Source: Heterodontus francisci (Eukaryota). From it: a DNA stretch of 64,000 bases. Below the pieces are notes generated by a model. That model ran no database searches. It had not been told where the DNA came from and saw only the letters and a program-made list of their open reading frames with translations. This document shows positions 1-64,000 of the stretch, in pieces (within the stretch, counting starts at the first letter, position 1; every line of letters begins with the position of its first letter). Made by a program: the position numbers and the translations under genes. The stretch lies in contig NC_090404.1 in assembly GCF_036365525.1 (NCBI RefSeq), positions 3,534,001 through 3,598,000 on the forward strand, in the 5' to 3' direction.

Positions 1-170
1 TGCTGCGGACCTTAAATTGCTGCACGAACACATTTATTTATGGGGTGACACAGTCCAAGTTCAGAGAGCAGTGCAAGAGCATAGTGAAATATCCGGTTAC
101 ATCAATTATTCAGTTGATCGCTAAACAAAATAACAGAGAGCAACGCAGAGGCGGGTCCCAGTGTTCCTAG
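1..170 (+). CDS. 3' end of GPR139-like class A GPCR (paralog A, partial; TM7 and C-tail)
   Basis: Frame from base 3: LRTLNCCTNTFIYGVTQSKFREQCKSIVKYPVTSIIQLIAKQNNREQRRGGSQCS*, TAG at 168-170. 118/119 nt identical to 46407-46525 of paralog C. Confidence 0.9.
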   Translation, partial: LRTLNCCTNTFIYGVTQSKFREQCKSIVKYPVTSIIQLIAKQNNREQRRGGSQCS

Positions 171-214
171 GCCATGAATGTAATATTCATCCACAGATTT
201 CCTTCAACTAAATG

Positions 215-1270
215 ACACCAGGAATCCTTTTCGACCTGTCTGCAGCCTTTGACACACTATCCTCTTCCTGCACCTCTCCATTATTGTCCTGTTGGATGGA
301 GCTGTATTCGGCTGGTTCTATTCTTATCTATCTAACCACAGCAAGAGGATCGCTATCAATGGCTTCTCTTCCCTATCCCGCATCTTACTTGCTCCTCTCT
401 TTTTTTTTATCTACATGCTGTCTCTCACCTGCAATGTCCGGTTTCACATGTATGCTGATAACACTCAGCTCTACCTCACCACCACATTTTTTGTTATCAC
501 GTTTGCTTTGTTGAAAGTATCAGGCTACTTTTCCGACAACCAGTACTGGGTGAGCAGAAATTTCCTCCAACTAATATGGGAAGACAGAAACCATTGTCTT
601 CGGCCCCTGCTATAATTCTATACCCTAGCTACTGAGTCCTGCCCTCTCCCTGGTAACTGTATGTGACTTAACCAAACAGTTTTCAATCTTGGTATCACAT
701 TTGACACCTGCATGAACTTCCAACCACATATCAGCGACATCACTAAAACCTATTTCCACGACTGCACAACATTGCACAACTTTGTCCCTCCCTCAGTTGA
801 ATCCTGCTAAAACCTAAATTCATGCGTTTGTTACTTCTAGACCTAATTATTCCAATGCACTCGTCAACAACAACCCACAATCAACTTCAATAAACTTAAG
901 GTTGTCCCAAACTCTGCTGCCCGTCCTTATCCCACCAATTCCTTTTCGTCTATCACCTCTGCTCTCGCTGACCTACTTTAGCCCCCAGTCAAGCAATGCA
1001 TCGATTTTAAACTGTTAATCCTTGTTTTCAAAACTCTCCATGACCTCTCCCTTCATTATATATGTAAAATCATCCAGCTACGACAAAACTCTCTACATGT
1101 ATAACTTTCTGAAGCCCCTACAACCCTCTGAGATATCTTCTCTCCTCTAATTCTGGCCTCTTGCACAACCCTAATTTCAAAGACTCTACTATTAGCGGTC
1201 GAACTTCCAGCTGACAGGGCAGTAATCTCTGGAAATCCCTTCCTAATCGTCTCTGCATCTCTTTATCTCT
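215..1270 (+). mobile_element. Decayed L2-like LINE RT/3' fragment
   Basis: Broken RT motifs DLSAAFDT, WFYSYLS, FHMYADNTQLYL. Homologous to 46881-47552 plus 50000-50330. Confidence 0.75.
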
Positions 1271-1462
1271 CTCTCTCTCTCATCCTATTGAAAGCTAGTT
1301 GCATGAAACTATCACTGATTGTGGTAAAAGCCCATTTGGTTCACTAATGTCCTTTGAGGATTGAAATCTGCCATCCTTACCAGGTCTGGCCTACATACGA
1401 ACATAAATAGATACAAATTAGGAGCAGAAGTAGGACATTCGACCCCTCAAGCCAAGTTCGAC

Positions 1463-1720
1463 CGGTGTCTGCGTGGGTTTCCGCCGGGTGCTCCAGTTTC
1501 CTCCCACAGCCAAAGACTTGCAAGTTGATAGGTAAATTGGCCATTGTAAATTGCCCCTAGTGTAGGTAGGTGGTAGGAGAATGGTGGGGATGTGGTGGAG
1601 AATATGGGGTTAATGTCGGATTAGTATAAATGGGTGGTTGTTGGTCGGCAGAGACTCGGTGAGCCGAAGGGCCCGTTTCAGTGCTGTATCTCTAAACAAA
1701 TAAAAAAATAAATAAATAAA
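1463..1720 (+). mobile_element. HE1-like (V-SINE) shark SINE, 5'-truncated
   Basis: gtgtctgcgtgggtttcc...ggtaaattggccatt...tgctgtatctctaa plus (aaat)n tail, shared with four other copies in the window. Confidence 0.8.
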
Positions 1721-2550
1721 AGCCTGCTCCACCATTCAATAAGACCATAGCTGATCTGTTAGTGTTTCACACTCCCACCTGCCCGCGATAACTTTTGAAT
1801 CACTTGTGTAACAAGAATCTGTCTAACTCCACCTTAAAAATATTCAGTGACCAGTCTCCACCTCCTTCTGAGGCAGAGAGTTCCGAAGCCGCACAACCCT
1901 CTGAGAGAAAAAAAAATTCTCCTCGTCTCTGTCCTAAAAGGGCGACCCATAATTTTCAAGCAGTGACCACAAGTTCGGGGCTCACCTACAAGAGGAAACA
2001 TCCATCCTGTCAAGACTGTTCACGATCTTATAAACTTCAATCAAGTCTCCCCTCAGTCTTCTTACCCCCCATGAAAACAAACCCGGTCTGTCCAACCTTT
2101 CCTCATAAGACAACTCGCTCATTCCAGGTATCAATCTAGTAAACCTTCTCTGAACCACCTCCAATGCATTTAGTTCCTTCCTTAAATAAGGAGACCAAAA
2201 CTGAACACAATTTTTGATATGTGCTCTCAAGAATGCCCTGCATAACTGAGACATAACATCCTTACTTTTATTTTCAATTACTCTCATAATAAAGGATAGC
2301 ATTCGATTAGCTTTCTTTATTACTTGTTAACTGTATTCTAACTTTTTGGAACTCACGCACTGGAACATCTAGATCCCTCTGCACCCCGGAATTCTGCAGT
2401 CCTCCATTTAAATAATACGTTTTTCTTATTCTTCCTGCCAAAGTGAACAACTTCACATTTTCCCAGATTATACTCCATTTGCCAGATTTTTTACCACTCA
2501 CTCAACATATCAATATCGGTCTGCAACCTCCTTATGTCCTCTTCCTATCT
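1721..2550 (-). mobile_element. Decayed CR1 LINE 3' fragment
   Basis: Minus-strand CVQFWSPYLRK...LEVVQRRFTRLIPGM...RRLRGDLIEVYK. Confidence 0.85.
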
Positions 2551-2799
2551 ATCTTTGTAATTATTAAGAACGCTTCAATTGTTGTTAATTTGATTTGAAG
2601 TGACACTAAATAGTAAAGATGCGACGCCTTGAAGAATTGAGAATTTTTTCGAAAACGTTATCGGGTTTTGGATTTCCCTAGCAAATCAGGGACATACCTT
2701 CCATCTTTAATTGGACATCACGAACGTCTGGTCTCCACTAAATGAGACTTTAACAATATGTCCTACCATATTTGATGTATTCCTCTAAACTCACGTCCC

Positions 2800-4190
2800 G
2801 ATAATGGAGGGAGACAGTAAGCAGGAAACTATAGACCAGTTCGTCTAATACCTGTCATTGGGAGAATGCTGGAATCCATTATTAAGGAGATAGTAGCAGG
2901 ACATTTGGAAAACTATAATAGAATCAAACAGGGACAACATGGTTTTGTGAAAAGAAAATCGTGTTCAGCAATTTTATTTGAGTTCTTTGCGAATGTAACA
3001 AGCAGGGTGGATGAAGTGGAACCTGTACGTTTACTGCATTTAGATTTCCAAAAGACATACATAAGGTGCCACATTAAAGGTTTCCGCACAAGTTAATAGT
3101 TCATGATGTTTGGGGTAATATATTAGCATGGATAGTGGATTGGCCAACCGACAGGAAAAAGAGAGTCAATTTTCAGGTTGGCAAACTGAAACGAGTGGGT
3201 GCCACAGGGATCAGTGCTAGGGCTTTAAATATTTGCAGTCTATATTAATGACTTGGGTGAAGGGAGCTAGTGTGTTGTAGCCACGTTTGCTGATGATATG
3301 AAGATAGGTATGAAAGCAAGTTGTCAGGAGGATGCAAAGAGTCTGCAAAGGGATATAGCTAGGTTAAGTGAGTGGGCAAAGAAAATGGCAAATACAGTTT
3401 AATGCAGGAGATGTGAACTTGTCCATTTTTGCAGGAAGGATAGAAAACCGAATATCACTTTAACGAAGAGAGACTGCAGAATTCTGCAGTACTGAGGGAG
3501 CTGGTTGTCCTCTTACATGAATCACAAAACGTTAGCCTGCAGGTGCAGCAAATAATTAAGAAGGCAAATTGCATGTTGGGCTTTATTGAAAGGGGGATGG
3601 AATATAAAAGTAGGGAAGTCTTGCTATAAATGTACAGTACGTTTGTGAGACCACACCTAAGGTGTTGTGTACACTTCCAGTAACCAGATTTAAGGAAGAA
3701 TATACAGGCATTGAAGGCAGGTCAGAATAAGTCCACTGGGTTGATTCCTGGGATGAAGAGGTTGCCTGCTGAGGAAAGGTTGAGCAGGTTGGGCCGATAC
3801 CCATTGGAGTTTAGGAGAATGAGAGATGAGCTTATTGAAACATACACGATTCTGAGGGGACTTGACAGGGTAGATGCTGAGAATGTGTTTCGCCTGTTGG
3901 CGAATGTAGAACTGTTTCAAAATAAGGGATTTCCTATTTAAGACGGATATGCAGAGCATTTGTGTCTCTCAAATGGTCAGTAATCTTTGGAATTCTGTAC
4001 CTCAGACAGCAGTTGAGGCTGGGTCATTGAATATATAGATTTTTGATCTACAAGGGAGTCGAGGGTTATGGAGGCAAGGAGGAAGGAGGGGTTAAGCCCA
4101 CAATCAGATCAGTCATGATATTATTGAATGGTGGAGCAGGCTTGAGGAGCCAAATGGCCAACTGCAGGTCCTTTTTCTTATGATCTTATG
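2800..4190 (+). mobile_element. Decayed CR1 LINE (RT and 3' end)
   Basis: QHGFVKRKSC, FADD, RRMRDELIETY motifs with stops and frameshifts; (cttat)n-like tail. Confidence 0.85.
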
Positions 4191-4998
4191 TCCCACATGG
4201 GCAGGAAATCAAAAACACCAATCAGATGTTTAACACAGAACCAACAAGGACACAGAGGGAATCCTGAGCGAACAGTACAGTGATCTGGTCGGAGCACACT
4301 ATAGGCACTGTCTTTGGATCTGGCCGCCAACTAACAATGTCGACATTCAAGTATGGGTTACTGCACAGGTGATCCAGGAAGATGATTCCTCTGCTTGAGT
4401 AATCTAATTTGAGAGGAACAACATAATCAGTCTTTTAGGACTGATAATAAGCTTATTGCTGGTCATAACGTGAGTGAGCGGCAGTTGGAATGGTCTTGGC
4501 ACAAAGTGAAAACCGTTGCAACAACTGGAAGAAGTTGCAGCGGTGCGTCATTTTCTGGAAGGACGAATTAAGATGGGCTGAGCATCCTTCCTCGTCGACC
4601 TTCTGAACTTGAGACTGATCTCCTGCAGAGAAAACGTAAACACAACGAATGAGATCCCTCTAGCCGCGATGTGAGCCAAATTTGCCACTCAGTTTCCGCA
4701 GTTATCAAACACAATCAACAACATCGTGTGTGTTTGCCGTGGTTGTCTGTATATGCATGTCTGTCTGTGTTTGTGATCCATGGATGTTTGAACTGTCCAC
4801 GCGAGGGCGCTCTCCGATCACTTTCTAAAGATCACGAGCCCTAGCTACAGAAAGTGGCTGTTCAGTGAGATACAAATGGGCGGGGAGAAAAATTCCCAGC
4901 CGATCCAATGCGATCTCAGCGCCGTTTGCGTTATTCCTATTCTAGGTCCGGTAAAGGAGGCGATCACAGTCTCTGTTTTTCTACTTCACTCTGGCACC

Positions 4999-5483
4999 AT
5001 GGAGCTGAAACTCCGTCTGACTCTGGTTATTGTCCTGATCACAGGGCAGTGATAGTGGGAACTTCCTACAATATTCCCCAGTTCTCAAACAATTTTCCAT
5101 CTCCATATCCGGGTAATTATTCTCTTTCTGTTACTCTGTCGAACCCGCCATGTTTTTTTCTGCTTATTTTCAGATATGAATAAGGGAGGCTCCATGTCCC
5201 AGTCAGAACAAGGAATCGGAACAGAAGCGGGTGCAGATGCAGCAAAAAGCTGCAGTTACTTCGGATCAGATTCAGCTACAATATATTACCTGTCCTGGAA
5301 TCGCCAGTATCCCCACCAAGCTCCTCAGTATATGGTCAGAGCCGATGGTTAAGAGTATAATGAGACGGCTCCCGGTTTTGAACACTTCAGCGGGAATCTC
5401 AAACGGAAGCAAGGCACTTTTCACTTGTCCATGAAAGACTTGAAGATTGCACACCGTGCCGTGTATTACTGTGCTCTGAGACC
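4999..5483 (+). pseudogene. TCR alpha/delta-type V gene segment, pseudogene (V1)
   Basis: Leader 4999-5044 MELKLRLTLVIVLIT with donor GT changed to GG (ggcagt). V exon from 5174 after ttttcag: ...SMSQSEQ...KSCSY...YYLSWNRQYPHQAPQYM...G*(5350-52)...HFSGNLKRKQGTFHLSMKDLKIAHRAVYYCALR. Followed by a 23-RSS. Confidence 0.9.
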
Positions 5484-5522
5484 CGCAGTAGATGGGAGTC
5501 CCTTGGACCTCATACAGAAATA
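5484..5522 (+). other. 23-bp-spacer RSS of V1 (degenerate heptamer)
   Basis: CGCAGTA - 23 nt - ACAGAAATA directly after YYCALR. Confidence 0.85.
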
Positions 5523-6561
5523 AGGTACAGCTCGGTGGCTGGGATGCTGATAAGGGGTCGGGTGGGGTGGGGCATGGCAGCACATCAGGAGAATACCAGC
5601 GATTGACTCCCCGAGAGTTTGTCCGGAAAATGAGAGGGAAAATACATCCTGATCCGATTGGGTTTCTGCAGCTGAAGCCTTTGCTGTCAAAATTGGGATA
5701 AGTGATATGTCTCAACCATTTTAAGCCAGGGTCAAATTCAGACATTTTCACACCCGGTGTCAGCTCAGACCTACGGATTTCTGGGATGACAGATGGAATC
5801 AATATCTGCAAGTAAAATCTTGGCTGTGTTCAGTCCCATCAGGTCATATTTCAAAAGCTGTCTCAACAGTACAGAATGTTGTCAACGACATTATATCCTT
5901 TGTATTCTTTAGGCTATGACTAGTAACAGAGATGATTGGCTGGCAGCGATGACAAGGATTGAGGCTGATTTCGGTTATTTCCCGTTATCCATGCTATTGA
6001 GAGCAGGAGGGGTGGTGTGTGCGTTGCGGGGCGGGGAGGTGCGGTAGTAGTGAGAAAACGAGCGAGTTAAAAAGACATGGTTGGACTGAGTTAAAAAGAG
6101 AGACACACAAAGAGAGTGAGGGAGAGAGAAATACACAAAGACGGCGAGTTAAACAAAGTGAGTGAGAGCAAGACAGAGAGAGAGAGAGATGCAAACAGAG
6201 AGAAAAAGAAAGACAGAGACTGAGATAAACTTCGAGGGAAATGAGTCCGTTCCACAAATATCTGTTGAAACGTCAGTGTGAAACTAACAGGAGATGCAAT
6301 TTTACCGTGCTGAAATTCATCACATGGAAAGGCAAATAGTGATAATTATGTATTTCAATGAAGGCTTTTCACTTCTGTAACTGCATTTGTATATTTTATT
6401 ATACAGTTAGCATGAATAAACGCCTTTAGTATGAATAGCTCCGCTACTGACTGAGCTGGCAGAGTCCAACAGGACATAACTGTTAGGCTGGGTCTTCGGC
6501 AGGTGCTGAGGGAAGCAAACAAAAGGGAAAAAACAACTTGACCTCGTCGTCACAAATCTAC

Positions 6562-7850
6562 CTATCGCAGATGCATCTGTCCATCATAGTATTTGGTAGG
6601 AGTGACCACTGGACAGTCCTTGTGGAGACAAAGTCCCATCTTCATATTGATAATACCCTCCATCGTGTTGTATGGTACTGCTATGGTGCTAAATAGGATA
6701 GATTTAAACAGATATAGCAAGGCAAAACTGGGCATCCATGAGGCGCTATGCACCATCAGCAGCAGCAGTATTGACCTCAATCACAAACTATAACCCCATG
6801 GCCCGGCATATCCCCCACTCTAACATTACCATCATGTCGGATGATTAACCGTGGTTCAATGAAGAGTGCCAGAGGGTATGCCAGGAACGGCACCAGGCAT
6901 ACCTCAAACTGAGGTGTCAACCTGGTGCTAAAACCCAGGACTACTTGTTTGCCAAACAGTGTAAGCAGCATGCGATGGACAGAGCTAAGTGATCCCACAA
7001 CCAACGGATCAGATCTAAGATCTGCAGTCCTGACAAATCCAGTCATGAATGGTAGTGGACAGTTAAACAACTAACAGGAGGAAGTGACTTCACAAATATC
7101 CCTATCCTCAAAGGTGGGGGACCCCAGCACATCAGTGCAAAGGATCAGGCTGAAGCATTTGCAACAATCTTCAGCCAGAAATTCTGAGTGGATGATCCAT
7201 CTTGGCCTCCTCCGGAAGTCCCCTTCATCACAGATGCCAGTCTTCAGTCCGTGTGATATCAAGAGACGACTGAAGACACTGGATACTGCAAAGACTATAG
7301 ACCCTGACAATATTCCGGCATTAGTACTGAAGACCTGCGCTCCAGAACTTACCACACCCTAGCCAAGCTGTCCCAGTGCAACAACAACACTGGCATCTAC
7401 CCGGCAATGTGGAAAATTGCCCATTTATGTCCTGTACACAGAAAGCAGGAAACATCCAACCCGGCCAATTACCACCCCACCCGTCTACTCTCGATCATCA
7501 GTAAAGTGATGGAAGGTATCATTGGCAGTGCTATCAAGCGACACTTGCTTAGCAATAACCTGCTCAGTGACGCTCAGTCCTCCAGGACCACTCAGCACCT
7601 GACCTCATTACAGCCTTGGTTCAAACATGGACAAAAGAGCTGAACTCAAGAGGTGAGGTGAGAGTGCCTGCCCTTGATATCAAGGTAGCATTTGACAGAG
7701 TATGGCATCAAGGAGCAGCAGAACTGGAGCCAATGGGAATCAGGGGAGCAAATTTCCACTGTTTGAAATCATAGCTAATGCAAAGGAGCAAGTTTGTGGT
7801 TGTGGTTGTTGGAGGTCAATCATCTCAGCTCCAGGACAGCACTGCGGGAA
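6562..7850 (+). mobile_element. Decayed CR1/L2-group LINE (second lineage)
   Basis: PDNIPALVLKTCAPEL, NPANY, LDIKVAFDRVWH motifs. Homologous to 29370-30710. Confidence 0.8.
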
Positions 7851-8614
7851 ATTTGGTGAGTTTCCCAAATAGTATAGACACAAAGTGGATCCAGATAGTT
7901 TTCTTCGCTTCGGATCAATTTGTCGCTATTCCTGTGTTATGGGAACAGTTCGATTAAGTATAATGTTTAATACCGATGTGAAACACAGAGATAAATAATC
8001 TTTGAACTTGCCAATTAACAGAGTTTGAGGTGCGACAAGTAAGTAGACAGTGACAGCCAACAAGTTTGCAGATCGATATTTGCGGATCTGAAGACAGCTC
8101 GTTGCACTTGAAATCGTTTGTAGTCGATAGGAAGATGTTACATAATATCTGGCCTCTCTGCCGACTGATTCGTTAGCGACTGCAGATGACATCCAATCAG
8201 CTCACAGTTCTATTATTCTACAGTTCATCCAATCAATTCACAGCTCCTTTGTTATCCAATTCATGACGGCAGAGGAACAGAGTGAAGTTGTTCGCCTCAC
8301 AAGAGGGAACTGGACGTGGAATAAACACAACATTGGCTCTTTAACAGGATCGGTCTGTGAGGTGGGAACAGCAAAGGGAAATAATTAAACTTGTTTTCGT
8401 GTCAGTGCTGGAGGTTTCTGTTAAAATATCCTCATTGATCATTCGAAACACTCACAGGCGAGGGGTAGGAGGAGTACTGCTTGGAATTAGACGACAGTAC
8501 AGAAGCAGGCTATTCAGCCAATATGGTCTTTATAGGTCGGTTTCTGTTCTATCATCAGTTCACAATCCAGGTCTCAGATCTGAATCACTGAGAGGACGTG
8601 AGAGTCATTTACTG

Positions 8615-8653
8615 TTTTTTTGTATGGGCCGTCTGCGCTCCTGTACCAGTGTG
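8615..8653 (-). other. 23-bp-spacer RSS of V2
   Basis: Minus strand CACACTG (8653-8647) - 23 nt - ACAAAAAAA (8623-8615). Confidence 0.85.
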
Positions 8654-9076
8654 GGGCACAGCGCACTATGAAACACAGCAGAGTCAGAAACAAGAGCCCC
8701 GGCGACTCTTAAATGAATTGTTTTCTTGTCTTTGTCCAAAACAGCAGAAATCCGGTCTGGGAAATCTGGAGATTAACCCCCACCTCCTTTTCATATTTAA
8801 TCAGTAAATATCTTGGAGCGTCCCCACAACACTGGTTGTACCAGAAGACGTAGGGAAAGGTATCGGTTGTAGAGTAACTGCAGTTCAATATTACGGTCTG
8901 CCCTTCCTGAATCGTTAATTGAGGTGGATCCTGAGAAACTCATTCCTGAAACAAAGAACATAATACATCAAAAGTCTGGGAGTAGTTACCATCAATGGGG
9001 CACACTCTGACTATTTAAACATCGACTCACCGGGAAGCAGGACCATTATAATTAGTAAAGAAGATAGGGACCACAT
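8654..9076 (-). pseudogene. TCR alpha/delta-type V gene segment, pseudogene (V2)
   Basis: Leader 9076-9031 MWSLSSLLIIMVLLP/G|GTGAGT. V exon from about 8945: E*VSQDPPQLTIQEGQTVILNCSYSTTDTFPYVFWYNQCCGDAPRYLL...(frameshift)PDFPDRISAVLDKDKKTIHLRVAGALVSDSAVFHSAL. Stop, frameshift and YYC changed to FHS. Confidence 0.92.
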
Positions 9077-11789
9077 GGTGCCTGATTAGAGTTGATGAAA
9101 ATTACAAAATGTTTTAAATGCAGTCTGATATTACAGTGTCAACTCAGCTCGGGGAATTGTGAACTGATCCTCATTATGAACCAATCAGTGTTAGTTGTGT
9201 CCAATAAATGCACGAACTCTCAAAATTCTGGCCGAGCTAATCCGTATGAGTCTCTCTCTCTGTATATACAAACACATGCATACTGACACATAAACACACA
9301 ACACACACGCACACACACATACAGTCACACGCATGTAAAGCTGTGTGTTTGTGTGTGAGTACACCTGTTTACCTTTGTATCGCTATTCATCTTGCCGTCT
9401 TTCTCTCTCTCAGTCTCCCTTTCTGACTCTTCCTCTCTCTCTGACCGTCCCTCTGCCCCACCCTCTGTTTCCCGGTCTTTCTTTTTCTCACTCTCTTTCT
9501 ACTTTTCCCCCCCTCTCATTATTTCTTTGTCATTCTCGCATTAAGTTGAAATGTGAAGAAATTTCTGCACGCATTATGTCTCACTAATAATTTCAGTCTG
9601 AAGAATATGAGAAACATGACACACTCTCAGCTAGGAACTAACATAGACACGTATAATTATTGATATATTCGGAGGTTATTGACGTACAATCATCTATGAA
9701 TTATTTCAGGTGAAATAATTAACTAGCGATCAGAGAGCGCCCCCCGTCTTCCAGTACAAGCCTCTAGCAAAAAAATTGGAAGCAAAAACGAAACTACAGA
9801 TAAAGCATACAGACACACACAAAGACAAATACATAAGAAAATACACACAGGCACTTCCAGACGCATACACCGACATATACACTCAAACACGCACGCTCAA
9901 ACAAACCCACTAAAACAGACACACACGTACACGGATGCATACCTACAAACAGCAACATAAACACAGACGCGCCCACACAAATGTTGATACCCAGTGCAGT
10001 ATCGATGCCCGTTTAATTGTAAATTGTTTGGACACGAATGAGGGGCAGACACAATTGGATTTCTTCCATTTCTCAATGTGTGATAAAGGTTCCCGAACCC
10101 GTAGGACAATTCGTGAGGATCATGTGAGAAACTCAGTTCGCCCATCCCTGAGTCACGTCTTGTATACTTGTCCTTTCTCACTTCTCATACTGGACACATT
10201 CAGCACAACCCCATTGCCTGAGTGTAACCTACCTGCTGTTGCATTCAACTGGTGAGTACAGGTCCCTGAATGGATAAAAACTTAGATCTCACGTTGCTTT
10301 GGCAGCAATTCGTCTACATAGTGTTTTCAGATGCAAGGGAATTTATATTCACTCAACAGTGCCAGTCATTGAGGTGGGGGCACTGAAGCGAAATAGTTAA
10401 TCCTGTTTTGGTATCAGTGCTGGGAACTCCCATTAAAAGAGCTTCTCACTGACCATGAGAACTACTCACAGCCTATTTAGAGGGGAGAAAGAGAGCGAGT
10501 GGGTTCTGAGAGATTTTGAACACAACAATGCGACATACTACACAAGCTCCTCTCATCTGAATAAAATGAGGAGTGACTGACAGGTTTTAACAGAAAGGGA
10601 TGGTGTGAAACGCAAGTGGAATCAGTGATACTGGGTGAACAGCTCATGGAAAATATTTCCTGCATGTCATTAATAATATTTCATTTATTCATAAAAAAAT
10701 AACAATAAAACACAACTTCCATTTGAAATTCATGCCTTTATAACCGAATCAGTTTCTTTAATCACGTTTACACTTTTATTCAATAAAATAACTAAAGGAT
10801 GTTTTCCGTCTGCAGCTCCTTCACACGAAAACCAACCCAGTGAACATCGCTTCCTAGCGCCTAATGCCATCTGGTGGAACACGACATGGTCAAATCCTAC
10901 CTTGCAGCTCCCATAGTCATTGGGAATAAGAAAGGCTATTCCCCTCGAGTGACGAGATCCTACCTCTCGCTCACTATGTGGCTTACCACTATTCCACAAA
11001 TGATTCTAGCATGTTTCCCTTTGCTACCCTATCTAGGAGTTTATTCCACACACTGATCACTCAGATTGTGCATGAAGAATTTCAGATATTCTGTACTTTG
11101 AAACTGTCGCTCGATCTGCTACTTACACAGTTCCATTTTAATAAATTTCAGGTTGTGTTTTTAATACATTAACAACCTAATACTCCCTCTGGTGTCATTT
11201 TTCAGTCGGATACTGGGTTAAGGTGTTGATTGAACCAGCTGAAGTATCCATCTCCGTCAGCATTCAGCTTTAGAAAAAGGAATCTTTGTGAGAGGTGAGC
11301 ACCAGAGGACTAGTGATTTATTTTTCTCTCTCCTTGATTCTTTACTTGTTCCATTAACATCCCTTGTGCCTTGTACCTTCATCCCTTTTGTTCTTTAATC
11401 TCTTGTGTCTTCCGCCCTGTCACAATCCTTCATTTTAGTTCTTTCCCATTCCACCTTTCCCTGCCTCTGCTTAAAATCATTTATGGCTCATACATTTTCC
11501 AGCTCTGATGAAAGGTCAGTGGCCCAAAATGTAACTCAGTTTCTCTCTGCACAGACGCTGCCTGACCGGCTGAGTATTTCATGCATTTTCCAATTGGATA
11601 CTAGAGGGAGAGTTACATGGTCAGTTTTCTTCTGCCCTTAACAATTTGTCACAAGGTTCTGTAGTGTGCTGGCACCTTTTTCACGCTGCAGTATTTGGTT
11701 CTTACTTTGGTGCAACGGAAAGAGCCGATTTAGTGAGTAACTGGTCAGCTATCATACTTACAATAACTAGTCTGTAAAGTAAAGGGATG

Positions 11790-14700
11790 GCAGGGTGTAA
11801 TGTTCAGCCTGTGGCATGTGGGAAGTGATGGATGCACCATGGGTCCCAGACAAACACACCTGTAGGAAGTGTTACAGGCGGCACTAGCTTGAGCTCTTGC
11901 TTTCAGAACTTATGCGGCCGCTGGAAACACTGTGGCGCATCCGTGAGGCAAAGAACTTCATGGAGAGCACATTTAGGGAGATGGTCACAATGCAGGTTAG
12001 GAGTCTGCAGGTAGTTAGCGAATGGGTGACCGCCAGGCTGTCTAGGAGAACCAGGCAGGTAGTGCAGGAGTTCCCTGAGACGATCTCGCTTGTTGATCAT
12101 TTTTCTGTTTTATACATTGGTGAGGGTGATGGTTCCTCAGGCAGCTGCAGTCAGAACCAAGTCCACGGCACCACGGGTGGCTCAGCTGCACAGGAAGGGA
12201 GGAAGAAGAGTGCAAGAGCAGCAGTGAAATGGGATTTGTTGGTTAGGAGAAGAGACAGGCGTTTCTGAAGCCGTATACGTGACACCAGATGGCATGTTGC
12301 CTCCCTCGTGACATGGTCAAGGATTGCACAGAGCGGCTACAGGACATTCTTCTGGTGGAGGGTGAACAGCCAGAGGTAGCGGTCCACGGTGGTGCCAACG
12401 ACATAGGTAGGAAGGGAGATGAGATCCTGAAAGCAGTTTTTATGGAACTAGGAAGGGGATTAAAATGCAAGACATCAATAGAAGTAATCTCAAGATGGAT
12501 TAATTAATTAATTAATGTTATTTTATCTCAGGATTAGTCCCCGTTTCATGTGCTAATGAATATAGGAATAGGAGGATTGAGCTATTGAACTGGTGTAGAA
12601 GAGAGGACGTCAAATTTATGAGTCATTGGGACCGGTTCTGGGGCAGGTGAGACATGTACAAGATGGATGAGTCACACCTTAACAGGATCGGAACTAATAT
12701 CGTCGTGAGGAACTTTGCTACTGTTGCTGGGGAGTGTTTAACGGAAATGGGAACCTTCGAGGAACTCAGATTGGAGGGAAGCAAAACTGGTAATTGGTAA
12801 TAGAAACGTCGTAAGCGAAATTAGAAGACAGCCGAAGCAAAGGCAAGCATCAAATAGAATCAGAAAGCAGTTTAATGCTAAAAAGGCATAATTAAAGGCA
12901 CTCTGTATGAATGCAAGTAGCATTCGCAACAAGGTTGATGATTTGAAGGCATAAATTGAGGTAAATGGGTATGTTCTAATGGCCATTACAGAGACGTGAC
13001 TGCGGCGTTACCATTGTTGCCTGAATATCCAAGGATATTCGACATTTGGGAAGAATAGGCAAGAAGGGAAAGTAGATGGGGCAGTACCATTCATAAGAGA
13101 CAAGATCTGTACGTTAGTGAGAGTGGCTTTTAGATCGAAGGGTCAAGACGTTAGTAATTTTGGGTGGATTTCAGAAACAGCAAGAGGCATCAAACATTGG
13201 GGGGAGTTTTTTTTTATATAGACCATCAAACAGTAGCCGTAATGTTGGACACGATATAAATCAGGAAATTAGAGATGCATGTAATGTGAGTATTAAGACA
13301 TAATGGGCGAACTTCAAATTACATATAGAATGGGCACACCTGATCAGCATGAATACAGTGGAGGATGAATTCCTGGAGTGTGTATGATATGGGTTTCTGG
13401 CGCACTACATTGAAGAACAAACTAGGGATCGGGCTATTTTAGATTTAGCATTTATGTCATGAGCAATGGGATTTAAAAACCTTGTTGTAAAAGAGCCTTT
13501 GTGAAATTGTAACCATAATATGATAGAATTTCACATTAAGTTTGAATGTGATATAGTTTATTCTGCAACTGGGGTCTTAAATCTGAACAAGGGAAACAAT
13601 GAAGCTGTGAGGGGCAAGTTAGCTATGGTGGATTGGGAAACTGCACTAAACGGTTTGACAGTAGACAGGCAATAGCTCGTATTTAAAGAAGTACTACATG
13701 GTGTACAATAGATATAAATCCCTCTGAGTCACAAACACCCAATGGGAAATGCGATCCACCCATCGCTAACAAAAGAAGATAAATATTGTATTCAAGCAAA
13801 GGAAATGGCTTATATGAATGCTACAAAAGTGGTAAAACTGAGTATTGGCAGCAATTAGAACCCGGCAAAGGATGACCAACAAACTGATAAAGAAAGGCAA
13901 AAGAGAATATGAATGCAAGTCAGCGAGAAACATTAAGGCGGACTCTAAAAGCTTCTTTAGGTATGTGAAATGAAAAAGATTACAGGTGATGAGAGGAGAA
14001 TTTCTATTGGAGAACAGGGAAATGGCGGAGATTCTGAACAGTCACTTTGTGTCTGTCCTCATGGAACACAGGACTGAAAATCTCCCAGAAATACTAGGTA
14101 ACAAAGGGACGTGTGAAAATTGAGGAACTGAAATAAATTATCATTAGTAAAGAAGTAGAATTTCAAACAAACAGTTGAAGGAGGTGGCTATACAGACAGT
14201 GGAGGCATTGGTCGTTATTTTTCAAAAGACTATTGATGATTCTATAGATTCTGGAACGGTTCCTCCGGATTGAAAAGTAGCAAATGAAGCCAAACTAGTT
14301 AAGAAGAGAGAGGCAGACAGAGAATGGAGAAGCACAGACCTGCTAGTTTGGCGTTAGCAGCAGGGAAAATGTTAGAATGTATTATAAACGTTGTTGTAAC
14401 TGGACACTTAGAAAAAATGGTAAAATTGGGCCTAGTCAACATGGAGTTCTGAAAGGGAAATCATGTTTGACAAGACAGTTGGAGTTTCTTAAGGATGGTA
14501 CTTGTAGCATAGAAAAAAGAAAACTAGTGAATGTCGTGCATTTAGGTTTTCAAAAGGCTATTGATAAGACCCAAAGGCGTAAAAAATAAAAAAATTGTAG
14601 CGCATGAGATTGGGGGTAATATGCTAGTATGGATTGAGAAGTGGTTAACAGACAGAAAGCAGCCAATAAGAATGAACAGGTCATTCTCAGGATGGCAGGC

Positions 14701-15735
14701 TGCTACTAGTTAGGTACCGCAAGGATCAGTGCTATGGCCACAACTGTTCACAATCGATATAAATGATTTGAATGTGGGAACCAATTGTAATATTTCCAAA
14801 TTTGCCGATGACACAAAACTAGGTGGGAATGTAAGTTGTGAGAAGATGCAAGAAGGCTTCAAGTGGACTTGGACAGGCTAAGCGAATGGGCAAGAACGTG
14901 GCAGATGGAGTGAAATGTGAATCAGTGTGAAGTTATCAACTTCTGTAAAAAAAAACTGAATGAAGGAGTATTCCTTAAATGTTAAGAGGTTTGGAAGTGT
15001 TGGCATCCAAAGGGACTTGAGTGTCCTTGTTCATGAGTCACTAAAAACTAGCATGCAGGTACAACACTCAGTAAGGAAGGGAAATGGCATGTTGGCCTTC
15101 ATCGCAAGTGGTTTTGAGTACAGAAGTAAAGATGTCTTGCTGCAGTTCTATAGAGCCTTGGTGAGACCACACCTGGAGTATTGTGTACAGTTTTGGTCTA
15201 CTTACCTAAGGAAGAATATACTTGCCATAGAGGGAGTGCAATTGAGGTTCACCAGACTAATCCCTGGAATAGTGGGATTGCCTTATGAGGAGAGATTGAG
15301 GAAACTGGGCCTGTATTCCATAGCGTTTCGAAGAATGAGAGGTCATCTCATTGAAACTTACAAAATCATGGAAACTTACAAAATTTTTACAGGGCATGAC
15401 AGGGTGGTTGTAGGTAGGATGTTTCCTATGGCTGGTGAGTATAGACCAGGGGACATAATCTCAGAATAAGGAGTAGGCTATTTAAGACTGAGATGAGGAG
15501 GCAACGCAGAGGGTGGTGAATCTTTGTAATTTTGTGCCCCAGAGGGCTGTGAAAACTCAATAATTGAGCATAGTTAAGACAGAAATCGATAGATTTCTGG
15601 AGACTAATGACATCATGGATATGGAGGTAGCTTGGAAAAGTGGTGTTGAGGTAGATGATCATCCATAATCTAACTGAATGGTGGAGCAGGCTCGACGGGC
15701 TGAATGGCCTATTCCTGTTCCAATGCACCTATGTT
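11790..15735 (+). mobile_element. Near full-length decayed CR1 LINE (ORF1 and ORF2 remnants)
   Basis: ORF1 remnants (CCLP..VKD, GEQPEVAVHGGANDIG), EN start (LCMNASSIRNK), RT and LVRPHLEYCVQFW, with many stops. Confidence 0.9.
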
Positions 15736-16352
15736 ATCACATTTGCTTTCTGAGCAAAAGTTCCTTGATTCGATCCCATGTGGAAACATCATGTTTAATC
15801 GTGCTATGGATGAATAACCAAGGGCGACCTTATTTTTTCTGTTGAACAGGGTGGCAGTGAGTTATGCCTCATTGTTTAAAACCTCCTTCTTTTCCTAAAC
15901 ATCAGTGACAGGGATTAAAATCCCGGATTTCAATCCCTCCAGGGTTTTCTCATTTTCATTCATCTGCAAGCCTTGACGAAATTAGCGCTCAGAAATCGAA
16001 CAGAAATTAGCCAAATCAATGACATTTTTTCCTCTGGCGTTCTGTCTCTTTAGGCTTCTGCCACTCTTGGTGTTTCGTTCCATGTATGTCAATGTCATTC
16101 AATTCCCAGAGGGGGTGACTGCATTTTACTTGCAAAAATATTCATCATAATATTTGTGTAGCTTCATCTTAAAATTTTAGAGGAAAATAGCAGCGTCAGA
16201 AGATGCCAGATGAGATTGTGTCTTTTTAATTTTCTTGCCTGCAGGCTATTCAGCGACTAAGTGCCTCTATGCACAAAGCAGAGGGATCTGTTTGTTCGAG
16301 TAACTGGAAATAATTGTGGATCCGAATTGTCTCTCTGTGGATTTCCAGCATG

Positions 16353-16358
16353 TATAAA
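16353..16358 (+). promoter_or_regulatory. Putative TATA box of GPCR paralog B
   Basis: TATAAA about 80 nt upstream of the ATG at 16435; paralog C has TATAAA at 40301, about 90 nt upstream of its ATG. Confidence 0.5.
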
Positions 16359-16434
16359 TGAGAGGCTGTTTCAGTCTGTCATGGGGAATCTCTGAACTAC
16401 TGTCACCATCAGAGATCATCGCTGCTCACAGAAA

Positions 16435-16504
16435 ATGCATGGCCGAGTAACTGGTGCAGTTTATGCCATTTACTATCCTATTCTTGCTGCTATCGGAGTC
16501 CCGG
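16435..16504 (+). CDS. GPR139-like GPCR paralog B, exon 1
   Basis: MHGRVTGAVYAIYYPILAAIGVP/G|GTGAGT, phase 1. Splices in frame to 21507 (GVPVNLVAIVILSR). Same structure as 40393-40459. Confidence 0.88.
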
Positions 16505-17819
16505 GTGAGTCATTGTACTAAATAATTAATTGTATTAATTACTTTTTGAAGAATTTACTACTGTCACTGACAATTAGGAAAAGTGATATATTTATTTCCA
16601 GGTGTTTGTTATGAAGTCACTTGGTCAGGGTATACTAACTTTCCATTATTTTAATATATATCTGTTTTATACAAGCAGCAATCATTGAGTCTCAGATACA
16701 TGCAACATAGTGAAGCAACTGCTTGTCAACAGCCTTGTGCACGCCTGATAATGCCCTTTGACTGATTTTAAAAAGTGTTTTGTTCACTTTAAAAAACTAT
16801 AGTTCATCGGGATAATTCTGCAGGTAGAAAAATGGAGGATATACTTCCAACAATAACATCTAAAGGTAGATTTTAACTTTTCCTGTTAATCTAAATTGGG
16901 CAATAGCGAGCAGGCAGCCCATTTGAATCTCGCTTGAATTATATTTCCATTGATTTCTGCAGATTCACTATCAGCTGTTTCACACACGCTCAAAGTCAAG
17001 ATTTGCCCATGGAAACGATTGAGGGCGCAAATGGTCTTGAGCAGTAAAGCAAACAGGTGGTGAGTTTTACACTCCGTCTCGTTCTCTATCCCTGTCCCAT
17101 AACAGAGGGAAGAAAACCGGACCGAGTGTAAAACATTCGGCCCATTCGCCCCAGCCCAGAACCAAATTCCCCCTCATGTCCCCGGATCATCAATCCAGGC
17201 CGACTGAATGACTCGTCCAGTGACATAACAACGATGCTACTGTTCCCTTTAGGTTCATTCTCATTATACGCTTTTATTATTTCCCATTCTGCGCTAAAAT
17301 TGACCTTTAATTTGGATTGTTCTCTGTTTTCTGGCGGAAACGATGATTGAGTTTATCATGATAGACATGAAGTTTAAACGAATTACTGACAAATTTTGTA
17401 AATTAATGTGGAGATCTGAGCAGAAGAATCACAGGTGTCGCATGTTATTTTTGTAAAGTGGCTATTAAATCTAGATACTAGTTCAATCTTCACATTTACT
17501 GAGTAAGTAAACCTAAGTTATTATGTTTATGTCATAGAATAATTATTAATTGAGTGAATCATTTCTCTATGAATTCAAGTGAACAGCTTACTTGCTGGAG
17601 AGAACCTTGCTCAGTTGCCGCTGCATGTTGCTAATGAATGGCTTTGCTGCGCTCTGTTCTGAGACAGTGGTTAATACGGGGAGCAGGATGGGAGAGAGGA
17701 AATGTTGTTAGTTTGTTCAACATATTACAAAACCCCGATGGTCAACCGAGGTGAGTCGGGTTCAACAGGAAAATCTCTGAGGCTGAGTAGAGGGAGATTA
17801 GAATTCCACATGGATCTGA

Positions 17820-18245
17820 GATGGGAATCATGTTTTGTTGTGGGGTCAGAAGCATCGTGGTTATCTTACTGGACTAATGATCCAGAAACATGAGTTCAAA
17901 TCCCACAACAGCAGCTGGGGAATTATAATTTTATTAATTAATGAATCCAGAATAAAATGTTACTCTCAGTAATGGTGAACATGCAACTACTGGGTTGTCA
18001 TAAAAATCTACTCGGTGCACTCACATCCTTTAAAGAAGGAAATCTGCCCTCCTCACCTGGTCTAGTCTATATGTGACTCCAGACGCTCAGCAACGTGGTT
18101 GACTCTTCACCGCCATCTGAAATGACCTAGCAAGCCAACCAGTTAAGAAGGTGGCTGAACGCCACCCTGTCAAGGACAATTAGGGATAAACAATATATGC
18201 TGACTTGCCCAGCTGAGCCCACACACCGTGAATGAATAATTAAAA
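17820..18245 (+). mobile_element. tRNA-derived SINE-like repeat
   Basis: B-box-like gagttcaaatccc; core ggaaatctgcc...ggtct also at about 1330-1400. Confidence 0.55.
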
Positions 18246-19339
18246 AGGACTTGAAGTGGAAAACATCAGGAATGTGGGAGGATTAGGAGTATGTGTACAT
18301 TCGGGAAGCTGGAAGATAACTTGAAACGGCCATTATATAAACGTTTGCCACTTGGACTTGCCCACTTGAACAAAACATGGTTTTGTAAAGATGTTTTTAA
18401 AGCATCCAGGTGAAAACATTAGCGGCCATGCATGTTTATATAAACAATGATCAACTTTGATGTTTGTGTCATGTCAATATGATATGTAGCTGTAAATGAG
18501 TAGTGATAACGTTTTAGTGATGGACGAAGTTTACAGATAAACCAATAAGCAGCAAGAAATTGGCATCCAAATTACATATTTGTAACTTATTCAGTGTGAC
18601 GGAAAATCTTGAGCAAACTGTGACACGGGAAGTGTGATGAATGGGAAATTCACATGGAACATAGGGACACGACATTGGGGAGATATAAAATCAGGATACA
18701 CACTGGCACATCTTTTTGATGCCGTGGACATCTCCAGACTGGCTAAATGAGACTGAAGCTTCAAAACGTGATGTCTCTTCATTGCAGTCACAAGCAACCA
18801 GTCAGCAAGCTCTAAACTTTCGTCCGCCAAACGTCAGAATGGGCCGCAAAGTTAAGACTAAATGTCAGGGATAAAATTGGTCTTTCGCTACAGTGCAGAG
18901 TTATAGAGATTCCACAGCAAATTATAAAGTTTAAGTTATGTCTGATTTGTTACTTTACCCATTGTGTGCTACCTCAAAGACCAATTTCAGCGTCAATATT
19001 TGGTCTGGACTCTCGAGAGGGATTGAATTTGGCTTTTGCGTGATGAGGGGCAACATGCAGGGCTAGCACCAAGAATATTAAGTTCCTTTAATCCAGATTT
19101 GAATGCTAAAGGCTGTCTATCGACTGAAGCAAGGCGTGCTCCAGGCCTCGAATTGTATGCGCGGCCCTTCATTGATTTGAACAGGACCATAAAGTCATTG
19201 TTACCTTTTTGAGGCCTGTTAATGTTGGGTGGTCTCAGTGAAAATTTACCCCATGTTTATTACATTAATCCAAAGTATATAGGCTTGGACGCCAGCGATA
19301 TACCAACTTGTTGGTTTTATTATTAACAGTGCAACTTAC

Positions 19340-20560
19340 AAATATGTCATACACCTGCATGTTTGATGAAATAATAGTCAAGGTTGATGAAGACAATGCA
19401 GTGTTTATTGTCTACATGGATTTTAAGAAAGCATTTGATAAGGTGTCATATAAAAGGCTGCTTAACAAAGTTTAAGCTCATGGGATAGGAAGCTCAGTGT
19501 ACAGCAGGATAAAAATGGCTTAAAGACAGAAAACAGTGAGTCATATTAAATGGCTGTTTTTTTTCCGACTGGAGGATGGTTCCCCGAGGGTCAGTGCTGG
19601 GAACACTGCTTTTTTGCTGTACATAAATGACTCGGTTCTTGGAATACAGAGCTTCAAAGTTTTCCAAGATCCGGATTTGGAGGTTTTGAAAACAGTGAGG
19701 ATGATCTGAACCGACTGAAACAAGAAATAGATAGGCGAGCAGAATGGGCAGACAAGTGGCAGATGGAATTTAATAACGACAAGTGTGAGGTGATGCCTTT
19801 TGGCAGAAGGAATCGGAAGAGGCAATCTATACTTAATGGCACAGTTCTAAAGCGTGAGCAGGGACAGAGGGACATGGGGGTGCATGTGCATCGATCTTTG
19901 AAGGTGACAGGATATATTGAGAGAATGATTGGCAAAGCATGTGGTATTTTTAGGCTTCATAAATATAGACATTAAGTACAAAAGCAGGGGTGTTATGCTG
20001 AAACTTCATAAAGCTCTGGTTAGGCCCCAACTGGAGTATTGCTACCTGTTCAGGTTACCACACTTTAGGAAGGATGTGAAGGTCCTTGGGAGGCTGCAAA
20101 GGAGATTTACCATAATAGTTCCAGGGATGGGGGATTTTATTTATAGGGTTAGATTGCAAAAGCTGGGGTTGTTACCCTTAGAGCAAAGGAGACAGAAGAG
20201 AGATTCAATAGAGATGCACGAGATTATGACAGGTTTAGATAAGTTATACAAGGGAAAACTGTTCCCATTAACTAATGGTAGAAGGACTCGGGACACAGAT
20301 TGAAGGTTTTGGACAAAAGTACCAGGGAGAATATGAGGAAGAACTTCTTTACACAGCGGGTGGTAATGATCTGTAACTCGCTACCATAAGGGTAGTGGAA
20401 GCAGAGACAGTCAACTTCAAAATAAATCGGACGGGTGCTTGTAAGAAATAAACGTGCAGGGCTGTGGAGACCGAGCTGGGTATGGAACTGACTGGATGGC
20501 TCTGTGGAGAGCCAGCATGGACGCGATGGCTCGAATTGCCTCCTTCGCAGCCGTAGCTGA
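19340..20560 (+). mobile_element. Decayed CR1 LINE
   Basis: VYMDFKKAFDKV, MEFNNDKCEVM, LVRPQLEYC motifs. Confidence 0.85.
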
Positions 20561-21506
20561 TTTCATGACTCGATGACTATTAGCGCACACATCGGAGTAT
20601 GAGAACAATGAATCAAACTAGGATGTTCTCAACACGGAGTACCAAGGAATTACTGATTTATCTATCTAGGTGGAAGATGTGAGGTGGCATACTGAGATAT
20701 TTGTCATGTGTTCATTATGTGGTCATGTGCTACTACAGTGGCAAATGGCAATGTGGCATCACATGCACTCCATTCTCACTGGGATGTGATTTCTGTTTAT
20801 GTGGAAGATCAGACAATGTTGCATGGTTATAAACATCACACCTCAACAAGAGGAAACAGGTTAGCGATATTTCTTACACAAACCATTTGATGCTTCTTAA
20901 ATTGCATTAGTCGGACAGCTCCTGCCTACTCAACATTACCCTGTGGAATCCCAATGAGTCAACCTAAACCGCTGTATTAGCATCTATCACAGTATACATT
21001 TTCGTATCACAAATATATTAATGCTGACTACTCTATTGTTAAGCAATTTCCTGATTTATGATACAACATAAAAAGTTGGCAGCTTAATATCACAAGTAAT
21101 GTCGAGACCTTCATTTGCTTGGGCCCTAAACCCTAGAATTTCCTTCCTAAACCTTACTACTTCTCTTTCCCTGTCTCCTCCTTTACTACGCTCCTTAAAA
21201 ACCGATCTCTCTGACCAACTGTTTGGTGATCTGCCCCAATATCTCCTTATGTGGCTCAGTCTCAAATTATAGCACTCCTATGAGACCCTTGCGGTACTTA
21301 ATTACGTTAAAGGGGCTGTGTTAATACTAGTTGTTGGAATTGTGGTTGTTGGGACACGGAAAATACTGGAAACCCACTAATAATTGTTTTGGTTTCCTTC
21401 CATAAATAATGAAATGTCAAAGATGTCACAGAATCCTGTCACACTGACGTGTCTGCTGCGAATTTGTTTAATAACTTCCCAATTTTATTTTTTTTCTTCT
21501 TCTCAG

Positions 21507-21964
21507 TTAACTTAGTGGCGATTGTGATCCTGTCCCGAAGAAGGTGCGGTCTCTCCGGATGTATCACTCTGTATCTGGTGTCCATGGCGGTGACGGATCT
21601 CCTGGTCGTTATCACTGCAGTGATATTCAATCGGATTACAGGCATTTATTTTCCAGTTAGTTTTATGTCCCTGACTCCGTCCTGTACTCTCAGTACCGTG
21701 ATAATCTACGCAGCCACGGAGAGCTCTGTCTGGTTAACCGTCGCTTTCACCTTCGACCGATTTATAGCCATTTGCTGCCAGAAGCTGAAAACAACCTATT
21801 GCACCGAGAAAACGGCGTCAGTGGTTGTAGGAACGGTCGGTTTTTTGAGCTGTTTAAAAAGCGTTCCCTGGTATTTTATGTACGAACCACTCTACCTAAT
21901 TAAAAATGTGCCGTGGTTTTGTAATGTAAAATCCAGCTTCTATAATTCACTCGCATGGACAGCC
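21507..21964 (+). pseudogene. GPR139-like paralog B, exon 2, 5' part (TM1-TM4/ECL2), interrupted by CR1
   Basis: Acceptor ttcttcttctcag|; YLVSMAVTDLL, VWLTVAFTFDRFIAICC, PWFC...AWTA, then CR1 sequence. Confidence 0.92.
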
Positions 21965-22813
21965 GACTTCACCTGCTGGAAGTGCATCCGTCTCCAGCTC
22001 CTATCAGACCGTGTTAGGGAATTGGAGCTGGAGCTGGATGAACTGAGGATCATTCGGGAAGCTGAGGGGTTGATAGATAGAAGCTACACGGAGGTCGTTA
22101 CTCCACAAATCAAAGGCAGCTGGGTAACAGTTAGAGGTGGGAAGAGGTCAGTGCAGGGATCTCCTGTGGTCGTTCCCCTCAACAACAAGTATACAGTTTT
22201 AGATACTGTTGGGGGGGACGGCCTATCGGGGGCAGGCTGCAGTGACCGGGCCTCTGGCACGGGGTCCTGCACTGTGGCTCAGAAGGGAAGGAGGGAGAAT
22301 GGGAGAGCACTAGTCATCGGGGACTCGATGGTGAGGAGTACGGACAGGCGGTTCTGTGGGCGCAGGCGAGACGCACGGATGGTTTGTTGCCTCCCTGGTG
22401 CCAGGGTCCGTGATGTTTGTGATCGCGTCTTCAGGATCCTTAAAGGGGAGGGGGAGCAGCCAGAGGTCGTGGTGCACATTGGCACCAACGACGTAGGAAG
22501 GAAGGGTGGCACAGATGTTAGAAGTGAGTTTAGGGAGTTAGGCTGGAAGCTGAAAGCTCGGACGGACAGAGTTGTTATCTCTGGTTTGTTGCCGGCGCCA
22601 CGTGATAGTGAGGCTAGGAATAGGGAGAGAGCACAGCTGAACATGTGGCTGCAGGAATGGTGTAGGAGGGAGGGCTTCCAGTTCTTGGATAATTGGACTG
22701 CATTCTGGGGAAGATGGGACCTGTTCAAACAGGACGGGCTGCATCTGAACCAGAGGGGCACCAATATCCTGGGAGGGAGGTTTGCTAGTACTGTTCGGGA
22801 GGGTTTAAACTAG
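21965..22813 (+). CDS. CR1 ORF1 (partial CxxC, leucine zipper, SGNH esterase), in frame with upstream GPCR exon
   Basis: TCWKC, LELELDELR, and SGNH blocks VIGDS / HIGTND / DGLH. Confidence 0.9.
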   Translation, partial: DFTCWKCIRLQLLSDRVRELELELDELRIIREAEGLIDRSYTEVVTPQIKGSWVTVRGGKRSVQGSPVVVPLNNKYTVLDTVGGDGLSGAGCSDRASGTGSCTVAQKGRRENGRALVIGDSMVRSTDRRFCGRRRDARMVCCLPGARVRDVCDRVFRILKGEGEQPEVVVHIGTNDVGRKGGTDVRSEFRELGWKLKARTDRVVISGLLPAPRDSEARNRERAQLNMWLQEWCRREGFQFLDNWTAFWGRWDLFKQDGLHLNQRGTNILGGRFASTVREGLN

Positions 22814-25704
22814 TTTGGGAGGGGGATGGGAACCGGACTTGTAATCCAGGGACCAGTGGGTCCACTCAGAAAGACAAAGAGTGTAGTGAGGTATTGGGGA
22901 AGGTAGCACTGTCGCAGAGGACAGATGGGCACGGAGAAGGGTTAAAGTGCGTATACTTCAACGCAAGAAGCATCAGGAATAAGGTGAGTGAATTGAAGGC
23001 GTGGATGGGCACTTGGGACTACGATGTTGTGGCCATCACTGAAACGTGGATAGGTGAGGGGGAGGAATGGTTTTTGGAGGTACCTGGTTATAGATGTTTT
23101 CATAAGATTAGGAATGGTGGTAAAAGAGGTGGGGGGGTGGCATTGTTAGTTAGAAATAGTGTAACAACTGCTGAAAGAATTTTCGAGGAGGATCTGCCGA
23201 CTGAGGCACTGTGGGTTGAGGTCAGGAACAGGAAAGGAGCAGTCACCTTGATGGGAGTTTTCTATAGGCCCCCCAATAGCAGCAGGGAGGTGGAAGAGCA
23301 GATTGGGAAACAGATTTTGGAAAGGAGCAGAAGTCACAGGGTAGTAATTATGGGGGATTTCAACTTCCCAAATATTGATTGGCAACTCTTTAGATCGAAT
23401 AGTTTGGATGGGGTAGTGTTTGTGCAGTATGTCCAGGAAGCTTTTCTGACTCAGTATGTAGACTGCCCGACCAGAGGGGAGGCAATATTGGATTTGGTAC
23501 TAGGTAATGAACCAGGGCAAGTGATAGAGCTGTTGGTGGGCGAGCACTTTGGAGATAGTGATCACAATTCTGTAGCATTCACTGTGGTAATGGAGAGGGA
23601 TAGGTATGTGCAACAGGGCAAGGTTTACAATTGGGGGAAGGGTAGATATGATGCTGTCAGGCAGGAACTGAGGAGCATAAGTTGGGAGCATATGCTGGCA
23701 GGGAAGGGCACGGTCGAAATGTGGAACTTTTTCAAGGAGCAGATAGTAGGGGCCATTGATAAGCATGTCCCTGTCAGACAGGGAAGGGATGGTCATGTGA
23801 GGGAACCGTGGTTGACAAGAGAGGTTGAGAGTCTTGTTAGGAAGAAGAAGGATGCGTATATAAAGTTGAGGAAAAAGGGCACAGGCATAGCTCTGGAGGG
23901 ATACAAGATGGCCAGGAAGGATCTGAAGAAAGGGATTAGGAGAGCTAAGAGAGGGCATGAAAAATGCTTGGCGGGTAGGATAAAAGAAAACCCCAAGGCC
24001 TTTTATGCGTATGTCAGAAATATGAGGATGACTAGGGGGACCATAGGTCCGGTCAAGGACAATAGCGGGAGACTGTGTGTTGAGCCGGAAGAGATAAGTG
24101 AGGTTTTGAATGAGTACTTCTCTTCGGTATTTACGAATGAGAAGGGGTGTATTACTGAAGAGGACGGTGTGAAACAGACTGGTAAGCTCGAGGAAGTGCT
24201 CGTTAGGAGGGAAGATGTGTTGGGGTTTTTGAATAACTTGAAGATAGACAAGTCTCCCGGGCCTGACGGGGTATATCCAAGGATGTTATGGGAAGCAAGG
24301 GATGAAATTGCAGAGCCGCTGGCAATGATCTTTTCATCTTCTCTGCTGACGGGGGTGGTACCAGGTGATTGGAGGGTGGCAAATGTTGTGCCCCTGTTCA
24401 AGAAAGGGAATAGGAACAACCCTGGGAATTACAGGCCAGTTAGTCTTACTTCGGTGGTAGGCAAGTTGATGGAAAAGGTGCTGAGGGATAGGATTTCTGA
24501 GCATCTGGAAAGACACTGCTTGATTCGGGACAGTCAGCACGGTTTTGTGAGGGGTAGGTCTTGCCTCACAAGCCTGATTGAATTCTTTGAGCAGGTGACC
24601 AAGCAAGTGGATGAGGGTAAACCAGTGGATGTGGTGTACATGGATTTTAGTAAGGCATTTGATAAGGTCCCCCATGGTAGACTTATGGAGAAAGTCAGGA
24701 GGCATGGGATAGTGGGGAATGTGGCCAGTTGGATTAAGAATTGGCTAACTGATAGAAGGCAGAGAGTGGTCTTAGATGGTAAATACTCAGCCTGGAGCCC
24801 AGTTACCAGTGGCGTGCCGCAGGGATCAGTTCTGGGTCCTCTCCTGTTTGTGATTTTTATTAACGACTTGGATGAGGAAGTCGAAGGGTGGGTCAGTAAA
24901 TTTGCAGATGATACAAAGGTTGGTGGAGTTGTGGATACCGAGGAGGGCTATTGTCGTCTGCAAAGGGACTTGGATAGGTTGCAGTGCTGGGCTGAAAAGT
25001 GGCAGATGGAGTTTAACCCTGAAAAGTGTGAGGTCGTCCATTTTGGAAGGACAAACATGAATGCAAAATACTGGGTTAACGGTAGGGTTCTTGGGCATGT
25101 GGAGGAGCAGAGAGACCTTGGGGTCTATGTGCATAGATCATTGAAAGTTGCAACTCAAGTGGATAGGGCTGTGAAGAAGGCATATGGGGTGTTAGCGTTC
25201 ATTAGCAGAGGGATTGAATTTAAGAGCCGTGAGGTGATGATGCAGCTGTACAGGACCTTGGTAAGGCCTCATTTGGAGTACTGTGTGCAGTTCTGGTCGC
25301 CTCATTTTAGGAAGGATGTGGAAGCCTTGGAGAGGGTGCAGAGGAGATTTACCAGGATGTTGCCTGGAATGGAGAATAAGTCTTACGAGGAAAGGCTGAA
25401 CATTCTAGGCCTCTTCTCATTAGAAAGGAGAAGGATGAGGGGTGACATGATAGAGGTTTATAAGATGATCAGGGGAATAGATAGGGTAGACAGTCAGAAA
25501 CTTTTTCCCCGGGTGGAGCAAAGCATTACAAGGGGTCATAAATTTAAGGTGAAGGGTGGGAGATATAAGGGGGATGTCAGGGGAAGGTTCTTTACCCAGA
25601 GAGTGGTCGAGGCATGGAATGCCTTGCCCGGGGAAGTTGTTGAGTCAGAAACTTTAGGGACTTTCAAAAGGCTTTTGGATAGGTATATGGATAAAGGAGA
25701 ATGA
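22801..25704 (+). CDS. CR1 ORF2: APE endonuclease plus reverse transcriptase
   Basis: YFNARS, ITETW, MGDFN, SDH (EN); [27 protein letters not shown] (RT). Frame open from 22789; the track start at 22894 is TTG and the first ATG is at 23005. Confidence 0.95.
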   Translation, partial: GFKLVWEGDGNRTCNPGTSGSTQKDKECSEVLGKVALSQRTDGHGEGLKCVYFNARSIRNKVSELKAWMGTWDYDVVAITETWIGEGEEWFLEVPGYRCFHKIRNGGKRGGGVALLVRNSVTTAERIFEEDLPTEALWVEVRNRKGAVTLMGVFYRPPNSSREVEEQIGKQILERSRSHRVVIMGDFNFPNIDWQLFRSNSLDGVVFVQYVQEAFLTQYVDCPTRGEAILDLVLGNEPGQVIELLVGEHFGDSDHNSVAFTVVMERDRYVQQGKVYNWGKGRYDAVRQELRSISWEHMLAGKGTVEMWNFFKEQIVGAIDKHVPVRQGRDGHVREPWLTREVESLVRKKKDAYIKLRKKGTGIALEGYKMARKDLKKGIRRAKRGHEKCLAGRIKENPKAFYAYVRNMRMTRGTIGPVKDNSGRLCVEPEEISEVLNEYFSSVFTNEKGCITEEDGVKQTGKLEEVLVRREDVLGFLNNLKIDKSPGPDGVYPRMLWEARDEIAEPLAMIFSSSLLTGVVPGDWRVANVVPLFKKGNRNNPGNYRPVSLTSVVGKLMEKVLRDRISEHLERHCLIRDSQHGFVRGRSCLTSLIEFFEQVTKQVDEGKPVDVVYMDFSKAFDKVPHGRLMEKVRRHGIVGNVASWIKNWLTDRRQRVVLDGKYSAWSPVTSGVPQGSVLGPLLFVIFINDLDEEVEGWVSKFADDTKVGGVVDTEEGYCRLQRDLDRLQCWAEKWQMEFNPEKCEVVHFGRTNMNAKYWVNGRVLGHVEEQRDLGVYVHRSLKVATQVDRAVKKAYGVLAFISRGIEFKSREVMMQLYRTLVRPHLEYCVQFWSPHFRKDVEALERVQRRFTRMLPGMENKSYEERLNILGLFSLERRRMRGDMIEVYKMIRGIDRVDSQKLFPRVEQSITRGHKFKVKGGRYKGDVRGRFFTQRVVEAWNALPGEVVESETLGTFKRLLDRYMDKGE

Positions 25705-25812
25705 TGGGGTATAGATTAAATTGTCCTTGACAGAGGACAAAGGATCGGCACAACATTGTGGGCCGAAGGGCCTGTTCTGTGCTGTATGTTCTATGTTCTA
25801 TGTTCTATGTTC

Positions 25813-26262
25813 TATGATTGGTTTGCACGTGTTTTAAATCCAGGTCTCCCATTCCTCCTGATTCTGTTGCTCAATGCTCTGACCGTCAGACACATCCTAG
25901 CGGCCAGTAGAGGTCGCAGGAGACTCCGGGCTCTCAGCAATGGAGTTGCTCAGAGTGACCCAGAGTTGGAGAATAGGAGAAAGTCCATTGTTTTACTCTT
26001 CGCCATCTCGGGGAGCTTCGTCCTGTTGTGGATGACGTATGTTGTAAATTTCCTGTATGTAAAAATCACAAAAGAATCTTATTTCGGAGGTTCCAATTTC
26101 AATGACTCAAAGTTCATTCTCCAAGAGAGTGGAAACATGCTTCAGCTCTTGAGCTGTTGCACCAACACGTGTATTTATGCAGTGACCCAGAGAAAATTCA
26201 GAGAGGAGTTGATGAATGCGGCAAAATATCTTGGGAATCGAATTGTTAAATTCGTAAACTAG
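25813..26262 (+). pseudogene. GPR139-like paralog B, exon 2, 3' part (TM5-TM7)
   Basis: YDWFARVLNPGLPFLLILLLNALTVRHIL...SDPELENRRKSIVLL...CCTNTCIY...*. The reconstituted gene is 978 nt, the same length as paralog C. Confidence 0.92.
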
Positions 26263-26419
26263 GAAAGCATTACATTTTGGTTTCAATTACTACACGCATT
26301 ATAACTTCTTGTCTTTCTTTTCTTCATCCTGACATGCCGGGATGAAATTGGCTTTTGGCAGCCGTTTAAAATGAACAAAACTTGCTGCCAGTTTTGCATC
26401 CGGCTGCACGTACCTGACA

Positions 26420-27120
26420 GGAGATGAAAATCAAATGAAATGTCAAGCCAGTTAGTTATCGTTAGGCTTGTGCTAGCAGTTCTTCAAGTCTACCCCAGCC
26501 CCCTTGACAGGTTTCCTGTTAAGAACAAAAGAATGCCGGACCGTATCAAACAACATGTCCCTTCCGCTGCTCGCAATGGCCAAGGTGCAGGCAGTACGGA
26601 AACAGCCGGTGCTTGCGAAACTCAAAGCACAGCGTCCAACATTAGACGTGATTCTGCGATGTGATAACATTTGCAATTACAGTGTGTGCAGAATTACGAT
26701 GAAAACCTATTTAATATTGTCAGTCGGGTTCGCAGTGTGGCACAGTTGCGCGTACTGGAAGCTACATAGATTAATACACAGGGCCCTGTTCTTTTCAGAT
26801 AGGAAGAACATATACACACATTGTGCCTGTTACAGCTAACCAAAGTAAGTGACACTCATTTGTGACGGTTCATCCTTCAGGGCAATGCCTTGACCAATCA
26901 GAGTCAAGTGCTTGGTTTAAATTTCAAACAAAGCTTGGCAGTTAGCTGTCAGTCACCATAAATGGGTGCATTCTCCATGCCACTGCCTCTACCAATCCTG
27001 GTCCACTTGCCAAACAATCCGCACTCCCTTCTTAAACGGTATAAATGTGTCATTTCCCTTACATTGGTATTCTGTCGATGTGTCCTGATGAATGCAAGAC
27101 GAAAAGCTTCGACAAAAAGT
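26420..27120 (+). mobile_element. Penelope-like element 3' fragment (GIY-YIG region remnant)
   Basis: RIKQHVP motif and a downstream ctgatgaatgcaagacgaaagc terminal-repeat-like sequence. Confidence 0.5.
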
Positions 27121-27829
27121 CTCTATTTTCAGCAATACTCAAGTTCTGCACTACAAAACGACTCTTGACAAAATAATTGGGAGCATGGATAGGCCATTCA
27201 GGTACTCGCCCTGCTCCGCCATTTAATAAAATCATGACTGAACATCTATATCAAAGCCACTATGTCGCCAGGCCTCAGACCCTTGGTTCCCATAGTGCCC
27301 AAAATCTATCACTTTCACTCTTTACTGCACTCAATGACTGAATATTTCAGCCCTCTGAAATACCGAATTCCCAAGATTCACAACTCTCGGTGTGCAGACA
27401 TTTCTCCTCATCTCAGTTCTAAATGTCCTGAAACGATGATCGTTAGTTCTACACTCTGTAGTCGGGAAACATCCTTTCAGTGTCTACCCTGTCAAGCCTG
27501 TTAAGAATTGTTTTCCGTTTCATTGAGATAACCTCTCATTTTTTGAAACTGCTGCGCATATAGCCCTCTTTTATTCAATATTTGTCCGCTCTCTCTCTTT
27601 GGCACAAGGCAGCTATTTCCCCGCTTCCTCTGTGTTAAACCTCGGGATACCAAAGGGTAGTGTAAAACGATTTGCTCGATATTCAGGTCAGTAAAGCTCG
27701 CAAAGGAGCTCGAAAAATGAAATATATTCTTTGGTGCTTTATGTTTACCTGGATGATTGAACTATTTGAAATGAGCGTGCTAACCCTTTTGTAAAAACAA
27801 TTAACACACCAATGTTAGAGTTAGAGTTA

Positions 27830-29030
27830 TGTGCGGAAGTAACCAGCGGAATAGATAAGGGGGGCCCAGTGGATGTGGTGTATTTGGAGTTTCCTAAGAC
27901 TTTCAATAAGGTCCCACACAGGAGTTTAGTGAGCAAAAATGGAGCATGGATTGAGAATTGGTTAACAAAAAAAAACAGTGAATAGGAATAAGCAGGTCAT
28001 TCTCTGGTTGGCAGGCTGTGACTAATTGGGTGCCACAAGGATCAGTGCTTGTGCGCCAGCTATTCACAATCTACAACAATGATTCGGATGTGGGGACCAA
28101 ATGCAATATTTTCAAATTTGCTGATGACACAAAACTAAGTGGCAACGTGATTTGTGAGGAGGATGCAAAGAGGCTTCAAGAGGATTTAAACTGGCTAAGT
28201 GAGTGGGCAAGATTATGGCAGAAGGAACATAATGTGGAAAAATGTGAAGTTGTCCACTTCGTTAGAAAAAAAACATAAATGCAGAGTATTTCATAAATGA
28301 TGAAAGATTGGGACGTGTCCATGTCCAAAGGGATATGTGTGTCGTTGTTCATAAGTTACTGAAAGCTGACATGCAGATACAACAAGCAATTAGGAAAACA
28401 AATGATATGTTGGCCTTTATTGCAAGAGGATTTGAGTACTGGAGTAAATAAGTCTTTCTGCAATTGTATAGAGCCTTGGTGAGACCGCACCTCGAGTATT
28501 GTGTACAGTTTTAATCACCTTATCAAAGGGTGGACATACTTTCCATAGAGGGAGCGCAATGGAGTTCCACCTGATAGATCCATGGGATTCCAGGATTGTC
28601 CTCTGAGGAGACTGCGCCTATATTCCCTGGAGTTTAGAAGAATCAGAGGTCATCTCATTGAAGCATACATAATTCTTACAGCATTCGACAAGGTAGATGC
28701 AAGAAGGATGTTTCCCCTGGCTGATGGATCTAGAACCAGGGGATACTGTCTCAGAATAAGAGGTAGTCCATTCAGGACTGAGATGAGGAGGAATTTCTTC
28801 ACGCAGAGGGTGGTGAATCTTTGGCAATCTCAACCCCAGAGGGCTGTGGAGGATCAGTCATTGAGCATACTCATGACAGAGATCGATAGATTGCTAGATA
28901 TTAATGATATCAAGGGATATGGTCATAGTGCGGGAAAATGGCGTTGAGGTAAAAGATGAACCAGGATCTAGTTGAATGGAGGAGCAGGCTCGAGGGGCCG
29001 AGAGGTATACTACTGCTCACATTTTCTCTG
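27830..29030 (+). mobile_element. Decayed CR1 LINE
   Basis: VPQGSVL, KFADDTKL, RTEMRRNFFTQRVVNLW. Confidence 0.85.
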
Positions 29031-29369
29031 TTACTATATTCAATGTATAGATGTCAAGAACAAACTTCACCTTCAGAAAATCTGCCCTCCTCTTACTGTT
29101 CCAAATTCCACTATATGCTCCTGAAACTCTATATTGAGCTTTTATGCAGATCTGCCAATATTCTTACGAGTATAGGTTACCCCAAAATAGTGCCATATCT
29201 GGAGAGGTTCCAAGCGATTACACGTTGTGTAGAGTCAGGCTGTCACATTGAAAAGGCAGGGAGAGCTTGTTGTATGGGTTTCTCGTAGTCTGGTAACGTT
29301 GTGTGTCCGAGAACATGTAATAAAGCACGCTGTCAGATACCTGGGAGTAGTGAATGATTCCGCCTAGTC

Positions 29370-30710
29370 CTTCTGGAGCCGAAGTCCAGCCTTCACATTG
29401 AGGATACTCTCCATCGTTTTCTGTGCATTACCACCGTGCTAAATGGGATGTATTTCGAACAGATCTAGCAATGCAAAACTGGACATCCTTGAGGCGCTGT
29501 GGGCCATCAGCAGCAGCAGAATTGTACTCAACCACAATCTGTAACCTCATGGTCCGGCATATCCCCCACTCTACCATTACCATCAAGCCAAGAGACCAAC
29601 CTCTGTTCAATGAAGTGTGCAGGAGGGCATGCCAGGAGCAGCACCAGGCATACTTCAAAATGAAGTGTCAACCTGGTGAAGCTACTACACAGGACTACCT
29701 ACGTGCAAAATTGTGTAAGCAGCATGCAGTAGACAGAGCTAAGCGATCCCATAACCAACGGATCAGATAAATGAACGGCAGTCCTGCCACATCCAGCCGT
29801 GAATGGTGTGGACAATTAAACAACTAACTGGAGGAGGTGGCTCCACAAATATCCCCATCCTCAATGATGGGGGAGCCCAGCACATCAGTGCGAAAGACAA
29901 GGCTGAAGCATTTGCAACAATCTTCAGCCAGAAGTGCTGAGTTGATGATCCATCTCGGCCTCCTCCTGAAGTCCCCAACATCACAGATGGCAGAATTTAG
30001 CCAATTCGACTCACTCCACGTAATATCAAGAAACGACTGAAGACACTGGATACTGCAAGGCTATAGGCCCTGATAATATTCCGGCAATAGTACTGAAGAC
30101 AGGTGCTCCAGAAATTGCTGCACCCCTAGCCAAGCTGTTCCAGTACAGCTTCATCATTGGCATCAACCCTGCAATGTGGAAAACGGCCCAGGTATGTCCT
30201 GGACACAAAAACAGGGCAAGTCCAACACAGCCAATTACCGTCCCATCAGTTTACTCTCAATCATCAGTAAAGTGTTGGAAGGTGTCATCGACAGTGCCAT
30301 CAAATGGCACTTGCTTAGCAATACCTGCTTAGTGATGTTCAGTTTGGGTTCTGCCAGGGCCACTCAGCTCCTGACGTCATTACAGCCTTGGTTTAAACAT
30401 GCACAAAAGAGCTGAACTAAAGCTGTGAGATGAGAGTGCCTGCCCTTGACATCAAGGCAGCATTTGACTGAGTATGGCATCAAGGAGCCCTGCAAAACTG
30501 AAGTCAATGGGAATCAGGGGGAATACTCTCCGCTGGTTGGAGTCATACCTCGCGCAAAGGAAGATGGTTTGGTTGTTGGAGGTCAATCACCTGAGCTCCA
30601 GGGCATAACTATAGGAGTTCCTCAGGGTCGTGTCCGAGGGCCAAGCATCTTCAGCTGCTTCATCAATGACCTTCCTTCATTCATAAGGTCAGAAGTGGGG
30701 ATGTTCGCTG
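29370..30710 (+). mobile_element. Decayed CR1/L2-group LINE (second lineage)
   Basis: NYRPISLLSIISK, GVPQG..GPSIFSCFINDLP. Similar to 6562-7850. Confidence 0.8.
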
Positions 30711-31724
30711 AGATGGTCATTGCCTGTGAATTCCACGGAGTTACAAAAGGCAACGGTTGCGATCTGAAATTTCTGTGTTCAATGTTGAGTCCAGAAGGTT
30801 GCAAAAGTGCTCTGAAGCTGTATCTGTCAGTTCCATATATTCGCCATCAGAGGGCAGTGGGAGGATGATTTCATTTTAATAAAAGCTGCGGATGCTGCGC
30901 ATGCTGGAGGTCTGAAAAAAAAAACACAAAGTGCTGGAAAAACTCAACAGGTCTGGCAGCATCCGTGGAGAGAGAAACGGAATTGATATTTCGAGTCGGA
31001 TATCACCGCCAGAGCTGCTGACTTTTGAAGCACTTTGTTTATATTTGGTATTATATCTTATTAGCAATGATTGAATTGTATTGTGTTCAGGCCGGATTTC
31101 AGAGTGAGCATATTGTTCATTAATTTAATGAAAAATTATTAAGGAAACAAATTCAGAAATAGAGGCATTACTTCGAAATTGATAACAATGCTTTATATTT
31201 CATTGTATTTTTGATAATAAGTTGTCAAGGTTATCTAAACTGTTTCGAAGAAGGGTCACTGACCCGAAACGTTAACTCTGCTTCTCTTTTCACAGATGCT
31301 GCCAGACCTGCTGAGTGGTTCCGGCATTTCTTGTTTTTATATCTAAACTGTTGACATGCTGTAAATACTAACATGAAAAGTTTACGTTCCATCCCTTTGG
31401 GAACGTATATAGGTTCAAACTTCAAAAAGGATGTTTTAAGACTGATATGAGGAAATTCCTTTTGTCACACAGGGAGTGATCAATGTGTGGAACAAAGTTT
31501 CAGTTAGAATGGAGGAGGGAGGTACACTAGAATCCGTACCTGCCTCAATGGAAGGCGAAAGTTCGGATCTCTCTGGATAACAGAGCCATGCCAAGAAGGA
31601 GGAAAGGTTGTTCTCATTTGCAGCTATCTTGTAAATTACCACTTAGCAGGAATTGGAAGAAATTACTGCACCTCATAATCACTAGTAGTCGTTATCGCAG
31701 AAACAGTGAGAAACACTGAATGTG

Positions 31725-32070
31725 AGTTCAGAGACAGAGCGAGCTCAGACAGAGTGAGAGTTGAAAGATAATGTGAGCTCAGAGACATTATGAGCTCAGA
31801 GACATTATGAGCTCAGAGACAGAGTGAGCTCAGAGAAGTTTGAAAGACAGTGTGAACTCAGAGACAGTCTGAGCTCCGAGAGAGTGAGAGTTGAAAGATA
31901 ATGTGAGCTCAGAGACATTATGAGCTCAGACAGAGCCAGAGTTCAAAGGCAACGTGAGCTCAGAGCCAGGGTAAGCTCAGAGAGAGTGAGAGTTGAAAGA
32001 CAGTGTGAACTCAGAGACAGTGTGAACTTAGAGACAGTGTGAGACTTCAAAGGCAGTGTGAGTTCACTGT
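31725..32070. repeat. Minisatellite, about 17-bp unit (gagctcagagacagtgt)
   Basis: Directly visible degenerate tandem copies upstream of the V3 promoter. Confidence 0.85.
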
Positions 32071-32279
32071 GTGAGCTGGTGTCAGTGAGGAACACTGAGT
32101 GTGAGCGGATGGGCTAATCCCAAGAATCGTTTTATTTCGTTACTTCGATAAGAAGAAGCTTCTGATTTTGATCTGAAGCGGGAGTTTGGCTCCTTGTTAA
32201 TTCTCGTGAATATAAAACCCTGTTTGTAACCCGACCTCCCTGTACAATTCTGTCATTCGCCATTTCATCTGATCCGATA

Positions 32280-32614
32280 ATGTTCCGGATTTACAGCGTT
32301 TCCCTGCTGTTTTACACTCTGATCGGCACGGAGGTGACCGGTGAAGATGAGGTGATGCAGCCGCCTCGGCGGGAGGTTGTTACTGAAGCGGGAATCGTCT
32401 CCATGAACTGCAGCATTACCGTTCCGTTCAGCGTCCTGCACTGGTACAGACAGCTCCCGAATCAGCCCCTCCAGCATCTGGTGATGGCGACACGCGGGGC
32501 CGAGCAACACGGGAGGATCACTGCTTCAATCCGGGGAGGCAACAAACTCAGTGCCCTGACTGTGAGAGACGCCCGAGTGACAGACACCGCCACCTATCTC
32601 TGTGCAATCAGGGC
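32280..32614 (+). CDS. TCR alpha/delta-type V gene segment, apparently intact (V3); leader and V in one exon
   Basis: MFRIYSVSLLFYTLIGTEVTG|EDEVMQ...MNCS...LHWYRQLP...LTVRDARVTDTATYLCAIR. Both Cys and the Trp present, TATAAAA at 32211, canonical RSS. Confidence 0.92.
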
Positions 32615-32653
32615 CACAGTGTAACAAACAGATGGAGAGTCCGTACAGAAACT
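32615..32653 (+). other. Canonical 23-bp-spacer RSS of V3
   Basis: CACAGTG - 23 nt - ACAGAAACT. Confidence 0.95.
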
Positions 32654-32875
32654 TGCAGCGAATGGGAGATCCGCTCTTCTGTGTTTAGAGTATCAATATT
32701 GCGAGCGAAACGGTTATAATAATCGATATTTATAGTGAATGGGATCAAAAATAGTACACAGAGGAGAGAGGTAATGAAAACAAGAAATATAGAGATTTGG
32801 AAACACACAGGAAGAACAGAGAGAAAGTGCGAATGAACAACGAGAGCGAGAAAGTAAAACATTTAACTAAATTGT

Positions 32876-33217
32876 ATAGTTTAGTTTAGAGATACAGCAC
32901 TGAAACAGGCCCTTTGGCCCACAGAGTCTGTGCCGACCATCAACCACCCATTTATTCTAATCCTACACTAATCCCATATTCCTACCACATCCCCACCTGT
33001 CCCTATCACCTACTTATACTAGGGGCAATTTATAATGGCCAATTTACCTATCAACCTGCAAGTCTTTTGGCTTGTGGGAGGAAACAGGAGCACCCGGAGA
33101 AAACCCACGCAGGCACAAGGAGAACTTGCAAACTCCACACAGGCAGTACCCAGAATTGAACCCGGGTACCTGGAGCTGTGAGGCTGCAGTGCTAACCACT
33201 GCGCCACTGTGCCGCCC
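32876..33217 (-). mobile_element. HE1-like SINE, full length
   Basis: Reverse complement starts gggcggcacagtggcgcagtgg, with tRNA A/B boxes and a (taaac)n tail. Confidence 0.85.
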
Positions 33218-33807
33218 CAGGATAGTATAGAGGATAGTAAATAAGGAAAATAAGGAAAGCGAAATGGAAAAAAAACGAAAAGCCGAGAGTAAATGTGAAA
33301 ATATAAAGGTAAGAGAAAGCCGTAACGAAAATGATTCAGCACTAAAGTGAAATGCCTTTTCCTTCCATCTCGGTCACATTTCCCTTACTCCTATTTAACA
33401 GTTGAGGAACAGGCCTCTCAATCGAAGACCGCAGGGGAACTTCCTTTACTTTGTCAATTACCCGGACTGTATAAGGTTTCCAGAGACCACCAGAGGGTTC
33501 CATGGTTACACGCTTTTCTCTTTTTTGTTGCCAACTAAAGCAATACCAGCTGGTTATACAATGGTCGCTGCATCTTCATATGTAACTGTCAATTTATTTG
33601 TCAGTCTATGTGGCTGGCTATCAGTCTGTGTGAAGAGCATTTATCTGCTAGTCTGAATATTTATCATAATTCTGTTTGCTTTTTAATCCAGCTGTTGGTC
33701 TATCTATGTATCTATGTGTCTGTCGGTCTGCCTACTTGTCTGTTTGTCTCTCTATTTGTTATATGTCTATTTGTCTGTTAATCTAATGTTGGTCTGTCAA
33801 TTTTCTT

Positions 33808-33862
<55 letters not shown>

Positions 33863-33871
33863 GTCTGTCTA
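33808..33871. repeat. (TCTA)n microsatellite
   Basis: Directly visible. Confidence 0.95.
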
Positions 33872-33971
33872 TGCGCCACTTCTCCTTTGACGTACGCAGT
33901 AATATTTTACAATGAAATACTATGATACCAGGGGTTCACTTTGACAGTCTCTCCTGTGCTGGAACACCTGC

Positions 33972-34010
33972 AGTTTTAGTATAAGCTCTTGACCTACCTA
34001 CATCACTGCG
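33972..34010 (-). other. 23-bp-spacer RSS of V4 (degenerate heptamer)
   Basis: Minus strand CGCAGTG - 23 nt - ACTAAAACT. Confidence 0.85.
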
Positions 34011-34300
34011 TGAGGGGTTAAGACACAGAAGTATTTCCTGGAATCCCCAGCTGTCACCTGTGAAACTGTTAAGCTGATGGCTCTGCATGTTTTGGCCAGA
34101 GATGAGGTGAAGCCGTGTTTGTCAAATTTGTCACTGTCACTGAACCCATCGGTACAGCGAATGAGAATATACTCTGGGCCCAACCCCGTACCAGCACAGA
34201 CAAGCACTCGCCACCTCGGTATCGGAACAGGTGATAGTCGAGATATTTCTCTCCTGGATGGTCATCTCTGCCTTTGGTTGGTGGGTGATCAATTCTGCAT
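34011..34300 (-). pseudogene. TCR alpha/delta-type V exon, pseudogene (V4); no leader found
   Basis: Acceptor tcctttag|; AELITHQPKAEMTIQERNISTITCSDTEVASACLCWY, then a deletion/frameshift, then GLGPEYILIRCTDG...FTSSL...ISLTVSQVTAGDSRKYFCVL. Confidence 0.88.
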
Positions 34301-34586
34301 CTAAAGGACAGAACAGAAAAAACGTGCAGATACCATGGAACAGAAAACCCAGCAGACGGGGAGACGATCACCAAGATGACCTTCGGATGTCAGCATTTTG
34401 TTAATCGTTTATGGGGATGTGGGAAAGACTGGTATTTATTTTCCATTGCTAATACCCCTCGAGAAGGTGCTGATGGGTCTTGAACCATTGAAGTCCAGTG
34501 TGGTCAAGGAATTCCGACAGTGTCATTGGGAAGGAAGTTCCAGGATTTTGACCCATCAAAAGTGAAGGAATGGCAATACATTCCAT

Positions 34587-34929
34587 GGGCGGCACAGTGG
34601 TGCACTGGTTAGCACCGCAGCCTCACAGCTCCAGCGACCCGGGTTCAATTCTGGGTACTGCCTGTGTGGAGTTTGCAAGTTCTCCCTGTGTCTGCGTGGG
34701 TTTCCTCCGGGTGCTCCGGTTTCCTCCCACATGCCAAAGAATTGCAGGTTGATAGGTAAATTGGCCATTAGCAATTGCTCCTAGTATAGGTAGGTGGTAG
34801 GGAAATATAGGGACAGGTTGGGATGTGGTAGGAATATGGAATTAGTGTAGGATTAGTATAAATGGGTGGTTGATGGTCAGCACAGACTCTGTGGGCTGAG
34901 GGGCCTGTTTCAGTGCTGTATCGCTCTCT
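34587..34929 (+). mobile_element. HE1-like SINE nested in a minus-strand LINE 3' remnant (about 34405-35145)
   Basis: gggcggcacagtggtgcactgg...gggttcaattc (B box)...tgctgtatc. Confidence 0.85.
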
Positions 34930-36559
34930 ATGACATCTCCATGTCGGGATGGCGTGTGACCTGGAGGAGCAGTTGGAAATGGTGATGTTCCCATGTGTCT
35001 GCCGCATTTTCTCTTCTAGGTAGGAGAGGACGCGGGATTGGGAGCTGCTGACAAAGAAGCCTTGGCGAGGTGTCGCAGTGTATCCTGGAAATAGTAAACA
35101 TTGCAGCCACGGTGGGCCGGTGGTGGAGGCACTGGATGATTAACATCAGAAATAGTATCAGGAGTAGGCCAGACAGGCCATCAAACCTGCTCCACTATTC
35201 ACAAAGTCCACGGCTAATCTGATCTTGGCCTCATCTCCATTTTCCTGCCTTTTCTCCATAACCCTTGACTTACCTATAGTTTAAAAATGTGTCTGTCTCA
35301 GCCGTGAATGGACTCAATTGCTCAACCTCCACCGCTTTCTAGAGTAAGAGTTCCAAAGATTCACGAGCCACCTTTACAGTGGGTACAAGGCTCAAACAGG
35401 AAGTGCCGTTGTCGTACTTCCACCCAACCTCGAACTTAAAGGCAAAGCCTCGGGGCTTGTTATGCCCAATGTTAGTTAAACTTATTTCAAAACAGTGTGT
35501 CAATAAAGAGAGAAATAACCATCAGAAAGCTGCTGAACAAACTAGTTTAAAAAGTTGCAATTGCCTATAACGGTATTTTCATTGTGATGTGTTTAACAAC
35601 GTTGAAACTGAGAAAATTGATACAGAGGGAGAGGGAGAGTGTTAAAGGTGTGACTGAGCACAGTGATGCAGAAAGACACCAACAGAGGGAGAGAGATGGA
35701 AGTGAGACTGAGTACATTGATACAGAGAGGGAGTTTTATCCAGCTGTGTATCGATACATATAAAGTCGCAGAAAGTGAACAGGATCGGCACTGTTCTGTG
35801 TAATGCAAATGGACAATGGGAGGACTAAGAAAACACAGCCTGGCTGAGGTAGTGTGACTCACAGGGACACAGAGAGAAGAAACTGGCACTGATGGAAGCT
35901 CGGTGACACACATACAGACTGCAGATTGTACGGGTGTCACAAGGGGGCATGGGAATGTGTTGAAATGTAGGAACCGTAAAGGGAATTGGGGTGATGGGGA
36001 AAAAGGAGCAGAATGGATTGGGGAACTGATTTAAAAGAGAGGTTAAAAGAAAGATAGGTAACAGACAGAAAACAAACAAACTGTAGGATAAAATAAAACG
36101 ATTATACGTATGGAATAGAACAATACAAGTGATTGAATGAAAGGATGGCCTGATAAATATCGTTGTGCAGGTGAGCGCTGCTTCCCTCGATGGGTCAGTT
36201 CAGGGACTATCTGTACTCAATGGACAAATGTTGATCCCCAGGGAGAAGACCAAAGAGTGACATTCCAGCCTCACACAGGTTCAGAGCCAAACCATTTAGG
36301 AGACTGGCATATGGCGAAATCTATCGTCACCCCATCATTACCCTGGACACAGACAACGCCCATGCAGTCGTCTACAAGTAATTGATCGGTATCGGTATCT
36401 GGACTGGACAGAGCTGAGATTGAGTGACAGGCCTCTACTGTATTAGGGGAGGTCAGTGTCACTGACCTGAAGTCAGGTTGATAAATGTCTCTGTACCTTT
36501 AAAATCCCTGCCTCTCTGCACAGGTATTGGAAATGTATTGTAGGACCCCAGAACATTAT

Positions 36560-37130
36560 TAGAGGCATGGTCTAGTGAAGTAATAACTGAGATAGAGCCT
36601 AGAGTTGTATAAAAGAGTAAAGGTCTAGTGTTATATAGCAGAGGCATGACTTACTCTAGCAGTAACAAAAATAATCCTTAGCCTAACATAAACAGACACA
36701 CATTCTAAAGCAGCAATAACTGAAGCAGGGCCTAGCGTAATATAAACAGAGATATGGTCTAATGCAGTATTAACTGAGACAGAACCTGCTTTACTAAAAA
36801 CAGAGTCATGGTGTAGTGCAGTAATAACTGAGACAGGGCCTAGTGCAATATAAACCGAGGCATGTTCTACTGCAGTAAGAAATGAGACAGGGTACAGTCA
36901 AATACAAAGGGATACAGAGGCTATTGTACCATAAACGGACGCAGCGTCCAGTGCAGTAATAACAAAGACGGAACCTAGAGTAATATGAAAAGACGCAGGG
37001 CCTAGCGCAGTAACTAATGGGACAGGGCCCAGTACCATTAAAAAAAGAAGCATCTTCTAGTTCAGAAAGAACGGACTATTGTAAAATAAACAGATATAGA
37101 TTGTAGTGCAGTAATAACTGAGACTGACCC
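36560..37130. repeat. Degenerate tandem repeat, about 27-bp unit with a 54-bp higher-order dimer
   Basis: Recurrent tagtgcagtaataactgagacagggcc / tagtgcaatataaac..gaggcatg. Confidence 0.75.
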
Positions 37131-38011
37131 AAGAGTGAAATTAAACTCGGCAAAATGTATTTCTTATGGTGCGAATGGATTTCACACTTCTCACTAGATC
37201 ATCTTAAACCCGCTTGTGAAAGAATTAACAGAATGGGAGTTCGAACTTTTTGAAGTGGCCAAACTCTGTATTTCTTTTCTGAAGGACCATTGTGTATGAC
37301 AGAGGCTGTAAAATCCATTTTTCAGAGGACGGATGTGCCCTTCAATGCAATCCAAGTCGGTTCTAGGAGCACAATAAGATTTGAAACCTTAGAGCTGCTG
37401 ATAAACAAGAGACAGCACTGCCGTCGGATGAAACTGTTTCCAGGAGCCTTAGCTCAGCAGTTATTGAGCGCCTCTCTGCGTGACCTGCATAACAGTGGCA
37501 GAGATCAGCGGATCCAGACAGATGAATCCTGGAGGTTTGCTGCCATCTGGTGGAATAAGACAGAATGTCTTCTCAGCAATTTTTTCCATCAATTCCGAGA
37601 ACTATTATTTAGGCGTTTCTTTTGTTAGACATTTACAAGGAGAAAGCTCCAAAACGATTGAAGCAATTAAATAGTTGTATTTAGTACAAAACAAAACTCA
37701 ATTAACAATGTTAGATTGTTTCAAAAAATCTTATCATCTAAGGCCATAGATATAAGCGGCATGACCCGTTTCCACTGGAATGCGCTGTCTGAAAGTGTGG
37801 TGGAAGCAGATTTAATTGAGGCCTTCTAAAGCGAATTGGTAATTAGCTGGAGGGAAAATTTCAAACGGCTACAGGGATTTTCTGGTAGAGTGGGACAAGG
37901 TGATTTGCTGATGCAGGAGAGACTGCATGGACACAATGGGCCTAATGGCCTCCTTCTGTGTTGTAACCATTATATGATTCTGTAAGCCACATTACCCTTT
38001 CCACTGGAAGC

Positions 38012-38598
38012 TTTTTTTTATTTCCAAAATATACTTTATTCATAAAAATCTGTAAATAAAAACATGACAAAACTGTTCCAAAACAGCACCAAGTCAAAAA
38101 AATACAAACAGTGCAAAAGAGATCAGTTTCCTTCAATACAATCATGAGTTGCCTCACAACCCTTCCATTTCATTTTTCATGCCATATACATTTTACAGCA
38201 AACGGAAATTTTCCCAATACAGTTCGAGGGGTTTCCCATGGATCCAGCCCCTCAGTTCACTATGGCGGGGGGCACCTTACACTGTGGTCTGTCCCCATTG
38301 AACCTTTGCTGCGGCTGCCCCAAGCGTTAGTGCGTCCCTCAGCACGTAGTCCTGGACCTTGGAATGTGCCAGTCTGCAACACTCGGTCGTGGACAACTCT
38401 TTGCGCTGGAAGACCAGCAAGTTTTGGGCAGACCAAAGGGCATCTTTCACCGAATTGATAGTCCTCCACCAGCAGTTGATGTTTATCTCGGTGTGCGTCC
38501 CTGGGAACAGCCCGTAGAGCACAGACTCCTGTGTTACAGAGCTGCTTGGGATGAACCTCGACAAAAACCACAGCATCTCAGCGTTGATCTCCTGCTCA
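38012..38598 (-). mobile_element. L1/Tx1-like LINE 3' fragment with poly(A) end
   Basis: LYGLFPGTH...VKDALWSAQNLLVFQ...CCRLAHSKVQDYVLRDAL, AATAAA and an A-run on the minus strand. Confidence 0.75.
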
Positions 38599-38934
38599 TA
38601 GAGTGACTCAACCTCATTCCTGTCACGATTTTGAGCTTTAATGTGTTGTATCATTCATCGTCTTAGTCACATCTTGCTGACATGATAATATGTAACTATC
38701 TTCAGATTATAATTTAATTAGTATTGAACGCGTTAACCCATTAATTTGTATTGTAAATACTACCATTCTGTTAAGTGATGTGGGTGCCATTTTATAGTCT
38801 TTGTACACTGCCTTTTCAATGGTTTGTGCCCCACCGTCGCAAACATTCTGCTACTTTCTCAATTAGCATTTTGTATTCAGTTGCCCTTCTGACCATCTGG
38901 ATTGATACACAGAACACTCTACACCTGTATTGTT

Positions 38935-39840
38935 TTTTCAGGGGTGCATCGGTTGGAGGGTTTATGCCGGTAAGAAGATCTGCACTGGTCAGAAATGTTG
39001 TATCAGCTGGAGAGTCTGCTTCAGTTGTAAGGGCTGTATTGGTTGAGTGGTCTTTATTGGTTAGCGGTCTGCATTAGTTCGAGGATCTGTATCAATTGGA
39101 AAGGTTGCGCCTTTCATGGGGTCTGTAGCGGTTGGAGGAGCTGTATCAGTTGGATGGTATGTATCGTTTGAAGGAGCTGTGTTGTTTGGAGGTCTGTTTT
39201 GTTGGAGGGACTGAGACGGTGGCAGGAACTGTATCAATCGTAGGGTATGTTTTTGTTGCAGGCGCTGAGTAGGTTGGAAGAGTTGTATCAGTTTGAGGAG
39301 CTGTATCAGTTGGCGAGGCTGCATCCGTTGGATAGTCCATACCAGATGAAGAGGATGCATCATTTTGAGGGGCTGTACTGGTTGAAGGGCTTGTATCAGT
39401 TGAAGGGACTGTGCCAGTTTGAGGCTATGTATCAGTGGAGGAGCTGTATCAGTTGAAGGGGGTGCGTCTGTTGGAGGTTCTGTTCTGATTGGAGGGCTAT
39501 GTTGGTGGAGAGTCCATACCTATTGGAGGGATTCATTGGTTGGAAGGCCTGTATGGTTGTAGGGTTGTGTTGTTTGGAGGGGTTGCATCAGTTGGATGAA
39601 GCTGTATTGTTTAGAGGGTCCGTAGCATTTGGAGGGATTTTTGTTCTTTGAAGCGTGTGTATTTGTTTGAAGGTCTGTGTCCAATGGAGTGGTTGCATCA
39701 GTTAGGAGCATTGCATCAAGTTAAAGGGCTGTATAAGTTCTGGATCTATGGGAGGGGATATATTAATGGAGGTGTTCTGTTGACTTCGAGTGTTGTATTA
39801 GATACAGATGCTGTGTTATTTTGAGAACTGTATCTGTGTG
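38935..39840. repeat. Degenerate 18-bp minisatellite (tgtatcagttggaggagc)
   Basis: Dozens of diverged copies; the minus strand reads as TDTAPP-like hexapeptides with frameshifts. Confidence 0.85.
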
Positions 39841-40392
39841 AGGTGTTGAATTCGTTTCAGATGCTTTATTTGTTGCATTTCGTAATGCATTGTCATAAAT
39901 AACACACTTTAATCACTTAAGTAAATGCCCACTTTTAAAGAGGTCAGTCACAACCTAGAGGGCAGTGTAGTAGCCCTGAGAGATACACGCTGACATTTCT
40001 AATGGTGTCGGCTGAAAGAAGGACGTCACTTAAACAACATGAGATCTAGAGATGTGCCTGACAGTGTCAGAATGGACAATCTCATTGCTGGGAGAATATA
40101 GCTTCTAATTTTCATTCGTTAATTTATGTGATCAGAATTGTCCGATGTTTGGGGTTTTTCAATTCAATCTCAGAGCTAAATGTATTTTACCACAACAGGG
40201 ACTCAACCCGATGTCATAACCTGTTTGCTCAAATTAAAAACACAACAAAACAATCTGAACCATGTTGCAAACTCAATATCCCTATGGAGATCCTACTGGG
40301 TATAAATTAGAAGCTTTGCAAATATACCACCTCCAAGTTTAATTCAGAAAGATTGCTTGCAGCACGAAGGGGCAGATCACTTCACACAGAAA

Positions 40393-40459
40393 ATGCTTGA
40401 AACATTTCACAGTATCAGCAAAGTATACTACTTGATTCTTGCTGTTATTGGTGTTCCTG
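40393..40459 (+). CDS. GPR139-like GPCR paralog C, exon 1
   Basis: MLETFHSISKVYYLILAVIGVP/G|GTAAGT, TATAAA at 40301; in frame with the exon at 45633. Confidence 0.9.
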
Positions 40460-42099
40460 GTAAGTGACTATTACTATTGAGGTTGTGTAAGTCTGTGTGT
40501 AAGCTGGACTCTGCATTGACTCAGTGACAGATGATGTTACAAACAGATATAATGATCTCTGTTTATAAAGAGACCACCTCAGTGATATCATTTTGATGAG
40601 TCAAATGTTCTGAATTATCATTGTGACGCTATGCCATTGCCTCAACTCAAAAGAAACGTCTGTTTCTAATGCAAAGTTCAGTAAATTATCAACTTATTCA
40701 TTTAGTGGAACATGGCTGATTGTTGAATCAGACCTCAGTGCAGGAAAATCTATAAGCGAGGAGGGCCTGTCTTTATAGAATTGACTCAGTTTCAGCTCCG
40801 AACCAAAGTGGAACACCTGAACCCAGTGTTCATTCGTTATTGGGCGCATCTGTAGCTGTATAATTTCACTGAGTTGGGATCAATAACCGAGTGTAATACC
40901 TGCCCCTGCTATTCATGTATTACTGGGAGTATATGTCATGTGGAATTGTACTGAGAGTGGGTCACTAACAGGTGTGAAACACCTGATTCTATTTTCCATG
41001 TACGACCGGGAGTATCTGTCACTGTAAAATGCAGAGTGGGTCACTAACCGGAGTGGAACAAGCCAGTTGTACATTGAACTCATTGTTTCAGGTGACTTCT
41101 CTCTACACTCCATGGAGTTGGTTTCGTGTTGTACGAACGGAATCGATTGAAAAGGGCAAGGTATTTTATTGTTGGTTGAAGATGTTTAGGAATAAGTGTA
41201 TAAAGTGAAATGCATTGCATTTCTCTGTTTCCTATTAAACTGCACCATCAGAAACAGATGTTTTACGATTTACTGAGAGCTAAACAGCAGGGCAGCACTG
41301 TTACAGTATTCCAATCCTCGGTATGATGACATTTTTACTCTAGGTCTAGTTAGTGGAAATACTTTCTGATGTTGATTAAGTCCCTTTCCCCAACATCTCC
41401 TGGGACTCTGTCGGTCTTGAGTTTTGAATTTTATTGCCTTGCTCTTACACAGGATGAATGTTGGGTTGTGGTTATTTTTATTGCACAGCTGTAATTAGCT
41501 AAGTTTTCAGGAAATAATTCTTATCCATGATTCAGAATCTCTGTGCATAGAACCTGCACCGATCACTCCCCATAGCTCAGTGAGATGTGTTCCTGGAACG
41601 AGACACATATAAATGAGGAACATACATTTCGAGTTTTCATAATACATAGATCAGTCCGGGAGAAGTAAACAATAACATAAGTAAACTGTTAATAATGAAA
41701 TAAACGGTGCACTGCTTCAACAAATAAACTACCACAATATCGACATATATTATGAATGAACTGATGACTGTGATTAACTAATACACAAGTTGCAGAGAAT
41801 TACGTGGGCATTACAGAATCTGGCCATTTAGTCAGTTATGTCTGTGTTTATATTCTGCACGAATCTCTCACCATCCGAGCCCATTTAAAACTATCTTCCA
41901 ATCCATCTATTCTTTCCTCCCTCATGTACTTATCAACCTTCCCCTGAAATGCTATTCACCTCAACTACTTCCTGTGGTAACAAGTTCCACATTTGCACCG
42001 TTGTGCATAACGAAGTCTCTCCTGCATTCCTTCTTGGATTTAACAGTGACAACCCTCTATTGAAGAACACCATGTTTGGTCTTCCTCATAAATTTATTT

Positions 42100-42426
42100 T
42101 TAGTTTTTTATTTAGAGATACAGCACTGAAATAGGCCCTTCAGCCCACCGAGTCTGTGCCGACCATCAACCACCCATTTATACTAATCCTACATTCCTAC
42201 CACATCCCCACCTTCTCTATATTCCCCTACCACCTTCCTCTATTAGGGGCAATTTATAATGGCCAATTTATCTATCAACCTGCAAGTCTTTGGCTGTGGG
42301 AGGAAACTGGAGCACCCGGTAAAACCGGGAAAACTTTCAAACTCCACACAGACAGCACCCAGAATTGAATCTGGATCGCTGGAGCTGTGAGGCTGCAGTG
42401 CTAACCACTGCACCACTGTGCCGCCC
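42100..42426 (-). mobile_element. HE1-like SINE inserted in an old minus-strand CR1 remnant
   Basis: Same consensus as 32876-33217. Confidence 0.85.
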
Positions 42427-43269
42427 AAAGAATAATGCCTACCCCAAATTTCCTCTATCCACCTCCTTTATGATTTTAAAGGTCGATATTAGGTCAGCAC
42501 TCAACCTTCTCTTATCTATGGAAAAGAGCCTGTTCAAACTTTCCTGATAATTACTGTATCTGAATTCTAGTGTCATTCTTGCAAAAAATATTTCTGCTTT
42601 CCGCAGGGTCTCAATGTTATTTTTGTAACATGAAGAGAAGAACTGTACACAACGCGCTAATTCTTGCATAAACCAACGTTTACTATAACTACTCTGCTTT
42701 TACATCTCCTTCTCTACAAAGAGCCCCAGTGTTGTAAACACATTTCAAATGTCGTGTTACCTTCTTTCTCTAATTCAAGTCATTTATGAATCTATACCCC
42801 CGGAACAATTGGTCCTTGCAATACTTTATCAATTATTTGCCTCATTTCTGGCATAAATGTATTGGATTCGTTTGATGGATTCATTCAGTTATTTCTTAGC
42901 AGTTAGTTCCTCCCCTTTCAGATCTCTCTGTCTTTTTCAGCCTCTGACTCCTCACCAACTGGCTCACTCTGTCCCTACTATCAATCAACCTATGTAGCTT
43001 CCTTCCTTCTGAGGTTAGAGCTGAGCTCAGATGTCCATTTATATATCTGACCATGTCAGTACGACCCTTTCTGATCCAAAGTTAAGTTAACCCGAGATGC
43101 CCTAAACTCACAACAGGCGGGATCCTTCCTGGCCCACAGCAGTAGGCGTTGCCTGGTCATGTTCCCTCCACAGACTCCTGTGGGTCCATTCCGAGGGCCC
43201 TTTATGGTATTTACTAGTTTTGTTCTGTACACGCACACCACTCCCACTGACACTCTTCCCTCCCTTACT

Positions 43270-44530
43270 GGCTCTGAGCTACTCAGGCTCCCTGTTTCGC
43301 CTCATTCTTCGGTACAATGATGAACGTGTGTTACCAATTCCTTCTTTCACGCTGAACTGGAAAATATAATCAACAGTGCTTCTAATTTCCCACCACCCTC
43401 GCCTTCACATTCTCATTCTCTGACACGTCACGCCCCTTCCTAGAATTCTCTATCTCCATTTCACGGCATAGGCTTTCTACCAATAGCTTTTGTGATCCGA
43501 CCGGCTCTCACAGCTACCTTGACAACACTTCCTCTGTAAGATCTTACATTGTAGAGCGCTATTATAAATCACTGGAAGAAACATACGGCACGACCTTTTG
43601 TAAAGTGAGCCTTTATTATTGACTCCCCCTATTGGCACACTGCGATTGCTACACCAAGCATGTACAGTGGCCGCAGATGAACAATTCACTATATATCAAA
43701 TGAACAATACAATACATTGTCCAAGCCTGCTTCCTGTCATGACTTTTCTATTCTCCCATTTCTCTGACTCCTTTGCATCTGTTCTGACGATGCCACTTTC
43801 CAACCCGTGCTTCTGAATTGTCTTTATTTTCCTCAACCGAGGATTCACCTCTACTGTGGTTGCCAGGGGTTTGACCATGTCTATCGCATTTCTCGCGTTA
43901 CTGCCCTCACCACCTCCCCTCGCTGCCAGAACCATGACAGTGTTCCCTTTGTTCTCAGCTTCTATTCCAACAACCTCCACATTCAACAGATCATCCTTCC
44001 TCCCATCTCCACCGTGTCAGCCAAACCCACCACTAAGCACATATTCCTCTCAACTCTTGTTCCACACGCCTTGTGACACACTGGGGTTCACTCTTCTATC
44101 AGCCCCAACATCGGTTCCCTTCCCGCCGACACCTTCCTATGCAAACACAGGAATTGCAACATCTGCCCTTTTCTCTCCTTCCTTCCGACTACCAGGATCC
44201 CAAGCCTTCTATGCAACATAGACTTACTTGTACTTCTTCCAATTTAGTTACTGCATTGACTGTCCATGAATCAATGACCTTGCAGAAGACTAAAGACAGA
44301 TTGAGTGATTGCTTTGCTGAACACTTCGTTTAAGTCTGGAAGCACATCCCTAAGCTTCCAGTCGCTTGCTTCTATATATCTACATCTCGCTCCAGCTCTG
44401 GCCTGTCTGTCCTTGGCCTCCTACATTGTTCCACATCTAAGCTCAATGTTGAACAACGCTTTGTTTTTCGAGGAGGTACTTTATTGCCTGCCAGACTCAA
44501 CACTGAGATTAAAAACTTCAGATCACAACC
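43270..44530 (+). mobile_element. Decayed Penelope-like element
   Basis: FLRY.D-like RT remnant, then TCTSSNLV and TKDRLSDCFAEH GIY-YIG-region remnants. Confidence 0.65.
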
Positions 44531-45632
44531 ACAAATCCCATTTTCTCTCGGATTCCCTGTGCTGGTAATGGAGGATGCCTACACCAGTGCCACTGGGAGT
44601 GGAGAATGTGCGCGCTGGTACTTGGGTCTGGGTCCCCTATTGGCACACGGCTGACTGGCAGGTGTAGAACCATGGGTCCACCCACCTTTCTCCAGCAAAT
44701 TTCCGGACCATTGGAGCCCTCTCCGCTTGACTCGATTTGTTTTGGTCCATTCCACTTTGTTATTCTAAATTAAGCATTTAAACGTCTTCTGGAACCTGCT
44801 TTAATTTTCCCATTCGCCTTCCACCATCATCCCTTTCGTCATTGACTCATTTCTGCTCTCCACCAGATCACAAACATCCTTTGCTCTTTCCTCCCCACTA
44901 AATCCCACTCTTTTCTGACTCTATCATTGCTTTATAACTGTTAATTTCTACTATCTTCCTGTTTTAATGAAAGATTATCAAGCTGAAGCGTTAACTTTGT
45001 TTGTCTGTCCACATATGCTGTCTGATTTTCCTTTTTTTCTCAAGTATTTAGACTGGGATAGTAAGAGGGCTGGGTAACACAGGTGGTGGTTTGGGATGGA
45101 GGGCGCGGTGGGGGCGCAGTGCCTTGGTGGGGTCGGACTTCCAACAGCCAGTTCCCACCCCCACCCCCCACCACTGTGAAGTTTTTGTTTTCTGGGGTGC
45201 AGCTTTTGTCCTTGACAGGTTCTCTGACAAAACGTCAGCTTGACTGACAGGCTTCTCTTCCATTTACCAGGCGTGGACTCCGGAATAGGCTGCATGACCA
45301 GATAGGTCCCATCCTGGACCCCGGAGGATCTGTCCGATCCTGGGTAATCTGTTCACGGACATGGGGCAGGGTCCAACCCCCACCGGCAGGGGTCTTTGCT
45401 TGAGGGGCTTCCGATCGGGGGCTGTGCTTGGGAGCCCAGGCGCAAACCGTCTTGTTAATCCTGGCCTACAAGCAGTGTTGCAGAGGCAAGTTCCATCTCT
45501 TTTAAAAACGTTCCCCAGGACTGAGAAACCCGGTTTTTGGTGATAAAATCCAGCCGCCTCCTGCCTCGACTCAGATACGGAGAATATTTGATCAGTAACT
45601 TCCAGTCTTTTTTTTCCTTCTCTCTCTTACAG

Positions 45633-46543
45633 TTAATTTAGTGGCGATTATGATCCTGTCCCGTGGAAAGTGCGGACTCTCCACCTGCACCACTCGCTAC
45701 CTGGTGTCCATGGCAATAGCGGATCTACTGGTCATTATCACTGAGGTCATACTGTCCCAGAACAGTTACTATTATTTCCCAGGATCTTTCCTAGACATCA
45801 CTCCTGTGTGTCGATTTATCCACATCCTGATTAATGCAGCCACAGACTGTTCTGTCTGGTTCACCGTCACTTTCTCCTTTGATCGATTTGTCACCATTTG
45901 TTGTCACAAGCTGAAAACAAAATATTGCACTGGGAAATCTGCAGCGGTGGTTCTGGCAACAACCTGCATTCTGCTCTGTTTAAAAAACATCCCTTACTAC
46001 TTTACATATGAATCTGGAGAGATAATCGACAATGTACCATGGTTCTGTTATGATAAGCCTAGCTATTATACTGAGCCCGGATGGGTGGGAATGGATTGGT
46101 TTGACAAAGTTTTAACTCCATTGCTTCCATTCCCTTTAATTCTGTTGCTCAATGCTCTGACAGTCAGATACATTTTAGTAGCCAGTCAAGTCCGTAAGGG
46201 ACTGAGGGGTCAGAGCAAGGGAGAAAATCGCAGTGACCCAGAGATGGAGAGCAGAAGGAAGTCTGCTATTTTACTCTTCACCATTTCGGGCAGCTTCATA
46301 CTTCTGTGGTTGTCATATGTTATAGATTTTTTACATTACAAAGTTGCAGGAACAGATCCCAACAATTACAATGCTTCTTTATATATCTTTGGAGAAGTTG
46401 GATTTATGCTGCGGACCTTAAATTGCTGCACGAACACATTTATTTATGGGGTGACTCAGTCCAAGTTCAGAGAGCAGTGCAAGAGCATAGTGAAATATCC
46501 GGTTACATCAATTATTCAGTTGATCAAGAAACAAAACAACTGA
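45633..46543 (+). CDS. GPR139-like GPCR paralog C, exon 2 (intact; 325 aa spliced)
   Basis: Acceptor ctctcttacag|; seven hydrophobic segments; YLVSMAIADLL, FSFDRFVTIC, PWFC, LLPF, CCTNTFIY; TGA at 46541-43. Confidence 0.93.
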
Positions 46544-46684
46544 GACCAGCGCAGCTGCGGACCACAGTGTTTCCAGTCCATAAATGTAATATTTATCCAC
46601 AGACTTCCTTCAACAGAATGGCACCAGAAATCCTTCAGAACCTGTCTTCAGCATTTGCCTATCTTCCTCCAATGCTTCGCCAGT

Positions 46685-46880
46685 TAGAACATAGAACATA
46701 GAACATTACAGCGCAGTACAGGCCCTTCAGCCCTCGATGTTGCGCCGACCTGTGAAACCATCTGACCTACACTATTCCATTTTCATCCATATGTCTATCC
46801 AATGACCACTTAAATGCCCTTAAAGTTGGCGAGTCTACTACTGTTGCAGGCAGGGCGTTCCACGCCCCTACTACTCTCTG
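46685..46880 (-). mobile_element. Short 5'-truncated young CR1 (3' end only)
   Basis: Near-identical reverse complement of about 49805-49990 with a (tagaaca)n tail. Absent from the paralogous region near 280-300. Confidence 0.92.
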
Positions 46881-47552
46881 TGTGGGCCTCTATTCGCCTG
46901 GTTCCATTTTAATCTAAATAACCGTAACAAGAGGATCACCATCAATGGCTTCTCTTCCCATTCCCGCCTCTTTCCTTACCCCCTCCTATTTTTCATCTAC
47001 ATGCTGTTCCTCATCTACATCAGCTGATACTGCAATGTCAGCTTTCACTTGTATACTGATAACACCCAGCTCTACCTCACCACCACCTTTATTCACCCTT
47101 CCACTTTGTCTAAATTATCAGGCAATCTTCAGACATCCAGGACTGAGTGAGCAGAAATTTCCCCCAACTAAATATTGGGAAGACAAAAGCCATTCTCGTC
47201 GGCCCCTACCAAAAGTTCCGTTCCCGAGCTACCCACTCCTGCCCTCTCCATGCTAACTGTCTGAGACTGAACCAAACAGCTTGCAATCTTGGTATCACAT
47301 TTGACCCCTACATGAACTTCTGACCACATGTCGGTGCTGTCACTAAAACCTCTTTCCATCACTGTAATCTCGCCCGACTTTGTTCCTGCCTCAGTTCAAT
47401 TCTGTTGAACCCTACATTCATGCATTTGTTACTTCCGGACATGATTATTCCAAGGTACTCATTGACGACATTCCTCAATCCATGATCAATAAGCTTAAAG
47501 TCATCCAAAACTTTGCTGAACCGTCCTTACTGGTTATGATTCCTTTTCATCT
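46881..47552 (+). mobile_element. Decayed L2-like remnant (continues at about 50000-50480)
   Basis: Collinear with 300-1270; split by a CR1 insertion. Confidence 0.7.
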
Positions 47553-49999
47553 GTAGTTGTTATGGGGGACTTTAACTTTCCTAATATCGAATGGAAATAC
47601 TACAGTTCGAGTACTTTAGATGGGTCAATTTTTGTCCAGTGTGTGCAGGAGGGTTTTCTGACACAGTATGTAGACAGGCCAACCAGGGGCGATGCCACAT
47701 TGGATTTGGTACTGGGTAATGAACCCGGCCAGGTGTTAGATTTACATGTAGGTGAGCACTTTGGTGATAGTGATCACAATTCGGTTAGGTTTACCTTCGC
47801 GATGGGCAGGGACAGGTATATACCACAGGGCAAGAATTATAACTGGGGGAAAGGAAATTATGATGCGATTAGGCAAGATTTAGGATGCGTAGGATGGGGA
47901 AGGAAACTGCAGGGGATGGGAACAATCGAAATGTGGAGATTATTCAAGGAGCAGCTACTGCGTGTCCTTGATAAGTATGTACCTGTGAGGCAGGGAGGAA
48001 GTTGTCGTGCGAGGGAGCCGTGGTTTACTAAAGAAGTTGAAGCGCTTGTCAAGAGGAAGAAGAAGGCTTATGTTAGGATGAGACGTGAAGGCTCAGTTAG
48101 GGCGCTTGAGAGCTACAAGCTAGCCAGGAAGGATCTAAAGGGAGAGCTAAGAAGAGCAAGGAGAGGACACGAGAAGTCATTGGTGGATCGGATCAGGGAA
48201 AACCCTAAGGCTTTCTATAGGTATATCAGGAATAAAAGAATGACTAGAGTTAGATTAGGGCCAATCAAGGATAGTAGTGGGAAGTTGTGTGTGGAATCAG
48301 AGGAGATAGGGGAAGTGTTAAATGAATATTTTGCGTCAGTATTTACAGTAGAGAAAGAAAATGTTGTTGAGAATACTGAGATTCAGGCTACGAGGCTAGA
48401 TGGGATTGAGGTTCACAAGGAGGAGGTGTTATCAATTTTGGAAAGTGTGAAAATAGATAAGTCCCCTGGGCCAGATGGGATTTATCCTAGGATTCTCTGG
48501 GAAGCCAGGGAGGAGATTGCAGAGCCTTTGTCCTTGATCTTTATGTCGTCATTGTCGACAGGAATAGTGTCGGAAGACTGGAGGATAGCAAATGTTGTCC
48601 CCTTGTTCAAGAAGGGGAGTAGAGACAGCCCTGGTAATTATAGACCTGTGAGCCTTACTTCGGTTGTGGGTAAAATGTTGGTAAAGGTTATAAGAGACAG
48701 GATTTATAATCATCTTGAAAAGAATAAGTTCATTAGAGATAGTCAGCACGGTTTTGTGACGGGTAGGTCGTGCCTCACAAACCTTATTGAGTTTTTCGAG
48801 AAGGGGACCAAACAGGTGGATGAGGGTAAAGCAGTGGATGTGGTGTATATGGATTTTAGTGAGGCGTTTGATAAGGTTCTCCACGGTAGGCTATTGCAGG
48901 AAATACGGAAGTATGGGGTTGAAGGTGATTTAGAGCTTTGGATCAGAAATTGGCTAGCTGAAAGAAGACAGAGGGTGGTGGTTGATGGCAAATGTTCATC
49001 CTGGAGTTTAGTTACTAGTGGTGTACTGCAAGGATCTGTTTTGGGGCCACTGCTGTTTGTCATTTTTATAAATGACCTGGATGAGGGTGTGGAAGGGTGG
49101 GTTAGTAAATTTGCGGATGACACTAAGGTCGGTGGAGTTGTGGATAGTGCCGAAGGATGTTGTAGGGTACAGAGGGACATAGATAGGCTGCAGAGCTGGC
49201 CTGAGAGATGGCAAATGGAGATTAATGCGGAAAAGTGCAAGGTGATTCACTTTGGAAGGAATAACAGGAATGCAGAGTACTGGGCTAATGGGAAGATTCT
49301 TGGTAGTGTAGATGAACAGAGAGATCTTGGTGTCCAGGTGCATAAATCCCTGAAGGTTGCTACCCAGGCTAATAGGGCTGTTAAGAAGGCATATGGTGTG
49401 TTAGCTTTTATTAGTAGGGGGATCGAGTTTCGGAGCCACGAGGTCATGCTGCAGCTGTACAAAACTCTGGTGAGGCCGCACCTGGAGTATTGCGTGCAGT
49501 TTTGGTCACCACATTATAGGAAGGATGTGGAAGCTATGGAAAGGGTGCAGAGGAGATTTACTAGGATGTTGCCTGGTATGGAGGGAAGGTCTTACGAGGA
49601 AAGGCTGAGGGACTTGAGGTTGTTTTCGTTGGAGAGAAGGAGGAGGAGAGGTGACTTAATAGAGACATATAAGATAATCAGAGGGTTAGATAGGGTGGAT
49701 AGTGAGCGTCTTTTTCCTCGGATGGTGATGGCAAACACGAGGGGACATAGCTTTAAGTTGAGGGGTGATAGATATAGGACAGATGTCAGAGGTAGTTTCT
49801 TTTCTCAGAGAGTAGTCGGGGCGTGGAACGCCCTGCCTGCAGCAGTAGTAGACTCGCCAACTTTAAGGGCATTTAAGTGGTCATTGGATAGACATATGGA
49901 TGAAAATGGAATAGTGTAGGTCAGATGGTTTCACAGGTCGACGCAACATCGAGGGCCGAAGGGCCTGTACTGCGCTGTAATGTTCTAATTCTAATAATA
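47553..49999 (+). mobile_element. Young 5'-truncated CR1 with a 785-aa open ORF2 fragment (47562-49919)
   Basis: MGDFN, SDH, QHGF, FADD motifs; flanked by atct at 47549-52 and 50000-03 (possible 4-bp TSD). Confidence 0.95.
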
Positions 50000-50499
50000 A
50001 TCTATCACCCCTGCTATCGCTGATCTACTTACACTCCCAATCAAGCAGTGCCTCGATTTGGAAGTGCTAATCCTTGTTTCAAATCCCACCATGGCCTCGC
50101 TCCTCATTATACGTATAATCACATCCAGCCGCTACAAGACTCTGTATATCGATAACGTTCGGCAGCCCCAACAGCCCTCCGAGATATCTGCTCTCGTCGA
50201 ATTATGGCCGGTTGCATGACTCCGATTTTAAAGCCGCTACCATTTTCGGCCGGGCATTCAGCTGCAAGCGCTCTAAGCTCTGGAAATATTTCCTAAACCT
50301 CTCTGCGTCTCTCTATCCTTCTTTAAGACAATTGTTAAAACTTAGCTCTTTACCCAAGTTTTTGGTCACCTGTCTTCATATCACCTAATGTCAAACTTTG
50401 CCACATGAAACTCCTCAGAAATGTCTCGGGATATTTTATTTCCGTAAAGGCACTGTATTAATATAAGTTGGTGTTGCTGCCTCTCTCAGTTTTTCTTTC

Positions 50500-50915
50500 T
50501 CAACCCTAAACCTAACTGTAACTCTAACACTAAACGTAATCCTAACCTGAACACTGAACCTTAAACCTAACGCCACCTGCAAACATAACCTAGCTATCGC
50601 CCTAACTGTCACACGAATCCCGAATGCAAGCGGAACAACAACTTTCATCCTAAGTCGAAATGTAACATTGGAAAAAACGTGAACTGAAACCCAAACCCTA
50701 ACCATATCACTCACCCTAAGCCTAATTGCAACGCAAAGCCTGACCCGAATCACACGAACACCAACTGCAACCCGAACCATAGCCCTAACCCTAAAGCTAA
50801 CTCTAAATCTCACTCTAACTCTAACACTAACATTAAACCTAACATTAAAACTATAACTCTACCTGCAACCCAAACCTGAACGCTAACCCTGAACCTAACT
50901 TTAATGCCTAACCTT
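50500..50915. repeat. Degenerate (CCCTAA)-like hexamer array
   Basis: ccctaa/ctctaa/cctgaa units with 6-bp periodicity. Confidence 0.75.
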
Positions 50916-50984
50916 ATCACAGACCGAAGCCAGACTGTCACTGTAAACCGAACAGTACCATAACTTTTCATTGAAAACTGTCAG

Positions 50985-51440
50985 TGAGACATCGCCCGTC
51001 TCAATTTCTCTTCCCCTCTCACTCACTCTAACCTGTCCTCCTCTGAACTTGCCGTGCTCCGTCCTCTCAGGTCTAATCCCATCATTGTCATCAAACCTGC
51101 AGACAAGGGTGGTGCTGTTGTTGTTAGGCGTACCGACCTCTACCCTGCAGAGGCTCAGCGCCAACTCTCAGACACTTCTTCCTACCTCCCTCTGGACCAT
51201 GATCCCACCAACTAACATCAAGCTACTGTCGACAGGACTGTCACTGACCTAATTTCCTCTGGAGATCTTCCCTCTACAGCTTGCAACCTCATAGCTCCAC
51301 AAGACTGAACAACCCACTTCTATCTCCTTACCAAAATCCACAAACAGGACTGTCCAGGCAGACCAATTGTTTCAGCCTGTTCCTGCCCCACTGAACTTAT
51401 TTCTTCCTATCTAGACCCTATCCTGCCTCACCTTGTGCAG
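50985..51440 (+). mobile_element. Penelope-like RT N-terminal fragment
   Basis: [42 protein letters not shown]. Confidence 0.85.
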
Positions 51441-54107
51441 TTGTCTGCACAACTCCTTCAAAAATCTTTTAACCCTTTCTCTTGCGGGTCCTATTTCCTC
51501 ACTAGCTGCTATGACATCCCCTGGCAACCTCATTTCCCTTCCTGTCATTATTAAGGTGTTTAATTTATCCTGATTATTATAAAGTCATTTTCTCTATGTG
51601 AGTTGTCTCACTGCACTGGCAGCATTACACTTTTCATGGCATGCTGTTTCTCAAGTCAGTAAACATGTTTGAGACCAGTTCATCAGGTGATCTTATAAAA
51701 AGATCAAAAATGGCCAGACTTTCAAATATAGCCCTCTTAAAAACTCATATCTCCAAGAGAAAACTATCAATTGCCAGTCTTATCTACACTTTCCTGACTT
51801 TCACTGGAAAATTCTAGACTTCTTTGAAATTTCACACGATATTAATTTAGCTGTTTGAATTCTAATTTCACCATTTGTTTATACCCAGAATTCCTTTATT
51901 CGCTCTTGCATCAGCCATATCTAATTGCCAATTTCCATTAATTATAATTCTATTTCATTTTGGGCCCTGAAGAACCTTTACAATCAATATTCATAATTCC
52001 TTAAAACAGAAATCAAACATTTCCATTTGATTCCAGGCATTACTATATATTGTTTGTTTGTTCTTTCTTACCTTAGATGACATTTTAATTCCTTAAATAA
52101 CTTGCCAAATTAAACCTGGATTTTCGACATCTCAGATTATTCCAAATTCAAATAACAGTAAATTTCCCTTTGAATGCTTTAAATAACCATTCATATCAAT
52201 TTAATTTTGTTTATCGATTCCAGTTTCTTATGCCCAGACTTGGTGATATTGCATTTTTTTTATTAAAGACAGAAGTGCTTGCAACTATTTCTCCTTCTCA
52301 AGCACTTTGTCTCATTGATAAAGATAGCTGCAGCTAGGTTAATTTCTTTGCTTGTCTCCAAGGGGGCGGAGCAAAGCATTCTCAGCTGTTTCGCTTTACG
52401 TAACCTTTTTTTCCTTTTCTAAAAGAACTAAACTCCATTTTAAACGGTTTTTTTGGTATCCCTAGGATTTTCAGACAACAAAATCTTTAGTAACGTTATC
52501 AACTTCAAAGGAAACCATCTCCATCAGGAAAGACAGCATTTTAGATTACACTCCAATTGTTTCCAAACTTTTAGCATCTTTTGTAAGAGATTTCTAGTCC
52601 AAGGATTTTATATGACCCAGATGATTACAAATTCCGGTTCACGTCAATAAACATTTAAAAGTTTTCCTCATCTTAACAGGTTAGTTAACCTTAACAGTAT
52701 TAATTTAATTCATACTTATTAACTTATACTACTTATTAACTACACACAGAACAGAATAGCACGTGCCTTTTTTAAAAGATAGGTAAATTACGTCATTTTT
52801 CTTCTTTCTTCAGGCGCCTTTTCAAATGACTGTAATAAAACCAAAAACTAAAGAAAAAGTTATTTAACATTCTTATAACAAAAGATTTAACACCAGCTTT
52901 TTAAACAGACAGAATCTTTCCCATTATCTCCTTTGTTTATCCATCTCTCCCTTAAACCAATATCCAATTCCTGACATTTGCTACGTAAAACAGTCAGTAA
53001 AACATGTCATTAATTTAAACTCCAAAAAAAACTAGAATAGATTTTAAACTGGAACTCCAATTAAAGCAGTAGTTGTAAACTTCAAATTGGATTTCTGCCA
53101 AACATCTTCAGAACTTCAAGGCTGAAGCTTATCTCTTAGAAAATTGTTCATTGCCTTTTCACAGTTGCAAAACCAACTTTTAAAATCAGAATAAAATTTT
53201 AACTTAAAATATAATTCAATTTTATATCCCATTCCTGGGTGCACAATCTTAAATCGAAATGAACTCACTCAACAATCATTTTTCACACTCATTCAATTCC
53301 AAACAACTTAACAGACTCATACTTTCAACATTAAAACCAGACAACAAAGAGTTAACGAAAGTCAGTTCTACAGAATACAAGTTCCACAGAACACAAGCTG
53401 TACATCCCAGACATTCAATTCATTCTTGGACGCTTCCAACATTCTCACAGTCGAATCAAAGACACAGTAACTTGTTTTTACTCTAAAACATAGTCTTTTA
53501 TGTCACTCTGCCATAAACATGTTGTCACCACTCCCTTTGTTTTGCGGCAGGGTCGTGGGGATTCCAATTAGATTTAATCATCTTATCGATAAGATTCTTG
53601 TTCTGAACTCCCAAATAACATGTAAGGGAACCCTCTGGTCCCCGCTCGAGCTCTATCTTTTCACTGGCCAGGCTTGGGTAGGATTAGAACCGTTAGAAAT
53701 CTACTCTCAGAGGTCCACTTTCAATCTAGTGCAACTTGTAGTAGACCGTCTCCTGGCTAACTGTCGGGTCACAAGTCTGTCAGTATTTCACACAACAAGC
53801 TTATGATATATATACGCATACATATATTCCAAACCCTTCTCGACAGTGCCCTACGTATCTTAACGAACTACCTACCACCGTTTGACCATTGGTCAGATCC
53901 TGTTCACAAACTTGGCATTCGTCGGTCGCCACACACCACCCGGCCCCAGGAAAAGCTTTAAAGATACTCACCCGGTATTCCTGATGGTATCAAGCGACCG
54001 CCGAATCCTGTTCTCAAGTTCGGGATCAGGCTCCAGCCAACACCCCCTTGGCCCCTTCGGGGTTACAGAAGAGCTGACTTACACCTGATCCTGTCGACTG
54101 CGCCAAT
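51440..54107 (-). mobile_element. ERV/LTR-element internal region (leader; non-coding or decayed; left boundary uncertain)
   Basis: Follows the PBS; carries splice-donor-like caggtgtaagt and ccgggtgagt on the minus strand; A-rich with no intact gag/pol. Confidence 0.5.
54088..54105 (-). promoter_or_regulatory. Primer binding site, tRNA-Ser-like
   Basis: TGGCGCAGTCGACAGGAT, 2 nt from an LTR-terminal CA; 16/18 match to TGGCGTAGTCGGCAGGAT (complement of the vertebrate tRNA-Ser 3' end, from memory). Confidence 0.75.
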
Positions 54108-54664
54108 TGCTAGCGGGAATGAATCTAGAAGAATTACTGGACACTCAGGTCTACTCCAATGTCAAACAGTTTCTTTAGTTATGCCAGTGGGGAGCAGGTC
54201 ACTGGGCTGTCCAGATGCCTCTCCACTGAACAAAGGAAAATCCACAACAGATATACAGTTACTCAGCCCATCCCTGCTGGACATAATCCAATCATAACGG
54301 TTATTGATTACATATATTACATTCATTACCAATAAAATTATTAATTATGCATCATGTGGTTGTGGGGATAGCTCATGGTACGCCCCTGACCATCTCAGCT
54401 TGTTTACCAAACCCCCCTTATCAACTATCCTTGATTCTTGACAATGAATCCTTCTACCTCTATCAGGCCTGCATTCCTAGTTGTTTTGTGTAGTCCGCAA
54501 ATAGACAGAGTAGCTGTCTTATGCACTGCCATGGGGGGCCCTCCTTGGTCAGGCTAATTGCCTGTGCTAAGCCGTACTATGCTCAAGGCTGCAAGCTAAC
54601 TAACTTGTCCCACAATGCCTTGGGTAAATACCCCATTTTGTAGCAATATGTGGCTACACTTTCA
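54108..54664 (-). mobile_element. 5' LTR (about 557 bp) of an ERV-like element
   Basis: Minus strand TGAAAG...CTAGCA termini, adjacent to the PBS. Confidence 0.65.
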
Positions 54665-54665
54665 T

Positions 54666-54713
<48 letters not shown>

Positions 54714-54767
54714 ATGAAAGTGTAGCCACATATTGCTTTGGGTAAATACCCCATTTTGTAGCAATAT
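54642..54767. repeat. Perfect 96-bp palindrome centred on (AT)21, plus a 30-bp direct duplication
   Basis: Arms 54642-54668 and 54711-54737 are exact reverse complements; 54738-54767 repeats 54620-54649. Confidence 0.92.
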
Positions 54768-55976
54768 ATATATATATGTGTGTATTTATTTAGCTGCATC
54801 GGCCACAATTTTTCCCTTTACATGTTCAAAGTCATGATGTGTTTTGATCGCGTGAATACGCTGGAACTGTTTCTGGTGATAGAAGGATCGGCAACCAGAG
54901 GATACAGATTGAGGGTAAATGCCAAACGAACCAGAGGCAATATGAGGGAAATGTATGTGACAGAGCGAAATGTTATGACCTGGAAGGCACTGCCTGAAAT
55001 GCTGGTGGAAGCAGATAGAATACTAATTTGCAAAATACAATTTGCTAAATATTTAAACGGGCCAAAATGAAGGGTTGTAGGAAACAGTGGGGCTGGGGGT
55101 GGTAGGGAGTGGGACTAATTGAACCGTTCTTTCACAGAAATGGCATAGTCCTGAGGGACGGAATGGCCTTCTCAGCTGTATCATTCTCGGAGTCTGTGAT
55201 TTACCAGCTCAATCAAACACTCCCTTGTTGACAGCTATTGCTAATGATCAAGGCTCATTATAATATATTACATAAAACAAGAGGAAATAGATAAATGTAA
55301 TCCTGAGCATTTCAAACCTCAACTTCCGATGGTGAAACAATGTTAATTCAAATTGATTCCAGGCTTCTCAGGTATGTTCCCCTCTTGTACAGCACGGCTG
55401 GTAGCACAGATGCTGACTGTCCGTGTAACTTTAAATCCAACATCAGAATAGCTCTGCCATTCTTGGAATTGTCTATAACATTCAACCATTTAGTAGATAA
55501 CCCACATGCACAATAATCCAAAGAATATGTGAACGAACACTCACATTTTCTAAAACTGTGGATGATTAAAGAATTGGACATCATTAATAGAGTGCGAAAC
55601 ATCAATCGTTTGGGAGTGGTGAAAGCGTTAAGAATCATGATTAGATGAAGAGGCACCAATCGGTTACAAGCTATTAGTTACTTGAGAATGTTTATGTTTG
55701 TGGGATCAGCAATGGATTGGAGCCATCAATGGATTGAAACAGTGAAGGACAAAAATGTTGAAAGATATCATTTGTTTTAGATTCTGGTGGCCTAGGAATT
55801 ATCTATGGATCTGGAAATGTCTCTCCATCCATTTTTCACTGTTTCTGTTCGTTGGTGCAGAGACAGTTTGTTACTGTTGATAACGGGATGCTGAGCAGGA
55901 ATGAAAACAGTGCACAAACCAGTTTAATAATCGTAGGTTAGAGGACAGATCCTCTTAGAAAAGGGGAGGGGTCAGT

Positions 55977-56212
55977 CGAGTCTTTACACAGAGGGTGGTG
56001 AGTGCCTGGAACTTGCTGCCGGGGAAGAAGCAGGTACGATAGCGACGTTTAAGAGGCATCTTGACAAATGCATGAATAGGATGGGAATAGAGGGATACGG
56101 TCCCCGGAACTGCAGAAGGTTTTAGTTTAGGCAGGCATCAAGACTGGCGCAGGCTTGGAGGGCCGAATAGCCTGTTCCTGTGCTGTACTGTTCTTTGTTC
56201 TTTGCTCTTCTT
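55977..56212 (+). mobile_element. Short CR1 3' end
   Basis: FTQRVVSAWNLLP and a (gttcttt)n tail. Confidence 0.8.
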
Positions 56213-56959
56213 TGAGTGTCAATCAAATCGGCACTGCTCGCCGAAAATCACATCGCCATTTTGCAGCGCTTTGTAACATTCACAAAGAATCTCAAGGTAT
56301 AAAGTTGGAGCGGAAGTTCGTGTGAAAAAGTAATTGCCAAATGGTCCCACACTGACATTTTATTGGATGTTCTCCACGACACTAAACAAGTACCACAACA
56401 GAATTGAAACCTTATGAAAAAAAAAAGATTTTGCATTGACCTCATGTTATAGAGCACTGTCCCTATATTCTTGTTCAAAATTATGATTGAAATCATTGTA
56501 TTTGGCAGCTTCACCGACTCAGCTGCGTCCGGCTGATGGACCATGTCCACTCTATCCATATGTCTTCATCACGGTGTCCCTCTCGCATCAATCTAAGCAC
56601 ATCTCACTGAAGAACTGACCTTACCAGTCCAACTCGTGAACAATACATACAATGTACATACATTAGCTTCAAGTTATGAAAAGTGAATCACAAACATGTA
56701 AATGTAGAACAACATCTTTCAGACCCATTTATCCATCTGTCCATCAATTCATCCATCCATCCATCAATTTCGTTCTTCGGCATGTTCAACAAAACATTCA
56801 GAGATCTAACTAGCCAGTCATTCCTGCATCGCTGCAGCCATCCCACCGTCCATCAACGCAAGCATGCATATGTATCTATTTCAGAATGTATCCTGTGTCT
56901 GAAGTTTTCTCCATTTGTCTGTCTGTCTAATCTGTCTATCTAACGAACTATCTGTATGC

Positions 56960-56998
<39 letters not shown>

Positions 56999-58486
56999 TC
57001 TATCTGTCTATGTGCCAATTTGTCTATCAAACTATCTATCTATTGAACTATCTATCTATCACAACCTCTGTCTATCTTTTTGTCTATGTACCTATCTATT
57101 TCCTTCTTTCTTTCTTTCTATCTATTAAAATGTGCTGGGCAGATTCTTCAGTGGACTGTTCCTATTAACAGGGTGTCTGAGACGCTGGATATATTTCCTT
57201 GCCTTGAAGATAAGAACAGTTCATATAAATGGAATTTAAAAAAAATAACAATTGACTCTTGTTGCTGGGTAGATTAGTTTCTGAATAGGCCTCATTGACA
57301 ATGTTAAAGATTTGATTTTCAGCCAAGCGGTCAGTAACGAGGAAACAGAACTTTTATTTACTGCACAGAACCCCCAGATGCTTCCTGTAGAAGGCATTAG
57401 GCGTTCAAGCCTCCCTGACGTTAGATGGCTGGGTTGCTGCCAAATACTGTGTGGGGCAGATTAGCGTGAATATGAATAGACAAAGATGGGATTTAAGCAT
57501 TTGTAAATTAACTTATTCAGTAGTGAGAAAGGAAACGTGTTCGTGGTATCGCATCTAAAGAATGACTATCATTACATTCAGCACTCAAATCATGATAAAA
57601 TAGGATCGCAACATACTAAATTGAGCCACGGGACAATTAAATATAATTCTAGATAATTAAGACCATTTATTCCGTGTTGCATGAAGTTCAAGGGAGAAAT
57701 GTTATTGACCCCACACACCGTCTTGAGATATGTGGGGGTCGTAAAACAAATAATTAAATAAGTAGGTACAATTGCCTTGAACCTGCTGCACTTCCTTTAA
57801 TATTCTCACAGAGCTGTAAATCATATTCAAGGACTGGTAACAGCTGCGAACTGGGCAGTTTAATTTATGATAACTTTGGATTGCTTAACAAGCCCTCTCA
57901 TATCGAGTGGGTAGAAAGTGGCCAGTTTGCGATCCCTTCCCACAACAGATAATAGTAATATAAAAGTAAATAAGAGCCTGCTGCGCCTTTCATGTCTGAT
58001 CTGAGTGTGGCCTCAACTCTACTTTCCAGCCTTGACTCCCTTGTAGATCAAAAATCTGTCTTTGATGTTCTGTAACGCACCGATAAGTCCTGATATACCG
58101 TGTTCCTGATGCCAGTGTATGTTGCACTGCCTGTCACTATTAGAGTTAGCTGCAATGATTTCGGAGTCGAGGAATGGGTTTGCTGATCGCCGTGTCGGTT
58201 CTGATTCACTAGCTTCTCTTTTTGCGAAAGCTGATCTGAGTTTTATCTGTGCCGTCAACTCACTCCTTAATTATTAGGAAGCGAACTTCTTTAAAAGCAA
58301 ATTTTCAAAGAACTGGCTTAGGGTAACAGAATCAGGAGTAGTACGAGAAATGCAGAGAGAGAGAGAGAGAGAGAGAAACTTATATAAAGTGAGGCGTTTC
58401 TATTCATCTCTTGCCCTAAATCGTGTAACTACAGCCATTAAAACTGAAAATAGAATCACTTCATTAATATCCCGCATTAAGAGTCA

Positions 58487-58803
58487 TAGAGAGATACAGC
58501 AATGCAACAGGCCCTTCTGCCCACCGAGTCTGTGCCGACCAACAACCACCCAATTATACTAATCCTACATTAATCCCATATTCCCCACACATCCCCACCA
58601 TTTTCCTACCACCTACCCATACTAGGGGCAATTTACAATGGCCAATTTACCTATCAACCTGCAAGTCTTTGGCTGTGGGAGGAAACCGGGGCACCCAGCA
58701 GAAACCCACGCGATCACAGGGAGAACTTGCAAACTCCGCACAGGCAGTACCCAGAACCAAACTCAGGTCGCTGGAGCTGTGAGGCTGCAGTGCTAACCAC
58801 TGT
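58487..58803 (-). mobile_element. HE1-like SINE
   Basis: Same consensus as the other copies. Confidence 0.85.
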
Positions 58804-59345
58804 ACCATAGTTGCATAAATCAATTTTTAAAAATCGATGGTACTTTATTGGTATAGATTGAGGGTATATATAAGAAATGGAGTAACATATACTAGCAGTC
58901 ACTTTAGACCCTGGTAACGTAATTTAATCTTAGGGATTAGCATCGTCTGCGAAGAGTTGAGGAAATAAAGGGATTTAATTCACAGCCCACAATGCAATGC
59001 AACTGAATACATGCATTCTCAACTGCAATATCGCCGTTTGCTACCAAGTAACACATTGCTTTGAAACTATACTGTCAAATAACTATCTCTGGATACAGTT
59101 AAAAAAAAATTTACATTTAATAATAACCCAGTGTAATGACATGAGTCCATTCTGTTAGTGATGCGGAACGTGGTACATGGATCCAGTAACCGCCTGTATC
59201 AGGGAATCAATAAGAGGCGCCTGTAACCTCGCCCACTTCTGCCTGGTATTTAAATATCAGGCGCTGGAACCGCAATGCAACAGTCCGGGAGCGGGTTTGC
59301 TCAGTCAGCTCTTGATCGAACCATTTTCCCCGAATTGACAGAAGG

Positions 59346-59896
59346 ATGAGGTCGGCGATTTCTCTCAGTCTGTTGCTGATTTTCCTATCCCGTGAGTTGT
59401 TGTTATTGTCCGAGTCTCTCGCTGTCACTGTTGCAATGTTAATCTCTCTCTGGAATGTTACAGAGTCAGGAATCATTTCACCAGGATTAATCCTCTGGGT
59501 TTTTGATATTTTTTACAGGTGTCCATTCGGATGTCGTGTTGACTCAGCCAGAGGCAGAAACTAGGAGTCCTGGGTGCTCCCTGAGACTGACCTGTAAAAC
59601 CAGCGGGTTCAATTTTGGCAGCCACACCATGCACTGGGTCCGACAGGTTCCCGGGCAAGGGCTGGAGTGGTTGGTTTACTACTATATTTCATCCAATATT
59701 CATTACGCCCCAGGGGTTAAGGATCGATTTACTGCGTCCAAAGACACTTTAAACAACATCTTCGCTTTGGACATGAAGAACCTGAAGACTGAAGACAACG
59801 CCATCTATTTCTGTGCAAGAGACGCCGGTACAGCAGTGCGTACAAGCATTTCTATGGACTACTGGGGACAAGGGACCATGGTGACAGTGACTGCAG
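59346..59896 (+). CDS. IgM-type heavy-chain leader (59346-59391) plus joined VH-D-JH exon (59519-59896)
   Basis: [16 protein letters not shown]|GTGAGT...ttacag|[13 protein letters not shown]...LTCKTSGF...[15 protein letters not shown]...RFTASKD...[32 protein letters not shown]|GTAAAA. In frame, with no RSS between V and J. Confidence 0.95.
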
Positions 59897-62004
59897 GTAA
59901 AAAAAAATGCATTTATTCAGTACCTGTTTTATTTGCGTCTTTATTAATACTTTTGATTATTTTAATAATACATGTGGTCATCAAAATGTGTTTTCCGCGG
60001 TTCTGTATTGAGATTTGTTGCAATGTTTCATGTGGTTCTGCTGCAAAGATATTGAAGAATTCAGCTGTTTTTCCACAAACGGTGTTGTTGAGGGATTAAG
60101 CCCCACATTGATGTGATTTGGTGTTCGCTGATGAGATTGTGTGTCTGGGCTACTTTATATAACTAACGTCTGTTAAACTGTTGGCTTTCTACAATATTTA
60201 ATCTCGGTGGCAGTCAATTGCTGTAGGCTTTCTGAACTAATGCAAACAATAATTGTTTAAATGTGTTTGAAATTCGATTTTAGGCAGACAGTTTCAGTGG
60301 TCAAAAATAACCTTACGATATGTTAAGGTATTTTTATTTGTGATAAATAAATTGTCATCTGTCAATCTAATGCTCACAAATGCTTATATATAATATATGA
60401 AATATTACCCTAACTGAGAACTACATAAATGATAATTTTTCAGGTGTGTTCAGTTTTACTTAATGTAATTAATATAATGTTGTATATAATATTTGTCAAT
60501 ATTACCAAAGTATGCTATAGTCTCAGTATTAATTTTAAGCATGTTCTCGATTGACATCAATGCTGCCATTATTTTTTTTTTAACTGGTTATTTTAATAGT
60601 TAATTCGTTCAGATACAGGCTGGTTCGGTGGATTCTTCATTCAGATTTTTGGGACTTCGTTGAAAGGGTTTGTGGAATTAAGCTGCTTCTGCATGAAACT
60701 GAGAAGGGATTCAGTACCTTAGAGGTGTGATTTGGTGTTTATCTGCTGGGGAGAGTTTGTGGCCTGGTTGCTTACAATAAGTAAAATATGTGAAACTGTT
60801 TGGCGTATCTGCATCGTTTAATCTCGGTGACATCGAGCGGCCGCAGGTTTTCTGACTTAGTGCAAGCATATGTGTTTAAAACTATTTGAAAGGTGATTGT
60901 AGGCAGAACACTGGCAGGATTCAAAAATGGAAAGAAAGGTTTAAAGATGCTTAAATGCATTTTTTTATTTAATAGATAATTGTAGATTAACTATTAAGCC
61001 ATGGTTTATGATGCTCATTCAGTACATGAGATGTTACTACAATTACAAACTGCCATAATTGACAAGTTTGCAGATTTGAAAATAAAGTTAATATAATTCA
61101 AACAATTATAACGCGTCATTGTCTCGCAATAGTCACCAAATATGCTTTAATTTTAATACTAATTCAGTAATCCTTAATCACCTTTCACAATTCCTCTGTG
61201 CCTTGTGCACAATTGCTGTGACGGGAACATTTTATAGGCTGGAGGCAATTTTAATTGAGTCTGAAATTAGTTCAATAAGAATATATTGATTCAATTGCTG
61301 GGTTCAATTTGATGGTCGGTTTTGAATTAATTGCTGTATCCCTGATTAAAATAGATCAATGGCAGTTTGTAGTTACTTACAGCTTAAATAGGAGCTGCAA
61401 ATTGCAGTTTGTCAATGCAGTATATCTGCCGGTTATTACTTTCACTGCGTGCAACCGAAACCATATTAAACCTTCATTGTCATTTGTTGCTGGATAGCGA
61501 GATAATAAGTGCAATTTGATCCATTTATTTAAGAAACTTGTATCTGTGAGAAATGTGAAAGTTTGAAGAGACGCCTCAGCAATGAGATCCGTATCCCAGT
61601 CTGTGAAAACCAGAAAAAAAACGATTGAGAGACACGACAAACAGTCTGTAGTTCCTTTGTAACCATTAATGCACCTACCCTGGGATTGTTTCACTGCGTG
61701 ATGTAGAAGGAAATTTACTCTATATTTTCTGTAACGGTCCTGGGACTGTTTGATGGGACTATTTGGTGGAAGAAATTACTCTGTATCTAAAAGGGGTTGA
61801 AACTCCCCTGGGCATATATGATAGGACAGGATAGAGGAAAAATTATTTCATATCAAATCAGTGTTGTACATGACTCGGAGTGTTTGACAGTTCAGTGTCG
61901 AGCTGGCTTTCCTCAGAATACAACACTTGTTATGTTCCACTTAACAGTGCACGACAGCACAATGCAGAGGGAGATTTACTCTTCACCTTAACTGTCTTTT
62001 TTTT

Positions 62005-64000
62005 TAGAACATTACAGCGCAGTACAGGCCCTTCGGCCCTCGATGTTGCGCCGACCTGTGAAACCATCTGACCTACACTATTCCATTTTCATCCATGTGT
62101 CTATCCAATGTCCACTTAAATGCCCTTAAAGTTGGCGAATCTACTACTGCTGCAGGCAGGGCGTTCCACGCCCTTACTACTCTCTGAGTAAAGAAACTAC
62201 CTCTCACATCTGTCCGATATCTATCACCCCTCAACTTGAAGCTATGTCCCCTCGTGTTTGCCATCACCATCCGAGGAAAAAGACGCTCACTATCCACCCT
62301 ATCTAACCCTCTGATTATCTTATATGTCTCTATTAAGTCACCTCTCCTCCTCCTTCTCTCCAACGAAAACAACCTCAAGTCCCTCAGCCTTTCCTCGTAA
62401 GACCTTCCCTCCATACCAGGCAACATCCTAGTAAATCTCCTCTGCACCCTTTCCATAGCTTCCACATCCTTCCTATAATGCGGTGACCAGAACTGCACGC
62501 AATACTCCAGGTGCGGTCTCACCAGAGTTTTGTACAGCTGCAGCATGACCTCGTGGCTCCGAAACTCGACCCCCCTACTAATAAAAGCTAACACACCATA
62601 TGCCTTCTTAACAGCCCTATTAACCTGGTTAGCAACCTTCAGGGATTTATGCACCTGGACACCAAGATCTCTCTGTTCATCTACACTACCAAGAATCTTC
62701 CCATTAGCCCAGTACTCTGCATTCCTGTTACTCCTTCCAAAGTGAATCACCTCACACTTTTCCGCATTAAACTCCATTTGCCATCTCTCAGCCCAGCTCT
62801 GCAGCCTATCTATGTCTCTCTGTACCCTACAACATCCTTCGGCACTATCCACAACTCCACCGACCTTAGTGTCATCTGCAAATTTACTAACCTACCCTTC
62901 TACACCCTCATCCAGGTCATTTATAAAAATGACAAACAGCAGTGGCCCCAAAACAGATCCTTGCGGTACACCACTAGTAACTAAACTCCAGGATGAACAT
63001 TTGCCATCAACCACCACCCTCTGTCTTCTTTCAGCTAGCCAATTTCTGATCCAAAGCTCTAAATCACCTTCAACCCCATACTTCCGTATTTTCTGCAATA
63101 GCCTACCGTGGAGAACCTTATCAAACGCCTTACTGAAATCCATATACACCACATCCACTGCTTTACCCTCATCCACCTGTTTGGTCACCTTCTCGAAAAA
63201 CTCAATAAGGTTTGTGAGGCACGACCTACCCGTCACAAAACCGTGCTGACTATCTCGAATGTACTTATTCTTTTCAAGATGATTATAAATCCTGTCTCTT
63301 ATAACCTTTTCCAACATTTTACCCACAACCGAAGTAAGGCTCACAGGTCTATAATTACCAGGGCTGTCTCTACTCCCCTTCTTGAACAAGGGGACAACAT
63401 TTGCAATCCTCCAGTCTTCCGGCACTATTCCTGTCGACAATGACGACATAAAGATCAAGGACAAAGGCTCTGCAATCTCCTCCCTAGCTTCCCAGAGAAT
63501 CCTAGGATAAATCCCATCTGGCCCAGGGGACTTATCTATTTTCACACTTTCCAAAATTGCTAACACCTCCTCCTTGTGAACCTCAATCCCATCTAGCCTC
63601 GTGGCCTGAATCTCAGTATTCTCAACAACATTTTCTTTCTCTACTGTAAATACTGACGCAAAATATTCATTTAACACTTCCCCTATCTCCTCTGATTCCA
63701 CACACAACTTCCCACGACTATCCTTGATTGGCCCTAATCTAACTCCAGTCATTCTTTTATTCCTGATATACCTATAGAAAGCCTTAGGGTTTTCCCTGAT
63801 CCGATCCACCAATGACTTCTCGTGTCCTCTCCTTGCTCTTCTTAGCTCTCCCTTTAGATCCTTCCTGGCTAGCTTGTAGCTCTCAAGCGCCCTAACTGAG
63901 CCTTCACGTCTCATCCTAACATCAGCCTTCTTCTTCCTCTTGACAAGCGCTTCAACTTCTTTAGTAAACCACGGCTCCCTCGCTCGACAACTTCCTCCCT
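62005..64000 (-). mobile_element. Young CR1 (runs off the window), premature stop in RT
   Basis: Near-identical to 47553-49999; TGG to TAG at 62892-62894 splits ORF2. Confidence 0.95.

Follow-up and report, generated by a model that had tools for sequence, protein, structure and literature searches.

Trypsinogen genes sit inside the mammalian TRB locus as one block near D-J-C; they do not alternate with V segments and are not receptors. Sharks carry germline-joined IgH genes, such as IgM1gj of the nurse shark and the joined VDJ genes of the horn shark. In mammals, olfactory receptor (OR) genes lie at the edge of the TCR alpha V array: human OR10G2 and OR4E2 are found between TRAV1-1, TRAV1-2 and TRAV2, and three mouse genes (Olfr1507-1509) between TRAV1 and TRAV2, an arrangement conserved in sheep (PMC4574546). 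In elasmobranchs, IgM, IgW, and IgNAR clusters and TCR alpha/delta are linked in an antigen-receptor complex (AgRC), whose IgH clusters have TCR alpha/delta-type V exons between them, and V domains that are intermediate between TCR and Ig occur (Flajnik et al. 2025, PMC12227049). Neither GPR139 nor GPCR occurs in the main text of that article, and GPCR genes in the complex go unmentioned there. The original prediction knew of no description of the arrangement analyzed here; for two of the three components, this claim is wrong (PMC12227049; PMC4574546).

The window comprises 64,000 nucleotides of Heterodontus francisci DNA (NC_090404.1, positions 3,534,001 to 3,598,000 of the forward strand) and contains no N runs. 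Its order is GPCR-A, V1(+)/V2(-), GPCR-B, V3(+)/V4(-), GPCR-C, and then a germline-joined IgM-type VDJ. A tblastn search with GPCR-C as the query finds exactly three GPCR copies, and a V-domain HMM run over all six-frame open reading frames finds exactly five V exons: V1 (5194..5484, +), V2 (8945..8654, -), V3 (32280..32614, +), V4 (34298..34016, -), and the VDJ (59519..59896). These searches bear out the order and strands first proposed for the GPCRs, V1-V4, and the VDJ. The (GPCR, V+, V-) pattern is seen twice with identical strands and similar spacing, each V(+) starting 5-6 kb past a GPCR and each V(-) ending 6-8 kb ahead of exon 1 of the next one.

GPCR-C is an intact two-exon gene (P0001, 325 aa). 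Exon 1 (40393..40458, +) reads MLETFHSISKVYYLILAVIGVP, matches the P0001 N-terminus exactly (22/22), and is followed by a GTAAGT donor; exon 2 (45633..46543, +) has a visible acceptor, matches Pfam 7tm_1 (E 1.6e-23), and is 100% identical to P0001. GPCR-A is represented by its 3′ end (3..167, +), the remainder of the gene lying before the window start. Its final 44 codons in common with GPCR-C (3..134) are followed by an 11-codon extension and a stop codon. By tblastn, this 44-codon end has 97.7% identity to the GPCR-C C-terminus; at the nucleotide level, identity over the codons in common is 96%. The tail, ...IAKQNNREQRRGGSQCS, is the same as that of P0002, a 336-aa protein from this contig. 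GPCR-B is interrupted. A BLOSUM scan with the exon-1 peptides of 46 family members locates its first exon (16435..16503, +), which reads MHGRVTGAVYAIYYPILAAIGVP and precedes a GTGAGT donor. The 5′ half of exon 2 (21506..21958, +; end of TM1 to ECL2) lies downstream of a polypyrimidine tract and AG acceptor and aligns at 57% to GPCR-C residues 1-148 (tblastn; Pfam 7tm_1, E 5e-12), while the 3′ half (25816..26262, +; TM5 to the C-terminus and stop) aligns at 54% to residues 152-295 (tblastn; Pfam 7tm_1). A full-length, 3.86-kb CR1-type LINE (21959..25815, +; Pfam Lipase_GDSL_2, Exo_endo_phos, and RVT_1) splits the two halves; its ORF1 encodes an esterase and its 936-aa ORF2 is APE/RT, and it carries an (ATGTTCT)n tail.

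As first proposed, these genes belong to a much-expanded shark family, labelled "probable GPR139" in public annotation: the best 120 of 1837 matches include 73 proteins of Heterodontus francisci, which lie on 21 different contigs. In a DNA run from the same organism, the summed contig depth is 3,300-22,000 over exon 2 versus about 10 for unique intron. The clades in the family tree are species-specific. GPCR-A and GPCR-C, 91% identical at the amino acid level, are sisters with short branches (SH-aLRT 96). GPCR-B reaches no more than 63% identity with any of the best 120 relatives, which come from six shark orders; in the tree, it is the outgroup to all 88 relatives from other species.

Human GPR139 is an orphan receptor responsive to aromatic amino acids and peptides. 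It is the top solved-structure match of GPCR-C (7VUG-7VUJ, E 2e-13) and has the class-A fold motifs D/ERx, W6.48, and NxxxY in common with it, but the similarity is distant and the ghrelin receptor follows close behind (E 8e-10). Four of five pocket residues are changed, with F109, H187, R244, and N271 appearing as N, D, Y, and F in GPCR-C, and human GPR139 is a single gene whereas the shark family has hundreds of copies. With all four of these residues replaced, the aromatic amino-acid sensing originally cited for mammalian GPR139 is not transferable. The window GPCRs are "GPR139" by name only.

Three of the four V segments (V1, V2, and V4) are pseudogenes and V3 alone is intact. V3 (32280..32653, +) encodes a signal peptide and a V domain in a single exon, whose open frame carries C23, W41, and YLC and matches Pfam V-set; TCR alpha V domains make up nearly all of its best 60 solved-structure matches (E about 2e-12). 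TCR alpha V domains are also the top solved-structure matches of V2 (E 5e-11), and these matches uphold the assignment of the segments as TCR V in a TCR alpha/delta-like form. V2 (8615..9076, -) has a leader (9076..9031) that lacks an in-frame join to the V exon (TGA at 8942), a frameshift between 8751 and 8754 (between ...ISQTG and RISAVL...), and a Ser in place of the second Cys. V1 (5194..5523, +) contains an in-frame TAA (5350..5352), is matched by the HMM in two pieces, and has an FR3 that scores highest against VH/nanobody chains. V4 (33977..34396, -), with a possible leader ATG at 34396, is likewise matched in two pieces; it is frameshifted at 34187 (inside WY/GLGPEY), has a shortened FR2, and gives weak matches to V-delta1, V-alpha, and VH.

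All four V segments had been predicted to carry a 23-RSS. The 23-bp spacing is present in each, but the heptamer CAC is gone in V1 (degenerate CGCAGTA-23-ACAGAAATA, +) and V4 (CGCAGTG-23-ACTAAAACT, 34015..33977, -), both of which have the same unusual CGC change. V2 has CACACTG-23-ACAAAAAAA (8653..8615, -) and V3 has CACAGTG-23-ACAGAAACT (32615..32653, +) with a canonical heptamer. A strict RSS scan of both strands returns these two sites only; because both abut V coding ends, they are no chance matches. Efficient recombination could be possible for only one of the four V segments.

The IgH VDJ predicted at the window end (59347..59896, +) is confirmed by a leader (59347..59392), an intron, and a joined V-D-J (59519..59896) that reaches its splice donor (G/GTAAAA) as one open frame without an RSS. 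It aligns to antibody VH through FR4, and its identity is 75% to Heterodontus HV01 and 68-76% across shark Ig heavy-chain V regions. The constant exons lie outside the window, and the IgM-type assignment rests on this VH similarity.

Since two multigene families would be undergoing birth-and-death in the same duplication-prone DNA, we consider it reasonably probable that the alternation is a by-product of this process and not a co-amplified functional cassette. Beyond the anatomy, pseudogene states, sequence relationships, and family size observed above, the history we infer would make the window an outlying part of the antigen-receptor complex of elasmobranchs, the chromosome region in which IgH mini-clusters show linkage to TCR alpha/delta genes, and its germline-joined IgM-type VDJ the start of an IgH cluster. 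Old TCR alpha/delta-type V segments of unrelated families would lie scattered here in both orientations, mostly decayed. A very large and dispersed family of class-A orphan GPCRs with two exons, expanding in a lineage-specific manner, would have seeded copies among them by local tandem duplication, with GPCR-B an old copy recently destroyed by the LINE, and GPCR-A and GPCR-C a recent duplicate pair.

Co-duplication of GPCRs and V segments as a mixed cassette, as originally proposed, is unsupported inside the window, where the ages of the two families appear mismatched (A/C a young pair, GPCR-B an old paralogue, and the V segments unrelated) and the two V intervals have only transposons in common. 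All pairs among the five V domains are 23-34% identical with no V1/V3 or V2/V4 pairing: the cross-unit pairs V1/V3 (29%) and V2/V4 (27%) show no more similarity than the within-unit pairs V1/V2 (27%) and V3/V4 (32%), and V1, which follows GPCR-A, is 28% identical to the VDJ, which follows GPCR-C. Self-alignment of the window returns nothing but transposon copies, the exons of the GPCRs, and a stretch of about 1.3 kb in the A/C 3′ flank; it finds no collinear non-transposon similarity between the two V intervals, and the transposon copies are not collinear. The A/C flank homology stops about 1.3 kb past the stop codon, well short of V1 or the VDJ, and is broken by a 5′-truncated CR1 LINE in the GPCR-C 3′ flank (47553..49987, +; self-alignment, Pfam RVT_1). 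An ancient V(+)/V(-)/GPCR block could have duplicated, both at this site and at other points of the chromosome, and its V segments then diverged or decayed beyond recognition, with the A/C identity stemming from later gene conversion or a second, GPCR-only duplication. The regular repeat of order and strand at similar spacing is suggestive of such an old unit and counts against the two-families explanation, and V1 and V4 have the CGC heptamer change in common. Order alone is weak evidence, however, because perfect alternation has a chance of roughly 0.05-0.1 (2 of 20 orders of three GPCRs and three V units, by our own count). Together with the V identities, the absent collinearity, and the short A/C flank, this leads us to regard an ancient cassette as unlikely.

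Functional coupling would mean that lymphocytes express the GPCRs or that the genes are regulated along with lymphocytes, or else that deliberate deletion, inversion, or activation by V(D)J recombination gives somatic mosaicism of receptor content. Its support lies in the physical embedding and in a recombination-competent V3 upstream of GPCR-C on the same strand. If a lymphocyte used V3 for V(D)J joining, it would lose the GPCR genes that lie between V3 and J-C; because OR genes are already interspersed among mammalian TRAV, such somatic loss would probably be a trivial, passive consequence and not a mechanism. We know of no immune role for those OR genes. Against coupling, V1, V2, V4, and GPCR-B are dead (three V segments of four, one GPCR of three), and among the best 120 of 1837 matches most Heterodontus family members lie on many other chromosomes. 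GPCR-C also has near-zero cover and no exon 1-exon 2 joint in runs of the same sample that are presumed to be RNA and are of unspecified tissue, a weak argument. We infer that coupling is absent and hold its presence to be very improbable. Slightly more improbable still is an assembly artefact, in which mis-joined or mis-polished repeats would have produced the alternation or the V frameshifts. The highly repetitive GPCR family makes collapses conceivable and the V4 frameshift adjoins a G4 run, but independent short contigs from a DNA run (probably of the same individual) cover most of 40442..45640 at single-copy depth with zero differences, and GPCR-B shows clean LINE junctions. Two or three independent defects are present in each pseudogene, and because these include substitutions (the V1 stop, the V2 Cys to Ser change, and the heptamer changes), polishing errors do not account for them.

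The layout is real, and it resembles two gene families duplicating side by side, like the OR genes among mammalian TCR-alpha V genes. In both cases members of a large, tandemly duplicating class-A GPCR family are interleaved with TCR alpha/delta V segments along the margin of the V array, and T cells using the outermost V segments would lose the embedded GPCRs. The ORs are intronless, whereas the window GPCRs are GPR139-like with two exons, and the window V segments face both ways, are mostly pseudogenes, and have an IgH VDJ next to them. As with the trypsinogens of TRB, an antigen-receptor locus houses a multigene family unrelated to it. Like other germline-joined shark IgH genes, the VDJ is fused in one open frame and keeps an intact J splice donor, but it is read here without constant exons. 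As in the elasmobranch AgRC, an IgM-type heavy-chain V region has TCR alpha/delta-type V exons no more than 25 kb away, and the Ig-like FR3 features of V1 match the "intermediate" V domains described in PMC12227049. Both halves of the GPCR/V arrangement have published precedents, one in PMC12227049 and the other in PMC4574546.

The order and orientation of genes in the original prediction are real. A tblastn search with an intact GPCR as the query recovers three copies of the class-A receptor family that carries the name GPR139 (GPCR-A, GPCR-B, and GPCR-C), all on the + strand, and a V-domain HMM run over all six-frame open reading frames recovers exactly five V exons, comprising the TCR alpha/delta-like segments V1 to V4 and one immunoglobulin heavy-chain V region (VDJ). 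The condition of these elements is poorer than described: V1, V2, and V4 are dead, as is GPCR-B, and most of GPCR-A lies outside the window. The window has no runs of N, and CR1-type LINEs and SINEs are abundant within it.

GPCR-C has a 22-residue first exon (40393..40458, + strand) preceding a GTAAGT donor and a second exon at 45633..46543 (+ strand). Its 325-aa model (P0001) has an open frame and matches the 7tm_1 profile over profile positions 5-260 (E 1.6e-23), as expected of a class-A (rhodopsin-class) GPCR. A polypyrimidine tract and an AG directly precede exon 2 in both GPCR-B and GPCR-C; together with the GPCR-C exon 1 and its donor, these acceptor signals indicate that the genes are not intronless. 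Only the last 44 codons of GPCR-A fall in the window (3..134, + strand), followed by an 11-codon extension. This tail is the end of P0002, a 336-aa GPCR-A model from the same 59.5-Mb contig that is 91% identical to GPCR-C. At 135-167, GPCR-A has AGA at the place of the GPCR-C TGA stop (46541-46543), which yields an 11-residue C-terminal extension, REQRRGGSQCS.

Exon 1 of GPCR-B lies at 16435..16503 (+ strand). Its second exon, also on the + strand, breaks off at 21958 and resumes at 25816, on either side of a full-length CR1 that carries an esterase ORF1 and a 936-aa APE/RT ORF2 and finishes in an (ATGTTCT)n tail. The 7tm_1 match accordingly falls into two halves, and GPCR-B is a broken gene. 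Within 21449-25815, the 936-aa ORF2 of this CR1 is intact and the esterase-type ORF1 is in frame with the TM1-TM4 half of the receptor. Judged by its sequence, the copy looks very young, and the insertion may be polymorphic. Elsewhere, two CR1 copies that belong to one family (47992-49988 and 62004-64000) are 97.9% identical and inverted, one on each side of the VDJ region; the pair points to recent LINE activity and provides a substrate for inversion.

V classes were assigned by matches to solved structures; a homologue search with V3 gave no hits, a blank that probably reflects the length window and the shared 5-residue words it requires and carries no information on relatives. V3 (32280..32614, + strand) is intact, with Cys23, Trp41, and a YLC motif, and among solved structures it most resembles TCR alpha V domains (E ~2e-12). 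It is followed by a canonical recombination signal, CACAGTG-23-ACAGAAACT. V3 is the only segment to combine an open V-set exon with Cys23, Trp41, and Cys104 and a closest resemblance to TCR alpha/delta V domains; the exons of V1, V2, and V4 are interrupted by a stop codon or frameshifts. The signal peptide and V domain of V3 are encoded in one uninterrupted exon, and a split leader of the usual kind (L-part1, intron, V exon) is found instead in V2, where it is out of frame, and in VDJ. Rearranging V gene segments do not usually lack a leader intron. Upstream of V3 lies a 17-bp minisatellite (31721-32066; consensus TGTGAGCTCAGAGACAG) of ~20 copies, in which a higher-order period of 130 bp can be seen; its end is ~215 bp from the V3 start codon.

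V2, on the - strand, is TCR-alpha-like by solved structures and bears the signal CACACTG-23-ACAAAAAAA. Three defects mark it: no in-frame junction between leader and V exon is possible, the frame shifts where FR3 begins, and the second Cys is replaced by Ser. V1 (+ strand) contains an in-frame TAA and a heptamer that begins with CGC instead of CAC, and in V4 (- strand) the frame is lost within FR2 and the heptamer reads CGCAGTG. The A-to-G change at heptamer position 2 (CGCAGT-) is thus common to V1 (5485-5491) and V4 (34015-34009), which lie on opposite strands and belong to unrelated families; it could be a coincidence or a recurrent way to silence a recombination signal. In the FR3 of V1 (5353-5484), VH and nanobody chains outscore TCR chains, while the first half of V1 resembles V2 and V3. 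This mixture fits the “intermediate” V domains reported by Flajnik et al. in 2025 (PMC12227049).

The claim that all four V segments have a 23-RSS stands for the 23-bp spacing and fails for the heptamers of V1 and V4. Only V2 and V3 combine, right at the coding end, a heptamer that starts with CAC and a nonamer rich in A. A strict RSS scan of the whole window returns just two sites, each abutting a V coding end, so these signals are not chance matches. Only one of the four segments, V3, is predicted to be a plausible working V gene segment, and V1 and V4 lack the most critical heptamer bases. The window contains no J segment, sought as a 12- or 23-RSS followed by an FGXG or WGXG motif. The immunoglobulin octamer ATGCAAAT occurs at one site in the window, far from any V and below chance expectation, and is uninformative.

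The IgH VDJ of the original prediction is confirmed, and it is joined in the germline. A leader (59347..59392) and an intron are followed by V, D, and J sequence in one frame (59519..59896, + strand), which runs contiguously through the WGxG of FR4 to the J splice donor GTAAAA with no RSS between the elements. VDJ aligns with antibody VH chains through FR4 and is 68-76% identical to shark immunoglobulin heavy-chain V regions (68% at full coverage to Rhincodon typus). No C-type exon is seen in 59897..64000, a stretch that is partly LINE; the IgH cluster to which VDJ belongs would continue beyond the window.

The proposal that GPCR genes and V segments were duplicated together as a mixed cassette is not borne out by the sequences within the window. 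Identities among the five V domains are flat, with all pairs at 23-34%: the pairs that a cassette would match, V1-V3 (29%) and V2-V4 (27%), do not stand out from V1-V2 (27%) or V3-V4 (32%). The receptor genes differ in age. GPCR-A and GPCR-C share 91% protein identity and 96% nucleotide identity in their common coding part, and are sisters on short branches (SH-aLRT 96) in a quick IQ-TREE search on 90 family members; by sequence comparison they are a young pair. GPCR-B, on the other hand, reaches no more than 63% identity with any of the best 120 relatives, a set drawn from six shark orders, and falls outside all of them in the tree. On self-alignment, the A-B and B-C intervals share, besides the GPCR exons, only LINE and SINE copies in a different order. 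The collinear 3′ flank of GPCR-A and GPCR-C extends for ~1.3 kb and stops well short of both V1, after GPCR-A, and VDJ, after GPCR-C, indicating that the recent A/C duplication proceeded without the downstream V segments.

We consider it probable that two multigene families, each evolving by birth and death, lie passively side by side here, where the shark antigen-receptor complex has its edge. An ancient GPCR/V cassette, whose traces have since diverged, is an unlikely alternative: the order and strand pattern does occur twice with similar spacing, the only remaining argument for an old unit, but corresponding V segments in the window are no closer to each other than to the rest, and the intervals share only non-collinear transposon copies. 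Nor is the order very improbable by chance, since a manual count of possible orders gives ~0.05-0.1 for perfect alternation of three GPCRs and three V units. The receptor family has so many copies that finding some beside V segments is not surprising. A broader form of the linkage would have GPR139-like genes and TCR alpha/delta V segments amplify in linked units, and do so in several parts of the genome, with the complex acting both as a nursery for chemoreceptor-like GPCRs and, through V(D)J deletion, as their somatic editor, under locus-choice regulation common to both families. We hold this to be very improbable. A functional coupling of the GPCRs with the antigen-receptor locus is also unlikely; a link to the immune locus would matter only if the adjacency proved non-random genome-wide or GPCR expression proved lymphoid. 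GPCR-C exon 2 was not found in runs recorded as RNA. Three small runs from the same sample, guessed to be RNA and of unknown tissue, barely cover the exons and lack a 40458>45633 joint, which is not evidence of silence. Most of 40442..45640 is tiled, with no differences and at single-copy depth, by short contigs from a DNA run, so that the local assembly is sound over most of that interval only.

The size of the receptor family is evident from several measures. A family search returned 1837 matches; among the best 120 alone, Heterodontus francisci contributes at least 73 separate 90%-identity clusters, spread over 21 contigs, many of them chromosome-sized. The family tree contains species-specific clades. 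In a DNA run from the same organism, the contig depths summed over exon 2 exceed the single-copy depth of the intron by factors of hundreds to thousands, a comparison to be read qualitatively only. On these counts, the GPCR family is very large and dispersed. Its members (P0001-P0120) are two-exon, class-A receptors that expand lineage by lineage and have DRF in place of DRY.

Public annotation names relatives “probable G-protein coupled receptor 139”, although “neuropeptides capa receptor-like” also occurs within the family, and neighboring protein clusters include FMRFamide-receptor-like ones. GPR139 is the best solved-structure match of GPCR-C with an E value of only 2e-13, followed by the ghrelin receptor at 8e-10. 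Mutagenesis has defined the GPR139 agonist pocket as F109(3x33), H187(5x43), W241(6x48), R244(6x51), and N271(7x38) (PMC5430874). In a phmmer alignment of P0001 with 7vug_R, F109, H187, R244, and N271 are replaced in GPCR-C by Asn (N90), Asp, Tyr, and Phe, and only the generic toggle-switch W6.48 is kept. With four of five pocket residues replaced, a GPR139-type ligand response is not upheld, and the mammalian GPR139 ligand profile should not be transferred. By its pocket and by the many copies of its family, GPCR-C does not look like an orthologue or functional equivalent of GPR139, which is a single-copy, conserved neuronal gene.

The literature searched yielded no paper on a shark GPR139-like expansion. 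Canonical olfactory receptors are reported to be very few in sharks (PMC11979771), and a paper on the sensory genome of a catshark, which describes small canonical olfactory repertoires, leaves the GPR139-like family unmentioned. The shark GPR139-like family is a candidate unrecognised chemoreceptor family. Since each species has many dozens of distinct copies or more, their pocket differs from that of GPR139, and sharks reportedly have few canonical olfactory receptors, it is a more useful and interesting lead than the arrangement in which it was noticed.

That arrangement is a fresh example of an already known kind. TCR alpha/delta-type V exons between IgH clusters, with some V domains intermediate between TCR and immunoglobulin, have been described by Flajnik et al. 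(PMC12227049), and the V/VDJ part of the window is the arrangement published there. The text of that paper makes no mention of GPCRs; if co-residence is passive, the map already published for the elasmobranch antigen-receptor complex gains one detail, the presence in it of genes from a very large family of orphan GPCRs. The olfactory receptor genes in the mammalian TRAV array (PMC4574546) are a close analogue of the alternation of class-A GPCRs and TCR V segments seen here, and the parallel may tell something about the kinds of chromatin that tolerate the growth of multigene families.

Follow-up and report, generated by a model that had tools for sequence, protein, structure and literature searches.

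A GPR139-like receptor gene split by a CR1 element

The window (the whole stretch of 64,000 nt of Heterodontus francisci DNA that was analysed) contains a gene for a GPR139-like G-protein coupled receptor (GPCR) whose second exon is interrupted by a CR1 LINE. Exon 1 of the gene (16435..16504, + strand) comprises 70 nt from the ATG to a GT donor, and is followed by a GT..AG intron (16505..21506, +) that was delimited by its splice signals, the acceptor AG lying immediately before 21507; the intron also houses an older, decayed CR1 fragment at ~19340-20560. Exon 2 is present in two parts. The 5' part (21507..21964, +) encodes the rest of TM1 through ECL2 (aa 24-176), and the 3' part (25813..26262, +), which is intact and separated from the 5' half, encodes TM5-TM7 and the C-terminus. 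When the two receptor halves were joined exactly, the product matched the 325-aa RefSeq protein XP_067869826.1 of H. francisci letter for letter (100% identity to the joined query), bearing out a preliminary description of this DNA in which both halves were said to be free of other lesions. Exon 1 and its donor also occur in that RefSeq entry and in an intact paralog (L002) located 68 kb upstream. The paralog is uninterrupted at the position of the CR1 insertion, and is 92.9% identical to the split gene in nucleotides over the 5' half and identical in 302 of 325 amino acids. Alignment to GPR139 structures places the break point at the end of ECL2 and start of TM5, with helix limits judged from the alignment.

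The empty (uninterrupted) allele of the receptor has a seven-helix 7tm_1 domain by Pfam and PDB alignment, and is identical to XP_067869826.1, a member, with XP_067869824.1, of an elasmobranch "probable G-protein coupled receptor 139" family. The family is large, with 1,260 relatives at E<=1e-20, many of them from H. francisci. The only PDB matches of the receptor at E<=1e-10 were GPR139 chimeras (human GPR139 structure, 7VUG). The likeness to the human receptor is distant (E 1e-12), and the shark "GPR139" name is an automatic label. A direct precedent for shark GPR139-like expansions was not found among the papers listed for this subject. Another exon 2 of GPR139-like type occupies window positions 45599-46543 (+) and stays open over 314 aa; a search of the window with the N-termini of 120 relatives returned no exon 1 for it.

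Structure of the CR1 insert and its junctions

The insert (21965..25812, +) is a 5'-truncated CR1 LINE of 3,848 bp. It is joined bluntly, with no target base duplicated or lost, as read by comparison with the uninterrupted L002 paralog. It begins with an ORF1 remnant (21965..22813, +) of 282 of 306 aa, recognized by Pfam, a PDB match and comparison with long copies, that contains only the second CxxC, a coiled-coil-like stretch, a linker and an SGNH esterase with its GDS (22319-22327, +), HxGTND (22475-22492, +) and DGLH (22733-22744, +) motifs. ORF2 (22789..25704, +) lies in the -1 frame relative to ORF1 and is open for 971 codons, with an APE endonuclease (Pfam PF03372 and PF14529) and a reverse transcriptase (RT; PF00078). 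The 3' UTR (25705..25812, +) carries ATTAAA at 25715 and ends, without poly(A), in short tandem repeats of 7 nt, (TATGTTC)n. In long copies, ORF1 is 306 aa and opens with a CxxC...CxxC motif. The copy here is without the 5' UTR and the 24 N-terminal ORF1 codons, among them the ATG and those for the first CxxC of a C4 zinc finger, and has neither the promoter (5' UTR) of its own nor the whole ORF1 that would be expected of an autonomous LINE.

By its domains and its tail, the element is assigned to esterase-type CR1, and relatives of its ORF1 are found among shark, coelacanth, frog, turtle and squamate proteins. It shares with esterase-type vertebrate CR1 LINEs an SGNH ORF1, an APE-RT ORF2, a tandem-repeat tail and 5' truncation (PMC13343379; 4C1B, PMC3905857; general CR1 anatomy, PMC2734521). 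What sets it apart is its truncation, which has removed the 5' UTR, the ATG and one half of the zinc finger, and its in-frame fusion to the preceding part of a host membrane protein. In the relevant passages of one of these sources, chondrichthyan L2s are described as lacking ORF1, and CR1-group elements as making up 22-34% of shark and ray genomes (PMC13343379).

At the 5' junction, the target and the CR1 template share a 3-nt microhomology, GCC (21962..21964, +), and GCC stands immediately upstream of the position equivalent to 21965 in 30/30 copies. At the 3' junction, the target and the tail repeat share a 4-nt microhomology, TATG (25813..25816, +), which is the likely priming site. Target-primed reverse transcription would start at TATG, and the GCC microhomology would close the 5' end of the truncated insert; LINE integration is reported to yield truncated copies with blunt joins and with 5' microhomology (PMC4245944). 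Between them, these junctions and the polymorphic CR1 insertions described for the coelacanth match the horn shark insert in a young subfamily, empty and filled sites and 5' truncation with microhomology. However, according to the passages that describe them, the coelacanth insertions are intronic or intergenic and mostly have short target duplications (PMC4255032), whereas the horn shark insert is blunt and lies in a coding exon.

In long copies L050-L054, the 5' UTR is an array of near-identical monomers of ~217 bp (from steps in shared 5' length), which lies ~240-1750 bp upstream of the junction-equivalent position and has at least five monomers in L052 and more in L050 and L051. These tandem monomers recall those of mouse L1. 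Such arrays are described, in the portion of the source consulted, in elements without ORF1 (PMC13343379); in L050-L054 they occur alongside ORF1.

Age, copy number and polymorphism of the insertion

The first 300 bp of the insert drew 490 candidate hits, of which 40 were scored, and all 40 were 100% identical. Each of 12/12 longer copies had 99.6-99.9% identity, and both ORFs were open in the stretch shared with the window copy. Counts of exact patterns gave 5,491 copies with the 3' site, 1,978 with the pre-esterase site and at least 925 with the ORF1 start context. At most 1,053 copies are truncated within the ORF1 part in a way that leaves the esterase whole, this being an upper bound since variants also break the pattern. 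If such copies number 300-1,053 and coding DNA amounts to 35-50 Mb (an assumed figure), the subfamily would be expected to hit coding sequence in sense and in frame 0.3-1.5 times per genome, before selection. Since chance expects this many, one in-frame event in a many-paralog family needs no special cause. The preliminary description had likewise cautioned that an in-frame junction, with its chance of 1 in 3 per sense hit, does not imply selection, and the estimate of ~0.3-1.5 events per genome agrees with that.

Two contigs from DNA sample S1, of 224 bp (X1) and 221 bp (X2), have 21963 joined to 25812, skipping 3,848 bases, and otherwise have no differing letter. Since the paralog L002 differs inside the joined stretch, these contigs do not derive from it, and since the empty allele is present in S1, the species is not fixed for the insertion. 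The empty allele is known from this one sample, which is perhaps the assembled animal itself. Read depth at the join was 11.6 versus 12.8-12.9 in the flanks for X1 and 9.7 versus 10.9-11 for X2, values that fit both a heterozygote and an empty homozygote. Two runs of other samples, X8 (targeted capture) and X9 (RAD-seq), had almost no reads on the unique receptor halves flanking the insert and yield no genotype. The empty allele that had been proposed for genotyping is thus shown to exist by the exact empty join from S1, and the event had rightly been called recent, as judged by this allele and by the 99.6-99.9% identity of 12/12 long copies. A domesticated fusion gene would be expected to be fixed and shared with relatives; this insertion is unfixed, and no 7tm_1-GDSL protein stood among the relatives listed. 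The insert shows that CR1 is mobile now in H. francisci and able to strike coding exons of redundant receptor families.

The in-frame receptor-ORF1 fusion

Splicing of exon 1 to 21507 gives 1,377 nt, i.e., 458 codons plus a stop (22811-22813), comprising 176 aa of GPCR and 282 aa of ORF1, and Pfam detects both 7tm_1 and Lipase_GDSL_2 within this frame. The computed splice join thus reproduces the single 458-codon frame of the preliminary description. As to its CR1 share, 282 aa are indeed fused in frame, but they are a partial ORF1, full copies having 306 aa. The GDS/GTND/DGLH motifs are intact, as was claimed, and all catalytic and both transposon-specific esterase residues, as named for ZfL2-1 (PMC3905857, in part), are kept. 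The only PDB match of the ORF1 esterase is 4C1B (4c1b_A, ZfL2-1 ORF1p; E 3e-26).

Since the fusion holds TM1-4 only, it cannot form a whole receptor. Alignment to GPR139 structures predicts that the esterase would lie on the lumenal or outer side, the topology that had been proposed earlier. Of the four helices, TM1 and TM2 alone exceed a hydropathy of 1.6, and no hydrophobic stop-transfer segment was found in the ORF1 part (maximum 0.54) or, above 1.5, in ORF2. The ORF1 part contributes nine cysteines and half of a zinc finger. No RNA record was listed for 21000-21990, a result that is neutral as to transcription. If transcribed, the filled allele would yield the first four receptor helices with ORF1 projecting into the ER lumen; as is general for truncated GPCRs, this product would probably be retained and degraded. 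Carrying nine lumenal cysteines and half a zinc finger, it is more likely to be degraded. As for selection on the transposon part, the copy is very young, and its private changes number two, a missense change in ORF1 and a synonymous one in ORF2.

Expression of CR1 ORF2

ORF2 had been described as intact. It is open and retains endonuclease and RT, but its first AUG is at 23005, inside the endonuclease domain. At the end of ORF1, a slippery heptamer, T TTA AAC, stands in the ORF1 frame and runs directly into the ORF1 stop (22804..22813, +; T TTA AAC TAG, i.e., U_UUA_AAC in phase), and ORF2 is in the -1 frame, which makes this a candidate -1 frameshift site. U_UUA_AAC is given as one of the most shift-prone heptamers (PMC5009743, in part). 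To assess conservation of the site, the first 30 CR1 copies with an ORF1 on contig C1 were taken, whether or not they had the heptamer; 7 of them belong to one repeated unit and are almost identical and evenly spaced. TTTAAAC stands after the esterase in 28/30 copies, and in 26 it is in the ORF1 frame, across 48-99% ORF1 amino acid identity. Of the 28 copies with the heptamer, 22 have the endonuclease in the -1 frame, and the position of the first Met varies. Among ORF1 homologues, the protein ends in Leu-Asn in 33/37 and 28/35 of those that could be scored (85 and 41 examined, respectively), and Leu-Asn ends span sharks, rays, coelacanth, frogs, turtles and squamates.

An in-phase X_XXY_YYZ heptamer, a downstream ORF in the -1 frame and conservation are among the marks of a programmed frameshift, and by sequence all three are present. 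Therefore, ORF2 is probably made by -1 frameshifting as an ORF1-ORF2 fusion. The arrangement resembles the U_UUA_AAC frameshift of IBV-type coronaviruses (PMC5009743), with the same heptamer and phase, an ORF1/ORF2 overlap and a -1 ORF2; CR1 is not mentioned in the parts of that review that were consulted. It differs from the IBV-type site in that neither a conserved 3' stem-loop nor a pseudoknot was found. Structure scores 3' of the slip site gave z of -1.6 to +1.7 (10 sequences, 2 lengths), and neither a conserved hairpin nor a long-range pairing was found there. Instead, a conserved G-rich tract follows the slip site (window 22804-22840 and L136-L165), and a two-tier G-quadruplex is predicted in 4/6 sequences tested. 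A published description of CR1 frameshifting was not found in the largely open-access literature, and a printed mention may exist. Probable frameshifting of vertebrate CR1 ORF2 bears on the open question of LINE translation, and it would be a trait of the family, not one peculiar to this locus.

In the fusion, the chain after four helices would face the lumen. Since TM4 precedes a lumenal chain, ORF1 and ORF2 have no clear stop-transfer segment and ORF2 would be produced by frameshifting, ORF2 would enter the ER lumen, away from its own RNA and from the nucleus. The host start codon, which was earlier taken as a rescue of the truncated LINE, would then disable the copy in cis. Such a copy would be unable to move itself, and its RNA would in principle be mobile in trans; no trace of movement in trans was found in the assembly searched.

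Interpretation of the locus

Considered together, these results make it highly probable that the locus carries a recent, 5'-truncated CR1 insertion that is unfixed and forms a null allele, with an in-frame junction due to chance, in a redundant receptor family. The frame match would be luck, and loss of the receptor would be buffered by the 93%-identical intact paralog and by dozens of others. As a null allele, the insertion matters little.

It is very unlikely, in our estimation, that the filled allele is transcribed into a chimeric gene segregating in a wild shark, with a stable four-helix anchor, an active external esterase and a frameshifted, membrane-tethered ORF1-ORF2 polyprotein. If this were true, the single-copy, uniquely tagged transcript would make the CR1 frameshift directly measurable.

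We regard as highly unlikely that the allele makes a stable membrane-anchored ecto-esterase with a biological effect, in which TM1-4 would serve as the anchor and the CR1 SGNH domain would lie outside. Such a protein could draw on an open frame of 458 codons that uses the host start and splice sites and on an intact catalytic triad and oxyanion residues, and the related ZfL2-1 esterase works in vitro as an isolated domain and binds phospholipids, so that a fusion that folded could be an enzyme; however, the same account, in the parts consulted, gives its turnover as low (PMC3905857). Furthermore, the insertion is unfixed and within the chance expectation given above, the half zinc finger and nine cysteines would meet an oxidising lumen, and only two of the four helices are strongly hydrophobic by the cut applied. 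Nor did a protein with both a 7tm_1 and a GDSL domain occur among 75 longer esterase relatives or among the top 120 of 1,260 longer GPCR relatives, both being weak evidence. Were the fusion expressed and active, it would offer a rare snapshot of a transposon-host chimeric gene before fixation.

The preliminary description had also proposed that the host promoter makes the truncated LINE a source element, its chimeric RNA being copied in cis or in trans and sometimes carrying GPCR 5' sequence along. This we consider extremely unlikely, and a direct precedent for a truncated LINE driven by a host promoter was not found among the papers listed for this subject. ORF2 is open, the 3' tail is intact with its ATTAAA, and related elements can apparently transpose without esterase activity (PMC13343379, citing Kajikawa 2012), all of which would suit a source. 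Against this, ORF2 lacks an AUG of its own before the endonuclease and would probably end up in the lumen, and the at least 925 copies that keep their own start make autonomous elements plentiful. A 24-mer across the 5' junction, allowing at most 1 mismatch, had a single match in the 6.0-Gb assembly, namely the window itself, and none of 19/19 candidates retrieved with a 200-bp junction query was a second chimera. The genome search for GPCR-CR1 chimeric copies that had been suggested thus returned only the window junction.

Relative to the common form, the window copy has four variant sites. Two variants are its own, one at 22644 (+), where a CpG-to-TpG change replaces Thr with Met in the esterase, and one at 24006 (+), a CpG-to-TpG change that is synonymous in ORF2. 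A third, 25525A, was dropped as a private marker, since 55 further copies share it; their backgrounds are several, and one sub-lineage is among the carriers. Of these carriers, 36 were extended and 19 were not. In the extended carriers, 24006T was found in 0 of the 27 that cover the site (all have C); a further 8 are too short, and one copy (L105) begins exactly at 24006, with T. Elsewhere in the assembly, 25525A accompanies neither 22644T, at its 4 further sites, nor 24006T, at its 17. Six copies share 22914G and 25525A, with 1-4 differences, and two of these (L102 and L130) run on upstream of the junction position as normal LINE sequence; therefore, the window copy is a sibling from a longer source. 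Seven copies (L066, L070, L077, L103, L117, L124 and L132) are 100% identical to the 3' part of the window copy and too short to be separated from its siblings, so they cannot be assigned, and a few daughters could conceivably be among them or be represented by L105. Both variants of the window copy's own are CpG changes, compared with 1 of 30 differences in 9 other copies, which fits methylation after insertion, the numbers being small. Judged by these comparisons within one assembly, the window copy is a daughter and shows no sign of having been a source, and the proposed role as a source of retroposed GPCR 5' sequence is not borne out. The preliminary description had itself named polymorphism and a want of daughter copies as observations that would count against the fusion and source readings, and both were made, within one assembly and one sample.

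It is likewise extremely improbable that the insertion is spliced out, so that a near-normal receptor is still made and the insertion is nearly harmless. RefSeq does model an uninterrupted 325-aa receptor over the insertion (XP_067869826.1), and 18 frame-keeping GT/GC-AG pairs lie near the junctions. However, these pairs have weak donors and would alter ECL2 or TM5, and an exact skip of the 3,848 bp would have the ends CG..TT (or GA..TC), which are no splice signal. Since the skipped ends are not splice signals, it is more probable that homology, or reads of the empty allele, carried the RefSeq model across the insert, and the gene annotation hides the CR1 disruption of the receptor gene.

Least probable of all, and exceedingly so, is an assembly error by which a repeat was pasted into the gene: the filled junction is missing, and the empty junction present, among the pieces listed for four DNA runs (12,515 further pieces lie outside that listing), but the junctions show the microhomology pattern of truncated LINE inserts (PMC4245944), the target is complete to the base, and variants private to the copy stand on a real sub-lineage background.

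Other features of the window and of related sequences

An IgH-like gene lies at window positions 59347-59897 (+), with leader, V, a D-like stretch and J in one joined frame that ends at a GT donor; no recombination signal was found inside this frame. Germline-joined VDJ genes are a known feature of sharks, and this gene resembles one. A V-set segment like TCR alpha/delta V lies at 32172-32652 (+) and is closed by a recombination signal with a spacer of the 23-nt type, at 32615. The TCR-like V-set segment, the IgH-like gene and the GPR139-like genes all fall within the same 64,000-nt window. Two nearly identical copies of another young CR1 family, with a long open ORF2, are located at 47520-49919 (-) and 62073-64000 (-).

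Among the ORF1 relatives, a CR1 ORF1 protein that is 90% identical (P0121) is labelled "Pseudomonas aeruginosa SGNH/GDSL hydrolase" and comes from a 4-kb contig; this is probably host-DNA contamination of a bacterial record. Ray gene models (P0188, P0189, P0145 and P0206) fuse CR1 ORF1 to TMEM204 isoforms or put RPS24 or HAO2 names on CR1. Finally, seven near-identical older CR1 copies (L136-L142) occur at C1:70,000-185,000 with a spacing of ~18-19 kb, suggesting that a tandem segmental array lies close to the beginning of contig C1.

Follow-up and report, generated by a model that had tools for sequence, protein, structure and literature searches.

The Dictyostelium APE-type non-LTR retrotransposons TRE5-A and TRE3-A share with CR1 the arrangement of an ORF1 followed by an APE-RT reading frame, and their ORF2 is said to need a -1 frameshift in order to be translated (PMC5911963), in a source passage that gives neither a slip site nor an assay. 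They belong to another clade and carry a different ORF1, whereas the signal described here is defined, and vertebrate CR1 elements conserve it. L1 and SART1 are LINEs that like CR1 have a bicistronic RNA, and their ORF2 depends on translation of ORF1 (PMC2881922); they give a separate ORF2 protein (ORF2p), whereas the CR1 layout predicts a fusion. In birds the main repeat is CR1, and chicken alone has more than 410,000 fragments of it (PMC11835228). We found no account of a CR1 frameshift or of the route by which its ORF2 is translated in the searchable literature, a scope that leaves out the original CR1 descriptions.

By the eukaryotic rule, a -1 slip site reads X XXY YYZ in the 0 frame, with Y being A or U and Z not being G (PMC7618472). 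The coronavirus ORF1a/1b junction uses the same heptamer as CR1, U UUA AAC, in the same phase, and both have a 0-frame stop near the site, a proximity that raises frameshifting in SARS-CoV-2 (PMC8168617). Coronaviruses have a pseudoknot downstream and the stop five codons away, whereas in CR1 the heptamer runs straight into the stop and no fold conserved among copies was found after it. In the arterivirus PRRSV, frameshifting in nsp2 is stimulated by a short, unstructured, homopolymer-rich motif 10 nt past the shift site (PMC7618472; PMC4937337). The G5 tract of CR1 has equal spacing, but the likeness is geometric only, as the PRRSV motif is C-rich, bound by nsp1-beta/PCBP and active in both -2 and -1 shifts, whereas the CR1 tract is G-rich and its binder putative. 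G-quadruplex RNA can stimulate -1 shifts in engineered constructs (PMC3919603), from which CR1 differs in having a core of only two G-runs.

A young CR1 copy and its ORF junction

The window, a 64,000-nt stretch of the Heterodontus francisci genome (GCF_036365525.1, NC_090404.1, positions 3,534,001 to 3,598,000 of the forward strand), contains a young CR1 LINE copy on the + strand at 21962..25815, with Pfam matches to SGNH, Exo_endo_phos and RVT_1 and 99-100% identity among copies. It is inserted in a GPCR gene and is 5'-truncated, lacking the 5' UTR and ~23 ORF1 codons; ORF1 of full-length copies has 306 aa. The short 3' UTR (25705..25815, +) ends in tandem GTTCTAT repeats (~25785-25815) with no poly(A); 3' UTRs of this kind, brief and closed by a tandem microsatellite instead of poly(A), are a trait of the CR1 clade. 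We provisionally take the element to be CR1 rather than L2, on the basis of the initial annotation and of its architecture. CR1 is abundant in this 6-Gb host genome.

ORF1 (21962..22813, +) encodes a Cys-rich N-terminal part, a coiled-coil-like stretch and an SGNH esterase domain (Pfam Lipase_GDSL_2; PDB 4c1b), and its C-terminal end reads ...EGLN stop; the match to PDB 4c1b, 'ORF1-encoded protein', has an E value of 1e-26. ORF2 (22804..25704, +) is intact, with 966 codons counted from the slip site, and its APE endonuclease and reverse transcriptase are supported by Pfam Exo_endo_phos and RVT_1 and by a match to L1 EN structures. Relative to ORF1 its frame is -1, open over 22789-25701 (971 aa from stop to stop).

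The initial annotation had placed TTTAAAC at 22804..22810 (+; U UUA AAC in RNA) in X_XXY_YYZ phase, with a -1 slip entering the ORF2 frame, and both coordinates and frames held. The ORF1 stop follows directly (22811..22813, +), as TAG here and as TAG or TAA elsewhere, keeping a CTA/CTR-type Leu codon in the -1 frame. A second, overlapping heptamer in the same phase, G GGU UUA (22801..22807, +), is found in several host subfamilies and is absent from subfamily D and bird-type copies. These two, starting at 22801 and 22804, are the only rule-fitting eukaryotic heptamers in ORF1 and lie at its very end; since they occur nowhere else in ORF1 and the site is conserved while its flanks are not, the junction heptamer goes beyond chance. 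Two canonical features of a -1 signal, a rule-fitting heptamer and a conserved downstream ORF that overlaps it in the -1 frame, are both present.

Equally borne out were the claims that the ORF2 frame is open only from 22789 and that its first ATG lies after the YFNARS motif. A TAG at 22786..22788 (+) closes the frame upstream, leaving 15 nt open before the heptamer, so that any shift into ORF2 is confined between this TAG and the ORF1 stop. In 14 of 16 junction rows the equivalent stop lies 3-15 nt before the heptamer. The linker from slip site to endonuclease (22810..22944, +) has no AUG and is open in the -1 frame only, and the first in-frame ATG (23005..23007, +) falls inside the endonuclease, aligned with L1 EN residue 31.

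One contig from a probable RNA run covers 22444-23400 with one difference and no gap. Neither splicing nor editing at the junction was seen in the 4 runs compared, of 22 listed, a comparison of contigs only, with RNA status mostly guessed, that is silent on expression level; two joints near the junction, again in contigs, had a depth of 3-7 and non-canonical ends. Longer fused proteins numbered only two, both resembling gene models on decayed copies. A promoter scan found nothing, using bacterial models on the sequence of a vertebrate host.

Conservation of the slip site across CR1 copies

Host CR1 copies were grouped into subfamilies A-F, with A the family of the young copy, and bird-type copies formed a seventh group. 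The initial annotation had named heptamer conservation and the position of the first AUG relative to the EN domain as checks on its proposal. In subfamily A the exact heptamer plus stop, TTTAAAC-TAR, was present in 35/35 rows, and no AUG preceded the endonuclease motif in any of 34 in-frame rows. Exact matches were found in 12/16 rows of B, 8/9 of C, 17/20 of D, 19/20 of E, 8/19 of the old subfamily F and 7/9 bird-type copies. A blind 800 kb sample taken together with the window gave 19 evaluable junctions, with 9 exact, 1 exact but displaced and 4 with one mismatch, and a host genome search with query P0163 fetched 8 loci, all of subfamily B, of which 6 were exact, 1 had a single mismatch and 1 had lost the stop. 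The related site reported in an older, decayed copy in the window (subfamily F) was also recovered, reading GAGTGTTTAAC at 12732..12742 (+); in this copy one A and the stop are missing, and so is the G5 run, whereas its relatives keep them.

Protein constraint fails to explain this conservation, because in the element's own codon use TTA makes up 8% of Leu codons, AAC 41% of Asn codons and T 26% of third codon positions. Invariance reaches at least 90% at L282 and N283, and the residue before them varies among G, A, T, S, C, D, Y and I. Residues whose codons cannot end in U (E/K/Q/M/W) stood directly before LN in 1 of 68 proteins, compared with 33 of 68 one place earlier. Across 12 chosen copies with divergent linkers, the distance from stop to endonuclease ranged from 95 to 263 nt and was always 2 mod 3, and the linkers held no stop in 605 codons of the -1 frame versus 49/593 and 51/593 in the other frames.

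An ORF1 ending in LN was found in 69 of 110 homologues, in 31 of the 37 close cluster representatives extending to the C-terminus, and in rays, sturgeon, frogs, snake, lizards, turtles and birds. Among distant ORF1 relatives, known here as protein sequences only, 26 of 55 end in a tripeptide able to encode some X XXY YYZ heptamer (14 LN, 10 Q/S-GN, 2 SKN), versus 3.4% of internal tripeptides. DNA for these relatives was absent from viral contigs and plasmids, and genome contigs gave one 506-nt fragment without the junction.

The region downstream of the slip site

On its own, U UUA AAC is a weak shifter. The initial annotation had pointed to a G-run 6 nt after the heptamer and to a small hairpin beyond it. 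The G-run was present, starting at 22817 in the young copy, and its G5 is conserved; the GGACC-agtg-GGTCC hairpin (22850..22863, +) exists in subfamily A only and is no conserved part of the signal. As a stimulator it was rejected, lying 39 nt from the heptamer, folding like shuffled sequences (z -0.9) and being absent from other subfamilies. The 80 nt downstream of the heptamer, proposed as a folding target, likewise matched shuffled sequences in folding (z +0.1), and downstream folds of the junction copies ranged from z -1.6 to +1.6. Shuffle and consensus folding, in a model without explicit pseudoknots, found no stable stem-loop or pseudoknot 5-9 nt downstream, and a shared secondary structure was discarded on 0 consensus pairs in 9 sequences and no Rfam match at E<=1.

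The candidate stimulator in this C-poor RNA is the conserved G-tract itself, A GGGGG AT GGG (22820..22830, +), whose G5 starts 10 nt after the heptamer in the young copy and 8-10 nt after the slip site across copies. G stands at columns +10 to +13 in 20-21 of the 21 representatives, and identity between shark-type and bird-type copies is 0.76 in the tract, with flanks at 0.29-0.39. The G5 tract provides a conserved motif that, as in arteriviruses, is unstructured and lies some 10 nt past the slip site. Long-range pairing of the tract with other parts of the element was dismissed: in 7 elements the energies of the best duplexes (-16.6 to -22.6) fell within the range given by control G-rich 18-mers or close to it, and the duplexes shared no place. 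Of 20 representatives, 11 have a predicted two-tier G-quadruplex and the others have none; the conserved core has two G-runs (G5, G3-4), and a G-quadruplex is a possible but not a favoured stimulator.

Routes to ORF2 translation

Comparison across copies supports the gag-pol-like product suggested by the initial annotation, and ORF2 is probably made by programmed -1 frameshifting to give an ORF1-ORF2 fusion. The slip-back route is likely because heptamer and stop are conserved, ORF2 lies one base back and, in subfamily A, no start precedes the enzyme. A minority of ribosomes would slip -1 on U UUA AAC just before the ORF1 stop, yielding a fusion of ~1,270 aa (…EGLN-LVWEG…), and frameshifting may set a high ratio of ORF1p to ORF2p. 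Candidate marker peptides for mass spectrometry are EGLNLVWEGDGNR versus EGLKLVWEGDGNR or EGFKLVWEGDGNR.

Termination at the ORF1 stop followed by a restart nearby, at an AUG or any codon, would give a separate ORF2p instead and is the route proposed for L1 and SART1 (PMC2881922); we consider it improbable as the explanation for CR1. It could operate in D, E, F and bird-type copies, because their linkers carry an in-frame AUG ahead of the endonuclease (10/10, 16/16, 4/4 and 6/6, four of the seven groups). In subfamily E the AUG overlaps the stop in the ORF2 frame as UAAUG, a layout seen in caliciviruses and in BM2 of influenza B (PMC3542737); four bird-type copies have the AUG 2 nt after the stop (UAG-GU-AUG). 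However, an AUG at or next to the stop is found in 0/34 rows of A and 0/11 of B, and a usable one is missing from A, B and C, the first AUG coming only beyond the NARS motif in subfamily A and beyond the E43-equivalent in B and C. This absence alone is no proof of frameshifting, because in human L1 the initiation of ORF2 is considered independent of its AUG (PMC5009743). The codon overlapping the stop also varies freely (GTT, ATT, GTG, ATG, GAT, GGT, GAC, GCT and more), and the upstream UGGGA is not conserved: it lies at -96 in A, B, C and E, and 7 of the 8 bird-type copies have none in the preceding 110 nt. In the young copy TGGGA stands at -96 and -41 relative to the stop, the TURBS window being 40-90 nt. 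Reinitiation would further leave unexplained both the invariant, correctly phased heptamer before the stop and the heptamer-compatible tripeptide ends of distant relatives.

Frameshifting could also be ancestral and general, with lineages that have an AUG near the stop making free ORF2p by reinitiation as well, a reading that overlaps with frameshifting rather than excluding it. Retention of the heptamer even in UAAUG and UAG-GU-AUG lineages speaks for such dual use, but the AUG position differs between lineages and may mark an ordinary linker Met, and we regard it as a possibility of lesser weight. Highly improbable, in our assessment, is that the motif is kept for another reason (a need for Leu-Asn at the ORF1p C-terminus, a splice acceptor, or an RNA packaging or dimer signal) with ORF2 translated from a spliced or separate transcript. 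GTTTAAAC is palindromic in the young copy, CTAG resembles an acceptor and L282 and N283 are near-invariant, yet the codons are constrained much more tightly than the protein would require, the site lacks an AG in TAA lineages, no pyrimidine tract precedes it, contigs from four runs contain no joint there, and this reading would not account for the linker's constant -1 frame.

For the preferred reading, programmed -1 frameshifting, we hold it an evenly balanced question whether the stimulus is a pause from the adjacent stop plus a single-stranded G-tract, not a hairpin or pseudoknot. At the mRNA entrance of the ribosome, the tract might be bound by a putative protein or form a weak G-quadruplex. 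More tentatively, all vertebrate CR1, and probably distant relatives in other animals whose heptamers differ (G GGA AAC, A AAA AAC, U UUU UUY), may make a Gag-Pol-like fusion by -1 frameshifting. In vertebrates the stimulator would then be structure-free, consisting of the adjacent stop and of the G-tract that begins 10 nt further on, and its reader would be ORF1p itself or a host protein that binds G-runs. If so, the level of the G-tract reader would be coupled to polymerase output.

A conserved frameshift, if true, would answer how CR1 ORF2 is translated and would explain CR1 ORF2 gene models that have no start. It would be a natural frameshift signal whose stimulator is not folded; such signals are rare and have until now been known from viruses that use protein cofactors. 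CR1 would then differ from the reinitiation route of L1, its enzyme being a fusion tethered to ORF1p.

Architecture of the CR1 copy and the gene it splits

Positions 21962-25815 on the forward strand hold a LINE whose ORF1 carries an SGNH esterase and whose intact ORF2 encodes endonuclease and reverse transcriptase; it terminates in GTTCTAT repeats. We take it to be a CR1 element on the strength of this architecture. The copy is considered young because its ORF1 end recurs in at least 150 places at 99-100% identity. Its 5' end is missing; in three full-length relatives ORF1 has 306 aa and ORF2 has 966 codons counting from the slip site. The host genome is 6.0 Gb, and the nearest named homologues of the window are shark and ray proteins, which makes a cartilaginous fish the probable host. 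A protein filed as Pseudomonas aeruginosa (P0001) shares 90% identity with the window ORF1 and a related fragment lies within a Providencia assembly (L090), both likely vertebrate contamination in bacterial records.

The element splits a single-exon GPCR gene (7tm_1, + strand) into halves at 21413-21961 and 25816-26262, for which the closest named protein is 'probable GPR139'. Rejoined, the halves would read W-T-A-Y-D-W with the three-codon spacing of an intact paralogue at 45635-46525 (+, 54-57% identical). No target-site duplication was found at the insertion, and short matches between GPCR flank and element occur at both ends. The first half is in frame with the truncated ORF1, giving a chimeric open frame of 466 codons. 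Together with the tail of another paralogue at 3-119 (+), these genes are a tandem GPCR cluster.

ORF1 of the young copy ends GAG GGT TTA AAC TAG, with the heptamer at 22804-22810 and the stop at 22811-22813, and re-examination found every coordinate of the initial annotation, which had proposed a -1 frameshift here, to be correct. T TTA AAC fits the X XXY YYZ phase required of slippery heptamers (PMC7618472), and it overlaps another heptamer in correct phase, G GGU UUA. The ORF2 frame is -1 relative to ORF1, and a TAG lying 15 nt ahead of T TTA AAC closes it; the ORF1/ORF2 overlap of this copy contains no in-frame AUG or common near-cognate start. The first ORF2 AUG (23005) aligns with L1 endonuclease residue 31, and the glutamate of the ORF2 ETW motif aligns with L1 E43, which along with N14 is catalytic.

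Conservation of the junction

The conserved junction is a real, deeply conserved recoding-type signal. Targeted searches of the host genome yielded six CR1 subfamilies (A-F, with the young copy in A), and the predicted conservation of the heptamer was borne out, exact TTTAAAC-TAR being found in the majority of rows of A-E. Subfamily A had 35/35 exact rows, a biased sample because its queries contained the junction, with four loci listed twice and one row being the window copy itself. Exact matches numbered 12/16 in B (the other 4 with one mismatch), 8/9 in C, and 17/20 in D and 19/20 in E, for which the ORF1 end was excluded from the queries; in the old subfamily F, 8 of 19 evaluable rows (20 in all) were exact and 7 had one mismatch. 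In the older, decayed window copy of F (11888-15469, +), the junction lacks one A, the stop codon and the G5 run. Where an exact copy also had an endonuclease that could be located, the -1 frame was kept in 34/35 (A), 11/12 (B), 8/8 (C), 10/16 (D), 16/19 (E) and 4/7 (F), the others being off by length differences of 1-3 nt. In D the ORF2 frame opens just 3 nt upstream of the heptamer, so a shift has no alternative place.

Blind sampling of 800 kb, with the window added, yielded 21 ORF1 anchors, of which 2 fell short of the end. Among the 19 evaluable junctions, 9 were exact and 1 was exact but shifted by expansion of a G-run; a single mismatch was present in 4 and a small deletion in 2, while 3 were unrecognisable; none was an intact junction of different design. 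Beyond the host, 29 metagenome-contig loci, tallied together with one additional fragment and labelled bird-type by similarity to bird CR1 proteins, were mostly incomplete. Of the 9 evaluable at the junction, 7 matched exactly and 1 differed at a single base, and the -1 frame was kept in 6/6 with a located endonuclease. A C-terminal LN was present in 69/110 ORF1 homologues, the others being mostly fragments; named homologues include rays, sharks, frogs, birds, a snake, lizards, turtles and sturgeon. Stingray and stork gene models read through into F-K-L, and therefore share the same -1 frame.

Judged by sequence comparison, the motif is conserved as a nucleotide signal. The element uses TTA for 8% of Leu and AAC for 41% of Asn. 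Nine amino acids precede LN, and a type unable to end in U does so in 1/68 proteins (one fragment dropped); one position earlier such residues occur in 33/68. This test is suggestive, not decisive, because some other nearby positions are also low (1-3/68) for hydrophobic reasons. Across 22 lineage representatives, selected partly by motif presence, identity between shark-type and bird-type copies was 0.98 over the heptamer, 0.76 over the G-tract that follows and 0.29-0.39 over the flanks. In 12 well-preserved copies, hand-chosen at one per lineage, the linker from stop to endonuclease ranged from 95 to 263 nt and was 2 mod 3 in 12/12, with no stop among the 605 codons read in the -1 frame, whereas the two remaining frames contained 49 and 51.

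Probable frameshifting, possible reinitiation and a candidate stimulator

The most likely reading of these alignments, and one we hold with good confidence, is programmed -1 frameshifting, in which ribosomes would slip at T TTA AAC to yield an ORF1-ORF2 fusion. Reinitiation may also produce ORF2, perhaps coexisting with frameshifting, since in-frame AUGs lie ahead of the endonuclease in all D (10/10), E (16/16), F (4/4) and bird-type (6/6) copies counted, since in E (L111-L130) the AUG overlaps the stop as UAAUG directly after the heptamer, a known reinitiation layout (PMC3542737), and since translation of L1 ORF2 is believed to start independently of its AUG (PMC5009743). The E junction unites slip site and stop-start layout. 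However, such an AUG is found in 0/34 copies of A, in agreement with what the initial annotation noted for the young copy, 0/11 of B and 1/8 of C, and reinitiation leaves the fixed heptamer upstream of the stop unexplained.

We found no description of a CR1 frameshift in the papers searched; the original CR1 papers and repeat-database reports, outside that set, may mention the overlap. CR1 is absent from the first 300,000 of 449,034 characters of a 2016 frameshifting review, and passages of PMC11835228 and PMC4255032 are silent on how CR1 ORF2 is translated. Dictyostelium TRE5-A and TRE3-A are stated to use a -1 frameshift (PMC5911963), so the idea is already known for non-LTR elements.

The GGACC-agtg-GGTCC hairpin initially included in the signal is not conserved among other copies, and a conserved fold did not emerge: the 80 nt past the heptamer gave z of -1.6 to +1.6 across 20 representatives, and no consensus base pair was predicted downstream of the heptamer. 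What is conserved is a G-tract of 4 or 5 G beginning 8-10 nt past the heptamer, then 2 or 3 other bases and GGG. The ORF2-frame residue ahead of it is not fixed (E, Q, R, K, V), yet the third base of its codon is constantly G, and both tract glycines are GGG, a codon used for 42% of Gly in the element. A similar pattern occurs merely 2-3 times across the 3.9-kb element, and in other-subfamily contigs from four sequencing runs the match to the window ends at 22834, the end of the G-tract block.

The adjacent stop and G-tract would together stimulate the slip. We favour this stimulator, at about an even chance, because the fold is not conserved, the G-tract is kept, its 10-nt spacing equals that of the C-rich motif to which nsp1-beta and PCBP bind in arteriviruses (PMC7618472; PMC4937337), and a nearby 0-frame stop increases SARS-CoV-2 frameshifting (PMC8168617). 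No partner strand pairing with the G-tract was found. A G-quadruplex could be an alternative stimulator (PMC3919603), and is predicted in only 11/20 representatives. Beyond the tract, four bird-type loci (L065, L067, L068, L069) carry a hairpin of 6-7 bp about 27-45 nt past the heptamer, and some host subfamilies have a similar one with different sequences; the energies of these hairpins are no higher than those of shuffles, and a common fold is not predicted.

Distant ORF1 relatives

The C-terminus was reached in 110 of 150 cluster representatives, with an LN end in 31/37 high-scoring versus 28/73 lower-scoring ones. Among 55 divergent, full-length-looking proteins, which are mutually non-independent, 26 had a heptamer-compatible C-terminal tripeptide, compared to 3.4% of internal tripeptides: 14 LN, 10 QGN or SGN (G GGA AAC) and 2 SKN (A AAA AAC). 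Gln, which is incompatible with an LN-type heptamer, precedes GN in 9 of the 10 GN ends. Further divergent proteins terminate near FF or FLG. Relatives with QGN, SKN, FF or FLG ends (P0163, P0164, P0167, P0191, P0157, P0201 and kin) are seen at the protein level, with no DNA counterpart in viral contigs or plasmids, and these ends would encode other classic slippery heptamers. Such protein-level relatives provide a lead that the frameshift mechanism predates vertebrates and exchanges heptamers.
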